Shown here: positions 1-64,000 of the stretch, piece after piece
Numbering within the stretch: the first letter of the stretch is position 1
Layout of the letters: each line of letters opens with the position of its first letter
Origin: Somniosus microcephalus
Taxonomy: Eukaryota
Length of the DNA: 64,000 nucleotides
Direction of reading: 5' to 3'
Assembly: GCA_052327205.1 (NCBI GenBank)
Contig: CM126206.1
Location: forward strand, 37,448,001 to 37,512,000
Notes under the pieces: generated by a model
Told to the model about the DNA's origin: nothing
What the model saw: only the letters and a program-made list of their open reading frames with translations
Database searches by the model: none
Program-made: the position numbers and the translations under genes

Positions 1-396
1 GGAGCAGACAGACAGAAACTACTTCTGTGGACGTCTCATTAGTTTGGTTTGGTGATGTGGTGTTTGAGTTTCCATTGGCGATGACCCAAACTAAAACGAT
101 TGGACTATGGACCCTGGACAATGATTGTCGCCTCTTTAAGAAAACATCCTAGTTTACTGCATGTGGCTTACATACTTCCCATCATTTACCATGAAATAAT
201 GACCCATAGTATTTATTACAAGATCAGTAAAACTACTCTGTGATGTTTCAGAGATCCCACCCTGCAAGGGAGTGACAGGAAGCGTTGGCTGGCGCCTGGG
301 GTGTCTTTAGATTAAATTGTGTAATGCAGATATGAAATATGATCACGTTAATCATAACAGCCTACCGGCTGATGAGAAAGGCGCGCAGTTTCTTTA

Positions 397-675
<279 letters not shown>

Positions 676-3600
676 TCAGGAATACAAAGAAAGAAGAGAG
701 AGAGAAAAAAAACTCAATGAAGCATCCTGTTCAATTTGTGGGTTTTGTCTGGTTTCGTGGTTGGCTGTGAGACAGAATGAGGCATTTAATCATTACGGTA
801 ACACACTCGTTACCTCCTATTTATTTATATATTGGCCAATTATATACACGCATGAACACAGGCACTAAAGAAATGACAATATCACAGGGGGAAGAAATTC
901 GAGATCTCCAGCTTGTCATTAGTAAACTGGAGATGTCTAACTCCAAGAGCCAGCCATCATCTCGCCTCTTCATTGCTCCTCCGCCTATTCTAGCCCACCC
1001 ATCACCCCAATACCCACCTCCTATGTATATTTAACTTATTTTATCACTTCTTTGTGGAACGTCAACTAAGGGTAAGTGAGAAACAGTCCCAAAAAAACAC
1101 CCGCTGAATGAAAACTGATTTTAGGAAAAAAATAGTTCACATTCTCCTAATCAGGGTTAAACAGTCCTAGACACATAAGCTCGGTCTCTGTGTGCGGGAA
1201 GAGGGGATTCACACCATATGCAAGTATCCGATCAGTGGTGCCACGGTAGGAGTGCTCTACCCCCTCGCTAATTTGACACAAATACTCTGGAAGATGCTGA
1301 TGTCTGTTCTGCGCAATTAAAAAAAAAACCCAGCCCGCCTCAAAGACACACACACAAGGTTTGTCGTTTTATGTTCGCGGAGTTCTCCAGCAAACAGAAC
1401 CTGTATCGATGCCGCGAGAGTCCGAGTCAGAGAGAGAGGGGGGAATAAAGGAATGCTGAGGTGCTCTCTAACCTTTGTGAGGATTCGGTGCTGGGATGCT
1501 TGGCCTTCTCCAGGACAACTCTCCACAACACCATACCAATGTGTGAAATAAAACACATCAGTCCTGTGCCACAAAGGCTCTTTTCAGAACGGCGAGTGTG
1601 TAGGGGTGTGTGTGGAGGGGGGGGGGGGGGGTGGTGTGGGGGGAGAGAAAGAGAAACTTGTATTATTCCTGCTGCCTGCCTTCTGCAAGACGTGACAACA
1701 TTGCACGGAGAAAGTCTTAACTGCGAGCAGTATATTCTCTTATTAAGGACGGTCGAGATAGTAAACGGAACATTTCTGCACGTGCAGAAAGGCATGTACT
1801 GTTGTTAATTATTCTCCCCATTAGGGTCCCTGGCAAGATATGGCGAGCAGACTTTGACTAAGCGGTCACTTGCTCAATAAATGAATCGCTGTACCGGCTC
1901 TACTGGTAACACATGGGAAGTTGGAGGGAAAGATGAGCTCATTTTGAGATATGTTCTTGACGACTACACAACACAGTGCATATACACATGTAATATTCGC
2001 AAACACACACACACTGTATGCACATACTCACACGCAATGCGCGCACACAGAGAACAGAGACTTAAAGCCCATCCTAAATACGCACCTAGAAGGCCTCTGC
2101 ACCTTCCTCTTAATTAACATGTGCATTTTGAGCAAGTTTTCGTTCCATACTGTCCGAATCGCTGTGATATCACTTTAAACCTCTTCCACTGCACCGGGTA
2201 CCCAGTGCGCACACGCAGGTCTGTGCTACCGCGACACCCACCCACTATCCTTAATGGTTCCCCTAAACAACCCCTCTGGGACAAGTCATTTGTGAACGGG
2301 CAGGAGATGCCGAGAAGCTCGGGATGTTTTTTTTTTAAAGTGTGACACGCGGCTCCTTTAAAAATAGCACAGCAACCAGCACCTGGAGGTCGCAGTCTTG
2401 GGCTTTAACTCAAAGATAGAGAAAGCACCGTCAGAGTCCCAAGCGGCGGAGCCAAAAACGAGTTATTAATTCATTGGGTCGTGTGCCACGAATCAAGCCC
2501 CATTCTGACCCGCCACCAGCGAAGCTCAGCGTGACACCTTTGCGAACGCTTTGTGCGGCCACAGAGCGCTTCAACCAGCGACCGCTGGTGTTAATGTCTT
2601 AAATCTATCCACGCGGGGATTGTGAAATGAATTGGGTGGTTGGGGCGGGGTAAGACACCTGTCCATGCAAACAGCTCGCCGGGGCTGTTAAAGGCAAAAG
2701 AGGGTTCATTTCCAACCCCCCCCCCCACCCCGCCGCCCCCACCCCCAAATTCCACAGATCGATCGCCAATCGATTATATTCGGAAAACGTCGCGAATTCC
2801 TCTCCCCGCCGAATGTCTCAAACGTTATTGGAAACACACACACTCTCTGAGCACAGATTCGGCCCTCGGGCTGTCGATATATATTCGGGGGGAGGTGGGT
2901 ACAATTACAGTTGAACTTGACATCCAGAAAGCTGTTCATATATATATATATATATAATTATAGGGGAATATTTAACGAAACACATATGGAAGGCACAAGT
3001 ATGTGTTGTGGCCTTCACATTGGGAGAAAACGACAGAAGGTCATAAGTTCAGACGCTCGCAGCTAATGCAGGATCCGTGTCGAGACGCTGTCTATTCCCA
3101 GCGAACTGTCCTCTCTATTCTGTGCATTCGCCTCGACTCCCGGCCAGTCAGTAGAAATGACTTTGAAAAAAAAACCTGATGCGGCATTCAGCTATTTCGG
3201 AACCAATTTTAAGAAGCAGTGCTATTTTATTTGGGGCCTCTTTTTTTAATCTTTTATTCATGAACCCCGTCTTCGAAAGCACTGCGCACACAAAACCCAC
3301 AAAGCTCGGTCGCCGCTGCTTATGAAGGAGAGAGAGAGAGCGAGGCAAAGATGAAATGTGAAAACCTAGCCAGTCGCGATCGATAACAGAAGAGGAAGTG
3401 GAGCTGAAAATGCGAGGCGTGTGTGTGTGAGAGAGAGACTCGGTGGAGATCACTCCCAATGTACCGGCCCTTGGAGCACACAGCCGCGGCGATCTAGGAC
3501 TTACATGAACCTTGCCGTCTGCATAATGTCAGATTGAACAAGCTTGAAGCCAGACAGCCGCCTTCTTGTTGTTAAAAGCGACACAAGGCGGTGGAGTCCT

Positions 3601-4623
3601 TGGGTGAAGCTCTGAAGAACTACACGCGCTGCTTGTAAACATTCAACCACTCTAATCGCTTAAAAGGGTAATATCATCGTATGTGCAAAATGTGCAGATT
3701 CTGGTTATTTAAAAAAATCTCTGTTTAGTTTCACTGCATCTGTTCATTAAATGCCTGATAGAGATGTATATATATATATATTTACACGTTTAAATCCTAA
3801 TAATGACTTTGGTGGGTCCCACCAAATAACACACGCGGAGATCAGCGGGTTATGCCGCGTTAGGCGAGGAACTTGCTGTGATACCCGAATATTGTAATTC
3901 TAGAAATTGTAATAAAACTTTCACGCAAGCGGACCATTGCCTTAAAAAAAAAAATAATAATCTGTAGCGCTGGGACGCAGTCCCAACACTGTCCCTTCTT
4001 AAAGAAATATCAATATATGAACGCTTCGACAAACACAGCGCAACACGATGCAATTCCGATGTGGACGGCGTCAATACACAGCTAGTAAAGACAAGACAAG
4101 CGAGGGGAAGACCGGTCGATTTCGCCCCCTCCCTCTCGCTCTCGCTCTCTCCTATATTTAGACAAGGCAGCCTCATTAAGTCATCCCAGCTCAGACCTAC
4201 GAGATTCAGAAGCTAATTTAATAGGAGAGAGAGAGAGCCAGACAGACAGAAAGAGCGAGCGAGGGAGAAAATAAAGTCAAGGCTGCGGCAGGTTAGCTAT
4301 CGCAATATCGGACTGCAGGTTAGCAATGATACAAGTGGCCCCGCGGTCAGTATACACTTGGGAGTCCCCCCTTTCTTTACTGTGTACACTCTGATTGATC
4401 AAAGTACAGCCCAGGGGACTACTGCAAACAGATTCACAAACCGAGTCACAAGAAGCGTTGCACACCAACAAAAAAAAGGGTTCACCGGAATCTATAAAGT
4501 TTTCTCCTATATAGATGACCCCCCCTCCGCCGTATTGCTTATATCTGTCACACATCTCGGCAGCCACCGCTGGACGTGCTCGTCCGACAATGGGGAAAAT
4601 GTAATTTGTGATTTGAACCGTAC

Positions 4624-4920
4624 CTGTGTCATCAGCCTGTCAGCCCCAGTGTTCTCTTCATCCTTAAAAATAATGTCTGGATTGTAATTGGGTGTCAATT
4701 CTTTAAACCTCTCCGAGTTCCTGGTAATCTTGCCTTCGTATCTGCCACTTGCCCCCAGAGTCTTTTCTGCCACATTGGGAATATATTGCTTGTAAGCCAG
4801 AGGGGTTAATTTTCTGGGATGCCTCCTTCTCCCATAGCCCCGGCCCGGCCCACAAGCCTTCACAGACGAGACGAGAGAACAGCAGATCAATCCCACTAAC
4901 ACAATTCTTGTCAGCATCAT
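4624..4920 (-). CDS. shh: Sonic hedgehog exon 1 coding part (signal peptide plus start of Shh-N, 99 codons)
   Basis: [22 protein letters not shown]|[77 protein letters not shown], followed by a phase-0 GT donor at 4623. Shh-type residues. Confidence 0.97.
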
Positions 4921-5149
4921 GTCCACTGAATCCAATTACTCGGGGCTTCTATGTCTTTCTCTGCCCTCTTGCTATCTCTCTTGTCTTCCTTCTAGTGTTC
5001 TGACTATCCTCCGATCCCTATCGAGGCAGGTGCTGAAATGGCAAGCTTCAGATCCCCGATAACGGTTACACATCGGAGTTGGGAGCTTTGACAGCGTTTT
5101 TTTTAAAAAAAAGGGACAAAATGCTGTTTAAAGGATACGAAGGCTAGAG

Positions 5150-5270
5150 ACGCTTAAGAGAGACTGGCTGTACAGCAATGTAATATAGCCTCAAAAGGCA
5201 CAACGGTGAGATCTGATTGGCCAGCCAGCCGCTACTGGCTTCTGATGTGTTCACTAAAACCAACAATTTC
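5150..5270 (-). promoter_or_regulatory. shh core promoter (TATA-like, CCAAT, possible FoxA site)
   Basis: On the minus strand: CCAAT box (GGCCAATCAG, 5216-5220), TATATTA (5181-5187) about 30 nt downstream of it, and a TGTTCAC/GTGAACA forkhead-like motif near 5248. Lies about 260 nt upstream of the ATG. Confidence 0.6.
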
Positions 5271-5595
5271 CGAAAATTCACCTGAAGTCTGGCGTATCAG
5301 GAGCGGGAGGAGGACTGCCTCTCGTTATGAAAACATCAATTACAACTTGTTTTCATTGCTGCGTCTCTCTCCCCCCCCCCCCCCCCCCGTGCAAATGCAA
5401 ATCAATCACCGGGATTGATTGGCTTTAATGTAAAATCTTCTCGCTTGACATACGAAACAGCGGTACAGTTGCAAGCAAATAATTGATCTAAATTCCAAAA
5501 TTGTATTTATTGCGAAGATGCCTTAACATCTGCCATTTGTCATTATATATTATCAAACGGGAGTTTAAGAAATACTGCCATATAGTCAAAGGCAA

Positions 5596-5627
<32 letters not shown>

Positions 5628-8600
5628 ATATGAAAAGTGGCACCTATTAAGGAGGTATTTCTTAAACTCCCTTTCGATAATGATATTTCTGATAGACTTT
5701 CACCTCCTAACGCGATCTTTAAATAAAAAGGAACAATTTTGTCCTTAAACTCTTGCAAAGTTCATTAAATAAAAGTCCAAAGGCTTATTTTTAAAAGTGC
5801 TTAATTTACCCATTTGACATATTTTAAGCAAAAGTACTCGACGAAACTTAAGTGTTCTGATAGCAAGCTGAACCGTTAGTTAATATTCGTACTTTTTTTT
5901 CCGAATAGAGAAGTAGTGGGTGTAAAATGATGTAAGGAAATGCAGACACTTCCAGTCTTTGAACATTCACTTACACAATGCTTTGCTGCCCAGAGTTTTA
6001 TTTTAAATAATACAAACAGAATATATATCTGAAATAAATAATTCAGTGTCCCATCACATAAAATCCACTTAATCAGGCTAAAATCTGAAAACCAGTTGGC
6101 TGCTCGGACATTGAAGACGAAGGAGGGCAAAGTTCCTTTCCGCTCCCTGTCAACTCGCATTTCCTAATATCTGGTGTGATATATAACTTTTTACAGGTCG
6201 CCACTGATGGCAGGCGCTTTCGGGATGAGGCAGAAGAGTATCTGTAAATACAATGCAGCAGCGATCGATCCGGGAGATGAGTTTAATGTTACATTAATTG
6301 TTACCTCACGCTACGTGGCAAAATGATGCCCTTATCCCCAACGCACTCAAAACCTGGTAATCGGAAAGACTACATTAGGGTGTCCCAGGGCTATGGTCTT
6401 GACAGTACAGCCCACAGTGTAAAAAGGGACAACATTTTGACTGTCCAGGAGTTAACTTAGTCAATGGAAACTTTTAGCACCGATGTGACTGGGCACAGCT
6501 CGGGACTGTGGACTCGACATCTCCACTAAAGATGAAAGGTTTCCTCCCTTCCGAATAAAGTGATGGATATTTTTCAAAAGTTCCTATATAGCGACCATTT
6601 TTTAAACAGAAAAGTTCAGAAGTTTTGTATCGTTCTTAAATCGCAGTCGCTTTATGTTGCAAAGGGACTTCGTGGCAGATGTGAAGTTAACACATTATTT
6701 CAAATGGCCAGGATGCAAATCAATGCCCCAGCTCGAGAACAAGGGTCGTTTGCTTTTAAAATTCACCGTTTGTTTCTGAGGCGGTGCTGAAAGTTATTTT
6801 TCTTTAAAAGGTTTAGTACAAGCATGGTTGATTTAAGTTGTTTGGCTGACTTTTTACAGCATACACTTACAAATGCCATATAGGAGAGAGAGAGCGAGTG
6901 ATGACTGTGGGAGAAGGGCACTGATGGATTTTCACCTCTGTCTTTATATTTAACTGATACATTATTCTGTGTTTAAAATAACATTCCTAAACAACACCTC
7001 TCAAGGCGTAAAACACAGCAACACATTTCCAAGAAACAAAACTCAAGGGTTAATTGTCAATTAATCTAATCAAGATCCTTGAATCAGTTTAGTTTGTGCT
7101 TGTGCACTTTTCTCGTGTTCTTTATTTTTCCCTTCTCCCAGCTTTTTATGGCACTCTATCCGTTTAACGCTTGCTTCTTTGCCCCTTTTTTCCGTTAAAA
7201 AAAATAAATGAAATGAATGCCTCCCAGTTCAAGCGGAAAAGTGCACCCATCATTCTGGATCTCTTTGGGAAAGGTTGTTTTTCGAATAACGACAGGGCTG
7301 ATTTGCACTCAATACCCGATTGATTGAGTATCGGTCTGTGCCATCTGTGCACCGAGAATATTTTTAGACCGTGGCAGTCACTGTGTGTACCAAAAAAGGA
7401 TACTTGGAGAACTTGATGTAGGATAATCACCTGTCGATGGTCCCGATTAAAACCGAATAACAGGCGCATTTCAGATAGCCTGGCGTCGTTTTGCTTTTCG
7501 GTGCCATTTAAATTCCCTCCCTTTTCCTTAAAGTAGCACACCAAAAAAAAAGCCCCATTGCTTTCATCTTGTTTTCAGTGACAAACCGCTTTTCAAAAAA
7601 AAAAATCATCGCTGGACAATATCACAGTAACTTTCACAGACAACTCGTGGGGCGGAGGGACCCGAGAAGTTATTAAAAGTTTTCACATTACTGGACCAGC
7701 CGTCCTGTCGTCTGCTCCATAAAAATAAACCTAAGCCTGCTCGAGGAAGCGATCACACAGGCTTTTTTTTACAACAACAATAATAACAACAACAATAATA
7801 AAAGAGAAACGAGTTGTTTATATTACTCTATGCTCTACTGGCCAATTTAACAGTGGGGAACTTTCCCCATAAAACCCTCCTTGTAATTAGAGACTTCATA
7901 CATCGAGGTTCAACGCTGAGGGGATATTGAAAATAAAGGGCAGGTTATACCCTCCTCTGCCCTTCCCCTCACACCCCGCGAAAAGTTTGAGAAATCTTAG
8001 TTTAAAACTTTTTTTCGTTAAAGTGGAGGGAAGCGGTGACCCACGTGGGATCCCAATAGTCAACATATCGTGTTGCTATGGAACTCTCTAAACATTGTTT
8101 TACTTAAAGTATACTTTCTTGTATATATATATAAAAAAAACTCTCTGGATCATATGTAACACATCGGGTAAGTTTCATTGGGTTATTTTACACATGGTGT
8201 TGATCAGATAAGATAACAGTTTCATATGTCTTGGGATGTGGTTGTCCAGATTGGACCCCGCAGGGGACGTTCAATTGCTGTGGTTTTTGATGAGTTATTG
8301 CTGACCATTGTTCCGATTTTCAAAAAATACAAACAGAAGCCTTTCCATTGAATTGCAACCAACATTGCTTCATTCAGCACCACGAAACGCCAAAAGGTAG
8401 TTGTGCAAATGTTAAAGGGGCAGCCACGATATTATCACTGAATCTTCCTTTAATCAATGTTCATTTTAACACGTGCAGCCCAATAAATGGAGAATTACAA
8501 GTGGATCTGACTGAGGTCTCTCACATTGTCCTTACTTTAATCCTCTTGCTTTACGCAGAAAGCCTGAAAGTGTTAAAGCTGTGAATATACTCCGCGCTTG

Positions 8601-8914
8601 CATCTACGCATCCACACACAATAATGATGCACTCGAAAGCTACAGACTATGTTTTAAACTTAAATCATTCCTTTACATTAAATCCTTCATTAATTCTGTG
8701 AATCGCGTCGGGGCGTCCCAAGTGTGCGAAAGGCGCTATATAGAAGCGAATTGTTTTATTTGTCTTTCTTTACATTTTCATAATATTAGATAGTATTTAC
8801 AACACAGAAGCAGGCCATTCGGCCCAACAGGTCCAATGTTTATGCTCCACACGGATTCTGGCAAATGCAACACAATAATATAAAGTTTGACGACCTTTAT
8901 TTATTGTCCTGAAA

Positions 8915-8956
8915 ACAGACAGACAGACGATAGATAGAGATAGATAGATAGATAGA
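8915..8956 (+). repeat. Compound (GACA)n/(GATA)n microsatellite
   Basis: acagacagacagacgatagatagagatagatagatagatagat. Confidence 0.85.
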
Positions 8957-10779
8957 TTTGATTTTCGATTGAGTTTAAAGGTTAAAAATCCAGACCGGGT
9001 CTACGAAAATCACTTAATGCTCATAACTAACGGATATAGTCCAGCACTATTTAGGAAATTACAGAACACTTGCAATCTCCGTTAAGAGGTAAGATTGGAA
9101 AGTCTAGGCACCACTAGGCCACATAAGATTATTATGCAGATCTAAAGTAACATTCATTTTCATATTACGAAAAGTAAGAGAGTGACGGGAGGCCGGCCAT
9201 AAAAAGATAACATAACTCCCACTGCAGCCTGTTTAGTGAGAGAGGCCAAACCATTGCGTTGTTGTCGATGGACCAAACTTACATGGGCGTGTGAACAACA
9301 ACAACAGCAACAACAAGCTTCGAGTTAAGTAAAAGTACATCCATCGTTGTCTGCTAATGACCTGGCAGTCTTCGAAAGGGGGTGTCAAGAGAAACTCAAT
9401 GGCATGATGCTAACTGAAGGGAACCTGCGCTCTCTGGCCGAGGCAGGCGGGGCCTGGTCTGCCCAAAGTACACAGACATGCGGCCGAGAGCTGGGGCTCT
9501 GTGTTTGGGTAAAGCTCGGAGACAATGCCTAGCCCCCAAAGTCCACCTCGAAGCCAGCCCTAGCCATGGCAACCACTGTATTCACTAGTCCATGGCAGCG
9601 TCCGAGGTATGTGCATAATTGCGCTGGCTCTTTTTCTCGCATGGGCAGACTATTTTTAAACACAGCATAGATGTTGCCTTTTTTTGTGTGTGACATATTT
9701 ACACCCCAGTTCTTGTTTGTCTCACTTGTTTATGACCGTCCAGCTCAGTCCAGTGGGGGGTGCGTGCACCTTCTGAACACACATATCCAGAACTCCCCCG
9801 TTACATGCACATAAGGCACAAAGAAAAAATAGCCACATTTTAAGGAATATGTAATGATATGGCATAATTTTCTGTTAAAAACATTACTACGCGATTGAAG
9901 GAGTTGCTAGTCTAGATTATTTTTGCCTGAGCTTGACATAGTTGATACATTAATTTCACCCAATTTTGAGACAAATCATGTATTTTGAAATATATTTAAC
10001 CGATGTTGACCCAACGGCATAACCGGTATTTTATTACTCTCTTAAAAAAAAGATTAACATCGTATAACGTTTTAATAAAAGTTTACCAGTAAATGCGCGC
10101 AGCGGCGATTTCACAAAGGTTAAAAGAAATAGCCATTTGCTTCAAAATGCGTCAAACTGAACAAAATCTGTTAAATATTTGGGGAATGAAGTTGAGAAAG
10201 AATCAACCACGCTCCAAAGTTAAAAAAACTTTTAAAATAATGCGTGAGGCATTAAAGTCGTGTGGTTTCAGTCTTAAAAACTTAAATCCATCTGAAGAAG
10301 GACCATTGTATGATCATTTATATCGTCTGAAGGTCTTCTAACTGTAGATATATTTTATGGTCTCTCATTACCTGCGAGCACTGCCAACTATTGAATAATG
10401 CACCCAATTTCACATATCTCTGGGATATTATGGCTTCAACGCACCTTAGTCTGAATCGTTCCTGTTTTTAAAAAAATACCTTTTCTAGTGAGAGTATTTA
10501 AAGGGGGTGTGTCCTCTCTGTCCATACATATAACGTTTATAGTAGGCAAGCCAGAACTAACTAGCTTCCAAACACGCTAAACTGTGCATAATTCATTCGA
10601 GAGTTTAGTGTCACGCATTCAAGTTATCTACTGAAGTTAAGTCGCTTAGTTTTATTTCAATATCTAGCCAAAACATAGCGATTGTGATTGTTACTGTAAC
10701 ACTTTGAGGATTGTGTGACATTTTCCTGCCACTTTAAATAAACCAATCAATTCCTTATAGTTCATCGAATCATAAAATT

Positions 10780-11950
10780 ATTTCAGCACAGCAGATGACC
10801 ATTTCACCCATTAAGCCTCCGCAGGTGCTAGTTTTCTAACTGGAGCTATCTACTCTAGTCCCAGTTCTCTACCCACTTACCATACCCTTTTACATTGCTC
10901 CCCTAAAAATACTTATCCAATTCCATTTTAAATGGTGTCATAGTCTCTGCTTCGATAGGCCACTTGTGATAAAGCATTCATGTGCACATGATTTTCTGTG
11001 TGGAAACATTTCTTCTAACTTCCTCATTCATTATTCCAGTGATAAGATTAAGTCTAGGTCCCTTTGTTACTGATTTGTCAACCAGCGGTGCCAACACCTC
11101 GATTAGATTCCCCACTAACCTTCTCTGTTCCAGTGAAAAATCCCCAATATTTCGAACTGTTTTCCTGAACTATAACCTTTCATTCCTGGCACCATTGTAG
11201 TGAATCTTTCCGTAGCTCTAATATCCTTCTTAACACGGGGAGTCTAGAATTGCACACAATACTCTAATTATTGCCTAACCAATGTGTGTACAAATTCAAC
11301 ATCACCTCATTGCTTTTGTATTCAATGCCCCTATACATAAAACCCAGAATCCTATTTGCTTTTGCAATGACCTTTTCTACCTGAACTGCCACCTTTAAAA
11401 ATCTATGTCTTGGCATCCCTAGATCTCTCTTTTCCTTTTCTCTATTTAGGATCTGACAATTTAGAGTACACTTTCTTTTGCCCCTGTTATTGTTCCCAAA
11501 ATGTGTTACGTAACAGTTCTCTGCATTGAACTGTATCTGTCACCTATTCATATATTCGGCTAACCTGCAAATGTCATTCTGCAATCCACTACATTCTTCA
11601 CTGACAGTTTGCCATGCCCCCAATTTATTATTAGAAGACTTCAATATTATTCCCATTGTACATATGTCCAAACCATTTATATCAACAGAAAACAGGTGAG
11701 GTCCCAGCACTAACGACATTCTGATATTTTGAAGAACATCCACTGTCTACTTTTTGTTCTTGTGCCATCTCTGTCTATCCATGCAGCTACATTCCCCTTA
11801 AAGTCATGCACTTTCCTTTTTGCAGCAAATCTCTTCTGTGTCACCTTATCGAATGCTTTCTGAGAGTCCATATATGCCACATCCACCACATCTCCTTTAT
11901 CTATACTTTCACATGATTTCCTTAATTAAATTAGTAAAGCATGACCCATC
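10780..11950 (-). mobile_element. Old degenerate CR1 LINE 3' fragment
   Basis: Decayed RT-like text (VLGPHLFSVDINGLD, GLQNDICRL) and tgcacacaatactc, the reverse complement of the CR1 EYCVQ motif. Confidence 0.7.
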
Positions 11951-12084
11951 CTTTACAAGTTCAGTTACTTGCGGGTACAGCACTTGTATCAGTTTTGGAG
12001 TGGTGCAAGTGGACAATGCAATATTATATTACCTGTTTGCAGTGCTCTCTGAAAGTGCATTTATACGGCCACTTGAAAAAAAAT

Positions 12085-12365
12085 CATTCTTGGGATGTGG
12101 GTGTTGTTAACAAGGCCAGCATTTATTGCCTATAGAGAAGGTGTACTGTTAGGTACTGTGGGAGCACCTTCACCACATGGACTGCAGGGAGTTCCAGGAT
12201 TTTGACCCAGTGACGATGAAGGATTGGCGATATATATGTCCAAGCCAGGATGGTGTGTGACTTGGAGGGGAGCTTGGAGGTGATGCTGTTCCCATGCACC
12301 TGGTGCCCTTGCCTTTCTAGGTGGTGGTGGTTGCGGGTTTAGGAGGTGCTGTCGAAGGTGTGAGG
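12085..12365 (-). mobile_element. CR1/L2-group LINE 3' end fragment
   Basis: Same family as 26965-27690 and 29175-29480 (gagttccaggattttgacccagtgacgatgaagga). Confidence 0.7.
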
Positions 12366-12821
12366 GGTTGGGAGGTTTGCGCCAATGTAGTGTAATTTCT
12401 GCTTCATGGAAACTCATTATTGGAACTATAACTTGGAGTCAGATTAGTGTTCTGACTCCCAAAGTACATTATAAGAGGAGGAATGAAATCCCCTCCATTC
12501 TGCTGCAGCTGGGCTGGCATATAACTCCAGTATGCCTGAGGTTGCATGCAGAGCAGGACATTCTCCTAATTGTAGAATATATTTACTGGGGGTTGTGCGT
12601 GTATATATGCATGAGTAAACCTTGCTCCTGGCAGGCTGTATGTGAGGTACATCTAGTAGCAGTTTCCAGTATAACTCAAGTCTTGCCAGGTATGCTTCAT
12701 ACTCTGTAGCTAATGGTCTCAGACTGATGATGTAGTGTAACAGCAGCATAAGATGCAGGTACTTGGAGTGACTTCATAGTTTGGAGCATTATAAATGGAT
12801 TAAGGTGGAACTGGGAAAGTA

Positions 12822-13182
12822 CAGGTTGGACCCCGGTAATCCGGCACCCTCGGGACCAGGCCGGTGCCGGACCATTGAAAATTCCGAACCACTGAAGATG
12901 TCAAAAGTCACCACAAACACCGCCACCACCTGCTCCTCCTCTTCCTGCTGCTGCCCTCTCTGTGCCGCCCCCGCCGCCCACGGGCTGCTCGGGCTCAGGC
13001 TCCATTGCTCCGCCGAGCCATCGGTGATGCTGCGCAGTCCAGGCGCTGAACCTGACCCAGCGGCGGTCCCGGGACCCGAGCCGGACCCATCCCAGGGAGG
13101 GAATGTGACAGCAGGACCTTCATCGTGCCGGACCACTGAAGGTGCTGGACCGTCGGGTGCCGGATTACCGGGGTTCAACCTG
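12822..13182. mobile_element. Non-autonomous Tc1/mariner (pogo/Tigger-like) MITE, 361 bp
   Basis: TIRs caggttggaccccggtaatccggcaccc and gggtgccggattaccggggttcaacctg, with TA on both flanks (12820-21, 13183-84). Confidence 0.85.
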
Positions 13183-13228
13183 TAACATAATTCTTTCAGA
13201 TCGCACTTCCAGTGACAGTGTAACTACG

Positions 13229-16200
13229 TTGGCCCGGAATTTGCAGTCAGCAGCGAAGCGAAGGCATTGGCTGCTGGCCCTGAAGTACGCTCCGCACAAG
13301 GATCTCGCAATCCCTGTGTTGAGAATTTCGGATTTTCCGACATTCAATTCAAATCAATGAACTGTAGTGGTGATCCCCTAGTGCAAGCTGCTGTAACGGC
13401 AACAGGCTGTCTAAGCAGCCAATCAAAATGCAGAATTCTCACAGACAGCAAACAAGGAAGTGGGTAAGCTCTTAAAATTCTAATTTTTAAAAAAATGTTA
13501 GAGAGAGCAAAACAAAGATTGGGGCTCTCACATGGGGAAAAGGCAAACCTGAAATAAAAATGGACAAACTTAAAAAAAGGTAAATTTTTTTTTGGAAAAG
13601 TTTCTTAAAAATTTTAATTTTTATTAAAATGGACAAATTTCACACTGCACAAAATGAAAATTAGTTTTCCAGGCACTTAACATTTTTTTTAGCTGTAATA
13701 ATGCTGTCAAAACCCCCCTAATCCCATTGGGGTTAACTTTTAGTGAGGAATTTACATAGAAGATAGGTACATAGAAGATAGGAGCAGGAGTAGGCCATTC
13801 GGCCCTTCGAGCCTGCTCCGCCATTCAATGAGATCATGGCTGATCATCCAAATTCAGTACCCGGTCCCTGCCTTCTCCCCATATCCCTTGATTCCTTTAG
13901 CCTTAAGAAATATATCCAACTCTTTCTTGAATATACTTAATGAAATGGCCTCCACCGCCCTCTGTGGCAGAGAATTCCACAGGTTCACCACTCTCTTGGT
14001 GAAGAAATTCCTCCTCATTTCAGTCCTAAATGGCTTACCCCTTATCCTTAGACTATGACCCCTGGTTCTGGACTCGCCGGCCATCAGAAACATCCTTCCT
14101 GCATCTAGTCTGTCCAGGCCTGACAGAATTTTATAGGTTTCGATGAGATCCCCTCTCAATCTTCTAAACTCCAGTGAGTATAAGCCCAATCGACACAATC
14201 TCTCCTCATACGTCATTCCTGCCATCCCAGGTATCAGCCTGGTGAATCTTCGCTGCACTCCTTCCATGGCAAGAACATCCTTCCTTAGGTAAGGTGACCA
14301 AAACTGCACACAATACTCAAGGTGTGGTCTCACCAAGGCCCTGTACAACTGCAGCAAGACATCCTTGTTCTTGTACTCAAACCCTCTTGCTACGAAGGCC
14401 AACATACCATTTGCCTTCTTAACCGCCTGCTGCACCTGCATGCTTACCTTCAGCGACTGGTGTACAAGAACACCCAGGTCTCTTTGCACTTCCACTTCTC
14501 CCAATCTATTACCATTCAAATAATAACCTGCCTTCCTGTTTTTGCCACCAAAGTGGATAACCTCACATTTATCCACATTGTAGTGCATTTGCCATGTTTC
14601 TGCCCAATCACCCAACCTGTCCAAATCGTGCTGGAGTTTCACGACATCCTCCTCACAGCATACCCTCCCCCCCAGCTTTGTGTCGTCTGCAAATTTGGAG
14701 ATATTACATCCAATTCCCTCGTCCAGATCATTACTATATATTGTGAACAGCTGGGGTCCTAGGACCGATCCTTGCGGTACCCCACTAGTCACTGCCTGCC
14801 ACTCGGAAAACGACCCGTTTATTCCAACTCTTTGCTTTCTGTCCGCCAACCAGTTCTCTATCCAAGTCAATACCTTGCCCCCAATCCCATGTGCCTTAAT
14901 TTTGCACGCTAATCTCTTATGCGGGACCTTATCGAAAGCCTTCTGAAAGTCCAAATACACCACATCCACTGGTTCTCCCTTATCTATTTTACCAGTTACA
15001 TCCTCAAAAAATTCCAGTAGATTAGTCAAGCATGATTTACCTTTTGTAAATCCATGTTGACTTTGTCCGATCCAGTCACTGCTTTTCAAGTGCTCTGCTA
15101 TTACATCTTTTATAATGGACTCTAGCATTTTCCCCACTACCGATGTCAAGCTTACCGGTCTATAATTCCCCGCCTTTTCTCTACCACCTTTTTTGAATAG
15201 TGGGGCAACATTAGCTACCCGCCAATCCATGGGTACCGTTCCAGAGTCTATCGAGTTCTGGAAGATGACCAGCAATGCATCTACTATTTCTAGGGCCACT
15301 TCCTTAAGTACCCTGGGATGTAGATTATCAGGCCCTGGGGATTTATCGGCCTTCAGTCCCATCAATTTCCCTAACACCATTTCCCTACAAATACTGATTT
15401 CTTTCAGTTCCACCCTTTCATCAGACCCTATGTTCCCGGCATCTCTGGGAGGTTATTTGTGTCCTCTTTTGTGAAGACAGAACCAAAATATGTATTTAGT
15501 TGGTCTGCCATTTCTTTGTTCCCCATTATAAATTCCCCTGATTCTGACTGCAAGGGACCTACGCTTGACTTCACCAATCTTTTTCTCTTCACATATCTAT
15601 AAAAGCTTTTACAGTCAGTTTTTATGTTCTCTGCAAGCTTACTCTCATATTCTATTTTCCCTTTCTTAATTAATCCCTTTGTCCTCCTTTGTTGAATCCT
15701 AAACTGCTCCCAATCCTCAGGATTATTGCTTTTTCTGGCCAATTTATATGCCCTCTCCTTGGACCTTATGCTATCCCTAATTTCCCTTGTTAGCCACGGT
15801 TTGGTCACCTTTTTTGTTTTATTTTTATGCCAAACTGGGATGAACAAATTCTGTAGTTCATCCATTCGGTCTTTGAATGTTTGCCATTGCCTATCCACCG
15901 TCAACCCTTTGAGTGCCATTCCCCAATCAATCCTACCCAACTCGCTCCTCAGACCATCATAGTTTCCTTTATTTAAATTGAGGACCCTGGTCTCCGACTA
16001 CTTCATTCTCCATCTTAATGAACAATTCGATCATATTATGATCGCTCCGACCCAAGGGGCCTCTTACAACAAGATTGCTAATTAATCCTTTCTCGTTACA
16101 TAATACCCAGTCTAAGATGGCCTGATCTCTGGTTGGTTCCTCGACATATTGGTCCAGGAAACCATCCCGTAAACACTCCAGGAATTCCTCCTCCACGGTA

Positions 16201-17880
16201 TTGTTACTCATTTGGTTGGCCCAATCTATATGTAGATTAAAGTCACCCATGATGACTGCTGTGCCCTTATTGCACGCTTCTTTAATTTCTCTTTTAATGC
16301 AATCCCCAACCTCCGCCTTACTGTTTGGAGGTCTATAAACCACTCCCACTAACGTTTTTTTCCCCTTAGTATTTCTCAATTCTACCCATACAGATTCCAC
16401 CTCATCAGAGCTAATATCCTTCATTACAATTGTGTTAATCCCTTCTTTAATCCCTACCCCACCTCCCTTTCCTTTTTGCCTATCTTTCCTGAATATCGAA
16501 TACCCCTGAATGTTGAGTTCCCAGTCCTGGCCTTCCTTGAGCCACGTTTCCGTAATCCCAACCAAATCGTATTTGTTTACTTCTATTTGCGCAGCCAATT
16601 CATCCACCTCATTACAAATGCTCCTCGCATTAAGACACAAAGCCTTCAGGCTTGTTTTTTTAACACTCTTAGACCTATTAGAATTATTATTTACTGTGGC
16701 CATGTTTGATTTAAACCGTTGATTTCTCTGACTGCCACTTTTGTTTTTCTCCTTCCTATCTTTTGCTTTTATCCTTGTTTCCCTTTCCTCTGTCTCCCTG
16801 CTCAGGTTCCCAACCCCCTGCCATTTTAGTTTAAACCCTCCCCCACATCACTAGCAAACACTCCCCCTAGGACATTGGTTCCAGCCCTGCCCAGGTGCAA
16901 ACCGTCCGGTTTGAACTGGTCCCACCTCCCCCAGAACCGGTTCCAATGTCCCAGGAACTTGAATCCCTCCCCCTGGCACCATTCCTCTAGCCACGTATTC
17001 ATCTGAAGTATCCTTCTATTTCTACTCTGACTAGCACGTGGCACTGGTAGCAATCCTGAGATTACTACCTTTGAGGTCCTGTTTTTAGATTTATCTCCTA
17101 ACTCCCTATACTCTGCTTTTAGGACCTCATCCTGCTTTTTACCTATATCGTTGGTGCCTATATGCACCATGACAACTGGCTGTTCACCCTCCCCTTCCAA
17201 GATGTTCTGGAGTCGCTCGGAGACATCCTTGACCCTTGCACCAGGGAGGCAACACACCATCCTGGAGTCTCGTTTGCGGCCGCAGAAACGCCTATCTATT
17301 CCCCTTACAATTGAATCCCCTATTACTATAGCTCTACCCCTCTTTTTCCTCCCATTCTGTGCAGCAGAGCCACCCCTGGTGCCAGGAAGTTGGCTGCTGC
17401 TGCCTTCCTCTGATAAGCCATCCCCCCCAACAGTACTCAAAGTGGTGTATCTGTTGGAGAGGGGGATGGCCATAGGGGACCCCTGCACTACCTGCCTTCG
17501 CCTAGTACTCTGCCTGTTGGTCACCCGTTCCCTTTCTTCCTGTCCAACCTCTACCTGCGGTGTGTCCAACTCCGTAAATGTGCTATTCACGTTGTCAGCG
17601 TAATTTAACAGCGTAATTACTGCGGAAGAGCCAACATATTCGTCAGTTTCCATGCGTTGTGAGATTTCACTGATTGCTGGCTCCATGGTGGGGGCTGGGT
17701 GTGGGGGGGTGGTGGTGGGGGGGTGCATGGTGGCAGGGTGGGGGGGGTGTGGCGCAGATTGCGGTCTGTTTCGGAGATGTCAATGACAGGCCACAACTTT
17801 GGGATTTCAGCATGCGCCTGCGCCAAATCCCGAAGTTGCGGTCAGTTTCGAAGGCGGAATGTCAGTGAACGCTGCCAGTG
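13229..17880. repeat. Unclassified interspersed repeat split by the CR1 (segments ~13229-13751 and ~17600-17880)
   Basis: Starts ggcccggaattt, like the Harbinger-type termini elsewhere in the window. CpG-rich repeat-like sequence resumes on the other side of the CR1. No second TIR found. Confidence 0.3.
13752..17600 (-). mobile_element. CR1 (HER1-like) LINE, 5'-truncated: ORF1 SGNH esterase plus frameshifted ORF2 (APE endonuclease-RT)
   Basis: ORF1 has GDS, GTND and DGLHL motifs (stop at 16826). EN has NARS/TETW/GDFN/SDH (15969-16703). RT has GVPQGSVLGP/FADD (13854-15413). The 3' tail carries tandem tacatagaagatagg. Confidence 0.95.
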
Positions 17881-18989
17881 TATATTAAGAGAAACATATT
17901 ATGTTGTAGAATAAAAATGCAATAATAAAATAATCATTAACAAAACATTTATTTGTTTTTAACATGTTATTTACCATACAGCTATTTGAAGAGAGCTAAC
18001 CAAATACAGAAAGACGTTTCAATAATATTTTTGTGCTAATTGTGGCAATGGATGTAATGGAATGGTTTCCTTTTTTAGACACCCATTATCTGTTAATGGT
18101 TAGATGTAGACTAAAGCTCTGCTTTAATTTGCTTCAGCTACAACTTCAGAAGAGCAAATCCTACTGCATTAGTGTGCTATTTTTCCATTTTAAGAAACAT
18201 TGCATGGATTCTCTGAATTAGATTGTCAAATTAGCACCTAATTAGGGGTAGTTTTGGACTGTTGGGTTCATGATTACTGGGAACTGGACTGTCCAAACTT
18301 ATTTCAGGCAGGATCATTCATCCCATTGGTGTAGGTTGGATTTGATCCCAGGTCCCAAGCGTGAACACCTAAGCCGATGTGCCAATATATCCCCATCTAA
18401 TACAGAAGGGTTAAAAGCTCGTTCTAGGAGATAATATGGGGCAAATGCTCTTCATTCCTTTAAATGGACATTGTTCATTTGCATAATATGCAAAAAAGCA
18501 TCTGGTCTAACATTGCAATTAAGGAGAGGTATATAATACGGTAAGATTATTATTGCAGTTACACAATTGTAGGAATGTGCTAAAATGCCTTGGAGAACAG
18601 TAGTAACTTCATAACATATGACTGTGATTTATGCCCAAGGAATTTGTAAATCTAATGAAACTCGGTACCAATATCTTTTAAATCTAATTGAACTTGGTAT
18701 CAATGCCTGAATCAATACTGATGTGCTTGGCCACTGAGGAAGCATAAAAATAGCTGGCAAATTAAATTGTGGCCAAAGTACAGTGCTTCATCTTTATAGT
18801 CTTAAGTTAAAAAAAATCTATTGGGCATCTAACCCAATTCCTTTGAATTAAAGGGAAAGGTAATACCACGGTTAAGTAAAATAACGTCACTGATGTTAAT
18901 AAATACTCGCTCATGGCAAAATGAAAAACACAGCCGTCTTCCTATGATTGGTCTACAAAAGCCCCTATCTGTTGTAGTGACCTTATGCA

Positions 18990-19212
18990 GCGACTAATGC
19001 TCTTGAATTTTCTTTACTCAGAGAGTGGTGAGAATGTGGAACTCGCCTGTGGTGGAAGCGAATAGCAAAGATGCATGTAATGGGAAGCTAGATAAGTACA
19101 TGGTGGAGAAAGGAATAGAAGGATATGTTATTAGGGTGAGACAAAGTCAATAGAGTGGGAGGAGGCTCGTGGAGAGCCGATTGGCCTGTTTCTGTGCTAT
19201 AAATTCTATGCA
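18990..19212 (+). mobile_element. CR1 3' end fragment
   Basis: ttctttactcagagagtggtgagaatgtggaactc ... tggcctgtttctgtgctataaattctatg tail. Confidence 0.75.
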
Positions 19213-19373
19213 ACTGACCCAGTGCTGTGGAGTGGATGCTGTGTCAGACTAGCATAGCTGTCCCTCATAAATTGAAGTAAAAGGAAAGGTTCTTTGCTAA
19301 ATGATTTTCAAAGTTATCTGTGTGAGGAATCCCTTGCAAACACTGACACTCCTCATCCTAAGTTCCAAAACAC

Positions 19374-20630
19374 AGGCCAGAAATTTAATTTGGAGGTGGG
19401 TAGGGACCAGAGGGGCTGGAAAGCAGTTGGGAAACCCGAGAGAACGGGTTTTCCACAGGCCCTGATTAACGGCAGGACCTGATTAGCATTTAGAATCACT
19501 GTTTCCCACCCGTAGCCAGCCAGCTGGAGAGGCTGGGTGGCCGTCGGGTGTGTAGGCCTGCGGCACCAGGCCGCAGAGAGGAGGGAGAGTGGTATTGGGG
19601 GGGGGCAAGGAGGTAATTGGAGACTGGAGGGGGGTAGGGGGCCAGAGGGGGGAGGTTGGAAGGCTGGAGAGGGGTAGGGGGCCAGAGGGGGGTAGTCGGA
19701 AGGTGATTAAGGGCCGAAGGGGGAAAGTCAGAAGGCCGGAGGGTGATCGGAGGCCAGAGGAGGGAGGTTGGAAGGCCGATGGCTAATTGGGGGCCAGAGA
19801 GTGGGGAGCTCAGAAGGCTGTTGGGGGATCGGGGGCCAGAGGGGGGATGTCGGAAGGCCGGAGGGGGATCGGGGGCTGGAGGGGAGAGCTCAGAGAAGGC
19901 CGGAGGGATTGGGGGCCAGCGGGGGGAGGTCGGAAGGCCAGAGGGGGATCAGGGGCCGGAGGGGAGAGCTCGGAAGGTTGGAGAAGGATTGGGGGCCGGC
20001 GGGGGGAGGTCGGAAGGCTGGAGGGGGATTGGGGGCCGGAGGGGAGAGTTCGGAAGGCCGGAGGGGGATCAGGGGCTGGCGGGGGAGGTCGGAAGGCCGA
20101 GGGTAATTGGGGGCCAGCGGGGGGAAGTAGGAAGGCCGGGGTGCGGGTATTGGGATCCAGAGGAGGATTGGGGGCTGAGGATCGAAGGCCGGAGGTGGGG
20201 ACCGGGGATCGGAGGCCTCGTCGGAGAGGTTGGAGGTCTCGGTGTGAGGTCAGGGGGAGATCAGAATGGTCGTGGGGTGTCCGACTGTGGGGGGTTGGCG
20301 AGGCAGGAACGCTGGATCCAGCAGATAAGTGTAAAGGCACTTACCTCCTGGATCCAGCAGTCCTTGCCTCCCTTGAGCTGGTGGGTTCCCCGATGCCTGG
20401 GAAACCCGGTGCTCACTGTTAAATTAAAAATGATGGATCACTATGAGGCATGGAGCCTCATTATAATATTTAAAGTGCCAACCCACCTCCTGCGAGCGGA
20501 TTGGTTAGCCGCCTCCATTAAAACCGAAAGTGGGCGGGTTGGAGGTGGGTTGGAGTCAGTATTCAGACTTTTAAATTTTAACCTCCCATCTGACCCCAAT
20601 CCACCCGTTGTTTGGGGTTAAAATTCCCCT
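19374..20630. mobile_element. Probable PIF/Harbinger-like non-autonomous element containing a G-rich minisatellite
   Basis: Imperfect TIRs aggccagaaatttaa / ttaaaattcccct, with CAC on both flanks (possible 3-bp TSD). Confidence 0.5.
19590..20240 (+). repeat. G-rich minisatellite, ~39-bp unit
   Basis: Repeated gggggatcggggggccagagggggaggtcggaaggccgga-like units. Explains the overlapping Gly/Arg-rich ORFs. Confidence 0.85.
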
Positions 20631-23600
20631 CACAGTGTCAGTCGCCCAAAGAAAAAGAGCACTATCATCGCAGAAAACATTTTTCATTAGTATACAGCAT
20701 CAGAACTCAAGTGCTAATATGTCAACAAATACAGAAGAATGCAGAAATCTGATGAATTCATGTACCTTGGAATCCTCCACACCGGCCTTCTCTAGTCTGG
20801 AGACCCTGGTTTGAAAATCTTGCAATTTACAGAAATCATTTGAAAATACAAAGTATTAAAAAATGAAACAAGAGCCCTTCAGTACAGTTCAAAACATTAA
20901 TATTACATTGCAGTTCAATGTTCAAAAAAATCAGATGTCCTTTGTGTGCATTTTGTTCAACGGCGTATTCACTGAATGCATCTTTATTCCTTCCCAGCAT
21001 GTTCCTGCTGTGTAACTGTTCAAATAAAATCTCTTAAATAACAACACAGGAATCGATTTCAGCTCGAAGATGCTGGGAAGGGTTCCCTTGCTGTAGCTAA
21101 CCTAGATCAACAGCCGCCAGTGGAGCAGGCAAGAATGGAACCACCTTCACCTCCACGCTCAAGGTACAGCTGTGACAAGCATTGCTCTTCAGGATTTAAT
21201 CGGCATTGATGCTGAAGTAGCAACCCAAGGAAAACTTGTCTAATGAGCAATTATGCAAATTAGATAAAGGTAGGACAAGAGGTGTCCTAAATGTTTTAAG
21301 CACTGTCCTAAATTTCTAAAAGAAGCAATAACAGAGCTGTATTGCTCTAATCCCCAGAATATATCGTTTCAAGGAATATTACATTTAAAAGCCTGGTTAG
21401 GCAGAAGTTACTTATTGATTTTGCACTTAGAATATTGGAGATTGTTTCACTTTTCCCCACCTACTTGGCTGCCCTGGCATATTGGGATGGTCACAAGGAA
21501 AATAACGAAGGAAAAAGGTGGCATCATTTGGTGGTATTTATTGGTCAGAATTTTACTTTTTTGAATGATGCGATTGAATCTAAAGCAATCCATTGTATTT
21601 CTTCTCAATCTTCCACCTTGTACTGAAATATAACATAACTAGGCCATGCAATAATAAAGAATACATGTTAACTATAAGAAAACATGTCAGGGAGAAAATA
21701 TCATTCACCCCATCAATCCTGACCTTTCCCTCTCCCATCAATTTAATTTCTAGAGGGGAGGAACTAAATAAAAACTCCCTGATCTTTAAATGTATTCAAG
21801 GACAACTCAAGAACTCCAGCTCCTCCATTCAAGCCTGGCTGGCTGCCCTTTGCATACAACATATTTCACCCCCCCAACTCCCCGTGTCTGCCAGATTCCA
21901 TTACCCAGCCCCAGCTGCATAGAAGCAGCTGATCTCAATGTATATTCTTAGTGACTAAGGTGTTTGTCTCAGGAAGTAAATCCAAGGCCTGCTGTAAGTA
22001 TTGTGAATTCCCACTGACTGGCCTGCTAATGAATCATGTAGAACTCTACATGACCTGCCCAAATTGATTAAGATTTTACAGAGAGGTATTTCCTTCTCAC
22101 AGAGAGCACTGGGAATCTCTGGACATGTTCTGCTCACCTTCTCGGCATAAACACTGCAGCAGTTGAGCTAAATTCTGATCAAACTCATATTTCCTTTACT
22201 CACCGCGCTTAGGATTAACAATCATTACAGCTAACAAAGAAGGAGTGAGATAGTCAGGATCCTAAATACACCCATCATATGACAAGTCTCAGTTGGTATC
22301 TTTCACAGTACACTGATTGTTTTTAATGATTGCATCAGTCACACTGTCAAATGGAAATCTTATCTTTTCTCATTGCCAAATATGCAGAAGATTGGGATTT
22401 CCACTGGGCAAATGTTGCCGTTTACCTGAGCTCTGATAATGTCTCATGGACTATATTTACTTGCATCAGTTGAATGTAGGAGGCCTTCAGATTACATAGC
22501 TAGTCTTCAGCCTCTGAGGCTGCATTAAGAATTAAGTTGAATTCCTTTTGAGACATTGAAATGCCTTGATAATTTTATGCGCCATTTCTCAAAATACCAA
22601 ACATTATTTTACCATAGTACATTTTGCACAGTCACTTTGAAAGGTCACATATTACACGCTTAGAGGCCACATTTATTTTAAGACTAAAAAGAAAATCCTT
22701 TATTGTTGAAGGGTCACACCTCAAATGTTAGCTTTCCTTTCTCTTTCAGGTATTGGTTGGCTTCCTGTACACCCAGCCCAGTAACAACGGCAGCAGAGAG
22801 CTTGTCTTTCACCCGGATGTTCAATTGTGGAGTCCCAGGGTTGCCTTTCACCTGAGTCCAGCTGACACTCCCAGTTAGATGCTACAGAATACCGATAATG
22901 TTCAGCTATATAAAGAGCATTAGGAGATAATTGTTAATAGACCTCTCCCTCTATGTAAACTCTCTTACCCATATTCATGGCTACCCCCTCAACCTTGTCA
23001 TCTCCTGTGGCCTCTTTACTCCCATGATCTCGATCATAGACAAGGCTATCTCCAACCACTTCTTTGTATCTCTCACCACCCATAACACCCCCTCCCATCA
23101 ACCACACTTACTTCTGTGATCACCCCTGCACAGACTCTCCCCCAAGTCACTTACAATTGTTCTTTCAAGCTCCCAACTGCCTAGCTTTTGGCCTTTCAGC
23201 TGCCACAATACTTCAGCAGCTGTCAATTTGCTCAATCACTCCCTGACCTCCACCGTTGATGCCCTTGTCCGAAGTAAAACACTCTATACAATCCTGGTCG
23301 ATCTCCTGGTATGGCTCCCATCTCTGCTCTCTCCAGTCAAGGGGCACAGACGTGAGCATATCTGGCGCACAACTGGTTTAACCAGATCCAACCAGACCAC
23401 ATCAAGTACTATCAGGCCCCACTCTCCTTTGCCAAAATCATCCACTACTCCATGATCATCCAGGAGAGCAAAGATAATCCTTGGCTTCTTTTCTCCACTA
23501 TCAACTGACTCCTTAAACCCCTTTCCCCTGCCCGCTTCACCCTCACCTCCAATAGCAGTGCGAGGAGCTCATGGACTTCTTTGGCACCAGGATTGAGAGC

Positions 23601-23692
23601 ATCCATTCAGCTGCCTCTATTGCTTCTCCCTGTTCTCCTTGTCCACCAAGCCAAGCTTTTCCAGCAATGGCTTCTCTTCCTGCCCCTGCGCC

Positions 23693-25378
23693 ATGATAGA
23701 ATTTCACATTCAGTTTGAGGGTGAGAAACTTGGGTCTGAAACTAATGCCTTAAACTTAAATAAAGGCAATTACAAGGGTATGAGGACAGAGTTGGCTAAA
23801 GTTGACTAGGAAAATAGATTAAAAGGTAAGATGGTAAATAAGCAGTGGCAGACTTTTAAGGAGATATTTCATAACTCTCAACAAAGATATATTCCAGTGA
23901 GAAAGAAAGACTCGACGAGAAGGATGAACCATCCGTGCCTAACTAAAGAAGTTAAGGAGGGTATCAAATTTGCTGATGATACAAAGATAGGTGGGAAAGC
24001 AAGTTGTGAGGAGGACACAAAGGGCTGGATTTTCATTGAGGAGGCGGGTAAGAGGCAGGACTACAACTTTCGGGGTTGTAGTCCCACCTCCATCGAGTTG
24101 TAGCCAACCCACGCGATTTTGACTTGATTGACCTTGTTGAGCCCACTGCAGGCCAATTAAGGGCCACCCGGCAATAGGTAACGTCACAGATTGATATTTC
24201 ATCTGTCAAGACCTTTTGACAGATGCAATATCAGCGTTTCACAGCTGTTTGAAGCTGTCAAACACAGACAATCTGTACTCTAAGTTAATTCCTTCCTCTC
24301 AGGATGATTTAGAGATCTCTCCGGAACAGAAAGCTGAATGCTGCAATTTTTGACAGATCGCGGCCATTCTGCTTTCTGTGCCGGTGAGATGAGGGACTCC
24401 CGAGACCTGAAGGAAGGAAGGCTGTAAAGGTAAGTAAAACTTCTTTAAACACTTTAAACACACCAAACACACTTACCTCTGCACTCACCTGAACACCGGA
24501 CATCTCGACCCCTCCAAGCCCTTCAGCCCGACGGCCCACCTCACTAACTTGGCATGGTTTGGAGCTGTCGGGAATCCCACATTTCAAGAATGAAAATAGG
24601 GATTAGGCTAAAAACTGCCTGTTAACTACCTGTTAACAGGCAGTTAATTGGCACTAATCCCCTTCCCGCCTCGGGGAGGCGGATCCCAGTGCGGGTCGGG
24701 TACCCGCCTCCTTTGTAACAGATATGGAGGCGGGTTGGGGGCGGGATGGGTTTGTGCCCCCCGATTTCAGGATTTTAACCCCCCACACGCCTCCAATTCT
24801 GCCTCCACGGCCCAATGAAAATCCTGCCCAAAGGGTCTGCAAAGGGATATAGATAGGTTAAGTGAGTGGGCAAAAATTTGGCAGATGAAGTATAATGTGG
24901 GAAAGAATAGAAAAGCAAAATATTATTTAATTGGAGAGAGACTTCAGAGTGCTGAGTTACAGAGGGATCTGGGTCTCCTCGTACATGAAACACAAAAAGT
25001 TAACATGCAGGTACAGCAAGTAATTAGGAAGGCAAATGGAATGTTGGCCTTTATTGCAAGGGGGATAGAGTATAAAAGTAGGGAAGTCTTGCTACAACTG
25101 TACAGGGCATTGGTGAGACCACACTGGAGTACTGCGTACAGTTTTGGTCTCCTTATTTAAGGAGGGATATACTTGCATTGGAAGCAGTTCAGAGAAGGTT
25201 CACTAGGTTGATTCCTGGGATGAAGGGGTTGTCTTATGAGGAAAGGTGGAGCAGGTTGGAGTTTAGAAGAATGAGAGGTGATCTTATTGAAACATATAAG
25301 ATTCTGAGAGGGCTTGCCAGGGTAGATGCTGAGAGGATGTTTCCCCTCGTGGGGGAATCTAGACCTAGGGGTCATAGT
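23693..25378 (+). mobile_element. Internally deleted CR1 fragment
   Basis: The EN-linker sequence joins directly to KFADDTKIGG at ~23965. The RT C-terminus (QRDLG, ALVRPH, MRGDLIETYK) follows the MITE. Confidence 0.85.
24022..24829. mobile_element. PIF/Harbinger-like MITE, 808 bp, inserted in CR1
   Basis: TIRs gggctggattttcattg / caatgaaaatcctgccc, with 3-bp TSD AAA. Removing it restores CR1 gaggacacaaagggtctgcaaagggat. Confidence 0.85.
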
Positions 25379-26964
25379 TTTTGGCCCCCGCTACAAGCTC
25401 TGTACTCTTGCCACTGATTCCATCACCCTCCTCTGCCACTTTCTCAGGTTAAACCAGACTGTTTTGAACCATGGCATCCTATTTGACCCGAGTTGAGTGT
25501 CTGACCCCATAACCTTGCCATCACAAAGATTTTCTATTTCCATCTCAGGTAACGTTGCCTGCTTCTGCCCCTGCCTCAGCTCATCTGCTGCTAACACCTT
25601 CATCCATGCCTTTGTCACCTCCAGACTTGGCCGGCCTCCTATCCTCCAACCCCCGTAAACTTCAGCTCACCCAAAACTCTGCCTCCTCACCTCCCTCTGC
25701 TCCTTTAATACCCTCCTAACAACTCAACGATTTGACCAAGCTTTTGGTCACCCCTCCCAATATCTCCTTTTTTGGCTGAATGTCCATTTCTGTCTGGTTA
25801 TGTTCCTGTGAAGCGCCTTGGGTCATTCTTCCATGTTAAAGGTGCTGTATAAATGCAAGTTGTTGTATTAAGTTATAATTCTATTGTTTGGCTAGTGGGT
25901 CAATGTAACCGGCACATTTGAGGGGATTCAACTTAAAAAGCATGCTAAGGTGACTTCGTCAAACATCATGATTGTAGTAACTATTTTAGTTATCTTAACT
26001 CTGAACCCAACATATTACACTCATAAAATTTACACATGGAAGTAGATGTCTGATCTTCGCTTCCTGGATCTCATGGAACTTTGGAAACAAGTTTGGTCAG
26101 TTTGTTACTGGACCACAAGATGGAGTACCTTACCATAGCAGGATGGTGGGGAAGTGGGGGAGGGGGAGAGAGGAAAACTGACACAGGCAACTCACACTAC
26201 TGTCAGACATCTCCTGTTGGCCAATGACATTAGTCATGGAACAGCCCATAGCCCAGATCATCATTTTCTGTTGCATCAACTGACTGATGGTGAAAATAAA
26301 TGGAGAACCTTCGAGTAAAACACCAAATGAAAAACCCTCTGCAGATTCTTCTTCTAAATTCAGTTTGAATGTCACCAAGTTAATTTCCATGAACCTACAA
26401 ACAACAATGGCAGCTCATTGCTGCTGCGAAGCATATTTTAGACTATCCTTTTGAGTTGTTTACTGATTTTCTGCATTGGAGTGTGCAGGTGTCAGTGTTT
26501 TGCATTTCAGACGATCGAGGGTGTTTCCATACCATAAGATAATGGATTTCAATTGAAAAGCTTTGGGTTTTGGTAATGATTCAAAAGTTTCAGTTAGGAG
26601 TAGCATTTGCAATGAAACATTTGTATAGTGGATCTCAGACTTGGTAATCTTCCTTATGTTGTGGTCCTTGCATCACACGTGCGTGGCTGTACACTTCATG
26701 AAGGCAGCTGAAGGGTTTCATCATACAGTTCTTGAAATTACAATTGTAATGTGGGAATGCATAGTGTATTTGTATGAAGTTTCTTTGTCTGCTATTTTAA
26801 GAGGGTCTTTAAGCCATTTAAAGCAAGCAGGCTAAAATAACAATTAAAAAGCCATATAAATATGTTAAGCATAATTATAAGACTGTAGTGTCCTAGGATT
26901 GTCTGTAATAACTCTACCCAGAATAATTCTTTAGGGTTAATTTAACATTTGCCCCATACAAGTG

Positions 26965-27690
26965 TCAGGCAATGACTATCTCCAACAAGAGAGAGTCTAA
27001 CCACCACCGTTGACATTCAATGGGATTACTATTGTTGGATCTCCCACCATCAACATCCTGGGGGTCACTATTGGCCAGAAACTTAACTGGACCAGTCACA
27101 TAAATACTGTGGCAACAAGAGCAGGTCAGAGGCTGGGTATTCTGTGGCGAGTGTCTCACCTCCTGACTCCCCAAAGCCTTTCCACCATCTACAAGGCACA
27201 AGTCAGGGGTCAGGAGTGTGATGGAATACTCTCCACTTGCCTGGATGAGTGCAGCTCCAACAACCCTCAAAAAACTGGACACCATCTTGGACAAAGCAGC
27301 CCACTTGCTTGGCACCCCATCCACCACCTTAAACATTCACTCCCTCCACCATCTGCAAGATGCACTGCAGCAACTCGCCAAGGCTTCTTCAACAGCACCT
27401 CTCACACCCGCGACCACATAGAAGGCCAAGGGCAGCAGAGACATTGGAACACCACCACCTGCAAGTTCCCCTCCAAGTCACACACCATCCTGACTTAGAA
27501 GTATATCGCTGTTCCTTCATCGTCGCTGGGCCAAAATCCTGGAACTCCCTACCTAACAGCACTGTGGAAACACCTTCACCACACGGACTGCAGCGACTCA
27601 CCACCACCTTCTCAAGGCCAATTAGGGATGGGCAATAAGTGCTGGCCTTGCCAGTGACGTCCACATCCCAGGAACGAATTTAAAAAAATT
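26965..27690 (+). mobile_element. CR1/L2-group LINE RT C-terminus and 3' UTR
   Basis: LGVTIGQKLNWTSHI...IYKAQVR / MEYSPLAW, then an A-rich end. Confidence 0.8.
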
Positions 27691-28394
27691 TGACTCCAAC
27701 ATCAGTCCTGATTTTCCCATAGTTAGTTGCTATTGTTCTTGATTTTTCTTTTTTTTCTCTCTATCTGATGGATATTTGGAAAAGCTGAATCTGGTACATT
27801 AAGAAATTGAAGTTTGTGAGTTTCAAAAGGATCCCGATGGAATAAAACAACTCTTAAAAATCAATATAGTTTTGCAAAAGTCCACTAAGTATTCCAAAGT
27901 GTTTCATTTTTTCTTCTGTGCCAAGAGGTTAGGTTTCATATCATAGTCTGCACCTTGAGCACTGCTGTTCAAGTCATTGCATTGACATGTTGTGTACGTA
28001 TGGAGATTGCCCTTTCTGTTATTTTATGCAAGAGGCCAATTTCCTTCAGTAATTGTATGCAAGTTTCACTGGTTTTGCTGCATTGCACCCTCTTTTGGTT
28101 ATTTGACCCTAACCGCTCCAAGCTCTTCAGGCACTTCAAGCTCAAATTCTTGTACTGCTCTTGAGTTATTGCTCTAAGAGCATCGTGGCTGAATGACATT
28201 TGCACCATGACACTCCAGCCACAGGTGGCTAAATAAGTCTTCAGATCCGAAGAGTAGAGAAGATATTCTGTTTGGAATGCTCTGGCAGATTGTTTTTCAG
28301 CAACAATCAATGTTTCGTAATGGGATTACGGGCTTTCAATGTAATCCATAGTAGAAGCACAATACTGATAATGTTCAGCTATATAAAGCACACT

Positions 28395-28805
28395 GGTTAA
28401 GCAATGCCTCGATTTTAAAGTTCTCATCCTTGTTTTCAAATCACTCTATGGTCTCGCCTCTCCCTATCTCTGTAATCTCCTCCAGCCCTACATCCACCCA
28501 AGATCGCTGCGCTACACCAATTCTGGCCTCTTGAGCAGCCCCGATTTTAATCGCCCCACCATTGGTGGCCGTGCCTTCAGCTGCCTAGGCCCTAAGCTCT
28601 GGAATTCCCTCCCTAAGCCTCCCTGCTTCTCTACCTCTCTTTCTTCCTTTAAGATTCTCCTTAAAACCTACCTCTTTGACCAAGCTTTTGGTCATCTGCC
28701 CTAATATCTCCTTATGTGGTTCGGTGTCAAATTTTGTTTGCTAATGCTCCTGCGAAGCACCTTGGAATGCTTTACTACGTTAAAGGCGCTTGTTGTTGTT
28801 GTTGG
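28395..28805 (+). mobile_element. L2-type LINE 3' end
   Basis: ggccgtgccttcagctgcctaggccctaagctctggaattccctccc ... tactacgttaaaggcgc, ending in (ttg)n. Confidence 0.75.
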
Positions 28806-29174
28806 ATGACCAACAGTGAATTTCATGGCAATTATAAAACCAGATGACATAATCTGTTCTTGGTGGTTCTGATAGTAAGCACACAACTCACTGATCTGTG
28901 CTGAATTAGCTAATCTCAGATGGTAAATGTGCTACTTTGGTCCTCAAGCTCCTAGGCTAGGGAGGGGGAAAATCATTCGGGTTTCCTGTTCCTGATCACT
29001 AACTAATGACACTTGCTGAAAAGTTTACATGAGTGAACAACAGGTGAGACCAGAATTGCATTGGCTTGACTGTGAGCCCTCTCACAATTGGACAGCCTGC
29101 GAATAGTCATTGCCCAGCTTCATACAAGAGGAAAGGTTCCTTGGATTGGGTACCAGAGGGCAGCCTTTTTAAAA

Positions 29175-29648
29175 ATAATCATTCTTGGGATGTGGCATCG
29201 CTGGCAAGGCCAGCATTTATTGCCCATCCCTAGTTGCCCTTGAGAGGGTGGTGGTGAGCTGCCTTCTTGAACCACTGCAGTCCGTGTGGTGAAGGTACTC
29301 CCACAGTACTGTTAGGGAGGGAGTTCCAGGATTTTGACCCAGTGACGATGAAGGATCAGCGATATCTTTCCAGTCAGGATGGTGTGACTTGGAGGGAAAC
29401 TTGGAGGTGATGGTGTTCCCGTGCACCTGGTGCCCTTTCCTTCTAGGTGGTAGGGGTTGCGGGTTTGGGAGGTGCTGTCAAAGATGGGAGGTGTTGGGAG
29501 ATTTGCATCAATGTAATGAAATTTCTGCTTCATGGTAAATCAACATTAAAATGATAACTTGGTGTCAGATTGGTGTTCTGACTCCCAAAGTGCATTATAA
29601 GGAGGTTTGGGAGCTGTTGTCGAAGAAGCCTTGGCGAGTTGCTACAGT
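29175..29648 (-). mobile_element. LINE 3' fragment that is the integration target of the provirus (continues at 46404-46470)
   Basis: The joined flanks gccttggcgagttgcta-cagt-gcatcctgt match the reverse complement of the uninterrupted copy at ~27355-27390. Confidence 0.8.
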
Positions 29649-30817
29649 TGTAGGATTCGCAAAATTGAACATTGTCCTATAAGGGTCTATTGGCAGAAAA
29701 GGCCTTAATTTTTAAAGACTGTTTTAAAAGAAGCCCAGAAAAAGGGGCACACAAAATGGCCGCCAGAACCCGTGACCAGCTTTTTGGGACATTTTAAAAT
29801 GGTTCCTGCAGTCCACAGACAGCTTTTGTGGATTCAGCCCACAGTAAGTTCTGGAATGCAATTTCGGAGAATGCGAAACCAGACAGAACCCCATACATAT
29901 GGATTGGATGCAGATCCAATCAGATCGGCCTGTAGATAAAGGCCATCAAAATGTTTACCCAGACAAAGGGAAACAGCCTCAAGTTCAAAGGGGGACATCA
30001 AGACCCATTAAAGACAATACAAGGTCATTCCAGACCAGAGATGGCAGTTACCGGCCATCCGGAAAGTACTTTAAACACAATGACTACCCCTCTGTGCTAC
30101 AAGCCCGCCAAAATTTAAACAAAGACTAACCTTCATATGGCAGGAGATAAGGGCCTCCATGAGAAGTATAACTGAAGACCTGGGGTAGCCATTAGGTGTT
30201 CAAGTTCAGAGAGAGAGCAGTGCGGAAGAGCAAGAACAGCATTGTAGAGATAATTTTGGAGAGATCGTTCGGGGGTCCGAAGAAGGTGCAGTTCGGTTAG
30301 GAGTTCGGGTTCGGTAGAGAGGCTGTTCAGACTCGGAAGAAGAAGACGATTCGGTAGATGTTTGGGATTGGAGACGTTTTGAAGACTCAAACTGGGACTG
30401 GTGAGCATGTTTCTGGCCCCTCATAATCTAATTTAGCTAGGTTTAGGGGGTGGGCATTTTAGGGGATAATTAACAATGAGTTGCTATCCCTCGATGTTCC
30501 GTGTGTTTCCCTATTTCATGGTGAACCTTGTAAAGTATAATATGCCTGTGGATATATTGGTTAGTACTGTATTATGATTTGTTTTTCCCTCCCATGTACC
30601 TTATTGGCTTACATTCAATTTTTCCTTTATGCAATAAAATTTCACTTCATTTCATTAAACTTGGTCTACAGAGTATTCTCTGCATTGTAGTTCCTGCCTC
30701 AAAGTCCAATGTACAGAACCTAAGGGGTGAGTGGGTCAAACCACTCGGTAAATTACTGTGCAAAAGAGAGAGAGGTCTCACCAGAGAGAGAGCCCTGGCA
30801 AAAAAAAAAACCTTACA
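29649..30817 (+). repeat. 5' LTR (1169 bp)
   Basis: TG...CA termini, direct repeat of 40691-41605 plus 46153-46403, AATAAA at ~30633, GGTGAGT donor-like site at 30726. Confidence 0.95.
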
Positions 30818-30821
30818 GAAA

Positions 30822-32648
30822 ATGGCGACCGCGGCAGGACACTGGCAGCAGGATTGCAATGTATTAGACCCAGGTTTAAATGGACGAAATGTTATGGATG
30901 AGAGGATAGCGGATTATGTTTTTGGTAAGGTAAATCTCACTAAACAGTGGATTTCCGATCTCTTACTGGATGGGCATCCGGTAGACGCAGCCGTCAGGTG
31001 GACAGAGAGTAAAGAACATAAAAAGTCAGTAGAGAAGGCAGTGTGGCTGATGTGCTACAAAAGACAAGTCCAGATTTTGGACAGAGTCGTTGCAGCGCAG
31101 GCAGCCAAGACCAAAACCCAGGCATCAGAAATAGAGGAAAAGGCCATGGGTGGAGAAAAGCTGATCGCAACGCTTCACGCGCTGAATCAGGAATGTCAAA
31201 CTGTAGCCAGTCAACATCAGGCTAAAGTAGAGTACCTGGAATGCCAGGTTACTGAGGCAAAGATTCATGAAGCGAGAGTACGGGAGAAAAGCGCCCGCCT
31301 CGCACAACAGCTAAGAGTGCAGGAGGAGAAAGTAGTGGAGGTTAAGGCAACTTACAAGCTGGCCACCGAGCAGGGATTTGAAAGCAGAGACCACGGCCCC
31401 TGCCAGAAGGCTGTAGAAGACCTAAGAATGGCCCTGGCTAAGGCAAAAGGCATGCTGTGCCTAGTAAGCCTGAAGGAATCCAAAAAACCGATTCCACGTG
31501 AAGTAGTTGTGGCACCAGCCACTGAACCCTCAGCACCGCCGAGCTGTAGTGAGGTTTGGCCCAAAGGGGGGGTGGTAGAACAGGAGGAAGAACAACCCCC
31601 GGTAGTGAAGCCGGAGCCGGCACCAATGTGTCCTGCTCGGCACCGGAGGTACGGTCCCGCCGCCGCAAATGGCGATGACGGACCCCTCCAGAACCATCTC
31701 ATACTGCCCCACAGTGCCCAACAAATCAGAGCGATGGTGAGCCACCTCCCAAAACTCTCCGAGAAGGGAGATCCCTCAGTCCATTTCAGGGAGATAGAGC
31801 AGACAGCCGCCATCAATGACTGCGATGGTCCAGGGCAGGCTAAGATGTTGCTATTCTCCCTGGATAGCACAATCCTTCAGTGCCTCTCAGACGGGAGTAA
31901 GAGGGGGCAGAAAGGGTATGAGGAACTCTGGGACGAGGCCCTGGAGGTTACGGGAGTGGACGACGGCAACCCGTTCCTCCGTGTGGAAGGGACTAAGCAG
32001 CTAACTGGAGAGCCCCCACGGGTTTTCGCAGAAAGGCTGTGGCCAGTGTATTGGCGCAGCTGTCCGGGCATGCCTGAACGGGCTGCAATGAACGATGTCC
32101 AGCGGGTTTATTGGCTCCGCTGCCTGGTTGCCAACAGCTTACCACAGGTACAGGCCCAAGCCAAATCTTGGTTTGACCCCCAAGGTCCCGGTACCACAGA
32201 GGAGACAGTGCTCCGACAGCTCACCATTGCATATAAGAATTGCAGGGGTCAGGAGGCACCTACCTCTAAGGGAAAAGTGCATGAGGCAAAACCCGCAGCC
32301 CCAAGTAAAAAGGAGTGGCATCAGGAAGGGAATTGCCCTCCCCAGGCCAAGCTCAATTGCTACGGGTGTGGGAAGGATAGACATTGGCGCAGGGACTGTA
32401 AAAATCCGTGAAAGGATAATAAGGGAAAATCTCCCGCAGCCCAAGCCCAAGCCCAGACCGCCGCCCCAGCACGAGTCCAGGTCCAAGCCGCAGCCCCTGT
32501 CCCAGGAAAAGGAGCCGGTGCAGCTATAGATCCCGCTGCGATAGAATCAATTTTAGAGATAATGCGGTCTCTTATGATCTCACAGGGGAAGATAGCAGTC
32601 ACCACCGGTCCCGTCGTTCCCGCGGCCCCGACCGCTCTACCCCAATGA
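30822..32648 (+). pseudogene. gag: Gag (coiled coil, capsid with MHR-like motif, CCHC knuckle) with one internal stop at 32409
   Basis: Heptad-rich region, KQLTGEPPRVFAERL, CYGCGKDRHWRRDC. The frame stays open after TGA 32409 through an Ala/Pro-rich tail to TGA 32646. Confidence 0.85.
30823..30840 (+). promoter_or_regulatory. Primer-binding site, tRNA-Arg(UCG)
   Basis: TGGCGACCGCGGCAGGAC is the reverse complement of ...GTCCTGCCGCGGTCG-CCA, the vertebrate tRNA-Arg(TCG) 3' end as I recall it. Located 5 nt after the LTR. Confidence 0.85.
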
Positions 32649-33361
32649 CTAGAGCCAGCGCAGCCCGTTTACCTGTGTTCGTTGCAATATGATTTATGGA
32701 GGCGACCCCTCGTGGAGATGGAGGTAGAGAAGGTAAAAGGGACCTATCTGTTGGATACGGGGGCATTGTGCACCGTGATCCACACGGCTAACCCTACCAC
32801 CTCACCTCTGTCCACATGGGTTCTATATATTCTGTCGGGCTCCACGGGCAAAGAACAGGCTGGCGCATTCTCCATCCCCCTCTCCATTCATTTAGGACCA
32901 CTCTGCACCACGTGAAAGTGTGTACTGATGAAGTGGGAGGTGGAGGGTGGAAAAGGGATCTTGGGTCCGATTTCTTAGTAGAACACGGGATCCTTGTGGA
33001 TCTTAGAAATCGCTGTCTCTGGGGAACGAGTACGGGTAAGAAAGGCAGAAAGGGTTCCAAGGTAAACCCAAAGAAGGCACGGATCGGCCAGCAGGAAGTA
33101 AAATTCCTGGGTCTGACCATCCGCGCTGGAGAGAGAGCCATAGACAAGGCTAGACGGGAACCGGTGCAAGACCCACCAGTCCCCACCACCTACGCAGTGA
33201 AGTTGCCCCGGCGCACTAAATGGTTTCACGTAAACCAGTGCAAACTATTTAAGCTGGGAGCAAAAGAGCCAACAACCGAAGCCAGGTCTGAGGGTAAAAA
33301 TCCTCAGCCTGAGGCGTGCAAAAGTCACAGACCACACAGGCTGGCGCCGCAGCCTGCTTGA
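32649..33361 (+). pseudogene. pol: Protease plus internally deleted pol (RT primer-grip/thumb fragment fused to the integrase C-terminal domain)
   Basis: YLLDTGA and ILGSDFL (with a stop and a 1-nt frameshift), then KVNPKKARIGQQEVKFLG, then TYAVKLPRRTKWFHVNQCK. No YxDD, RNase H or DDE core. Confidence 0.85.
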
Positions 33362-33954
33362 GGGGAGGAGCTATCCCGCTTACCTGGGAGGTTTCCCCAT
33401 TGGCCTGGGACTCGGACAAGGAAGAGCCTGAAGACCAAGGCCCTCCCCCTGACCCGAGCACAGTTAGGGGGGAGCCCGAACAGCTAGGCCCCGCCCCTGA
33501 CACGATTCTGGAGGAGGTGAAGTCGGAGGACGGAGGTCCCGCCCTCGGCTCAAGCTTAGGGGAGGTAGAACTTGGGGGTGGAGATTCTCCACCTGTAGGG
33601 ACAGGTAGGGAGGAGTCGTCTGTCACAGACCCAAATCCCAAAGGGGCGGAGTCTGAGGGAAGGGAGCTGAAGCCGATAGTCGTGGAGAAGCCATGGGCTG
33701 TGAGGGCTAAAGTCCCAACCAAAGGTCCACTCGCAAAGGGAGCCTCGCCCGAAGTACCCCCTCGCAGGTCGTCTCGGACGCCTCAGCCAATAAAACTCTG
33801 GCCAGATTCCCCCTACTTCAGCAGACACCGACTTGGGAAATCCCTAGAAAGACGCAGTCCCCAATTGGCAGCAAAAGGCTGCGGGGGACTCAAGCTACAG
33901 GTCAGTGCAGCCCCGCCACAGGGAGCGGTGAGCTGCAGTCCGAACGGGGATTAG
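33316..33954 (+). CDS. Pro/Glu/Gly-rich ORF between IN and env: disordered integrase tail or accessory protein
   Basis: 212 open codons containing PPRRSSRTPQP, which resembles RRSxR tails of LTR-element integrases. Confidence 0.4.
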   Translation: MQKSQTTQAGAAACLRGGAIPLTWEVSPLAWDSDKEEPEDQGPPPDPSTVRGEPEQLGPAPDTILEEVKSEDGGPALGSSLGEVELGGGDSPPVGTGREESSVTDPNPKGAESEGRELKPIVVEKPWAVRAKVPTKGPLAKGASPEVPPRRSSRTPQPIKLWPDSPYFSRHRLGKSLERRSPQLAAKGCGGLKLQVSAAPPQGAVSCSPNGD

Positions 33955-34194
33955 GCAGGCCGCCCGGGGACGGGCGGCACTGTACATAAGTTTAGTTAAG
34001 TTTAAGTTTGGTTAAGTATAAGGTGTGTAAATTTTTAAGGTGATGGGTGTTATAAGAAATAGTTTTAGAATCTGCCCAGCATGTGTGTTTGTTTTGGATC
34101 GAGGTCGAAAGACCCGATCATGCCTTCACCTAGGCCAGAATCTCTCGGGAGCCTGGCTGTATCGTTTTAATCTGTTGCAGGAACCAAAGGTACC

Positions 34195-36542
34195 ATGGAG
34201 AGGATTCTCATCGTGTTCGCGGTGATCGGGTGTAGCTTGGCCTATCGGGGCTACACCAAGGACTCCATCGTGTATGGATGCTCCGGGGACACAGCCCCAT
34301 CGCGACTGATGGGACAGGTGAACGGGACGTTGAGGAAACAGCCACCTACTTCCACGAAGGGAGGTGGCCAGGATGGCTGGGGTCGAACTCTACGGAATAC
34401 TCCAGCCAGTCCGGGTTTGCATACGGAGAGACATCTCTAATGTGTCCCAGGGTGAGGATCATCGCGCCCAAGGTCAGCGTCACCGTCAGGAGGAAGATTT
34501 GTTTAGTATGCAACGGACATGTTCCTTTGGACAGATGGTGGTGGCTTCGGAAGCTGAGTAAGACCATGAAAAACTCCACGGTCGAGTGGGAGCGACTGGG
34601 TAACAATACCCATCAGACTATTATGGGGACTCATGGGGGATTGAGTGTCTGTTGGGACAAATGATGGGAACCAGATGAGGGGATTTGTATCTGCATGTGG
34701 GGTTCAGAATGCGTCTGCCCCACAGGCGTCTCCATCTTTTTCCAGAGACAGTGGCAGGATGCTGGGAAAGGGATGAGGTGGGACATCAGCACGCAGGCGT
34801 GCGGAGTCCCATGCTCTCCGATCCCGGTGAATGCCACTGAGCTCATCACCCACCCCCGCAAGCCCCTGCCCACGATTCCGGTAGCCAAAGCCCGCAAGGA
34901 AGGGTGCCCCGCCACTACCAAGGGACCCGGGAACGGACTGGTATTGGTACCCACAGGTCAGGTGCTGTACCAAGGGGTGCACTACATGGTAGCCTCGGTG
35001 ATTTTAAACCTCACCGAGGTGCGATTGCCAGAGTGGTGCCCCAAGGAAACGGAGCAATTGTACCAGGTCCTGTTAACAAATATGTTCAGACAATTTTATG
35101 AGTTCGACTTTGCCGATGTCGAAAGAGCCGGATTGTACACCACACCACATGAGGTCTTGGACAGGGTAGGGAGACAAAGAAGGGGTACAGTGAATGATAT
35201 TTTTACCGCCTTTAACTCAGGGACTTCTGTCATCAACACTCTGGATGATGTGGAGCTGCAGTCCCAGATCAATGGTTTAAAAGCGTGGTTAAGAAAGATA
35301 CTGACGGACGGGAATAAGGTAGTGGGTTCTGAGTTACATGAGGACCAGGCCATGACACTACACTTAAAAGAAATCATAGCTGAGCTGGAGAAACACGCTA
35401 AAACGGTAAATGCTCTCATCAGAGAGGATCGGAATGCGTCAGATCAGGCTGCGCAGAACGAGGCATACGTGCTGTATGGGGCGTGGTTACTGGGCGAGGG
35501 CAGCAGTAATCTGGAGGATTTAAAACAAGGTTTGGTCCCCTCCTGGATCAGCAATAAGCACCTCGCAGCCCTCCACCCTTTTGAGAATGCATTAAGTCTG
35601 TGCCAGCTCAGATTAGCTTCAGAGGCCTACCCAGTCCCAGTGGACTGTGGGCGGTCTAATCACACCATTATGGGTATAGTGGTAAGAATGCCGGTTATGG
35701 GAAAGACAGCTAAACCCGCCCGGTATACAGGGTGGAGAACATTGGAGTCATTCAAGGGGGTGCACACATTCGCTACACAGCGGTCCCACCTTACATCATT
35801 CGATGGGAGCATGCAATGATGGGTACCAACCTCTCGGGGTGCTGGAGCCGGGGACCACACATCATCCTGTGTCCCCAGCAATTGAATGCCTATTCGAAAC
35901 CACAGTGCGGGTTCAGAACTGCTGGTGCGAAGCCTATAAATTGCACCATGGAGGCAATGGCACAAAGCCATGTGCCCCCGCAGGTGGCATATATAGGAGG
36001 TGGGACATACTGTGTCACCACTGCAGCGCCCCACTACCAACATGGACAGCGGCTGGTGTCCGGTCAGTGACAGCAGTTTCTGCTTCAAACCCAAGGCAGA
36101 AGTTCAAGTGGCCCAAGAGCGAATTGTCCCTATTCCTGAACCTTCCACTGTTCACCTCACTGTCAAAGAAAATTTCACCGATCTGCAACGATTCGTTGCA
36201 CATTTTGGCTACGTCATTCCCCCTCTCCCTGAACACCTCACCAAGATACTAAAAGCCGTTGCCTTTTCACAGAAACATTTTTACAAGCTGGAGCAGAAGA
36301 CATTAGAAATAGGGGCAGACATATTAGATATAGTGAGCCAACAGTGGTGGGACCTGTTCACTAATATAGAAGTCCCTTCATGGATTAGGATAGCCTCCCA
36401 CATCCTCATAGTATGTCAGATTTTTATTGTGATTTATTTACTCTTTGTACATTGTAAGAGGGACAAACGTTTCCAGAAGTATGAGAACAGAGGAGAATGG
36501 AGGGAGCATTATGTGCGGGTAGACGAGGAGACACCCATTTAA
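34195..36542 (+). pseudogene. env: Envelope glycoprotein, class I F-type fusogen-like (~780 aa reconstructed; ~3 frameshifts and 1 stop)
   Basis: Splice acceptor ttttaatctgttgcAG at 34180, signal peptide MERILIVFAVIGCSLA, furin site RQRR (35172-83), heptad region, Cys-rich domain, WWDLF, TM ILIVCQIFIVIYLLFV and a short tail. Confidence 0.85.
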
Positions 36543-36784
36543 ATTTTGCTGCTATGTATAGAGTTAGAGTTTCCCTCCCTCCTCTATTTTTGATAGTATT
36601 CATTTGTGATTTTGTGTGTATTTTTCTTCCTTTATTATTTTTATTGAAGTTTACTATGTGTGTCGTTATTAATAAAAGATAATATGTATGAACCAGGTGG
36701 TGTAGGGGTATTAGGCCCCCCTCCATGCCTGGAAATCTGTGTGTCAGATTTTAACTCCAATGTATTGCCATCTATAGATGCTTA

Positions 36785-39700
36785 ATGTACACTGTTCACG
36801 AGTTGTTCACGCCTCAGGGTAGGGCTGCACAGGGGGTGACCATCAGGCGGAGCAACAGAGGCAGGCAGGAAGTGCAGGGAACCCCTGCGGACATCCCCCT
36901 TTCAAACAGGTATACCAAGTTGGATACTGTTGAGGGGGATGACTCACCAGGGGAAGGCAGCAGCAGCCAGCTTCCTGGCACCAGGGATGCTTCTGCTGCT
37001 CAGGAAGGGAGGAAAAAGAGTGGGAGAGCAATAGTGGTAGGGGATTCTATCGTAAGGGGAACAGATAGGTGTTTCTGTGGCTGCAAACGTGACTCCAGGA
37101 TGGTTTGTTGCCTCCCTGGGGCCAGGGTCATGGATGTCACTGAGCAGCTACAGGGCATTCTTAAGGGGGAGGGTGAGCAGGCAGAGGTCGTGGTCCACAT
37201 TGGGACCAACGACATAGGTAGGAAGGGGGATGAGGTCCTGCATCAAGAATTTAGGGAGCTAGGTAACAGATTAAAGGGCAGGACCTCAAAGGTTGTAATC
37301 TCTGGATTACTCCCAGTGCCACGTGCTAGTGAGTATAGGAATAGGAGGATAGTGCAGAAGAATGCGTGGCTAAAGAGTTGGTGTAGGAGGGAGGGTTTTA
37401 GTTTCCTGGATCACTGGGCCTGCTTCTGGGAAAGGTGGGACTTGTACAAGTCGGACGGGTTGCACCTGAACCAGAGCGGGACAAATATCCTTGCGGGGAG
37501 GTTTGCTAGCACTGTTGGGGGGGGGTTTAAACTAACTTGGCAGGGGGATGGGATACAGAGGGGAGCTGAAATAGGGGGTGATGTGCTGCCAATTATAGAG
37601 AAAAAAACAAGTCAGCTTGGTAGACAGGGCAAATATATAAGGGCAAGGCTGGATGGCATCTATTTTAATGCAAGGAGTCTTGCAAATAAGGTGGATGAAC
37701 TGAAGGTGTTGATAAACACATGGGAGTATGATATTGTTGCTATCACGGAGACATGGTTGAGGGAGGGGCAAGACTGGCAGCTCAATATTCCGGGGTACAG
37801 AATCTTCAGGCGAGACAGAGGGGGAGGTAAAAGAGGAGGGGGTGTCGCAATATTAATTAAGGAGTCAATTACTGCAGTAAGGAGGGATGATATATTAGCA
37901 GGTTCCTCTAATGAGGCCATATGGGTGGAGCTTAAAAACAAAAAGGGGGCAAGCACTTTGCTGGGAGTGTACTATAGGCCTCCAAACAGTCAGGGGGAGA
38001 TAGAGGAACAGATATGTAGGCAAATCTCAGAGAAACGTGCAAATAATAGGGTAATAATAATGGGGGATTTCAACTTCCCCAATATTAACTGGGATAGTCA
38101 AAGTGTGAAAGGCTCAGAGGGTGTAGAATTCTTAAAGTGCATCCAGGAGAGCTTTTTGAGCCAGCGTGTAGAAAGTCCTACAAGAGAGGGGGCAGTACTG
38201 GACCTAATTCTAGGGAATGTGGCCGGCCAAGTGGAAAAAGTGCTAGTAGGTGAGCACTTTGGTGACAGTGACCATAATATGGTGAGATTTAAGGTGGTCA
38301 TGGAAAAGGACAGGGATGGGCCGGAAATAAAGGTTCTAAATTGGGGGAAGGCCAATTTTAATAGGATAAGGCAGGATCTGGCCAAAATGGACTGGGATCA
38401 GCTACTTGTAGGAAAATCCGCATCGGAGCAATGGGAGACTTTCAGAAGGGAGATTGAGATCATACAATGGCAACATGTTCCCGTAAAGGTCAAGGGTGGT
38501 TCCAAAAACCACAGGGAACCTTGGATGTCAGGGGATATACGAGAATGGATTAGGAAAAAAAGGAGGGCTTTTGGCAGATACAAAAGGCTAAAGACGGAGG
38601 AAGCCCTAGAGGAGTACAAAAAGTGCAGGGGGATAATTAAAAAAGAAATTAGGAGATCAAGGAGGGGCCATGAAATAACATTGGCGAGCAAAATAAAGGA
38701 AAATCCTAAGATGTTTTATAAGTATATTAAGGGTAAGAGGATAACTAGGGAAAAAATAGGGCCCATTAGGGACAAAAGTGGCAATCTGTGTGTGGAGCCG
38801 GAAGATGTAGGAGGGGTTCTAAATGAATTTTTTGCATCTGTTTTCACTATGGAGGAGGACGATGTAGACATAGAAATAGAGTGGGGGGACTGTGATATGC
38901 TCGAACATATTAACATCGAGAGGGAGGAGGTATTGGCGGTTTTAGCAGGCCTAAAAATGGATAAATCCCCAGGCCCGGATGAAATGTATCCCAGGCTGCT
39001 GTGTGAGGCAAAGGAAGAGATTGCGGGGGCTCTAACACATATATTCAGGACCTCTCTGGCCACAGGGGATGTGCCAGAGGACTGGAGAACTGCTAATGTA
39101 GTAACATTATTCAAGAAGGGAAGTAGGGAAAAACCGGGGAACTACAGGCCAGTGAGCCTAACATCAGTGGTAGGACAATTATTGGAAAAAATTCTGAGGG
39201 ACAAAATTAGTCTCCACTTGGAGAGACAAGGATTAATCAGGGATAGTCAGCATGGCTTTGTCAAGGGAAGATCATGTCTGACTAATTTGATTGAATTTTT
39301 TGAGGGGGTGACCAGGTGTGCGGATGAGGGTAACGCAGTGGATGTGGTATACATGGATTTCAGTAAGGCCTTCGATAAAGTCCCGCACAGGAGACTGGTC
39401 AAGAAGGTAAGAGCCCATGGAATCCAGGGTGCCTTGGCACATTGGATACAAAACTGGCTTAGTGGCAGAAGGCAGAGGGTGATGGTCGAAGGTTGTTTTT
39501 GTGACTGGAAGCCTGTGGCCAGTGGGGTGCCACAGGGATCGGTGCTGGGTCCCTTGCTGTTTGTGGTCTACATTAATGACTTGGATATGAATGTAAAAGG
39601 TATGATCAGTAAGTTCGCGGATGATACAAAAATTGGTAGGGTGGTAAATAGCGAGGAGGGTAGCCTCAGTCCACAGGACGATATAGATGGGTTGGTCAGA

Positions 39701-40453
39701 TGGGTGGAACAGTGGCAAATGGAATTTAACCCGGAAAAGTGCGAGGTGATGCACTTTGGGGGGACTAACAAGGCAAGGGAATACACAATGAATGGTAAGA
39801 CCCTAGGCAAGACGGAGGTGCAGAGGGATCTGGGTGTGCAAGTACACAGATCCCTGAAGGCGGCGGAACAGGTGGATAAGGTGGTAAAAAAGGCATATGG
39901 GATACTTGCCTTCATTAGCCGAGGCATAGAATATAAGAGCAAGGAGGTTATGATGGAGCTGTATAAAACACTGGTTAGGCCACAGCTGGAATACTGTGTG
40001 CAGTTCTGGTCGCCACACTACAGGAAGGATGTGATCGCTTTGGAGAGGGTGCAGAGGAGATTCACCAGGATGTTACCAGGGCTGGAGCGCTTCAGCTATG
40101 AAGAAAGGCTGGGCAGATTGGGTTTGTTTTCCTTGGAGCAGAGGAGGCAGGGGGGGGACATGATTGAAGTGTACAAAATTATGAGGGGCATAGATAGGAT
40201 GGATACTGAGGAGCTTTTTCCCTTAGTAGAAGGGTCAATAACTAGGGGGCATAGATTCAAGGTAAAGGGCGGGAGGTTTAGAGGGGATTTGAGAAAGAAC
40301 CTTTTCACCCAGAGGGTGGTTGGAGTCTGGAACTCACTGCCTGAAAGGGTTGTGGAGGCAGGAACCCTCACAACTTTGAAGAAGCATTTGGATGAGCACT
40401 TGAAATGCCATAACATACAAGGCTACGGACCAAATGCTGGAATATGGGATTAG
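36785..40453 (+). CDS. Fused CR1 ORF1 esterase-ORF2 endonuclease/RT, 1222 aa uninterrupted
   Basis: GDS/GTND/DGLHL, NARS/TETW/GDFN/SDHN and PQGSVLGP/FADD in one frame. The fusion results from a 9-G run at 37517-37525. Confidence 0.85.
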   Translation: MYTVHELFTPQGRAAQGVTIRRSNRGRQEVQGTPADIPLSNRYTKLDTVEGDDSPGEGSSSQLPGTRDASAAQEGRKKSGRAIVVGDSIVRGTDRCFCGCKRDSRMVCCLPGARVMDVTEQLQGILKGEGEQAEVVVHIGTNDIGRKGDEVLHQEFRELGNRLKGRTSKVVISGLLPVPRASEYRNRRIVQKNAWLKSWCRREGFSFLDHWACFWERWDLYKSDGLHLNQSGTNILAGRFASTVGGGFKLTWQGDGIQRGAEIGGDVLPIIEKKTSQLGRQGKYIRARLDGIYFNARSLANKVDELKVLINTWEYDIVAITETWLREGQDWQLNIPGYRIFRRDRGGGKRGGGVAILIKESITAVRRDDILAGSSNEAIWVELKNKKGASTLLGVYYRPPNSQGEIEEQICRQISEKRANNRVIIMGDFNFPNINWDSQSVKGSEGVEFLKCIQESFLSQRVESPTREGAVLDLILGNVAGQVEKVLVGEHFGDSDHNMVRFKVVMEKDRDGPEIKVLNWGKANFNRIRQDLAKMDWDQLLVGKSASEQWETFRREIEIIQWQHVPVKVKGGSKNHREPWMSGDIREWIRKKRRAFGRYKRLKTEEALEEYKKCRGIIKKEIRRSRRGHEITLASKIKENPKMFYKYIKGKRITREKIGPIRDKSGNLCVEPEDVGGVLNEFFASVFTMEEDDVDIEIEWGDCDMLEHINIEREEVLAVLAGLKMDKSPGPDEMYPRLLCEAKEEIAGALTHIFRTSLATGDVPEDWRTANVVTLFKKGSREKPGNYRPVSLTSVVGQLLEKILRDKISLHLERQGLIRDSQHGFVKGRSCLTNLIEFFEGVTRCADEGNAVDVVYMDFSKAFDKVPHRRLVKKVRAHGIQGALAHWIQNWLSGRRQRVMVEGCFCDWKPVASGVPQGSVLGPLLFVVYINDLDMNVKGMISKFADDTKIGRVVNSEEGSLSPQDDIDGLVRWVEQWQMEFNPEKCEVMHFGGTNKAREYTMNGKTLGKTEVQRDLGVQVHRSLKAAEQVDKVVKKAYGILAFISRGIEYKSKEVMMELYKTLVRPQLEYCVQFWSPHYRKDVIALERVQRRFTRMLPGLERFSYEERLGRLGLFSLEQRRQGGDMIEVYKIMRGIDRMDTEELFPLVEGSITRGHRFKVKGGRFRGDLRKNLFTQRVVGVWNSLPERVVEAGTLTTLKKHLDEHLKCHNIQGYGPNAGIWD

Positions 40454-40542
40454 ATTAGACAGGGCTTGATGGCCGGCACGGACACGATGGGCCGAAGGGC
40501 CTCTATCTGTGCTGTTTAACTCTATGACTCTATGACTCTATG
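36796..40542 (+). mobile_element. CR1 LINE (5'-truncated) inserted between env and the 3' LTR
   Basis: Esterase-EN-RT coding sequence, (GACTCTAT)n tail at 40520-40545, possible TSD actgt. Confidence 0.95.
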
Positions 40543-40681
40543 ACTGTGGGTTTTTTGAAATGGGAAATGCATGTGTCATAGGGTCATAGATAGGTAAATA
40601 CAGGGGATGATTTGATTATGGAGAGTCAGAAAATTTTGCTCACCCAGAATTATGATACTTCAAGCAAGTTATAGTATCATC

Positions 40682-40690
40682 AGGGGGGAC
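40682..40690 (+). promoter_or_regulatory. Polypurine tract of the provirus
   Basis: aggggggac immediately before the TG of the 3' LTR. Confidence 0.7.
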
Positions 40691-41929
40691 TGTAGGATTC
40701 GCAAAATTGAACATTGTCCTATCAGGGTCTATTGACAGAAAAGGCCTTAATTTGTAAAGACTGTTTTAAAAGAAGCCCAGAAAAAGGGGCACACAAAATG
40801 GTCGCCAGAACCCGTGACCAGCTTTTTGGGACATTTTAAAATGGTTCCTGCAGTCCACAGACAGCTTTTGTGGATTCAGCCCACAGTAAGTTCTGGAATG
40901 CAATTTTGGAGAATGCGAAACCAGACAGAACCTCATACATATGAATTGGATGCAGATCCAATCAGATCGGCCTGTAGATAAAGGCCATCAAAATGTTTAC
41001 CCAGACAAAGGGAAACAGCCTCAAGTTCAAAGGGGGACATCAAGACCCATTAAAGACAATACAAGGTCATTCCAGACCAGAGATGGCAGTTACCGGCCAT
41101 CCCGAAAGTACTTTAAACACAATGACCAATCCTATGTGCTACAAGCCCGCCAAAATTTAAACAAAGACTAACCTTGATATGGCGGGAGATAAGGGCCTCC
41201 ATGAGAAGTATAACTGGAGACCTGGGGTAGCCATTAGATGTTCAAGTTCGGCGAGAGAGCAGTGCGGAAGAGCAAGAAGAGCATTGTAGAGATCATTTTG
41301 GAGAGATCGTTCGGGGGTCCGAAGAAGGTGCAGTTTGGTTAGGAGTTCGGGTTCGGTAGAGAGGCCGTTCAGACTCGGAAGAAGAAGACGATTTGGTAGA
41401 CGTTTGGGATCGGAGACGTTTTGAAGACTCAAACTGGGACTGGTGAACATGTTTCTGGCCCCTCATAATCTAATTTAGCTAGGTTTAGGGGTGGGCATTT
41501 TAGGGGATAATTAACAATGAGTTGTTGCCCCTCGATGTTCCATGTGTTTACCTATTTCATGGCGAACCTTGTAAAGTATAATATGCCTGTGGATACATTG
41601 GTTAGTGTTATGTTCATTAATAACTAGTCGTTTTTATTAAGAACAGCTAGCTTTTGCTAGACACTTTATTGAGCACATGTGGACTAGATACAGTATCTGT
41701 AGAGGCCTCCATCTTGACTGCTGCCTTGTCGGTAGCCTAGTGCATCGTGGGTAGCCCACTCTTATATACATACAGCACCACCTAGTGTACCATTCCAGAA
41801 TGACAGGTTACTGATCATTACATCCCCCTTTCTTTGAGGTTAAACAAAATCAGTATCAATCAATATCAATCAATAACAACATAAACATCTTCAACAGTCA
41901 ATACATTTTCAATGTAGTTTTCTTTGTAC

Positions 41930-44900
41930 TCAAAGATTAAGTCTATCAGGCTTTTTTACTTCACGTGTGGATCCTCTCAGCACAGGTAAGTCTGATGTGT
42001 TTTCTTGAGAGCCTGTATGTGTATTTGTGTTAGATTGTTCTGGTGGTGAGTGACAAGATTCAGTTGCGGCATTGTCATCGATTTGCTCTTCGATAGTCTC
42101 TTGTGTTTTTAGGAGGGAACGGCGGTTTCTCCTGAGAATCTGTCCTTCCTCAGTTCTAACAGTGTATGACCTTGGTCCTACTTCCTCAAGAACTGTAGCT
42201 TTCCTGTTCCATGCATCTGGATCCTCAATCCTGACAACATCATCCCTCGTCAATGGTTTCAGAGTTTTGGATGACTTGTCATAGTATGATTTCTGTTTCA
42301 GCTTTAACAGTTGAAGTCTCTGTCTCAGTTCCTTACTCTGCTTTTCTTTTGCACAGCAGGGTAGCGTGGTACAGAACTTGCGACCCATTAGGAGTTCAGC
42401 AGGTGAAGAACCACAGTCTAAAGGTGAGGCTCGGTAGCTCAGCAGGGCGAGATAAGGATCAGACTTGCTTTCTGTCGCTTTCTGCAGTAGCTGCTTGAGA
42501 ACTTGAACACCTTTCTCTGCCTTACCATTCGACTGAGCATACAAAGGACTGGATGTGATATGTTGAAAGTCATAATGTGCTGCAAACTGTTGCCACTCCT
42601 TACAGTTGAAGCACGGACCATTGTCACTAACGGCAATCCTGGGAATTCCATGTCTGACGAAGATGGATTTCACATGCATTATGACACTGCTTGCTGTGGT
42701 GCTTGAGAGCAGCGCCATCTCAGGATAGTTAGAATAGTAGTCAATCACTATTAGATAGTCTTTACCATTTAAATGAAAAAGGTCCATACCAACCTTTTGC
42801 CATGGTGCTGTTGGTATGTCAGCTACTATCATTGGTTCCTTTCCTTGTTTGTTTTGGTGTTTCTGACATGTCTCACATTTGCCTATCATGTTCTCAATGT
42901 CCTTATTTATGCCAGGCCAATAAACAGTGTCTCTTGCTCTCCTTTTGCATTTTTCAATTCCGAGGTGTCCCTCATGAATCCTTTTGAGCATGTCTTGACG
43001 TAGAGCCTGTGGAATGACTATTCTGTTCTGTTTCAGTAATAGTCCACTTGCGACACTCAATTCTGACCTTATGTCAAAATATTTTGGACAGGAACCTTTT
43101 GGCCAACCATGATGAATGTTCTCTATTACTGTTTGTAATACTGTATCTTTTACTGTTTCTTCTGCTATTTGCATTGATTTTGTGTCTGACACGGGCAGCG
43201 CAGCAGTGACCATACTCACATGAACATCCACGTCTTCTTCAGTAGAGCTCACATGACTCATTGTGGGTGCTCGGGATAGTGCATCTGCTAACACTATGTA
43301 TTTGCCTGGTGTGTAGATCAGTTCAAAGTCATATCTTTGCAGCTTCATCATGAGTCGTTGAATCCTTGGAGACATCTCATTCAGGTTCTTTTTTATGATG
43401 GCAACCAATGGGCTGTGGTCTGTCTCAACTGTGAAGGTGGGAAGTCCATATATGTAGCCATGAAACTTTTCTAGTCCAACTACCAAGCCTAGACATTCCT
43501 TTTCAATCTGGGCGTATCGACACTCAGTATCAGTCATAGACCTGGAGGCATAGGCAACAGGCTTCCAATCTTCACCCTCTGCTTGTAGCAAGACCGCACC
43601 CAGGCGATCTTTTGATGCATCCGTTGACACTTTGATTCTTTTTGTTGGGTCAAAGAAGGTGAGTACAGGTTTGGTTGTCAGCACTGTTTTGAGGTTTATC
43701 CACTCTTGTTCATGTCTTTCTGTCCATGCGAACTCATTTGTTTTATGTAGCAGGTCTCGCAGACAGGCTGTCTTGGCTGACAAGTTAGGAATGAACTTTC
43801 CAATGAAGTTTATCATCCCCATGATGCGTAGCACTCCTTTTTTGTCAGTGGGTCGGGGCATTTTGAGTATGGCATTTACTTTTTCCATATCTGGCTCTAT
43901 TCCTTTACCAGATAGATTATCTCCTAGGAAAGTGACTTCCTGGATGCCAAACTGACACTTGGCTTTGTTGAGCTTCAGTCCATTCCGGCATATGCTGTGT
44001 AGCACTTTAGTCAGTCTCTCATTGTGTTCTTTCAGTGTGGAGCCCCAGATGATGATGTCATCAACATAGACCTGAACTCCTTCCAGACCTTCAATTATGT
44101 GTTCCATCACTCTATGAAAGATTTCAGATGCAGATATTATCCCGAAAGGCATTCTGAAGAAACAATACCTGCCAAATGGTGTGTTGAAGGTACAGTATTT
44201 GGTGCTCTCTTCAGCCAGTTTTAGTTGCCAAAATCCTTGTGAGGCATCGAGCTTTGTGAAGTATCTGGCACCTGACATTTCACTGGTGATTTCTTCTCGC
44301 TTGGGAATCTGGTAGTGTTCACGTTTTATGTTTGCATTTAAGTCCTTTGGATCCATGCATATTCTTAGATCATTGTTCTTTTTCTTTACATATACCATGG
44401 AGTTAACCCAGTCTGTTGGCTCTTCGACTTTCCTGATGACTCCTAGAGTGGTCATTCTGTCCAGTTCATTCTTGAGTTGTTTACACAGGGGTGCTGGAAC
44501 TCTTCGTGGAGCATGTACCACTGGCTGAGCATCCTCCTTTAGCTGGATCTTGTTAGTGAATGGTAGAACTCCAAATCCTTTGAACACATCCTGGAAATTA
44601 TTCACTACAGAATCCACCGAGTCATCTGGTCTGCTTATGGCACAGTTTATACGGTAGACTCTCTTGACCAGTTCTAAGTCCTCACAAGCTTTGTCACCCA
44701 GTAGTGAATCAAGTCCTTCAGCCACAACAGAAAACATGAGATGATGCACTTTGTCTTTGACTGTCACTTTAAGTCTGCATACACCTAAGCTATCTATTTT
44801 CTGTCCATTATAGTCCTTCAGTAGTACTGACTTTTTCTGTATTTTGGACTTTTCTTTCATATTTTTAATGTCACTCATACTGATTAAATTTGCTTTTGCC

Positions 44901-45229
44901 CCAGTGTCTAGTTTCAATGTAACTAATGCTCCATTTACCTGCAGTGGGATCATCCATTTGTCCTCTTTTACTGCATTGACTTTATGTTCAGCATTGTTAA
45001 TTCCTGAGGGCTGCACATTTTCTGTATCCTTTTTGATATTGTCACATGACACCATTCCTACAAAACATGTCTCACTTAAATCAGTGTCCTCAATTACATT
45101 AACTCGTTGCCCTTTCGTAGTTTTTCTTTTGAAAAGCATTGTTTGGCAAAGTGATTCTTTCCATGACATTTTGTGCACATTTTTCCAAACGCTGGACATT
45201 GTTTCAACTGGTGTTTGTAGCCACAGCAT
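41930..45229 (-). CDS. pol: Gypsy pol: PR-RT-RNaseH-IN, 1099 aa open
   Basis: LDTGA, YVDD, TDAS..EKE..TDH, HEGH..CETC, DLF..SDNG..AEKGV. Confidence 0.95.
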   Translation of the reverse strand: MLWLQTPVETMSSVWKNVHKMSWKESLCQTMLFKRKTTKGQRVNVIEDTDLSETCFVGMVSCDNIKKDTENVQPSGINNAEHKVNAVKEDKWMIPLQVNGALVTLKLDTGAKANLISMSDIKNMKEKSKIQKKSVLLKDYNGQKIDSLGVCRLKVTVKDKVHHLMFSVVAEGLDSLLGDKACEDLELVKRVYRINCAISRPDDSVDSVVNNFQDVFKGFGVLPFTNKIQLKEDAQPVVHAPRRVPAPLCKQLKNELDRMTTLGVIRKVEEPTDWVNSMVYVKKKNNDLRICMDPKDLNANIKREHYQIPKREEITSEMSGARYFTKLDASQGFWQLKLAEESTKYCTFNTPFGRYCFFRMPFGIISASEIFHRVMEHIIEGLEGVQVYVDDIIIWGSTLKEHNERLTKVLHSICRNGLKLNKAKCQFGIQEVTFLGDNLSGKGIEPDMEKVNAILKMPRPTDKKGVLRIMGMINFIGKFIPNLSAKTACLRDLLHKTNEFAWTERHEQEWINLKTVLTTKPVLTFFDPTKRIKVSTDASKDRLGAVLLQAEGEDWKPVAYASRSMTDTECRYAQIEKECLGLVVGLEKFHGYIYGLPTFTVETDHSPLVAIIKKNLNEMSPRIQRLMMKLQRYDFELIYTPGKYIVLADALSRAPTMSHVSSTEEDVDVHVSMVTAALPVSDTKSMQIAEETVKDTVLQTVIENIHHGWPKGSCPKYFDIRSELSVASGLLLKQNRIVIPQALRQDMLKRIHEGHLGIEKCKRRARDTVYWPGINKDIENMIGKCETCQKHQNKQGKEPMIVADIPTAPWQKVGMDLFHLNGKDYLIVIDYYSNYPEMALLSSTTASSVIMHVKSIFVRHGIPRIAVSDNGPCFNCKEWQQFAAHYDFQHITSSPLYAQSNGKAEKGVQVLKQLLQKATESKSDPYLALLSYRASPLDCGSSPAELLMGRKFCTTLPCCAKEKQSKELRQRLQLLKLKQKSYYDKSSKTLKPLTRDDVVRIEDPDAWNRKATVLEEVGPRSYTVRTEEGQILRRNRRSLLKTQETIEEQIDDNAATESCHSPPEQSNTNTHTGSQENTSDLPVLRGSTREVKKPDRLNL

Positions 45230-45897
45230 TTACAATTAAAAATTCCTTCCTCCGATTGCTTTTCACTTCTGTTCTGCCCATGTTTCTTCCCCTTGTAGGA
45301 CACAGCACCGACAGCAGCACTTACTGCAATTGCATCATCATTGATTTCACTGAAAGTCTTGGCATCCTTTTGAGCTAGCTCGCTAGCTTGGCATATTTTC
45401 ACATCAATTTCCAATGTTAGTTCAGTTTCTCTCAACAGACGTTCCCTGGCTTTTTTATCATGAATACCAAACACAATCTGGGCACGAATTATGGATGCTT
45501 TCAGCTCAGAGAAATTACATATCTGTGCTTTCAGTTTCAGATCCGTCAAAAAGCTATCAAAAGTCTCATTTTGCTGCTGTGTCTGAGAGCGGAAGATGTA
45601 CCTCTCATAGGTTTCATTCTTTTTGGGAGAACAATGTGTATCAAACTTCTTTAGCACATCGTCTAATTTTTCTCTGTTCTCCTCTGGATTAAATACAAAT
45701 GTATTAAATACATCTATCGCCTGTGGGCCTGCAACCATGAGCAGCAACACTATTTTCCTTGCATCTGGCTTCATACCGTACCCGATGGCAGCAATGTAGA
45801 GTTTGAATTGTTGTTTAAAAGTCTGCCAATTGTAGCCGACATTTCCTGTGAGTTTCAAATGCTCTGGTGGCTTCAAATTCTCCATGTCACGTTGCAC
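45094..45897 (-). CDS. gag: Gypsy gag with double Cys/His knuckle; pol lies in the -1 frame
   Basis: MENLKPPEHL..NWQTFKQQF, QQQNETFDSF, CKCCGYKH...CPAFGKMCTKCHGKNHFAKQC. Confidence 0.9.
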   Translation of the reverse strand: MQRDMENLKPPEHLKLTGNVGYNWQTFKQQFKLYIAAIGYGMKPDARKIVLLLMVAGPQAIDVFNTFVFNPEENREKLDDVLKKFDTHCSPKKNETYERYIFRSQTQQQNETFDSFLTDLKLKAQICNFSELKASIIRAQIVFGIHDKKARERLLRETELTLEIDVKICQASELAQKDAKTFSEINDDAIAVSAAVGAVSYKGKKHGQNRSEKQSEEGIFNCKCCGYKHQLKQCPAFGKMCTKCHGKNHFAKQCFSKEKLRKGNELM

Positions 45898-47280
45898 AAT
45901 ATTCAGCAGATCTTACCAATCCTGGTACCATGTTATGTTCATTAATAACTAGTCATTTTTATTAAGAACAGCTAGCTTTTGCTAGACACTTTATTGAGCA
46001 CATGTGGACTAGGTACAGTATCTGTAGAGGCCTCCATCTTGACTGATGCCTTGTGGGTAGCCTAGTGCCTCGTGGGTAGCCCACTCTTATATACATACAG
46101 CACCACCTAGTGTACCATTCCAGAAAGACAGGTTACTGATCATTACTGTTAGTACTGTATTATGATTTGTTTTTCCCTCCCATGTACCGTATTGGCTTAC
46201 ATTAGTTTTTCCTTTATGCAATAAAATTTCACTTCGTTTCATTAAACTTGGTCTACAGAGTATTCTCTGCATTGTAGTTCCTGCCTCAAAGTCCAGTGTA
46301 CAGAACCTAAGTGGTGAGTGGGTCGAACCACTCGGTAAATTACTGTGCAAAAGAGAGAGAGGTCTCACCAGAGAGAGAGACCTGGCAAAAAAAAACCCTT
46401 ACACAGTGCATCCTGTGGGCAGTACATACTGCAGCGACGGTGCGCCGGTGATGGAGGGAGTGGACATTTAAGGTTTCAGAGAGGAACGTGAGTCAGTGCT
46501 TTCAGGACAAGAAGAGAAAAAAATTGGAGGGGGAAAGGAAAAGAACATTTAAAAGATGAGTATATATCCTGTGGTATTTCTCAGTGTGTATGGGGTGTGA
46601 CTTGGAGGGGAAGTTGGAGGTGATGGTGTTCTCATCTGTCTGCCTTTTGAGCAGTATCTGTCAGACCTTAAGTATCAAACATGCAAAATATCAACTTGAG
46701 AGGTATTGCTACGGTGGGGTGTGTGGGGGTGGATTGTGATGCACATTACTTGGAAATGAGTTTGTGAGAGTTGTGTTCAAGCAATAGAGAAATTTTGAAT
46801 AGCTTTTCGAAAATTTGAGTCACAGTATTTTTTTTGTGAGCAGTCTTTGCATGTGTGACAAGCACATGCTGAACATATGACTTTCACATATATAACTCTC
46901 CCATAGGGTTGCTTGTGGATTAAACAATGAGTACATGAGTAAGTCTTCCTCACCCAATGCAGGTAGATAAATGAAGAATTAAATCGATTCCACTCACATA
47001 GCACAGTCACATCATCAATAAATAAATCTGTGCATGTTAGTTTCCATTCCATCAATAAACAGCTCTTCTCCCCTGGCCGAACACATCTCTCACAAACTCA
47101 TTGAATGTTGCATCATTTTTACTGTCAAAGTTACCTCAGATAAAGTTTTGATGCTCTCATGTAAAGCAATTGATAGCTACTGTCACAGTTCCAATAATGG
47201 CTTTGTGGCTTTCAGTTCGGTCTGTTCTCAATGCTACTCTATCACTAGATAAGAAAGGGGGCAAGACTTACAAACAGCAA

Positions 47281-50200
47281 GAAACATAGAAACATGGAAA
47301 ATTAGGAGCAGGAGTAGGCCATTCGGCCCTTCGAGCCTGCTCCGCCATTCAATATGATCATGGCTGATCCTCTGTCTCAATATCATATTCCCGCTCCCTC
47401 CCCATACCCCTTGATGCCTTTTGTGTCTAGAAATCTATCTATCTCCTTCTTAAATATATTCAGTGTCTTGGCCTCCATAGCCTTCTGTGGTAGAGAATTC
47501 CACAGGTTCACCACCCTCTGAGTGAAGAAATTTCTCCTCATCTCAGTCCTAAATGTCCTACCCCGTATCCTGAGACAGTGACCCCTCGTTCTAGACCCCC
47601 CAGCCAGGGGAAACATCCTCCCTGCATCCAGTCTGTCTAGCCCTGTCAGAATTTTATACGTTTCAATGAGATCCCCTCTCATTCTTCTAAACTCTAGTGA
47701 ATACAGGCCTAGTCAACCCAACCTACATAAGAACATAAGAACATAAGAAATAGGAGCAGGAGTAGGCCAATCGGCCCCTCGAGCCTGCTCTGCCATTCAA
47801 TCAGATCATGGCTGATCTGATCCTAACCGCCAATCCACTATCCCAGAACCATCTCCTGAATCTAACAGAATTAGACACACGAAATGGGAGCAGGATCAGG
47901 CTACACGGCCCCTGGGCCCACTCTGCTACCCACAGGGCCATGACCGATCCGAACCTAGACTCATGTCCAAATTCCTGCCCGCTCCCCGTAACCTTTAATT
48001 CCCTTTACTTCTAGGAAACTGTCTATTTCTGTTTTAAAGTTATGTAATGATGTAGCTTCTACAGCTTTTTGGGGCAGCATATTCCATGGACCTACCACCC
48101 TCTGAGTGAAGTAGTTCCTCCTCATCTCAGTTTTGAAAGAGCAGCCCCTTATTCTAAGACTATGCCCCCTAGTTCTAGTTTCACCCATCATCGGGAACAT
48201 CTTCCCCGCTTCCACCCGATCCAACCCCTTCACAATCTTATATGTTTCAATAAGATCGTCTCTCATTCTTCTGAACTCCAATGAGTAGAGTCCCAATCTA
48301 CTCAACCTCTCCTCATATGTCCATCCCCTCATCCCCGGGATTAACCGAGTGAACCTTCTTTGTACTGACTCGAGAGCAAGTATGTCCTTTCTTAAGTATG
48401 GACACCAAAACTGTACGCAGTATTCCAGGTGCGGTCTCACCAATACCTTGTACAACTGAAGCAATACCTCCCTATTTTTATATTCTATCCCCCTAGCAAT
48501 GAAAGCCAACATTCCATTGGCCTTCTTAATCACTTGCTGCACCTGCATACTAACCTTTTGAGTTTCGTGCACCAGGACCCCCAGATCCCTTTGTACTTCA
48601 GTACTTTCCAGTTTCTTGCCATTAAGATAATAACTTGCTCTACGATTTTTCCTGCCAAAGTGCATAACCTCACACTTTCCAGTATTGTATTCCATCTGCC
48701 AAATCTCTGCCCACTTACTTAGCCTGTCTATGTCCCCTTGCAGGTTTTTTATGTCCTCCTCACTCACTACTTTCCCTCCCATCTTAGTATCATCTGCAAA
48801 CTTTGATATGTTACACTCGGTCCCCTCCTCCAAATCGTTAATATAGATTGTAAAGAGTTGGGGACCCAGCACTGACCCCTGCGGAACACCACTAGTTACT
48901 GATTGCCAGTCTGAGAATGAACCATTTATCCCAACTCTCTGCCTTCTGTTAGATAGCCAATCCTCTATCCATGCCAGAATATTACCCCCAATCCTGTGAT
49001 TTTTTATCTTAAGCAATAATCTTTTGTGTGGCACCTTGTCAAATGCCTTTTGGAAGTCTAAATACACTACGTCCACTGGTTCCCTTTTATCCACCCTATA
49101 TGTTACTTCCTCAAAGAACTCCAGCAAATTTGTCAAACATGACTTCCCCTTCATAAAACCATGCTGACTTTGTCCTATTAAATTATGATTATCCAAATGT
49201 CCTGTTACTGTCTCCTTAATAATGGACTCCAAAATTTTATCTACCACAGATGTTAGGCTAACCGGTCTATAGTTTCCAGCCTTCTGTCTACTGCCCTTTT
49301 TAAATAAGAGTGTTACATTTGCAGTTTTCCAGTCGGCCGGGACCTTTGCCGAGTCCAGGGAGTTTTGGAAAATTATTACCAATGCATCCACAATCCCTAC
49401 CGCCACTTCCCTCAAGACCCTAGGATGTAAGCCATCAGGTCCAGGTGATTTATCCGCCTTGAGTCCCATTATTTTACCGAGTACCACTTCCTTAGTGATT
49501 TTGATCATGTTTAGCTCCTCCCCCCTTTAGCCCCCTGTTTGTCCAGTGTTGGGATATTCTTAGTGTCTTCTACTGTAAAGACTGATGTAAAATATTAATT
49601 CAGTGTTTTGCCATCTCCATATTTCCCACCATTAATTTCCCGGTCTCATCCTCTAAGGGACCAACATTTACTTTAGCCACCCTTTTTCTTTTTATATAAC
49701 TATAAAAACTCTTACTATCTGTTTTTATATTTTTTGCTAATTTACTTTCATAATCTATCTTCCCTTTCTTAATCAATCTTTTTGTTATTTTTTGCTGTCT
49801 ATTAAAGTTTTCCCAATCCTCTATCCTCCCACTAGATTTGGCTACCCTATATGCCCTTGTTTTTAGTCGAATACTATCCTTAATTTCTTTACTTAGCCAC
49901 GGATGGCTGTCTTTTCTTTTACACCCTTTTCTTCTCAGTGGAATATATTTTTTTTGGAAGTTGTAAAATAACTCCTTAAATGTACACCACTGATCATGTA
50001 TCGTCTTACCCTTTAATCTATTTTCCCAATCCACTCTACTCAATTCCGCTCTCATACCTTCATAGTCTCCTTTATTCAAGCTTAGCACGCTTGTTTGAGA
50101 TCCAACCTTCTCACCCTCTAATTGAATATGGAATTCAACCATGTTATGGTCACTCATTCCAAGGGGATCCTTTACTAGGACATTTTTAATTAATCCTGTC

Positions 50201-51225
50201 TCGTTACACAGGACCAGATCTAAGGTTGCTTGCCCCCTGGTCGGTTCAGTTACATACTGCTCAAGAAACCCATCCCTAATACACTCAATGAACTCATCCT
50301 CAAGGCAGCCCTGCCCAATTTGATTTGTCCAATTAATATGATAGTTAAAATCCCCCATAATTATAGATGTTCCCTTATTACAAGCCTCAACTATTTCCTG
50401 ATTGATACTCTGTCCAACAGATTTGCCACTGTTCGGAGGCCTATAGACTATGCCCACTAGTGTTTTTTTCCCCTTATTATTCCTTACCTCCACCCAAACT
50501 GTTTCATTATCCAGATCTTTTGACCCAATATCATTTCTCTGTATTACAGTGATTCCTTCCTTTATTAACATAGCCACCCCACCTCCCCTTCCTTCCTGCC
50601 TGTCCTTCCTGATCGTTAAATAACCTGGTATGTTTAATTCCCAGGCATTGTCACCCTGCAGCCATGTTTCTGTAATGGCCACAAGATCATACCCATATGT
50701 AGTTATTTGTGCCATTAACTCGTCTATTTTGTTACGAATGCTACGTGCATTCAGATAGAGAACTTTCAAAGATGTTTTGTGACACTTAGTTCCTGCTTTT
50801 GCCCTTTTTATTACTTTACCTTTTACTCCATACCTTCTGCCCCTTCCTGACACGCTCTGGTTTTTAATTTCCCCACTGCTACCTAAGTCTATGACCTTCT
50901 CTGTTGTCATTTTTATTATTTGCTCTCTAGGAACCTCCCCCCCACTAGTTAGTTTAAAGCCCTCTCTACAGCCCTAGTTATATGATCCGCCAGGACTCTA
51001 GTCCCAGCACTGGCCAAGTGAAGCCCGTCCCGACGGAACAGCTCCCTCCTGCCCCAGTACTGGTGCCAGTGTCTCTCCTCATACGACAGTCCTGCCATCC
51101 CAGGAATCAGTCTGGTGAACCTTTGCTGCACTCCCTCTAAGGCAAGTATATCCTTTCTTAGGTAAGGAGACCAAAACTGCTCACAGTACTCCAGGTGTGG
51201 TCTCACCAAGGCCCTGTATAAATGT
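47281..51225 (-). mobile_element. Outer CR1 3' fragment (47281-47724 and 51073-51225) interrupted by another CR1
   Basis: cccaacct|ctcctcatacgac rejoins the RT C-terminus (GLSYEER|LG..). Tail gaaacatagaaacat. Confidence 0.85.
47725..51072 (-). mobile_element. Inner CR1: end of ORF1 plus nearly intact ORF2 (one frameshift near 49600)
   Basis: DGLHL...ERALN*, EN 49600-50910, RT 47961-49508, (acataaga)n tail. Confidence 0.95.
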
Positions 51226-51717
51226 AGTCCTTGCATGTCCTACGAATCACAAAAAAATAATAATTCTGGAACCCTGCCCCCAGTTCACTGGACTCGGCAG
51301 GGAGTGTCAGGTCACTTGCAAAGATTGACACGGGCTCATTTTAGGAGTTGTAGTGTGATACCTGGTGACCTTGTACATTGACTGCTAAAGTACCCAGCAT
51401 TTCAAAATGGCTTTGCATCTGTAATAAAGTGTGACATGTGGTGTATGATGTTTATGTGCTCTGAGTTGGGAGTGTATGAGAATATCAGGGGGCAGAGTCT
51501 GTGGGCCGGAGAGTACAGTGCGCTATGTTCTCGGGCCTGGGAGAATTTAAAGGGAAGTCTCATAATCTGTGGGTATGATAGTCTATAATTCGACAATACT
51601 TTGAAGGGCGTCCAACAGTGTGGGAGGATTGGGGAGAGGAGAAGGTCTGGGCTCTGGCCCAATTGTGGGGAGGATGGGGTGAGGAAAATGGCAGCTGTGT
51701 ACCTCCCTGGATAATAA

Positions 51718-52360
51718 AAAGAAAGAATTGCATTTATATAGCGCTTTTCATGACCACCGGGCATCCCAATGTGCTTTACAACCTTTACTTTTTGAAGTGT
51801 AGTCACTGTTGTAATGTAGGAAACGCAGCAGCCAATTTGTGGGCAGCAAGCTCCCACAAACAGCAATGTGATAATGACCTGTTTTAATAATCTGTTTTCA
51901 GTGATGTTGATTGAAGGATTAATATTGGCCAAGACACCGTGGGTAATCACGGCTTTCAAAAGAGAGTTGGATAAGTATCTGAAGGAAAGAAATTTGCAGG
52001 GCTACCAGGAAATGGCAGGGGAGTGGGGCTAGCTGAAGTGCTTTTGCAGAGAGCCAGCACAGGCTTGATGGGCCGAATGGCCTTCTTCCATGCTGTAACC
52101 ATTCTATGATTCTATGCGAACTTCCCAGCTCTTCTTCGAAATAATGCCACTGGATCTTTTACGTCCATCTGAGAGGGCAGACAGGTCCTCGGTTTAATGC
52201 CTCATCCGAAAGACGGCACTTCTGACAGTGCAGTGCTCCCTCAGTACTGCACTGGAGTGTCAGCCTAGCTTTATGTGCTCAAGTCTGTGGAGTGGGACTT
52301 GAACCCACAATCTTCTGACTCAGAGGTAAGGGTGCAACCCACTGAGCCACAGCTGACACA
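51718..52360 (-). mobile_element. tRNA-derived Deu-domain SINE (SacSINE1-like), interrupted by a CR1 3' tail (+, ~51945-52116)
   Basis: A box tggctcagtgg, B box ggttcaagtcc, cacattgctgtttgtgggagcttgctg core, L2-like tail gcgctatataaatgcaattctttc. Confidence 0.8.
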
Positions 52361-53081
52361 TCATTAGCCAATTCCCTTCTAACTGCCACAAGTATCTTTA
52401 TTGATCAAGTGCTTACCGTCCTTTGATGGTGTTATCGCTGTCTTAATAAAGTTGCTCTGCTTCGCGCAGAACCTGACATAATATGAATTTTGTCAATGAA
52501 TTTTTCTGCTGATCAAAGGCAGTTATATTTCTGATTGGGTGGAAAGTTTCTGTGGACCAATAAAACCATATCAATGGCAGAAACTCACTTGCAGTGATAA
52601 ACAAAGCAAGAGGATGATGTGAATCCAGATTTAGGCTCAGATTGTTATTGTTCCTTTCTTTGCAATGAGCAATATTTCATAATTGCGTTGCATTTTATGG
52701 ATAAAGAATGCGCACACACGTACTGTGGTAACTAATGACTACTGTTGATAGCTCTAGTCATTAATAATGTCCTCAGGGTAACAGAAGTGATGTGCTGAGT
52801 GCATTATGTGACACAGGTTACCGCAGGAACCTAAGGGACAACAATCTACTTTCATTGCCTGAAAATTGCAGTCAGTGTTTGTTTTTATTATACTCTTGAG
52901 ATATGATTATTTATGCTGCATATATCTGAAATCAGTAGTCAACAGTTTCCATTTCAATGGCTGTTGTCAGCAATCGCTGAAGACCATTTTCCCTTGACGT
53001 TATTCAGTAAAAATTGCTTCCTAACTCAGAAGAGCTAGTAGTGGAAGGATTCATAGGCTGATTGATAGTCTGACAGGCCTT

Positions 53082-53357
53082 GTCTGTGTGGAGTTTGCAC
53101 ATTCTCCCCGTGTTTGCGTGGGTTTTCTCCGGGTGCTCCGGTTTCCTCCCACAGTCCAAAGATGTGCGGGTTAGGTTGATTGGCTATGATAAATTGACCC
53201 TTAGTGTTAGGGGGATTAAATACGTGGGGTTACGGGGATAGGGTGGGATATGTGTTGGTGTAGGGGTTACGGGGATCGGGTGGGATATGTGTCGGTGCAG
53301 GCTCGATGGGCCGAAATGGCCTCTATCTGCACTGTGGGGTTTCTGTGATTTCTGTGA
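53082..53357 (+). mobile_element. V-SINE (HE1-like), 5'-truncated, with CR1-type tail
   Basis: V-domain tgtgtggagtttgcacattctccccgtg...ccggtttcctcccacagtccaaaga and tail gggccgaaatggcctct...ttctgtga. Confidence 0.85.
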
Positions 53358-53519
53358 CGTGAATGCTGCTTTCAGGGTCGCAGCCATCTTTAAACCAGCT
53401 GATAGGGCGGCTAGTTATATATAGCAGAAGGTATTTTTTTGGGTTCCCACTACCCATAGGATGAGGGGTGGGGCCATCCACATCCACGGACGCAGGTATC
53501 CCGCTTGATGTCAAACTCA

Positions 53520-53882
53520 AAACTCAGTGCTGGGGCCCTGGTCTCCACTCATCAGGACTGTTTGGAAGTAGGGTTTAAAACCTTCGCCTTCTGACTCAGA
53601 GGCAGGAATACTACCACTAAGCCAAACAACAACAACAACTTGCAATTATAAAGCGCCTTTAACATAAGGAAACGTCCCAAGGCTTTTCACTGGAGCGTTA
53701 TCAGATAGAATTTGACACTGGGCCACGTAAGGGAATATTAGGACAAGTGACGAAAAGCTTGGTCAAAGAGGCAGGTTTTAAGGAGCGTCTTAAAGGAGGA
53801 GAGAGAGAGATAGAATGGTGGAGAGGTTTAGAGAGGGAATTGCAGAGCTTAGGGCCTAGGCAGCTGAAGGCACGGCCACCAT
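53520..53882 (-). mobile_element. SINE head remnant plus L2-type 3' end
   Basis: Reverse complement of the 28395-28805 family with a (caa)n end, next to a ctctgagtcagaag tRNA-like head. Confidence 0.65.
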
Positions 53883-55024
53883 TATCGCTCCCACGGCCTA
53901 AAGTAAATTAGAACCGGCTGGCCTAGATTTTTCCAACCGCCGTGGTGAAAGAGTTAACAAACTGTGAATTACAACTTTCATAATCTATTTAGCACCCTAC
54001 TCCATATCGACGTCTGTCAATGGAAGATTATGAGTGGGTACTGCTTTGTATGAGACATGAATAGGTAATGTGTGATGAATTATTTTATTGTTCATGTATA
54101 CAATACGCAAAGTAAAGGCTCATTTCACTCATATCCTGTCATTTATAACTATTAAATGTGCACTGGATTTTCTTTCATTTTCAGATGTATAGAGACCATT
54201 ATGCTGGCTTAAAGCTCTTCAAACAGTTTGAACTCAGCAATATGCTAACATTGCACCGAAAATGTAACCTTTGAATATTTAGACAATACCAGTGGAAGTT
54301 GATATCACAGAACCTTAATTTCCTGCATATGTGAATTATGGTGACGAGGGCCTTAGAAAAGGTTGTTTTCTTAGTTTCCTTTGCCTTTGCAGGCCACTTT
54401 CCGCAATTCCACCTGCTTCTGTTGGAAGGGTGTGACGGGTCTCAGCGCAACAATCTCCCCGATTGCTGTCGATGTCACTGCATGAATACTTGAGAGAAGA
54501 GGCCAGGCAATGTAGAGCAAAGTAGAGATGGTCAGAAATCTCCCACCAGCCCCACTGCCCCTTGCACCTTCACCTGCAGTCTTCCCCTGATTGGTGCTTA
54601 GCAAATAACAACGACAGGCACACATATAGTGCCTTTAACATAATAAAATATCCCTAGCCATGTCATGCAAGAAAGCAGGCAAAGTGGCAGTAGGTTGAAC
54701 ACGCGGTCAAAAATGTACGTTTTAAGTTTACTTTGCGCTTTTTTTAATTGCTTTTTTTAAATAATAGGGCCAAATTTTCATCCTCCCATTGCGTAGGAAC
54801 AGGCCAGTAGTGCCATGAAAATAGCAATGCAGCACTTACAGCCTCGTTCCCTCTGATGTCCAGGTCACTGCCATGTTGGATGTGGGTTCTTGAAACGCAC
54901 GGTCCAGGCACCTAAAGGATACGGGGGAGCCTCATCAGGTGATGATGCAAATCAGGGTCATTTGTGGTCAATAGGACCGTGATGTCATTTTGAAGTACCA
55001 ATGGGTGGAGCGAGGCCCCATGTA

Positions 55025-58000
55025 TGTTCTGTCCAATGGCACTTGGCACCATGCACACTCTGACCAATGGTACCTGGCACCGTGCACACTCTGCCCAATG
55101 GTACCTGGTACCACACACACTCTGCCCATTGGTACTTGGCATCATGCACACTCTGCCCATTGGTACTTGGTACCACACACACTCTGCCCATTGGTACTTG
55201 GCTCAAAGCACTCTACTCATTGGTACTTGGCACCACACACTTTCTGCCCATTGGTACTTGGTGCCACACACACTCTGCCCACTGGCACTTGGCATCATGC
55301 ACACTCTGCCCACTGGCACTTGGCATCATGCACACTCTGTCCACTGGCACTTGGCAGCATGCACACTCTGCCCAATGGTGCTTGGTACCACACACACTCT
55401 GCCCATTGTTACTTGGTACCACACACACTCTGCCCAATGGTACTTGGCACTGCGCACACTCTGCCCAATGGTACCTGGCACCGTGCACACTCTGCCCAAT
55501 GGTACCTGGTACCACACACACTCTGCCCATTGGTACTTGGCATCATGCACACTCTGCCCATTGGTACTTGGTACCACACACACTCTGCCCATTGGTACTT
55601 GGCTCAAAGCACTCTACTCATTGGTACTTGGCACCACACACTTTCTGCCCATTGGTACTTGGTACCACACACACTCTGCCCACTGGCACTTGGCATCATG
55701 CACACTCTGCCCACTGGCACTTGGCATCATGCACACTCTGTCCACTGGCACTTGGCATCATGCACACTCTGCCCAATGGTGCTTGGTACCACACACACTC
55801 TGCCCATTGTTACTTGGTACCACACACACTCTGCCCAATGGTACTTGGCACCGCGCACACTCTGCCCATTGGTACTTGGTACCACACACACTCTGCCCAA
55901 TGGTACTTGGCACCACACACACTCTGTCCAATGGCACCTGGCACCGTGCACACTCTGTCCAATGGTACTTGGCACCATGCACACTCTGCCCATTGGTACT
56001 TGGTACCACACACACTCTGCCCACTGGAAATTGGCATCATGCACACTCTGCCCACTGGCACTTGGCATCATGCACACTCTGCCCACTGGCACTTGGCATC
56101 ATGCACACTCTGCCCAATGGTGCTTGGTACCACACACACTCTGTCCAATGGCACTTGGCACCGTGCACACTCTGTCAAATGGTACTTGGCACCATGCACA
56201 CTCTGCCCATTGGTACTTGGTACCACACACACTCTGCCCAATGGTACTTGGCATCATGAACACTCTGCCCATTGGTACTTGGTACCACACACACCCTGCC
56301 CAATGGTACTTGGCACCATGCAAACTCTGCCCATTGGTACTTGGCACCACGCACACTCTGCCCATTGGTACTTGGCATCATGAACACTCTGCCCATTGGT
56401 ACTTGGTACCACACACACTCTGCCCAATGGTACTTGGCACCATGCAAACTCTGCCCATTGGTACTTGGCACCACGCACACTCTGCCCATTGGTACTTGGC
56501 ACTACACACACTCTGTCTAATGGTACATGGCACTGTGCACACTCTGCCCGTTGGTACTTGGTACCACACACACTCTGTCTAATGGTACTTGGCACCGCGC
56601 ACACTCTGCCCATTGTACTTGGCACCATGCACACTCTGCCCATTGGTACTTGACACCGTACACACTCTGCCCATTGGTAGTTGGCACCATGCACACTCTG
56701 CCCATTGGTACTTGGCACCACACACACTCTGCCCAATGGTACTTGGCACCATGCAAACTCTGCCCATTGGTACTTGGCACCTTGCACGCTCTGTCCTTTG
56801 GTACTTGGCATCATGCACACTCTGCCCATTGGTACTTGGCATCATGCACACTCTGCCTATTGGTACTTGGCACCGTGTACACTCTGCCCATTGGCACTTG
56901 GCACCATGCACACTCTGCCCATTGGTACTTGGCACTGCACACACTCTGCCCACTGGCACTTGGCACCACACACACTCTGCCCATTGGTACTTGGCTCCAT
57001 GCACACTCTGCCCATTGGCACTTGGCACCATGCACACTCTGCCCATTGGTACTTGGCACATGCACACTCTGCCCATTGGTACTTGGCTCAATGCACTCTA
57101 CTCATTGGTACTTGGCACCGTGCACACTCTGCCCATTGGTACTTGGCACCATGCACACTCTGGCCATTGGTACTTGGCACCATGCACACTCTGCCCATTG
57201 GTACTTGGCTCAATGCACTCTACTCATTGGTACTTGGCACCGTGCACACTCTGCCCATTTGTACTTGGCACCATGCACACTCTGGCCATTGGTACTTGGC
57301 ACCATGCACACTCTGCCCATTGGTACTTGGCACCTTGCACGCTCTGCCTTTTGGTACTTGGCATCATGCACACTCTGCCCATTGGTACTTGGCATCATGC
57401 ACACTCTGCCCATTGGGACTTGGCATCATGCACACTCTGCCCATTGGTACTTGGCACCGTGTACACTCTGCCCATTGGCACTTGGCACCATGCACACTCT
57501 GCCCATTGGTACTTGGCACGGCCCACACTCTGCCCACTGACACTTGGCACCACACACACTCTGCCCATTGGTACTTGGCTCCATGCACACACTGCCCATT
57601 GGCACTTGGCACCATGCACACTCTGCCCATTGGTACTTGGCACATGCACACTCTGCCCATTGGTACTTGGCTCAATGCGCTCTACTCATTGGTACTTGGC
57701 ACCGTGCACACTCTGCCCATTGGTACTTGGCAGCATGCACACTCTGGCCATTGGTACTTGGCACCATGCACACTCTGCCCATTGGTACTTGGCACTGTGC
57801 ACACTCTGCCCATTGGTACTTGGCACCTTGCACACTCTGCCCATTGGTACTTGGCACTGCGCACACTCTGCCCATTGGCACTTGGCACCACCAACACACT
57901 GCCCATTGGTACTTGGCTCCACGCATACTCTGCCCATTTGTACTTGGCACCATGCACACTCTGCCCATTTGTACTTGGTACCACACACACTCTGCCCATT

Positions 58001-58472
58001 TGTACTTGGCACCATGCTCACTCTGCCCATTGGTACCTGGCTCCGCTCATGCTCTACCCATTGGTACCTGGCACCTTGCACACTCTGCCCATTGGTACTT
58101 GGCACTGTGCACACTCTGCCCATTGGTACTTGGCACCATGCACACTCTGCCCATTGGTACCTGGAACCTTGCACACTCTGCCCTTGGCACTTGGCACCGT
58201 GCACACTCTGCTCATTGGTACTTGGCTCCATGCACACTCTGCCCATTGGTACCTGGCTCCACTCATGCTCTACCCAATGGTACGTGGCACCATGCACACT
58301 CTGCCCATTGGTACTTGGCTCCATGCACACTCTGCCCATTGGTACCTGGCCCCGCTCATGCTCTACCCAATGGTACATGGCACCATGCACACTCTGCCCA
58401 TTGGTACTTGGGTCCATGCATACTCTGCCCATTGGTACTTGGCACCATGCACACTTTGCCCATTGGTACTTG
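55025..58472 (+). repeat. 31-bp tandem minisatellite, ~110 copies
   Basis: Consensus tggtacttggcaccatgcacactctgcccat. Produces a 31-aa periodic translation in all three + frames. Confidence 0.97.
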
Positions 58473-58799
58473 GTTTAGAGTGGTCTAATCAGTGGCCTTT
58501 CAAAGCTTCTCAAAAAAGTATGAAAAACAGGTTCTCAAATGATTTTGTGGGGCCAGGAGGAGCATTAATGCTGACCCCACAAAAATCGCACACTCTGTCC
58601 CGATGTCTGCTCCTCCAGAGTCCTCCCCTGATATTGCCCTTCCCTTAACGTATCTGCACTCACCGGGTTCCACGATGAAGTCATTGGATCTTCCGCCCCC
58701 TCTGGTTGGTGAGCTGCTCCAAACCTGCGAGCAGCTCGCTAAAGGAATGCTATAGAAGCCAGGCCATGAAAAAAGTTTGGGCCTCCAACCACTTCTATC

Positions 58800-59260
58800 A
58801 GGTAGGTGGTAGGCAAGGATTTTAAATTCAGTGTTCTTGAGGGATAGGGAGACAGTGGAGACTAGCAAGAACAGTTGGAATTGGCAAGTGGGACTTGGTA
58901 CAGGACAGAATCCAGGCGGCGGAGTGTGGAATCTATGTTGGATGAAGGCCTGCAAGAGGGCACTGGAGAAGTTGGGCCTTAAGGTGATGAAGGTGTGGAT
59001 AATGTTTCAGTGGCCTCGAGGGTGAGGTAGGGTCAGAGGAGGTAGGGTCAGAGGAGGCAGACAATGTTGTAGAGGTGGGAGTATGCGACCTGAGTGATAG
59101 ATGTGATTTGAAGCTCAGCTCAGAATCGAACAGGACAGCAAAGTGGCTCACAAACTGTGAGAGAGCAGCTGGGGAGGGGAACTAGAGTTGGGGCAAAGGC
59201 TACGCAATTTTTTGCAGGAGCCAAATATAATGGACGGATCTTTCAATCTTGGTGAGGAGG
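58800..59260 (-). mobile_element. Degenerate L2-type LINE fragment
   Basis: VLFDSELSFKSH and homology to 25440-25630. Confidence 0.6.
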
Positions 59261-59692
59261 TAAAACGGGCAGTAGTGGATCAGCTTCAATGGAAAGGAAA
59301 GGTGGGCAGGGTGCATGAGGGGCGGCCGATCCGCTCCCGCCATTTTACGCCACTGTCGAATTGGGAAGTTCCAGCGAATACCTTTGGTTTCTTCACGGTT
59401 CAATTAGAGAAACTTCTGGGTCAGCTAGGAGGTCTGACAAAGAGGAAGCGATAGTCGGAAGACATATTGGCGAGTATACTATTGTGTGGCCCTGAGCAAC
59501 ATTAGACATAAGATAACAGGATAAAACGCATGACTTTCTGCTTGTGATCCAAAGGCTTAATTACCTGTGGCACCATTATAGTGCCCAAATCTGAAATCCT
59601 TTCATGTTATACACAAGGAGTATAAGCCAGAGATCTCCATTGAGTTGTCTCAATGCCTAAATGAGTTGGTCTTTTACTAAGGACTAAAAAAT

Positions 59693-60098
59693 TGCACCTT
59701 TCACGACCTCAGGACATCCCGAAGCGTTTTACAACTAATTAAGTACTTTTGAAGTGCAGTCACTATTCTAATGTAGGAAATGCAGCAGCCAATTTACACA
59801 TAGCAAGGTCCCACAAACAACAATGACCTGTTTTAGTGGTGTTGGTTGAGGGATAAATATTGCCCAGGACACCAAGGAGAACTCTGCTGCCCTTCTTCGA
59901 TATAGTGCCATCCACCCGAGAGGGCTCAGTTTAACATCTCATCCGAAAGACGGCACCTCCAACAGTGTAGCACTCCCTCAGTACTACACCGGCATGTCAG
60001 CCTGGAATTTGTGCTCAAGTCTCTGGAGTGGGCCTTGAACCCACAACCTTCTGATTGACTTGGAGTCGAGGGTGCTACCACTGAGCCACAGCTGACAC
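59693..60098 (-). mobile_element. Second Deu-domain SINE copy
   Basis: Homologous to 51718-52360 (gtcagctgtggctcagtggtagcac ... tcggatgagatgttaaac). Confidence 0.8.
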
Positions 60099-61879
60099 TC
60101 ATTTGAAGATTCAATTCATTGATCATCAATCCCCTGCGACATCAGAGCATGCAATAATTTTTTGGAGGGTGGGCGGGGGGCAAGTCTAGTGGTGTCCACC
60201 TAAGAGACACACCCAACTTTTCCACCTTTTCACAAAGATCAGCTGCCATACTGGGACCTGTCGGAGATGTGTTCAATAATACAATAATACAATACAAATC
60301 GCTTTATTGGCATGATAAGGTACATCTTATGTTGCCAAAGCATCAAAATACATTTATGGTTGAACACATAAACGCGGTTCCATTCATACAGTGTATAAAC
60401 AGGTATATCCCTGAGTTTATAAATATATTTTCGCCTTGTTTATATATACTCTTGTCTTAGTTTACTGGTTGTCCCTCTGTTCATGGCAAGCTGTAACATA
60501 GTGTGCCGCCAGCCTCATTGGTGATATGATCCTGTCATCTTTCTCCCAGTGCCGCTCAGGAAAGATGTTAGTTTGGACATCAACCGATGGCATCAGCACA
60601 CTTAACAGCATTTACGCTACAGCTGTAAACATAGGTTTGTTCTGCATTTCACCTGTTTCAAATCAAAATGCTCTGTGTGAACAGTGAAAGCTAATTTACT
60701 CCAGTGTTACAGCACACTCACTTCCTGGGTTGGGTTTAGAATTGTGAATCAAATGGATTAGAACCAGGCTGGTATAAACAGTATGATTTGAATCCCTGCT
60801 GGTTTCCTGCTCTGCCTGACACTCCAGTGCATTTTCTGACAGATAATTTGATACTGCCAAGCACAAGTACAGAAATGAGAGGGAATTTTAGAGAGGAATT
60901 AAACACAATACAGACGAACAGATTAAAACCGAACTTGGGCCTCAGTCGAATGCTTGGAATGAATTCGAAAAGGATTGACAGAATTAAAGACTATTGTGGA
61001 GGGGAGAGGGGGCGGTTTGAAACAAAGTACTTCAATAGGAGAGAGAGAATAAGAAGAGTTTAAAAAGCTCGTATCAATGTTTGAGTCCTCTGGCTCTCAT
61101 TATGTCAGGTCACAGACCCAGCATGGCAGGCAGCTCATTTAGTTACTCAAAGATTGAGTCTGTAAAGTTGTATAATGCAATTTATTTTAATTATAGTTAT
61201 TGGAAAATGGCAGTGAATACTAATTTTAACATAATTAAACATGCTGCTAGTACCGACGCAAGCAATATTTCTTCTTGTCTTCTTCACCCCTTAATCAATC
61301 CAAGTCAATGGCCAACACTTGTTGCAGAATCGATATTTGTACAGATTCCTGCGATGCCATCAGTTCTATGGGTTTTATGTCCACATGTGCTGCCAATTTA
61401 TATTTCCACAACATGGAACGGGTTATCTGAAATCTGACCAGCAATGTGCACGTGTTGTATAGGCCCAGAGTCTGGTTTATTTTTTGCTTTTAACTTAGGC
61501 AGCAGTGAGCGTGTGCTGCAGTGAGCGAGACATTATTCGAAAGCCACAAACACGGGGCAACAGTCAATAATGGAGCAAGTCGAATTCAATCGTATCAGTT
61601 AGTTCGATGTCAGTGGTGGGGAAAAAGCTGGAAGGCATTAATGGGCAGCATGATGTCTCATCACCTGTAGAGGTCGGCAGTTATTCGAGAATCCCGGCAT
61701 GAGAAACAGAGCTTCTGCTTCTCTAACCTGATGGAGTCCTCCAAAGAAAGAACCACGTTAGTGGATGACGGCAGGCTGCTTGATGTTGTCTACCTTGACT
61801 ACCAGCAAGTCTTCTGACAAAGGGCCACACGGAAGGCTATTGGGGAAGATTGGCAATCAGGTGTTATATGGTGGGATAT

Positions 61880-63285
61880 ACCGGTAAACCTGACATCGGT
61901 AGTGGGGAAAATGCTAGAGTCCATAATAAAAGATGTAATAGCAGAGCACTTGGATAACAGTGACAGGATCGGACAAAGTCAACGTGGATTTACAAAAGGT
62001 AAATCGTGCTTGACTAATGTACTGGAATTTTTTGAGGATGTAACTGGTAAAATAGATAAGGGAGAACCAGTGGATGTGGTGTATTTGGACTTTCAGAAGG
62101 CTTTCGATAAGGTCCCGCATAAGAGATTCGCGTGTAAAGTTAAGGCGCATGGGATTGGGGGCAAGGTATTGACTTGGATAGAGAACTGGTTGGCAGATAG
62201 AAAGCAAAGAGTTGGAATAAACGGGTCGTTTTCCGAGTGGCAGGCAGTGACTAGTGGGGTACTGCAGGGATCGGTCCTTGGACCCCAGCTATTCACAATA
62301 TATATTAATGATCTAGACGAGGGAACTAGATGTAATATCTCCAAATTTGCAGATGACACAAAGCTGGGTGGGCATGTGTGCTGTGAGGAGGATGCCGAGA
62401 AACTACAGGATGATTTGGACAGGTTGGGTGATTGGGCAGAAGCATGGCAGATGCAATATAACGTGGATAAATGTGAGGTTATCCACTTTGGTAGCAAAAA
62501 CAGGAAGGCAGATTATTATCTGAATGGCAATAGATTGGGCGAAGGGGAAGTGCAATGAGACCTGGGTGTCCTTGTGCACCAGTCGCTGAAGGTAAGCCTG
62601 CAGGTGCAGCAGGCGGTTAAGAAGGCAAATGGTATGTTGGCCTTCGTAGCGAGAGGGTTTGAGTACAGGAACAAGGATGTCTTGCTGCAGTTGTACAGGG
62701 CCTTGGTGAGACCACATCTTGAGTATTGTGTGCAGTTTTGGTCGCCTTATCTGAGGAAGGATGTTCTTGCCATGGAAGGAGTTCAGCGAAGGTTCACCAG
62801 GCTGATACCCGGGATGGCAGGAATGATGTATGAGGAGAGATTGGGATGATTGGGCTTGTGCTCGCTGGAGTTTAGAAGAATGAGAGGGGATCTCATTGAA
62901 ACTTATAAAATTCTGACAGGACTGGACAGACTAGATGCAGGAAGAATGTTCCCGATTGTCGGGGAGTCCAGAACCAGGAGTCACAGTCTAAGGATAAGGG
63001 GTACGCCATTTAGGACAGAAGTGAGGAGGAATTTCTTCACCCAGAGAGTGGTGAACCTGTGGAATTCTCTACCACAGAAGGCAGTAGAGGTCAATACATT
63101 AAATATATTCAAGAAGGAGTTGGATATATTTCTTAAGGCTAAAGGGATCAAGGGGTATGGGGAGAAAGCAGGGACCGGGTACTGAATTTGGATGATCAGC
63201 CATGATCGCATTGAATGGCGGAGCAGGCTCGAGGGGCCGAATGGCCTACTCCTGCTCCTATCTTCTATGTTTCTATGTTTCTATG
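61880..63285 (+). mobile_element. CR1 3' half (RT), same subfamily as 13752-17600, inserted in an older CR1 remnant (~61600-61875, 63286-63480)
   Basis: RT nearly identical to the 13854-15413 ORF, two CGA>TGA-type stops (62556, 62847), (ttctatgt)n tail. Confidence 0.93.
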
Positions 63286-63495
63286 GATAGGAAATTGTTT
63301 GCATCTTATAGGCAGAGGGTGATTATCAATGGGAGCAGACCAGCTCATGGGTCGAGTCCTGCGGGAATCTGTGCTAGGACATTTGTTGTTCACCATCTTG
63401 GATGAGAGCAACAATGGAACCATTCATTAGCTTTCAGATGACACCGAAATGTGCCCAGGAGTTTGGAATTTAGATCAAATAACGAGGGTGCAGGC

Positions 63496-64000
63496 TGATA
63501 GGTTAAGGGTAAGGGTGGTTCTAACTTGAGATCTTGCTCTACGGCTCCCGAACCCCCTTAACAGCCAGAGGCAGGCCAGTGGAGTGGGTATCACCATCTT
63601 TAACCCCTTCATACTGTTGTGTATGTAATATGTGTGCTACTTGAACCTATGGACAGGACTGCACTACTTGTTGGGCGTAGTGATACGCAGTACCACTCCT
63701 GGCCATAGGGGTATAAATAGTACTGTGGGTACTGATCTCCCCTCAGTTCCCGCCTGTGGGCATGAAGTAAAGACCTACGTATAGTCCCTACCTCCAACCA
63801 GTAAAGACCTGTTTTATTGTTACTGATTAAGTCTGAGTATTAATTACTTGAACAACTCACAGATTTAACACTGGCGACGAGTCTGATTCGGACCCTGCGG
63901 CAGTCACTCCACGGCAGCTTCGTCCACAGCCAGGACATTGCAGAGAGGTTTCCACCCTCTCCACCCCACTGGAAGACATCCTGACCTCGGAGCCTCCATC
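63496..64000 (+). mobile_element. 5' LTR (63496-63870) and PBS of another LTR retrotransposon running off the window
   Basis: TG...ttaaCA, TATAAA at ~63711, AGTAAA at ~63800, then TGGCGACGAG (tRNA-Ser(GCU)-like PBS) at 63872-63881. Confidence 0.7.

Follow-up and report, generated by a model that had tools for sequence, protein, structure and literature searches.

Viral U_UUA_AAC sites, of the coronavirus IBV type and with the layout of retroviral gag-pol, share with the CR1 retrotransposons described here a heptamer, its phase and a polymerase in the −1 frame, and this heptamer is listed among the most shift-prone on mammalian ribosomes (PMC5009743). The Dictyostelium elements TRE5-A and TRE3-A are APE-type non-LTR retrotransposons with two ORFs, as is CR1, and the legend of a review figure states that their ORF2 needs a −1 frameshift (PMC5911963), although their host is amoebozoan and their ORF1 is unrelated. 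Mammalian L1 also has a bicistronic LINE mRNA, whose ORF2 needs no AUG according to PMC11485995. In L1, however, a spacer lies between the two ORFs and reinitiation is thought to operate, whereas in CR1 an invariant heptamer marks the overlap of ORF1 and ORF2.

In birds, CR1 predominates among LINEs, making up 11.8% of the chicken model chromosomes, as reported in PMC11835228. Canonical vertebrate CR1 elements, as surveyed in PMC13343379, resemble the copies studied here in having an esterase ORF1, an APE endonuclease (EN) and reverse transcriptase (RT) in ORF2, and no poly(A); the words frameshift, slippery and overlap do not occur in the main text of that survey, nor does it mention the junction examined here. 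How CR1 ORF2 is produced is not described in the searchable literature, and no statement of −1 frameshifting for CR1 was found there, the CR1 papers of the 1990s lying outside it.

Here we propose that vertebrate CR1 ORF1 ends on an invariant U-UUA-AAC-stop and that ORF2 is probably made by programmed −1 frameshifting at this site, a reading to which we give a probability of about 0.7. The shared heptamer end, the position of ORF2 one base back and the frequent lack of a start codon together make slippage the likely source of the enzyme. Most ribosomes would stop at the end of ORF1 and release ORF1p; a minor fraction would move back by one base on tRNA-Leu and tRNA-Asn before reading on through a basic, low-complexity linker. 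The product would be an ORF1p-linker-EN-RT (esterase-EN-RT) fusion comparable to Gag-Pol. Our comparisons of sequences thus far support the frameshift interpretation offered in a preliminary description of this DNA.

Three CR1 junctions in one window

The window, a stretch of 64,000 nucleotides from the shark Somniosus microcephalus, contains four matches to TTTAAACTAA, where 0.18 are expected. Those at 16826-16835 (minus strand), 37526-37535 (plus strand) and 50949-50958 (minus strand) bear out the preliminary description of a slippery heptamer plus stop at three CR1 sites (copies A, B and C); the fourth, at 7997, lies in unrelated sequence. All three copies are 5′-truncated, and in each the −1 frame runs from heptamer to endonuclease without stops, as had been claimed. 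The phase of the heptamer, also described as correct, is so in copies A and C and not in copy B, which has an extra G upstream.

The ORF1 of copy A (16826..17600, minus strand, 5′ boundary approximate) is 5′-truncated and ends GLN-stop, and its SGNH esterase domain occupies about 16880-17326 (Lipase_GDSL_2, 1e-12; PDB 4C1B, 1e-33). The heptamer T-TTA-AAC (16835-16829) and TAA together take up 16826..16835 and are preceded by a second in-phase heptamer, G-GGT-TTA. From there a stop-free −1 frame linker extends 204 nt to the EN Asn (16631..16835), with its first and sole ATG at 16703, and ORF2 (EN, RT) follows at 13854..16631 in three pieces split by indels. Copy C, on the same strand, retains only the last ~35 codons of ORF1 (50949..51060, ending ALN-stop). 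Its heptamer (50958-50952) and TAA (50951-50949) are followed by a stop-free −1 frame linker of 207 nt (50751..50958), in which the first ATG lies at 50910, and by an ORF2 (EN, RT) that indels have broken into two pieces (47961..50751).

Several features identify these elements as CR1. ORF1 is of the esterase type and has homologues among bird, ray, chimaera and frog proteins. ORF2 combines an APE endonuclease with RT (Pfam Exo_endo_phos and RVT_1 in copy B; EN in copies A and C). CR1 3′ ends are short tandem repeats, and copy B ends in three 8-bp tandem repeats without poly(A) (40519..40542, plus strand). According to the survey, chondrichthyan L2 elements have no ORF1 and poly(A) 3′ ends are limited to Zenon (PMC13343379). 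CR1 is abundant in this shark-type genome, which holds 50,868 esterase-motif sites, and no CR1 was seen in the viral and prokaryotic contigs scanned.

Conservation of the heptamer

The pattern nnT-TTA-AAC-stop is present in 22 of 22 lineage representatives (19 shark, 3 bird-type), which were hand-picked among heptamer-bearing copies, are not independent of one another and have a median identity of 59% across the last 26 codons. In all 22, the penultimate Leu is TTA (background 18%), the final Asn is AAC (background 39%) and the base before TTA is T, even though the codon to which that base belongs specifies six amino acids. Among the controls, a single codon was used in 0 of 65 near-invariant degenerate columns and base 3 was fixed in 0 of 283 variable columns. 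It was this excess conservation, beyond what Leu-Asn requires, that the preliminary description had proposed to look for, and synonymous variation in the heptamer, which it had named as contrary evidence, is absent between the lineages of the 22 representatives. One His control codon is also fixed (CAC in 20 of 20 His-bearing rows), which counts against the frameshift reading, and codon −4 ends in G in 22/22, a feature that a plain heptamer does not explain.

Furthermore, a stop in the −1 frame stands 1-5 codons upstream of the heptamer in 19 of the 22 representatives, so that any shift would be confined to the last ~22 nt of ORF1. Within this interval, the only shared in-phase heptamer is U-UUA-AAC.

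The same junction recurs when loci are sampled from the genome, where one form of the heptamer has 34,707 exact matches. Of 100 sampled loci, 76 have the heptamer in phase, 6 have lost the phase through private indels, and 18 are damaged or truncated. In a sample of 30 loci anchored on EN, 20 have the motif and 6 a damaged form of it at the same position; 4 are truncated, and none has another type of junction. A Leu-Asn terminus of ORF1 is shared by 44 of 51 anchored protein matches from fish, sharks and frogs and by 74 of 87 anchored bird-type matches, even where the catalytic His of the esterase has been lost. We also considered whether subfamilies with a broken heptamer exist and rejected the idea: single-base variants at two positions number only 179 and 682, and they are scattered on a 35-row tree of family A, on which TTAACC is the only variant that clusters, in part through a duplicated locus. 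Heptamer variants show a fourfold excess at the third A.

Reading frame, linker and start codons

ORF2 is always in the −1 frame relative to ORF1. The modal linker lengths (117, 141, 156, 159, 162, 171, 177, 186, 204, 207, 213 and 264 nt) are all divisible by 3, and in most modal copies the −1 frame is free of stops (0, compared with 2-13 in the other frames); stops in this frame had been named beforehand as evidence against frameshifting. The linkers themselves evolve fast and are largely dissimilar, as first described, with most pairs <40% identical, and one subfamily pair differs by 17 non-synonymous and 0 synonymous changes. Given the constant frame, the lack of stops and this divergence, selection appears to act only on openness and frame.

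At least four lineages that have amplified lack an AUG ahead of the endonuclease. None precedes the EN Asn in family B, in the L051 family or in the L078 family, where the first Met is codon 255. A recombinant lineage of at least 1,617 copies joins a B-type ORF1 to an A-type ORF2 at the heptamer junction; its linker Met position reads GTG in 24 of 27 scored copies, and its first Met is usually codon 139, beyond the EN Asn at 68. The crossover at this point, together with the extra invariant G positions that flank the heptamer, might suggest that a function outside translation, for example in RNA packaging, protein binding or template switching, maintains the cassette and that ORF2 is expressed otherwise. 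However, a crossover is expected wherever the sole shared homology lies, and it would go unexplained why the frame is strictly −1, why the linker is free of stops and why some lineages lack an AUG. We consider such a role very unlikely.

The preliminary description had argued that AUG reinitiation could not yield a full endonuclease in copy B. The missing AUG is confirmed in several lineages, but this start-codon test does not by itself exclude reinitiation of the L1 type, because L1 ORF2 is translated without an AUG (PMC11485995), perhaps by reinitiation (PMC11485995, PMC5009743). AUG-independent termination-reinitiation is the main rival to frameshifting, and we consider it unlikely. Ribosomes would restart in the −1 frame near the stop, on an AUG or not, with the cassette serving as restart signal and ORF2p made as a separate protein. 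An open linker is also predicted under this scheme, and no frameshift-stimulating structure was found at CR1 junctions. L134, L136 and L137 (two of three bird-type contigs and one shark copy) each place an in-frame ATG at 2-5 nt from the stop, an arrangement that suits reinitiation as well, but an in-frame AUG ≤30 nt from the stop occurs in only 3 of the 22 representatives. The codons directly past the stop vary (TGG, AGT, AAG, AGA, TTT, TCG) and are not conserved as start-like, and no conserved start codon of the kind linked with termination-reinitiation (L1, SART1 and calicivirus type) overlaps or adjoins the ORF1 stop in the 22 representatives. These representatives also show no conserved upstream motif of the UGGGA type, which is the calicivirus reinitiation motif. 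Finally, reinitiation leaves a perfect in-phase X-XXY-YYZ of fixed bases unexplained.

The fused frame of copy B

Copy B carries nine G (37517..37525, plus strand) where the family norm is eight, so that its esterase is in frame with ORF2 in a single 5′-truncated esterase-linker-EN-RT frame of 1232 aa (36755..40453), and its heptamer and TAA (37526..37535) are out of slippery phase relative to its own ORF1. The linker of 141 nt (37526..37667) has no ATG. The earlier claim that no Met precedes the middle of the endonuclease proved accurate: the first is codon 178 (IIMGDFN, at ~38060 within the EN domain), and the catalytic Asn of EN is codon 47.

Copy B is an example of what slippage of the polymerase on the upstream G-run, or else splicing, might achieve at the transcript level by bringing ORF2 in frame, and the G-run of family B is unstable in the genome (512 copies with 9-12 G versus 3,047 with a span ≤8). 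Yet many lineages have no upstream G-run, and the extra G is absent from the contigs of four probable RNA runs. The 7 joints in probable RNA contigs each occur in one contig; none is GT..AG and none recurs. We regard fusion of transcripts as scarcely probable. Nine-G copies are dispersed across the tree (17 rows, 13 changes) and account for 3 of 30 copies in copy B's own subfamily, and on these grounds we rejected the idea that copy B founded an amplifying lineage of in-frame fusions. Its extra G arose as a private homopolymer slip and does not mark a lineage.

Candidate stimulators of the proposed shift

The CR1 junctions show three features of programmed −1 frameshift sites, namely an in-phase X-XXY-YYZ (copies A and C, not B), an open −1 ORF and excess nucleotide conservation; the canonical downstream stem-loop or pseudoknot is not seen. 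The preliminary description had noted short possible hairpins in the linkers, but folding of 80 nt gives z = −1.47 (A), −0.26 (B) and +0.52 (C). In a viral control contig, L307, with the same heptamer and stop and an RdRp, a strong hairpin lies 8 nt downstream (z = −4.8 over 80 nt), in contrast to the CR1 sites. A local stem-loop or pseudoknot 5-9 nt downstream gave no signal, with local fold z near 0 and with pseudoknots judged by base composition (the downstream region has only 5-20% C). Consensus stems are no stronger than after shuffling of columns, since the observed value is reached in 21 and 11 of 60 shuffles, and no long-range pairing partner common to the lineages was found. Two specific pairings were discarded, one between the G-tract and the IPLSN region ~630 nt upstream, which is not conserved, and the other a stem across the slip site (upstream FAS/ITR codons with downstream WQG codons), which is broken in several lineages and no stronger than in shuffles. 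These folding predictions argue against a local stem or pseudoknot as the stimulator.

The linkers do begin G-rich, as was described. The tract starts 10 nt past the heptamer as a conserved G5-NN-GGG in copy A (16809..16818, minus strand) and as G5-AT-GGG in copy B (37543..37552, plus strand), and copy C has G7 past the stop (50937..50943, minus strand). A plain heptamer model does not explain this tract. Candidate stimulators are the adjacent UAA or UAG, the G-tract and, in some lineages, the tandem G-GGU-UUA. The G-tract might act through a bound protein or a weak two-tier G-quadruplex. Folding predicts a two-tier quadruplex at spacer 6 for 7 of 23 sequences (WQG type), but not for bird-type or most C-type sequences. 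At the arterivirus nsp2 site, a short homopolymer-rich motif lies ~10 nt downstream; that motif is C-rich and the shift mainly −2, whereas the CR1 tract is G-rich and the role of a protein is hypothetical. Frameshifting at the nsp2 site is stimulated by nsp1-beta with a poly(C)-binding protein (PMC5009743). For G-quadruplex stimulators, an optimal spacer of 6-8 nt is given in PMC3919603.

Implications

If programmed frameshifting does operate at these junctions, the active CR1 enzyme would be an ORF1p fusion and the ratio of ORF1 to ORF2 would be fixed, extending the logic of Gag-Pol to vertebrate LINEs. Annotation based on AUG would truncate CR1 ORF2, and engineered CR1 tools and retrotransposition assays would need the junction, whose minimal cassette is <60 nt. 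CR1 would also offer a natural frameshift site that dispenses with the usual RNA structure. A search for longer fused proteins returned 4 matches, none informative.

A bolder version of this proposal is possible, though we hold it to be rather doubtful. The structure-free shift might rely on the adjacent stop and a protein bound to the G-tract 10 nt downstream, as a cellular parallel to viral frameshifting stimulated by proteins, might be older than vertebrates, and might have made the cassette a plug at which ORF1 and ORF2 are swapped. On such a view, the ends QGN, SKN, FLN and KDF of distant esterase ORF1 proteins, among which 10 that were looked up carry uninformative names, could fit heptamers of the G-GGA-AAC and A-AAA-AAC types.

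The ORF1-ORF2 junction in three CR1 copies

The window contains three CR1-type LINEs, all truncated at the 5' end and carrying an esterase ORF1, an endonuclease (EN) and a reverse transcriptase, and their ORF1 proteins find their best matches in sharks and rays (78% to a sawshark protein; the host genome is 6.45 Gb). At the end of ORF1, the heptamer U-UUA-AAC and a stop are present where the preliminary description had placed them, in copy A (16826-16835, minus), copy B (37526-37535, plus) and copy C (50949-50958, minus), and the -1 frame is stop-free from each heptamer to the EN, as it had claimed. This junction is a real, deeply conserved recoding-type signal. On the sequence data, programmed -1 frameshifting would be its best explanation, to which we assign a probability of slightly more than 0.7.

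Copy B has the motif and the open -1 frame, but its ORFs are not offset as had been supposed. Because nine G residues replace eight ahead of the heptamer, they are fused into one in-frame ORF of 1232 aa. Among copy-B-type junctions genome-wide, the G-span is eight or fewer in 3,047 copies and nine to twelve in 512, and within copy B's own subfamily it is eight in 18 of 30 and nine in 3 of 30. Nine-G copies form no clade on the tree, and the extra G is absent from contigs of four probable RNA runs from other organisms. Therefore, the resemblance of copy B to the predicted frameshift product is the result of damage.

Constraint on the heptamer

We compared 22 representatives, each a real copy of one lineage, 19 from this genome and three from metagenome contigs in which ORF1 has its matches among bird proteins. 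TTTAAAC proved to be kept beyond the needs of Leu-Asn, with nnG-nnT-TTA-AAC-TAR in 22 of 22 and no synonymous changes (the stop is TAA in 13 and TAG in nine). The codon ahead of Leu encodes Gly, Ala, Asp, His, Ser or Cys, yet its third base is T throughout. In the same elements, a single codon was used in none of 65 near-invariant degenerate columns and the third base was fixed in none of 283 variable columns, the exception among these controls being a His encoded by CAC in 20 of 20; TTA accounts for 18% of Leu codons and AAC for 39% of Asn codons. Since we chose the representatives by hand from copies that carry the heptamer, and some of them are closely related (up to 94%), we attach no P value to this constraint. 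Codon -4 of ORF1 also ends in G in all 22, despite five amino acids there.

The Leu-Asn C-terminus occurs in 44 of 51 anchored matches (of 93) and in 74 of 87 anchored matches among 120 bird-type proteins listed. A catalytic reason for this ending is disfavoured because the catalytic His is often missing from the bird esterases. When 1.8 billion representatives were searched with a profile, the best 150 matches included at least 87 new proteins that extend to the ORF1 end; the 29 strongest of these end in Leu-Asn in 25 cases, and the 58 weaker ones in LN (21), GN (8) or others including KN, SN, EN, FR and DF. Read at the protein level, GN and KN ends would be compatible with G-GGA-AAC and A-AAA-AAC, which we offer as a lead only. 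Distant esterase ORF1s (P0268-P0344) end in QGN, SKN, FLN, KDF or FFR, and these protein ends would likewise be compatible with other slippery heptamers. Two CR1 ORF1 proteins, the shark-type P0006 and the amniote-type P0198, are assigned to bacterial species in public databases, probably through host contamination.

Occurrence across the genome

An esterase pattern defined without the heptamer matched 50,868 genomic sites (control 30), and a variant pattern 4,644. From these we assembled 100 loci: 30 from the main pattern, 40 of 70 further listed places picked for diversity and 30 from the variant pattern. Heptamer and stop are present in 82, in phase in 76; the other 18 have substitutions (11), deletions (3), truncation (3) or a lost stop (1). 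The heptamer is the majority state in every multi-copy family. No junction of any other type was seen in an independent EN-anchored sample of 30 loci, and a protein-anchored sample of 30 agrees. One exact junction form has 34,707 genomic matches. Copies with single-base variants at two positions are scattered over the tree; 682 have a change at the third A and 179 at the second, a roughly fourfold difference.

Reading frame, linker and start codons

Modal distances from heptamer to the catalytic Asn of EN range from 117 to 264 nt, and every one is divisible by three. Most modal copies have no stop in the -1 frame of this linker, and the remaining frames have 2-13; when the linkers of these copies, which had been selected as intact, are shuffled, the frame stays open in 0.5-26% of the trials, depending on the lineage. 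The described dissimilarity of the linkers was borne out, their proteins being mostly less than 40% identical. For one subfamily pair, the linker has 17 non-synonymous and no synonymous changes, and EN has 10 and 13. The linker looks like a translated yet unconstrained basic tether. A -1 frame stop lies one to five codons upstream of the heptamer in 19 of 22 representatives, and therefore frame entry is confined to the last ~22 nt of ORF1 or later. A second in-phase heptamer occurs one codon earlier in nine of 22.

The main rival, termination-reinitiation at the junction, seems unlikely to us. The copy-B family has no AUG ahead of the EN Asn, as had been noted for copy B itself, and none was seen there in two further families (L078 and L051). 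In-frame ATGs 2-5 nt from the stop in three of 22 representatives count against this argument from missing start codons. A recombinant lineage (loci L341-L370 and L372-L401) joins a copy-B-family ORF1, at the junction cassette, to a copy-A-family linker and ORF2. It matches copy B at 94-97% over the ORF1 end and copy A at 93-98% over linker and EN, whereas copies A and B share just 74-80% upstream of the junction and 55-60% downstream. Its first Met is usually codon 139. Exact copies of its junction number 1,617 or more, and of 27 copies scored (sample of 30), 24 have GTG in place of the linker Met codon. An AUG has thus disappeared from a lineage that amplifies, although GTG is near-cognate. 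It is possible that these copies were instead mobilised in trans.

Search for a stimulatory element

For programmed frameshifting, a downstream stimulator was sought. The short hairpins suggested earlier did not hold up, since local folding is no stronger than in shuffled sequences; no long-range pairing partner is conserved, and stems derived from the alignment do not outscore those from shuffled columns. An RNA-virus contig used as positive control (L307, 26-2511) ends ORF1 with U-UUA-AAC-UAA, has its RdRp in the -1 frame and forms a strong hairpin 8 nt downstream (fold z -4.8), and thus the fold test can detect a real element.

The G-rich linker start was confirmed, with G at +11 in 22 of 22 and at +12 to +15 in 19-21 of 22. 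Protein binding at this tract is one candidate role, besides a G-quadruplex. The arterivirus stimulatory motif lies ~10 nt downstream, a spacing comparable to that of the CR1 G-tract. The protein-stimulated arterivirus shift described in PMC5009743 is a candidate parallel. A two-tier G-quadruplex with a spacer of 6 is predicted in seven of 23 sequences. According to PMC3919603, -1 frameshifting on U3A3C can be promoted by G-quadruplexes, optimally at 6-8 nt (0.4% without), but those are three-tier. A LINE may get by on a low shift rate.

Relation to published work

We found no CR1 frameshift proposal in the full-text literature covered, which includes portions of PMC13343379 (main text; its supplements could bear on the junction), PMC5006619, PMC11485995, PMC3905857 and PMC11835228; primary turtle and chicken CR1 papers lie outside this set and may treat the overlap. 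CR1 is unmentioned in the first 300,000 characters of PMC5009743. The relevant sections of PMC3708506 describe 2A recoding, and no frameshift, for invertebrate CR1. Within the non-LTR elements as a whole the idea has a precedent, because PMC5911963 attributes a -1 frameshift to TRE5-A and TRE3-A.

Surroundings in the window

CR1 copy B is located within an LTR element (29649-46395; LTR pieces 94-98% identical) that has gag-like (30534-32411) and env-like (34665-35819) ORFs, both with no Pfam match. A minus-strand Gypsy element (41606-46146; 216-bp repeats 97% identical) splits its 3' LTR. The LINEs sit upstream of a hedgehog gene, whose first exon (4507-4935, minus; Pfam HH_signal) we take to be Sonic-like, judging by the N-terminus. 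A tandem array of ~112 copies of a 31-bp unit (55028-58473) yields long spurious ORFs.

Follow-up and report, generated by a model that had tools for sequence, protein, structure and literature searches.

The window analysed here, 64,000 nucleotides of the Somniosus microcephalus genome, contains a broken endogenous retrovirus whose features are collected in Table 1. In fuller copies of the element the protease, RT, tether, RNase H and integrase all lie in the gag frame, and the overall layout is that of the Retroviridae (LTR-PBS-gag-pro-RT-tether-RNase H-IN-env-PPT-LTR), with an RT that falls within the retrovirus clade. The zinc knuckle (zf-CCHC) of a sister copy exceeds the Pfam cut-off, and ARAGORN calls tRNA-Arg(tcg) at two of the three primer-site matches that were fetched. 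Most of the RT, RNase H and integrase is deleted in the window copy and its protease is disrupted by a stop (32913-32915) and a frameshift near 32960; this copy has lost the ability to make Pol. Many copies of the window's family lack the same internal part of pol, beginning after about 33190, and because so many share this one deletion we conclude from the copies that a deleted, non-autonomous form was amplified with its junction and env retained. The pol tail behind the integrase (33316-33996) is acidic and proline-rich, about 210 residues long, and gave no Pfam match. Matches of Env to PF00523 are under the cut-off (E 0.051 and 0.2), although its nearest Atlas clusters are F-type (score 0.94); the AlphaFold model of Env has a pLDDT of 28.7, and the Env homologues found were five proteins, only in skate and sawshark.

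Table 1. Features of the endogenous retrovirus and of later insertions into it (window coordinates).
Feature	Position	Strand	Remarks
Target-site duplication CAGT, 4 bp	29645-29648 and 46404-46407		flanks the provirus
5' LTR (TG...CA)	29649..30817	+	96.3% and 96.1% identical to the 3' LTR halves
Primer-binding site, complement of tRNA-Arg(TCG) 3' end	30823..30840	+	reverse complement at 366 genome places
gag	30894..32645	+	start 30894 presumed by comparison with a second family; ends in an Ala/Pro-rich tail behind a CCHC knuckle (32358-32399)
Premature gag stop, private to few copies	32409..32411	+	2/30 copies
gag-pro junction CAA-TGA-CTA-G	32643..32652	+	conserved core A-TGA-CT(A/G); 36 codons upstream of protease Asp
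Protease, gag frame	32649..33037	+	first in-frame ATG 32718; catalytic DTG 32754-32762
Predicted extended stem-loop	32658..32866	+	+13 to +221 from T of the stop; putative readthrough stimulator, moderate support
pol remnants	33047..33996	+	RT reduced to a short piece (33047-33190), followed by the C-terminus of integrase and a tail
env	34195..36542	+	reading frame interrupted by frameshifts and one stop; RQRR site of furin type; resembles F proteins of paramyxovirus type weakly
Later LINE insertion, not viral	36796..40542	+	between env and 3' LTR; long endonuclease-RT frame; sister copies join 36795 to 40543
3' LTR	40691..46403	+	interrupted at about 41607-46147 by a Gypsy element (- strand) inserted later

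At the boundary of gag and protease, CAA (32643-32645) is followed by TGA (32646-32648) and CTAG (32649-32652) on the + strand of the window. The original prediction had this CAA-TGA-CTAG end gag in frame with the protease, and so it reads: with TGA rendered as X, a single frame from 30822 passes through gag, the CCHC knuckle, the stop at 32409-32411 and the Ala/Pro-rich tail to the junction TGA, after which the same frame reads LEPAQPVYLCSLQYDLWRRP... on to LLDTGA. The piece downstream of the TGA is matched by Pfam RVP at E 0.00077 (20.2 bits; cut-off 20.7). As a chance background, of the 1037 TGA triplets on the + strand of the window, CTAG comes next after 4 and CTA or CTG after 32.

Is this TGA the inherited end of gag, or is it decay? 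A search of the 6.45 Gb genome yielded the closest copies (30 fetched, the best of 40 scored among 4510 candidates), and protease queries from two distant relatives added 60 further loci (30 of the 150 scored per query); the resulting 90 loci represent 89 distinct places, one place having been fetched twice, and include one tandem pair. TGA stands at the junction in 29 of the 30 closest copies, with a sense codon in the other, and in 87 of the 90 loci overall. The stop at 32409, which had been put down to mutation, occurs in just two of the 30 closest copies, the window copy and one other, as that claim would have it. Since the closest copies are about 96% alike, their TGA shows only that the source elements carried the stop. 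A codon-free junction pattern had 136 matches in the genome, with TGA in 100 of the 100 matches listed, a figure biased to little-changed copies because the pattern demands exact flanks. Contigs of two other organisms span the junction, and of the 40 rows listed out of 84 none falls at 32646-32652, to which we attach little weight.

The loci sort into six lineages that are 65-86% identical over 550 nt, in a clustering that left out two singleton clusters as likely rearranged and joined a third to its nearest cluster. A-TGA-CT(A/G) is present in all six, including the A that precedes the TGA, at a constant 36 codons from the protease Asp and behind a gag tail that is itself variable. Across the 90 loci the junction heptamers are TGACTAG (49), TGACTGA (21), TGACTAA (8) and TGACTGG (7), the remainder being two loci with TGA and an altered +4 or +5, two with a sense codon and one in which the junction is missing; TGA-CT(A/G) is found in 85 of the 90, UGA-CUA in 57 (the window copy included) and UGA-CUG in 28. 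What had been claimed to be conserved was the seven-letter vertebrate motif UGA-CUAG, and this must be narrowed to the core A-UGA-CU(A/G), as the complete CUAG occurs in only three of the six lineages (49 of the 90 loci) and the other three have UGA-CUG-A, UGA-CUA-A and UGA-CUG-G. Six longer stretches came from other families, and in five of them the TGA is immediately followed by a pol frame of 1354-1454 codons (the sixth yielded no reading). Because the TGA is kept across six lineages whereas the 32409 stop is private, the comparison of copies confirmed the TGA as the inherited gag stop of this broken retrovirus and not as decay.

The codons behind the stop bear on how the protease was reached. 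The first in-frame ATG after the TGA is codon 24 (32718). Among seven representatives, codons 1-23 have a dN/dS of 0.22 and zero stops in the gag frame, close to the 0.24 of codons 24-79 in the protease, while the other two frames of codons 1-23 have values of 1.08 and 2.04 and many stops; all these ratios derive from pairwise counts, which are not independent. The Pfam protease match begins at residue 17, upstream of Met 24. Together, the dN/dS of 0.22 and the match from residue 17 indicate that the stretch between the stop and the ATG belongs to the protein and that ribosomes have to reach it from upstream. A single frameshift would not serve, since gag and pol are in one frame, and a splice acceptor at CTAG is argued against by the lack of conservation of its AG. 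Codons 1-23 were thus translated, most likely by readthrough. RNA reads of a related organism span the junction without a splice joint into pro; as they show no env splice joint either and most of them are less than 95% alike, this result has low power.

We conclude that the element very probably made Gag-Pro-Pol by programmed UGA readthrough at a leaky A-UGA-CU(A/G), with a predicted long stem-loop as a possible aid. That opal readthrough made Gag-Pol, the central claim of the original prediction, stands as the best explanation of an ancestral in-frame stop followed by codons with a dN/dS of 0.22. Most ribosomes would stop at the UGA and release Gag, and a minority would decode the UGA with a near-cognate tRNA and continue into protease, RT, RNase H and integrase, so that the share of readthrough would set the Gag : Gag-Pol ratio. 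The near-cognate tRNAs at UGA are those for Trp, Cys or Arg. As the +7 G is not conserved and CUG is reported in three lineages, which counts against this reading, the efficiency of readthrough may rest on other elements.

Could Pol instead have been expressed in the manner of foamy viruses, through a separate spliced mRNA or by initiation at ATG 32718, with the TGA a plain gag terminator? Foamy viruses do use a separate pol start (PMC8278194), the in-frame ATG is in strong context and present in 18 of 18 aligned sequences, and there are pyrimidine-rich AG sites at positions 32585 and 32652. We nevertheless consider this route improbable: the 23 codons ahead of the ATG are conserved as protein, and the protease match extends upstream of the Met; the AG at 32651-32652 is absent in three lineages, and an acceptor at 32585 would keep the TGA within the message. 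Less probable still is an origin of the TGA as a nonsense mutation in a once unbroken gag-pol, spread by non-autonomous copies, an idea largely refuted by the six lineages, down to 65% identity, that share the stop, some of them with long unbroken pol frames, and by the purifying selection on pol behind it. The family in the window is, it is true, largely pol-deleted, two of the 90 loci do have a sense codon, and ten lokiretrovirus entries headed gag-pol gene point to fused forms among relatives.

We rate as equally slight the chance of a stop-restart mechanism at an overlapping AUGA or of selenocysteine insertion at the UGA. The A kept before the TGA in all lineages does create AUGA, but the overlapping AUG is off-frame and opens only 11-15 codons in all seven representatives, and so cannot yield Pol. 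Some selenocysteine codons also consist of a UGA with a 3' stem-loop (PMC4132726), but Rfam gave no match, SECIS or other, at E up to 1 in three proviral stretches, one of which contained the 3' LTR.

If readthrough is accepted, what made the UGA leaky? Folding of the 100 nt downstream, as the original prediction had proposed, gave nothing (z +0.9 for +3 to +123), nor was there structure in folds of 50-155 nt past the stop (z +1.1; mean z -0.2 to +1.2). In folds of 230 nt, by contrast, the 30 copies on average form a nested stem from +13 to +221, a structure that takes about 220 nt. The predicted stem-loop is 209 nt long and opens 9 nt past the stop; in type II (UGA-CUA/CGG) signals the spacer is 8-12 nt. 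RNAalifold recovered the same stem from 18 copies spanning all lineages, with 67 pairs, 96% of cells paired and nine pairs changed on both sides. Of the 20 windows folded for seven representatives, none has a mean z as low as that of the 215-nt window at +10 (-3.7), although two RT windows reach -2.7 and -2.6. This window also leads the 20 in consensus energy (-57.5 kcal/mol) and in covariation term (3.5), but the 10 gag windows among them have gap-rich alignments that make them poor controls. Other measures set it less apart: the percentage paired is 94-97 in the 10 pol windows, with no distinction for the stem-loop window, two other pol windows likewise have nine pairs changed on both sides, and structure conservation is 0.63 here and 0.61 in one other pol window. 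A shuffle control, not corrected for kinship, reaches the observed number of double-changed pairs in 24 of 500 cases; four-fold sites are no more conserved within the stem (identity 0.62) than elsewhere in pol (0.68), and the stem-loop of the window copy itself folds weakly (z -1.3). The start at +13 agrees with the +9 to +16 of the stimulators of MoMLV, VEEV, SINV, CHIKV and CTFV given in Table 1 of PMC13517186.

We put at about an even chance that this predicted stem-loop serves as a readthrough stimulator which, placed at the mRNA entrance of the ribosome, would raise readthrough much as in alphaviruses. Within the readthrough explanation, a reading that we regard as plausible, though short of even, is that the short context alone drives readthrough and the stem-loop is a by-product or has a role in packaging or in some other RNA function. 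Its covariation resembles that of other pol windows and its synonymous sites are not extra-conserved, and for UGACUA a 3' structure is needed only conditionally, with no effect in PSIV (PMC13517186). Yet it is the stem-loop window that folds best in all the tests run, and its spacing is that of known stimulators.

The original prediction had also held opal readthrough to be unusual for retroviruses and potentially diagnostic of the lineage, and neither view survived comparison with known systems. UGA at gag-pro is already on record for SSSV (UGAAGA), ZFERV (UGACGA) and RMEV (UGAAGU) (PMC13517186 section 4.1.2), and XtERV-S has a TGA gag-pol stop (PMC8278194). These are fish and frog retroviruses, the first three epsilon-related and XtERV-S ERV-L/S-like, in which readthrough is presumed, as here; unlike our element, none is given with UGA-CUA or a downstream structure in the available parts of these sources, which leave out the context of XtERV-S. 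The same 2026 review, in its available parts, records UGACUA only for alphaviruses and a triatovirus, with no retroviral UGACUA, and describes retroviral readthrough as unverified outside gammaretroviruses; a term search of it found no mention of sharks or lokiretroviruses (PMC13517186). Among retroviruses opal readthrough is no peculiarity of this element, nor does the signal mark a single lineage.

The closest likeness in signal is to the alphavirus nsP3-nsP4 junction (Sindbis, VEEV, ONNV; Beier-Grimm type II), in which UGA-CUA or UGA-CUG likewise stands ahead of a polymerase; UGACUG is present in Trocara virus (PMC13517186). Alphavirus stem-loops start at +12 to +16 and span 126-177 nt (PMC13517186), compared with +13 and 209 nt in our prediction; however, alphaviruses are an unrelated family, and their structures have been tested and consist of two short paired arms round a long loop, whereas that of the element is predicted and is a nested stem. 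UGA-CUA alone gives 1.5% readthrough, and readthrough at UGA-CUAG, a tested motif, is documented for mammalian genes (PMC4132726); the vertebrate genes AQP4, OPRL1, OPRK1 and MAPK10 have the same UGA-CUAG heptamer as three of our six lineages (PMC4132726). Host genes hold UGA-CUA strictly, whereas the element varies between A and G at +6 and between G and A at +7. Gamma- and epsilonretroviruses (MoMLV, WDSV) have the same gene layout, which likewise serves to make Gag-Pro-Pol by suppressing the stop of gag, but MoMLV uses UAG-G with a 50-nt pseudoknot (PMC13517186), and the group belongs to a different RT clade.

The same signal recurs among lokiretroviruses. In the supplement of PMC7947760 at least four sequences have, by eye, TGA-CTA-G in frame with a protease motif (four of 17 TGACTAG matches), a lower bound because line breaks in that supplement can conceal TGACTAG. 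The junctions of Loki-Ofa and Loki-Cne were matched to an annotated gag end or pol start, and those of Loki-Pyo and Loki-Sau were assigned by file position. The ten entries headed gag-pol gene, i.e. fused, come from the same supplement, in which the pol frame of Loki-Bsp opens with CTG after a stopped gag. Stops and readthrough go unmentioned in the available text of the paper (Wang and Han, 2021; PMC7947760), which reports lokiretroviruses to be absent from three chondrichthyan genomes. Lokiretroviruses and our element both have an env that is weakly F-protein-like and a tether plus RNase H.

An RT tree of 55 rows, with SnRV not among them and with three eel proteins chosen by their PFGYANSP motif as the loki rows, nevertheless places the element within the retroviruses proper (100/97). 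There it groups at 95/93 with ERVs from frog and coelacanth, apart from both the gamma-/epsilon-like and the loki-motif rows. The tRNA-Arg primer site of the element corresponds to the tRNA-Arg primer of SnRV. Like the element, SnRV has an in-frame stop between gag and pro. By eye, the SnRV RT (PMC7947760 supplement) and that of the element share PTVA, LDISNGFWSI, QQYTW..LPQGFH.SP.IFHQ and QYVDD. To judge by these features the element looks snakehead-retrovirus-like (SnRV-like). Membership of the lokiretroviruses, which Env had suggested, was ruled out by an RT that lacks PFGYANSP and falls outside the loki-motif clade, and membership of the gamma- or epsilonretroviruses by the UGA stop and an RT outside that clade. 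The signal itself does not follow these boundaries, as the stop context of SnRV is UAGGGC (PMC13517186), against UGA-CU(A/G) in the element, and lokiretroviruses outside its clade carry TGA-CTA-G. SnRV-like ERVs are known in the elephant shark (CmiERV lineage I) and in the coelacanth, whose ERVs are mostly SnRV-like; gag-pol expression is not discussed in the available text of PMC4422223. The combination of an SnRV-like RT with an Env near F-type fusion proteins, a trait published for lokiretroviruses, is an observation in its own right.

Several aspects of the junction appear to be new, namely that a retrovirus has a type II context, that this context has natural variants, that a long stem is predicted downstream and that lokiretroviruses carry the same signal unremarked. 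Term look-ups in the available text of PMC9040795, PMC5210030, PMC10435555 and PMC12193657 found no gag-pol readthrough, and we found no published UGA-CUAG in a retrovirus or retrotransposon, no retroviral UGA-CUA and no account of this junction, in a literature that comprised few subscription papers, so an earlier mention is possible. Retroviral readthrough is understood almost only via the UAG and pseudoknot of MoMLV, and a junction preserved in six lineages, naturally variable at +6 and +7 and with a long stem predicted behind it, offers a ready series for studying the trade-off between context and structure. Lokiretroviruses are the sister group of all other retroviruses, and the same signal there bears on how Gag-Pol was first expressed. 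We tentatively suggest, as a possibility that we would not yet favour, that alphavirus-type readthrough (UGA-CU(A/G) with a long 3' stem-loop) is an undescribed Gag-Pol route of basal retroviruses, namely SnRV-like viruses of cartilaginous fish and a lokiretrovirus subclade. It might reflect convergence on the leaky vertebrate context or be an ancestral relic, with UAG-pseudoknot readthrough and frameshifting coming later. For annotation, the junction stop of such elements should not be taken as damage.

Some further observations concern the element and its surroundings. The LTR pair differs by about 3.7%. With the rate that PMC4422223 assumes for sharks (2.2e-10 per site per year), this would translate into a very uncertain age of roughly 80 million years. 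A larger related family, represented by 27,674 initial candidates for the protease query, includes many copies with pol frames of 1439-1454 codons, and in each of its five stretches that were read, gag, pol or env is broken or shortened. One fetched copy has a second gag-like stretch with a zinc knuckle (its positions 787-2953) behind pol, at the place expected for env; this is an element of another family, nested there or joined by recombination. Elsewhere in the genome tRNA-Arg(TCG)-like units form arrays with a spacing of about 1.6 kb, and the window itself contains a 31-bp tandem array at 54934-58000 and, at 19609-20084, a G-rich array of 40 bp.
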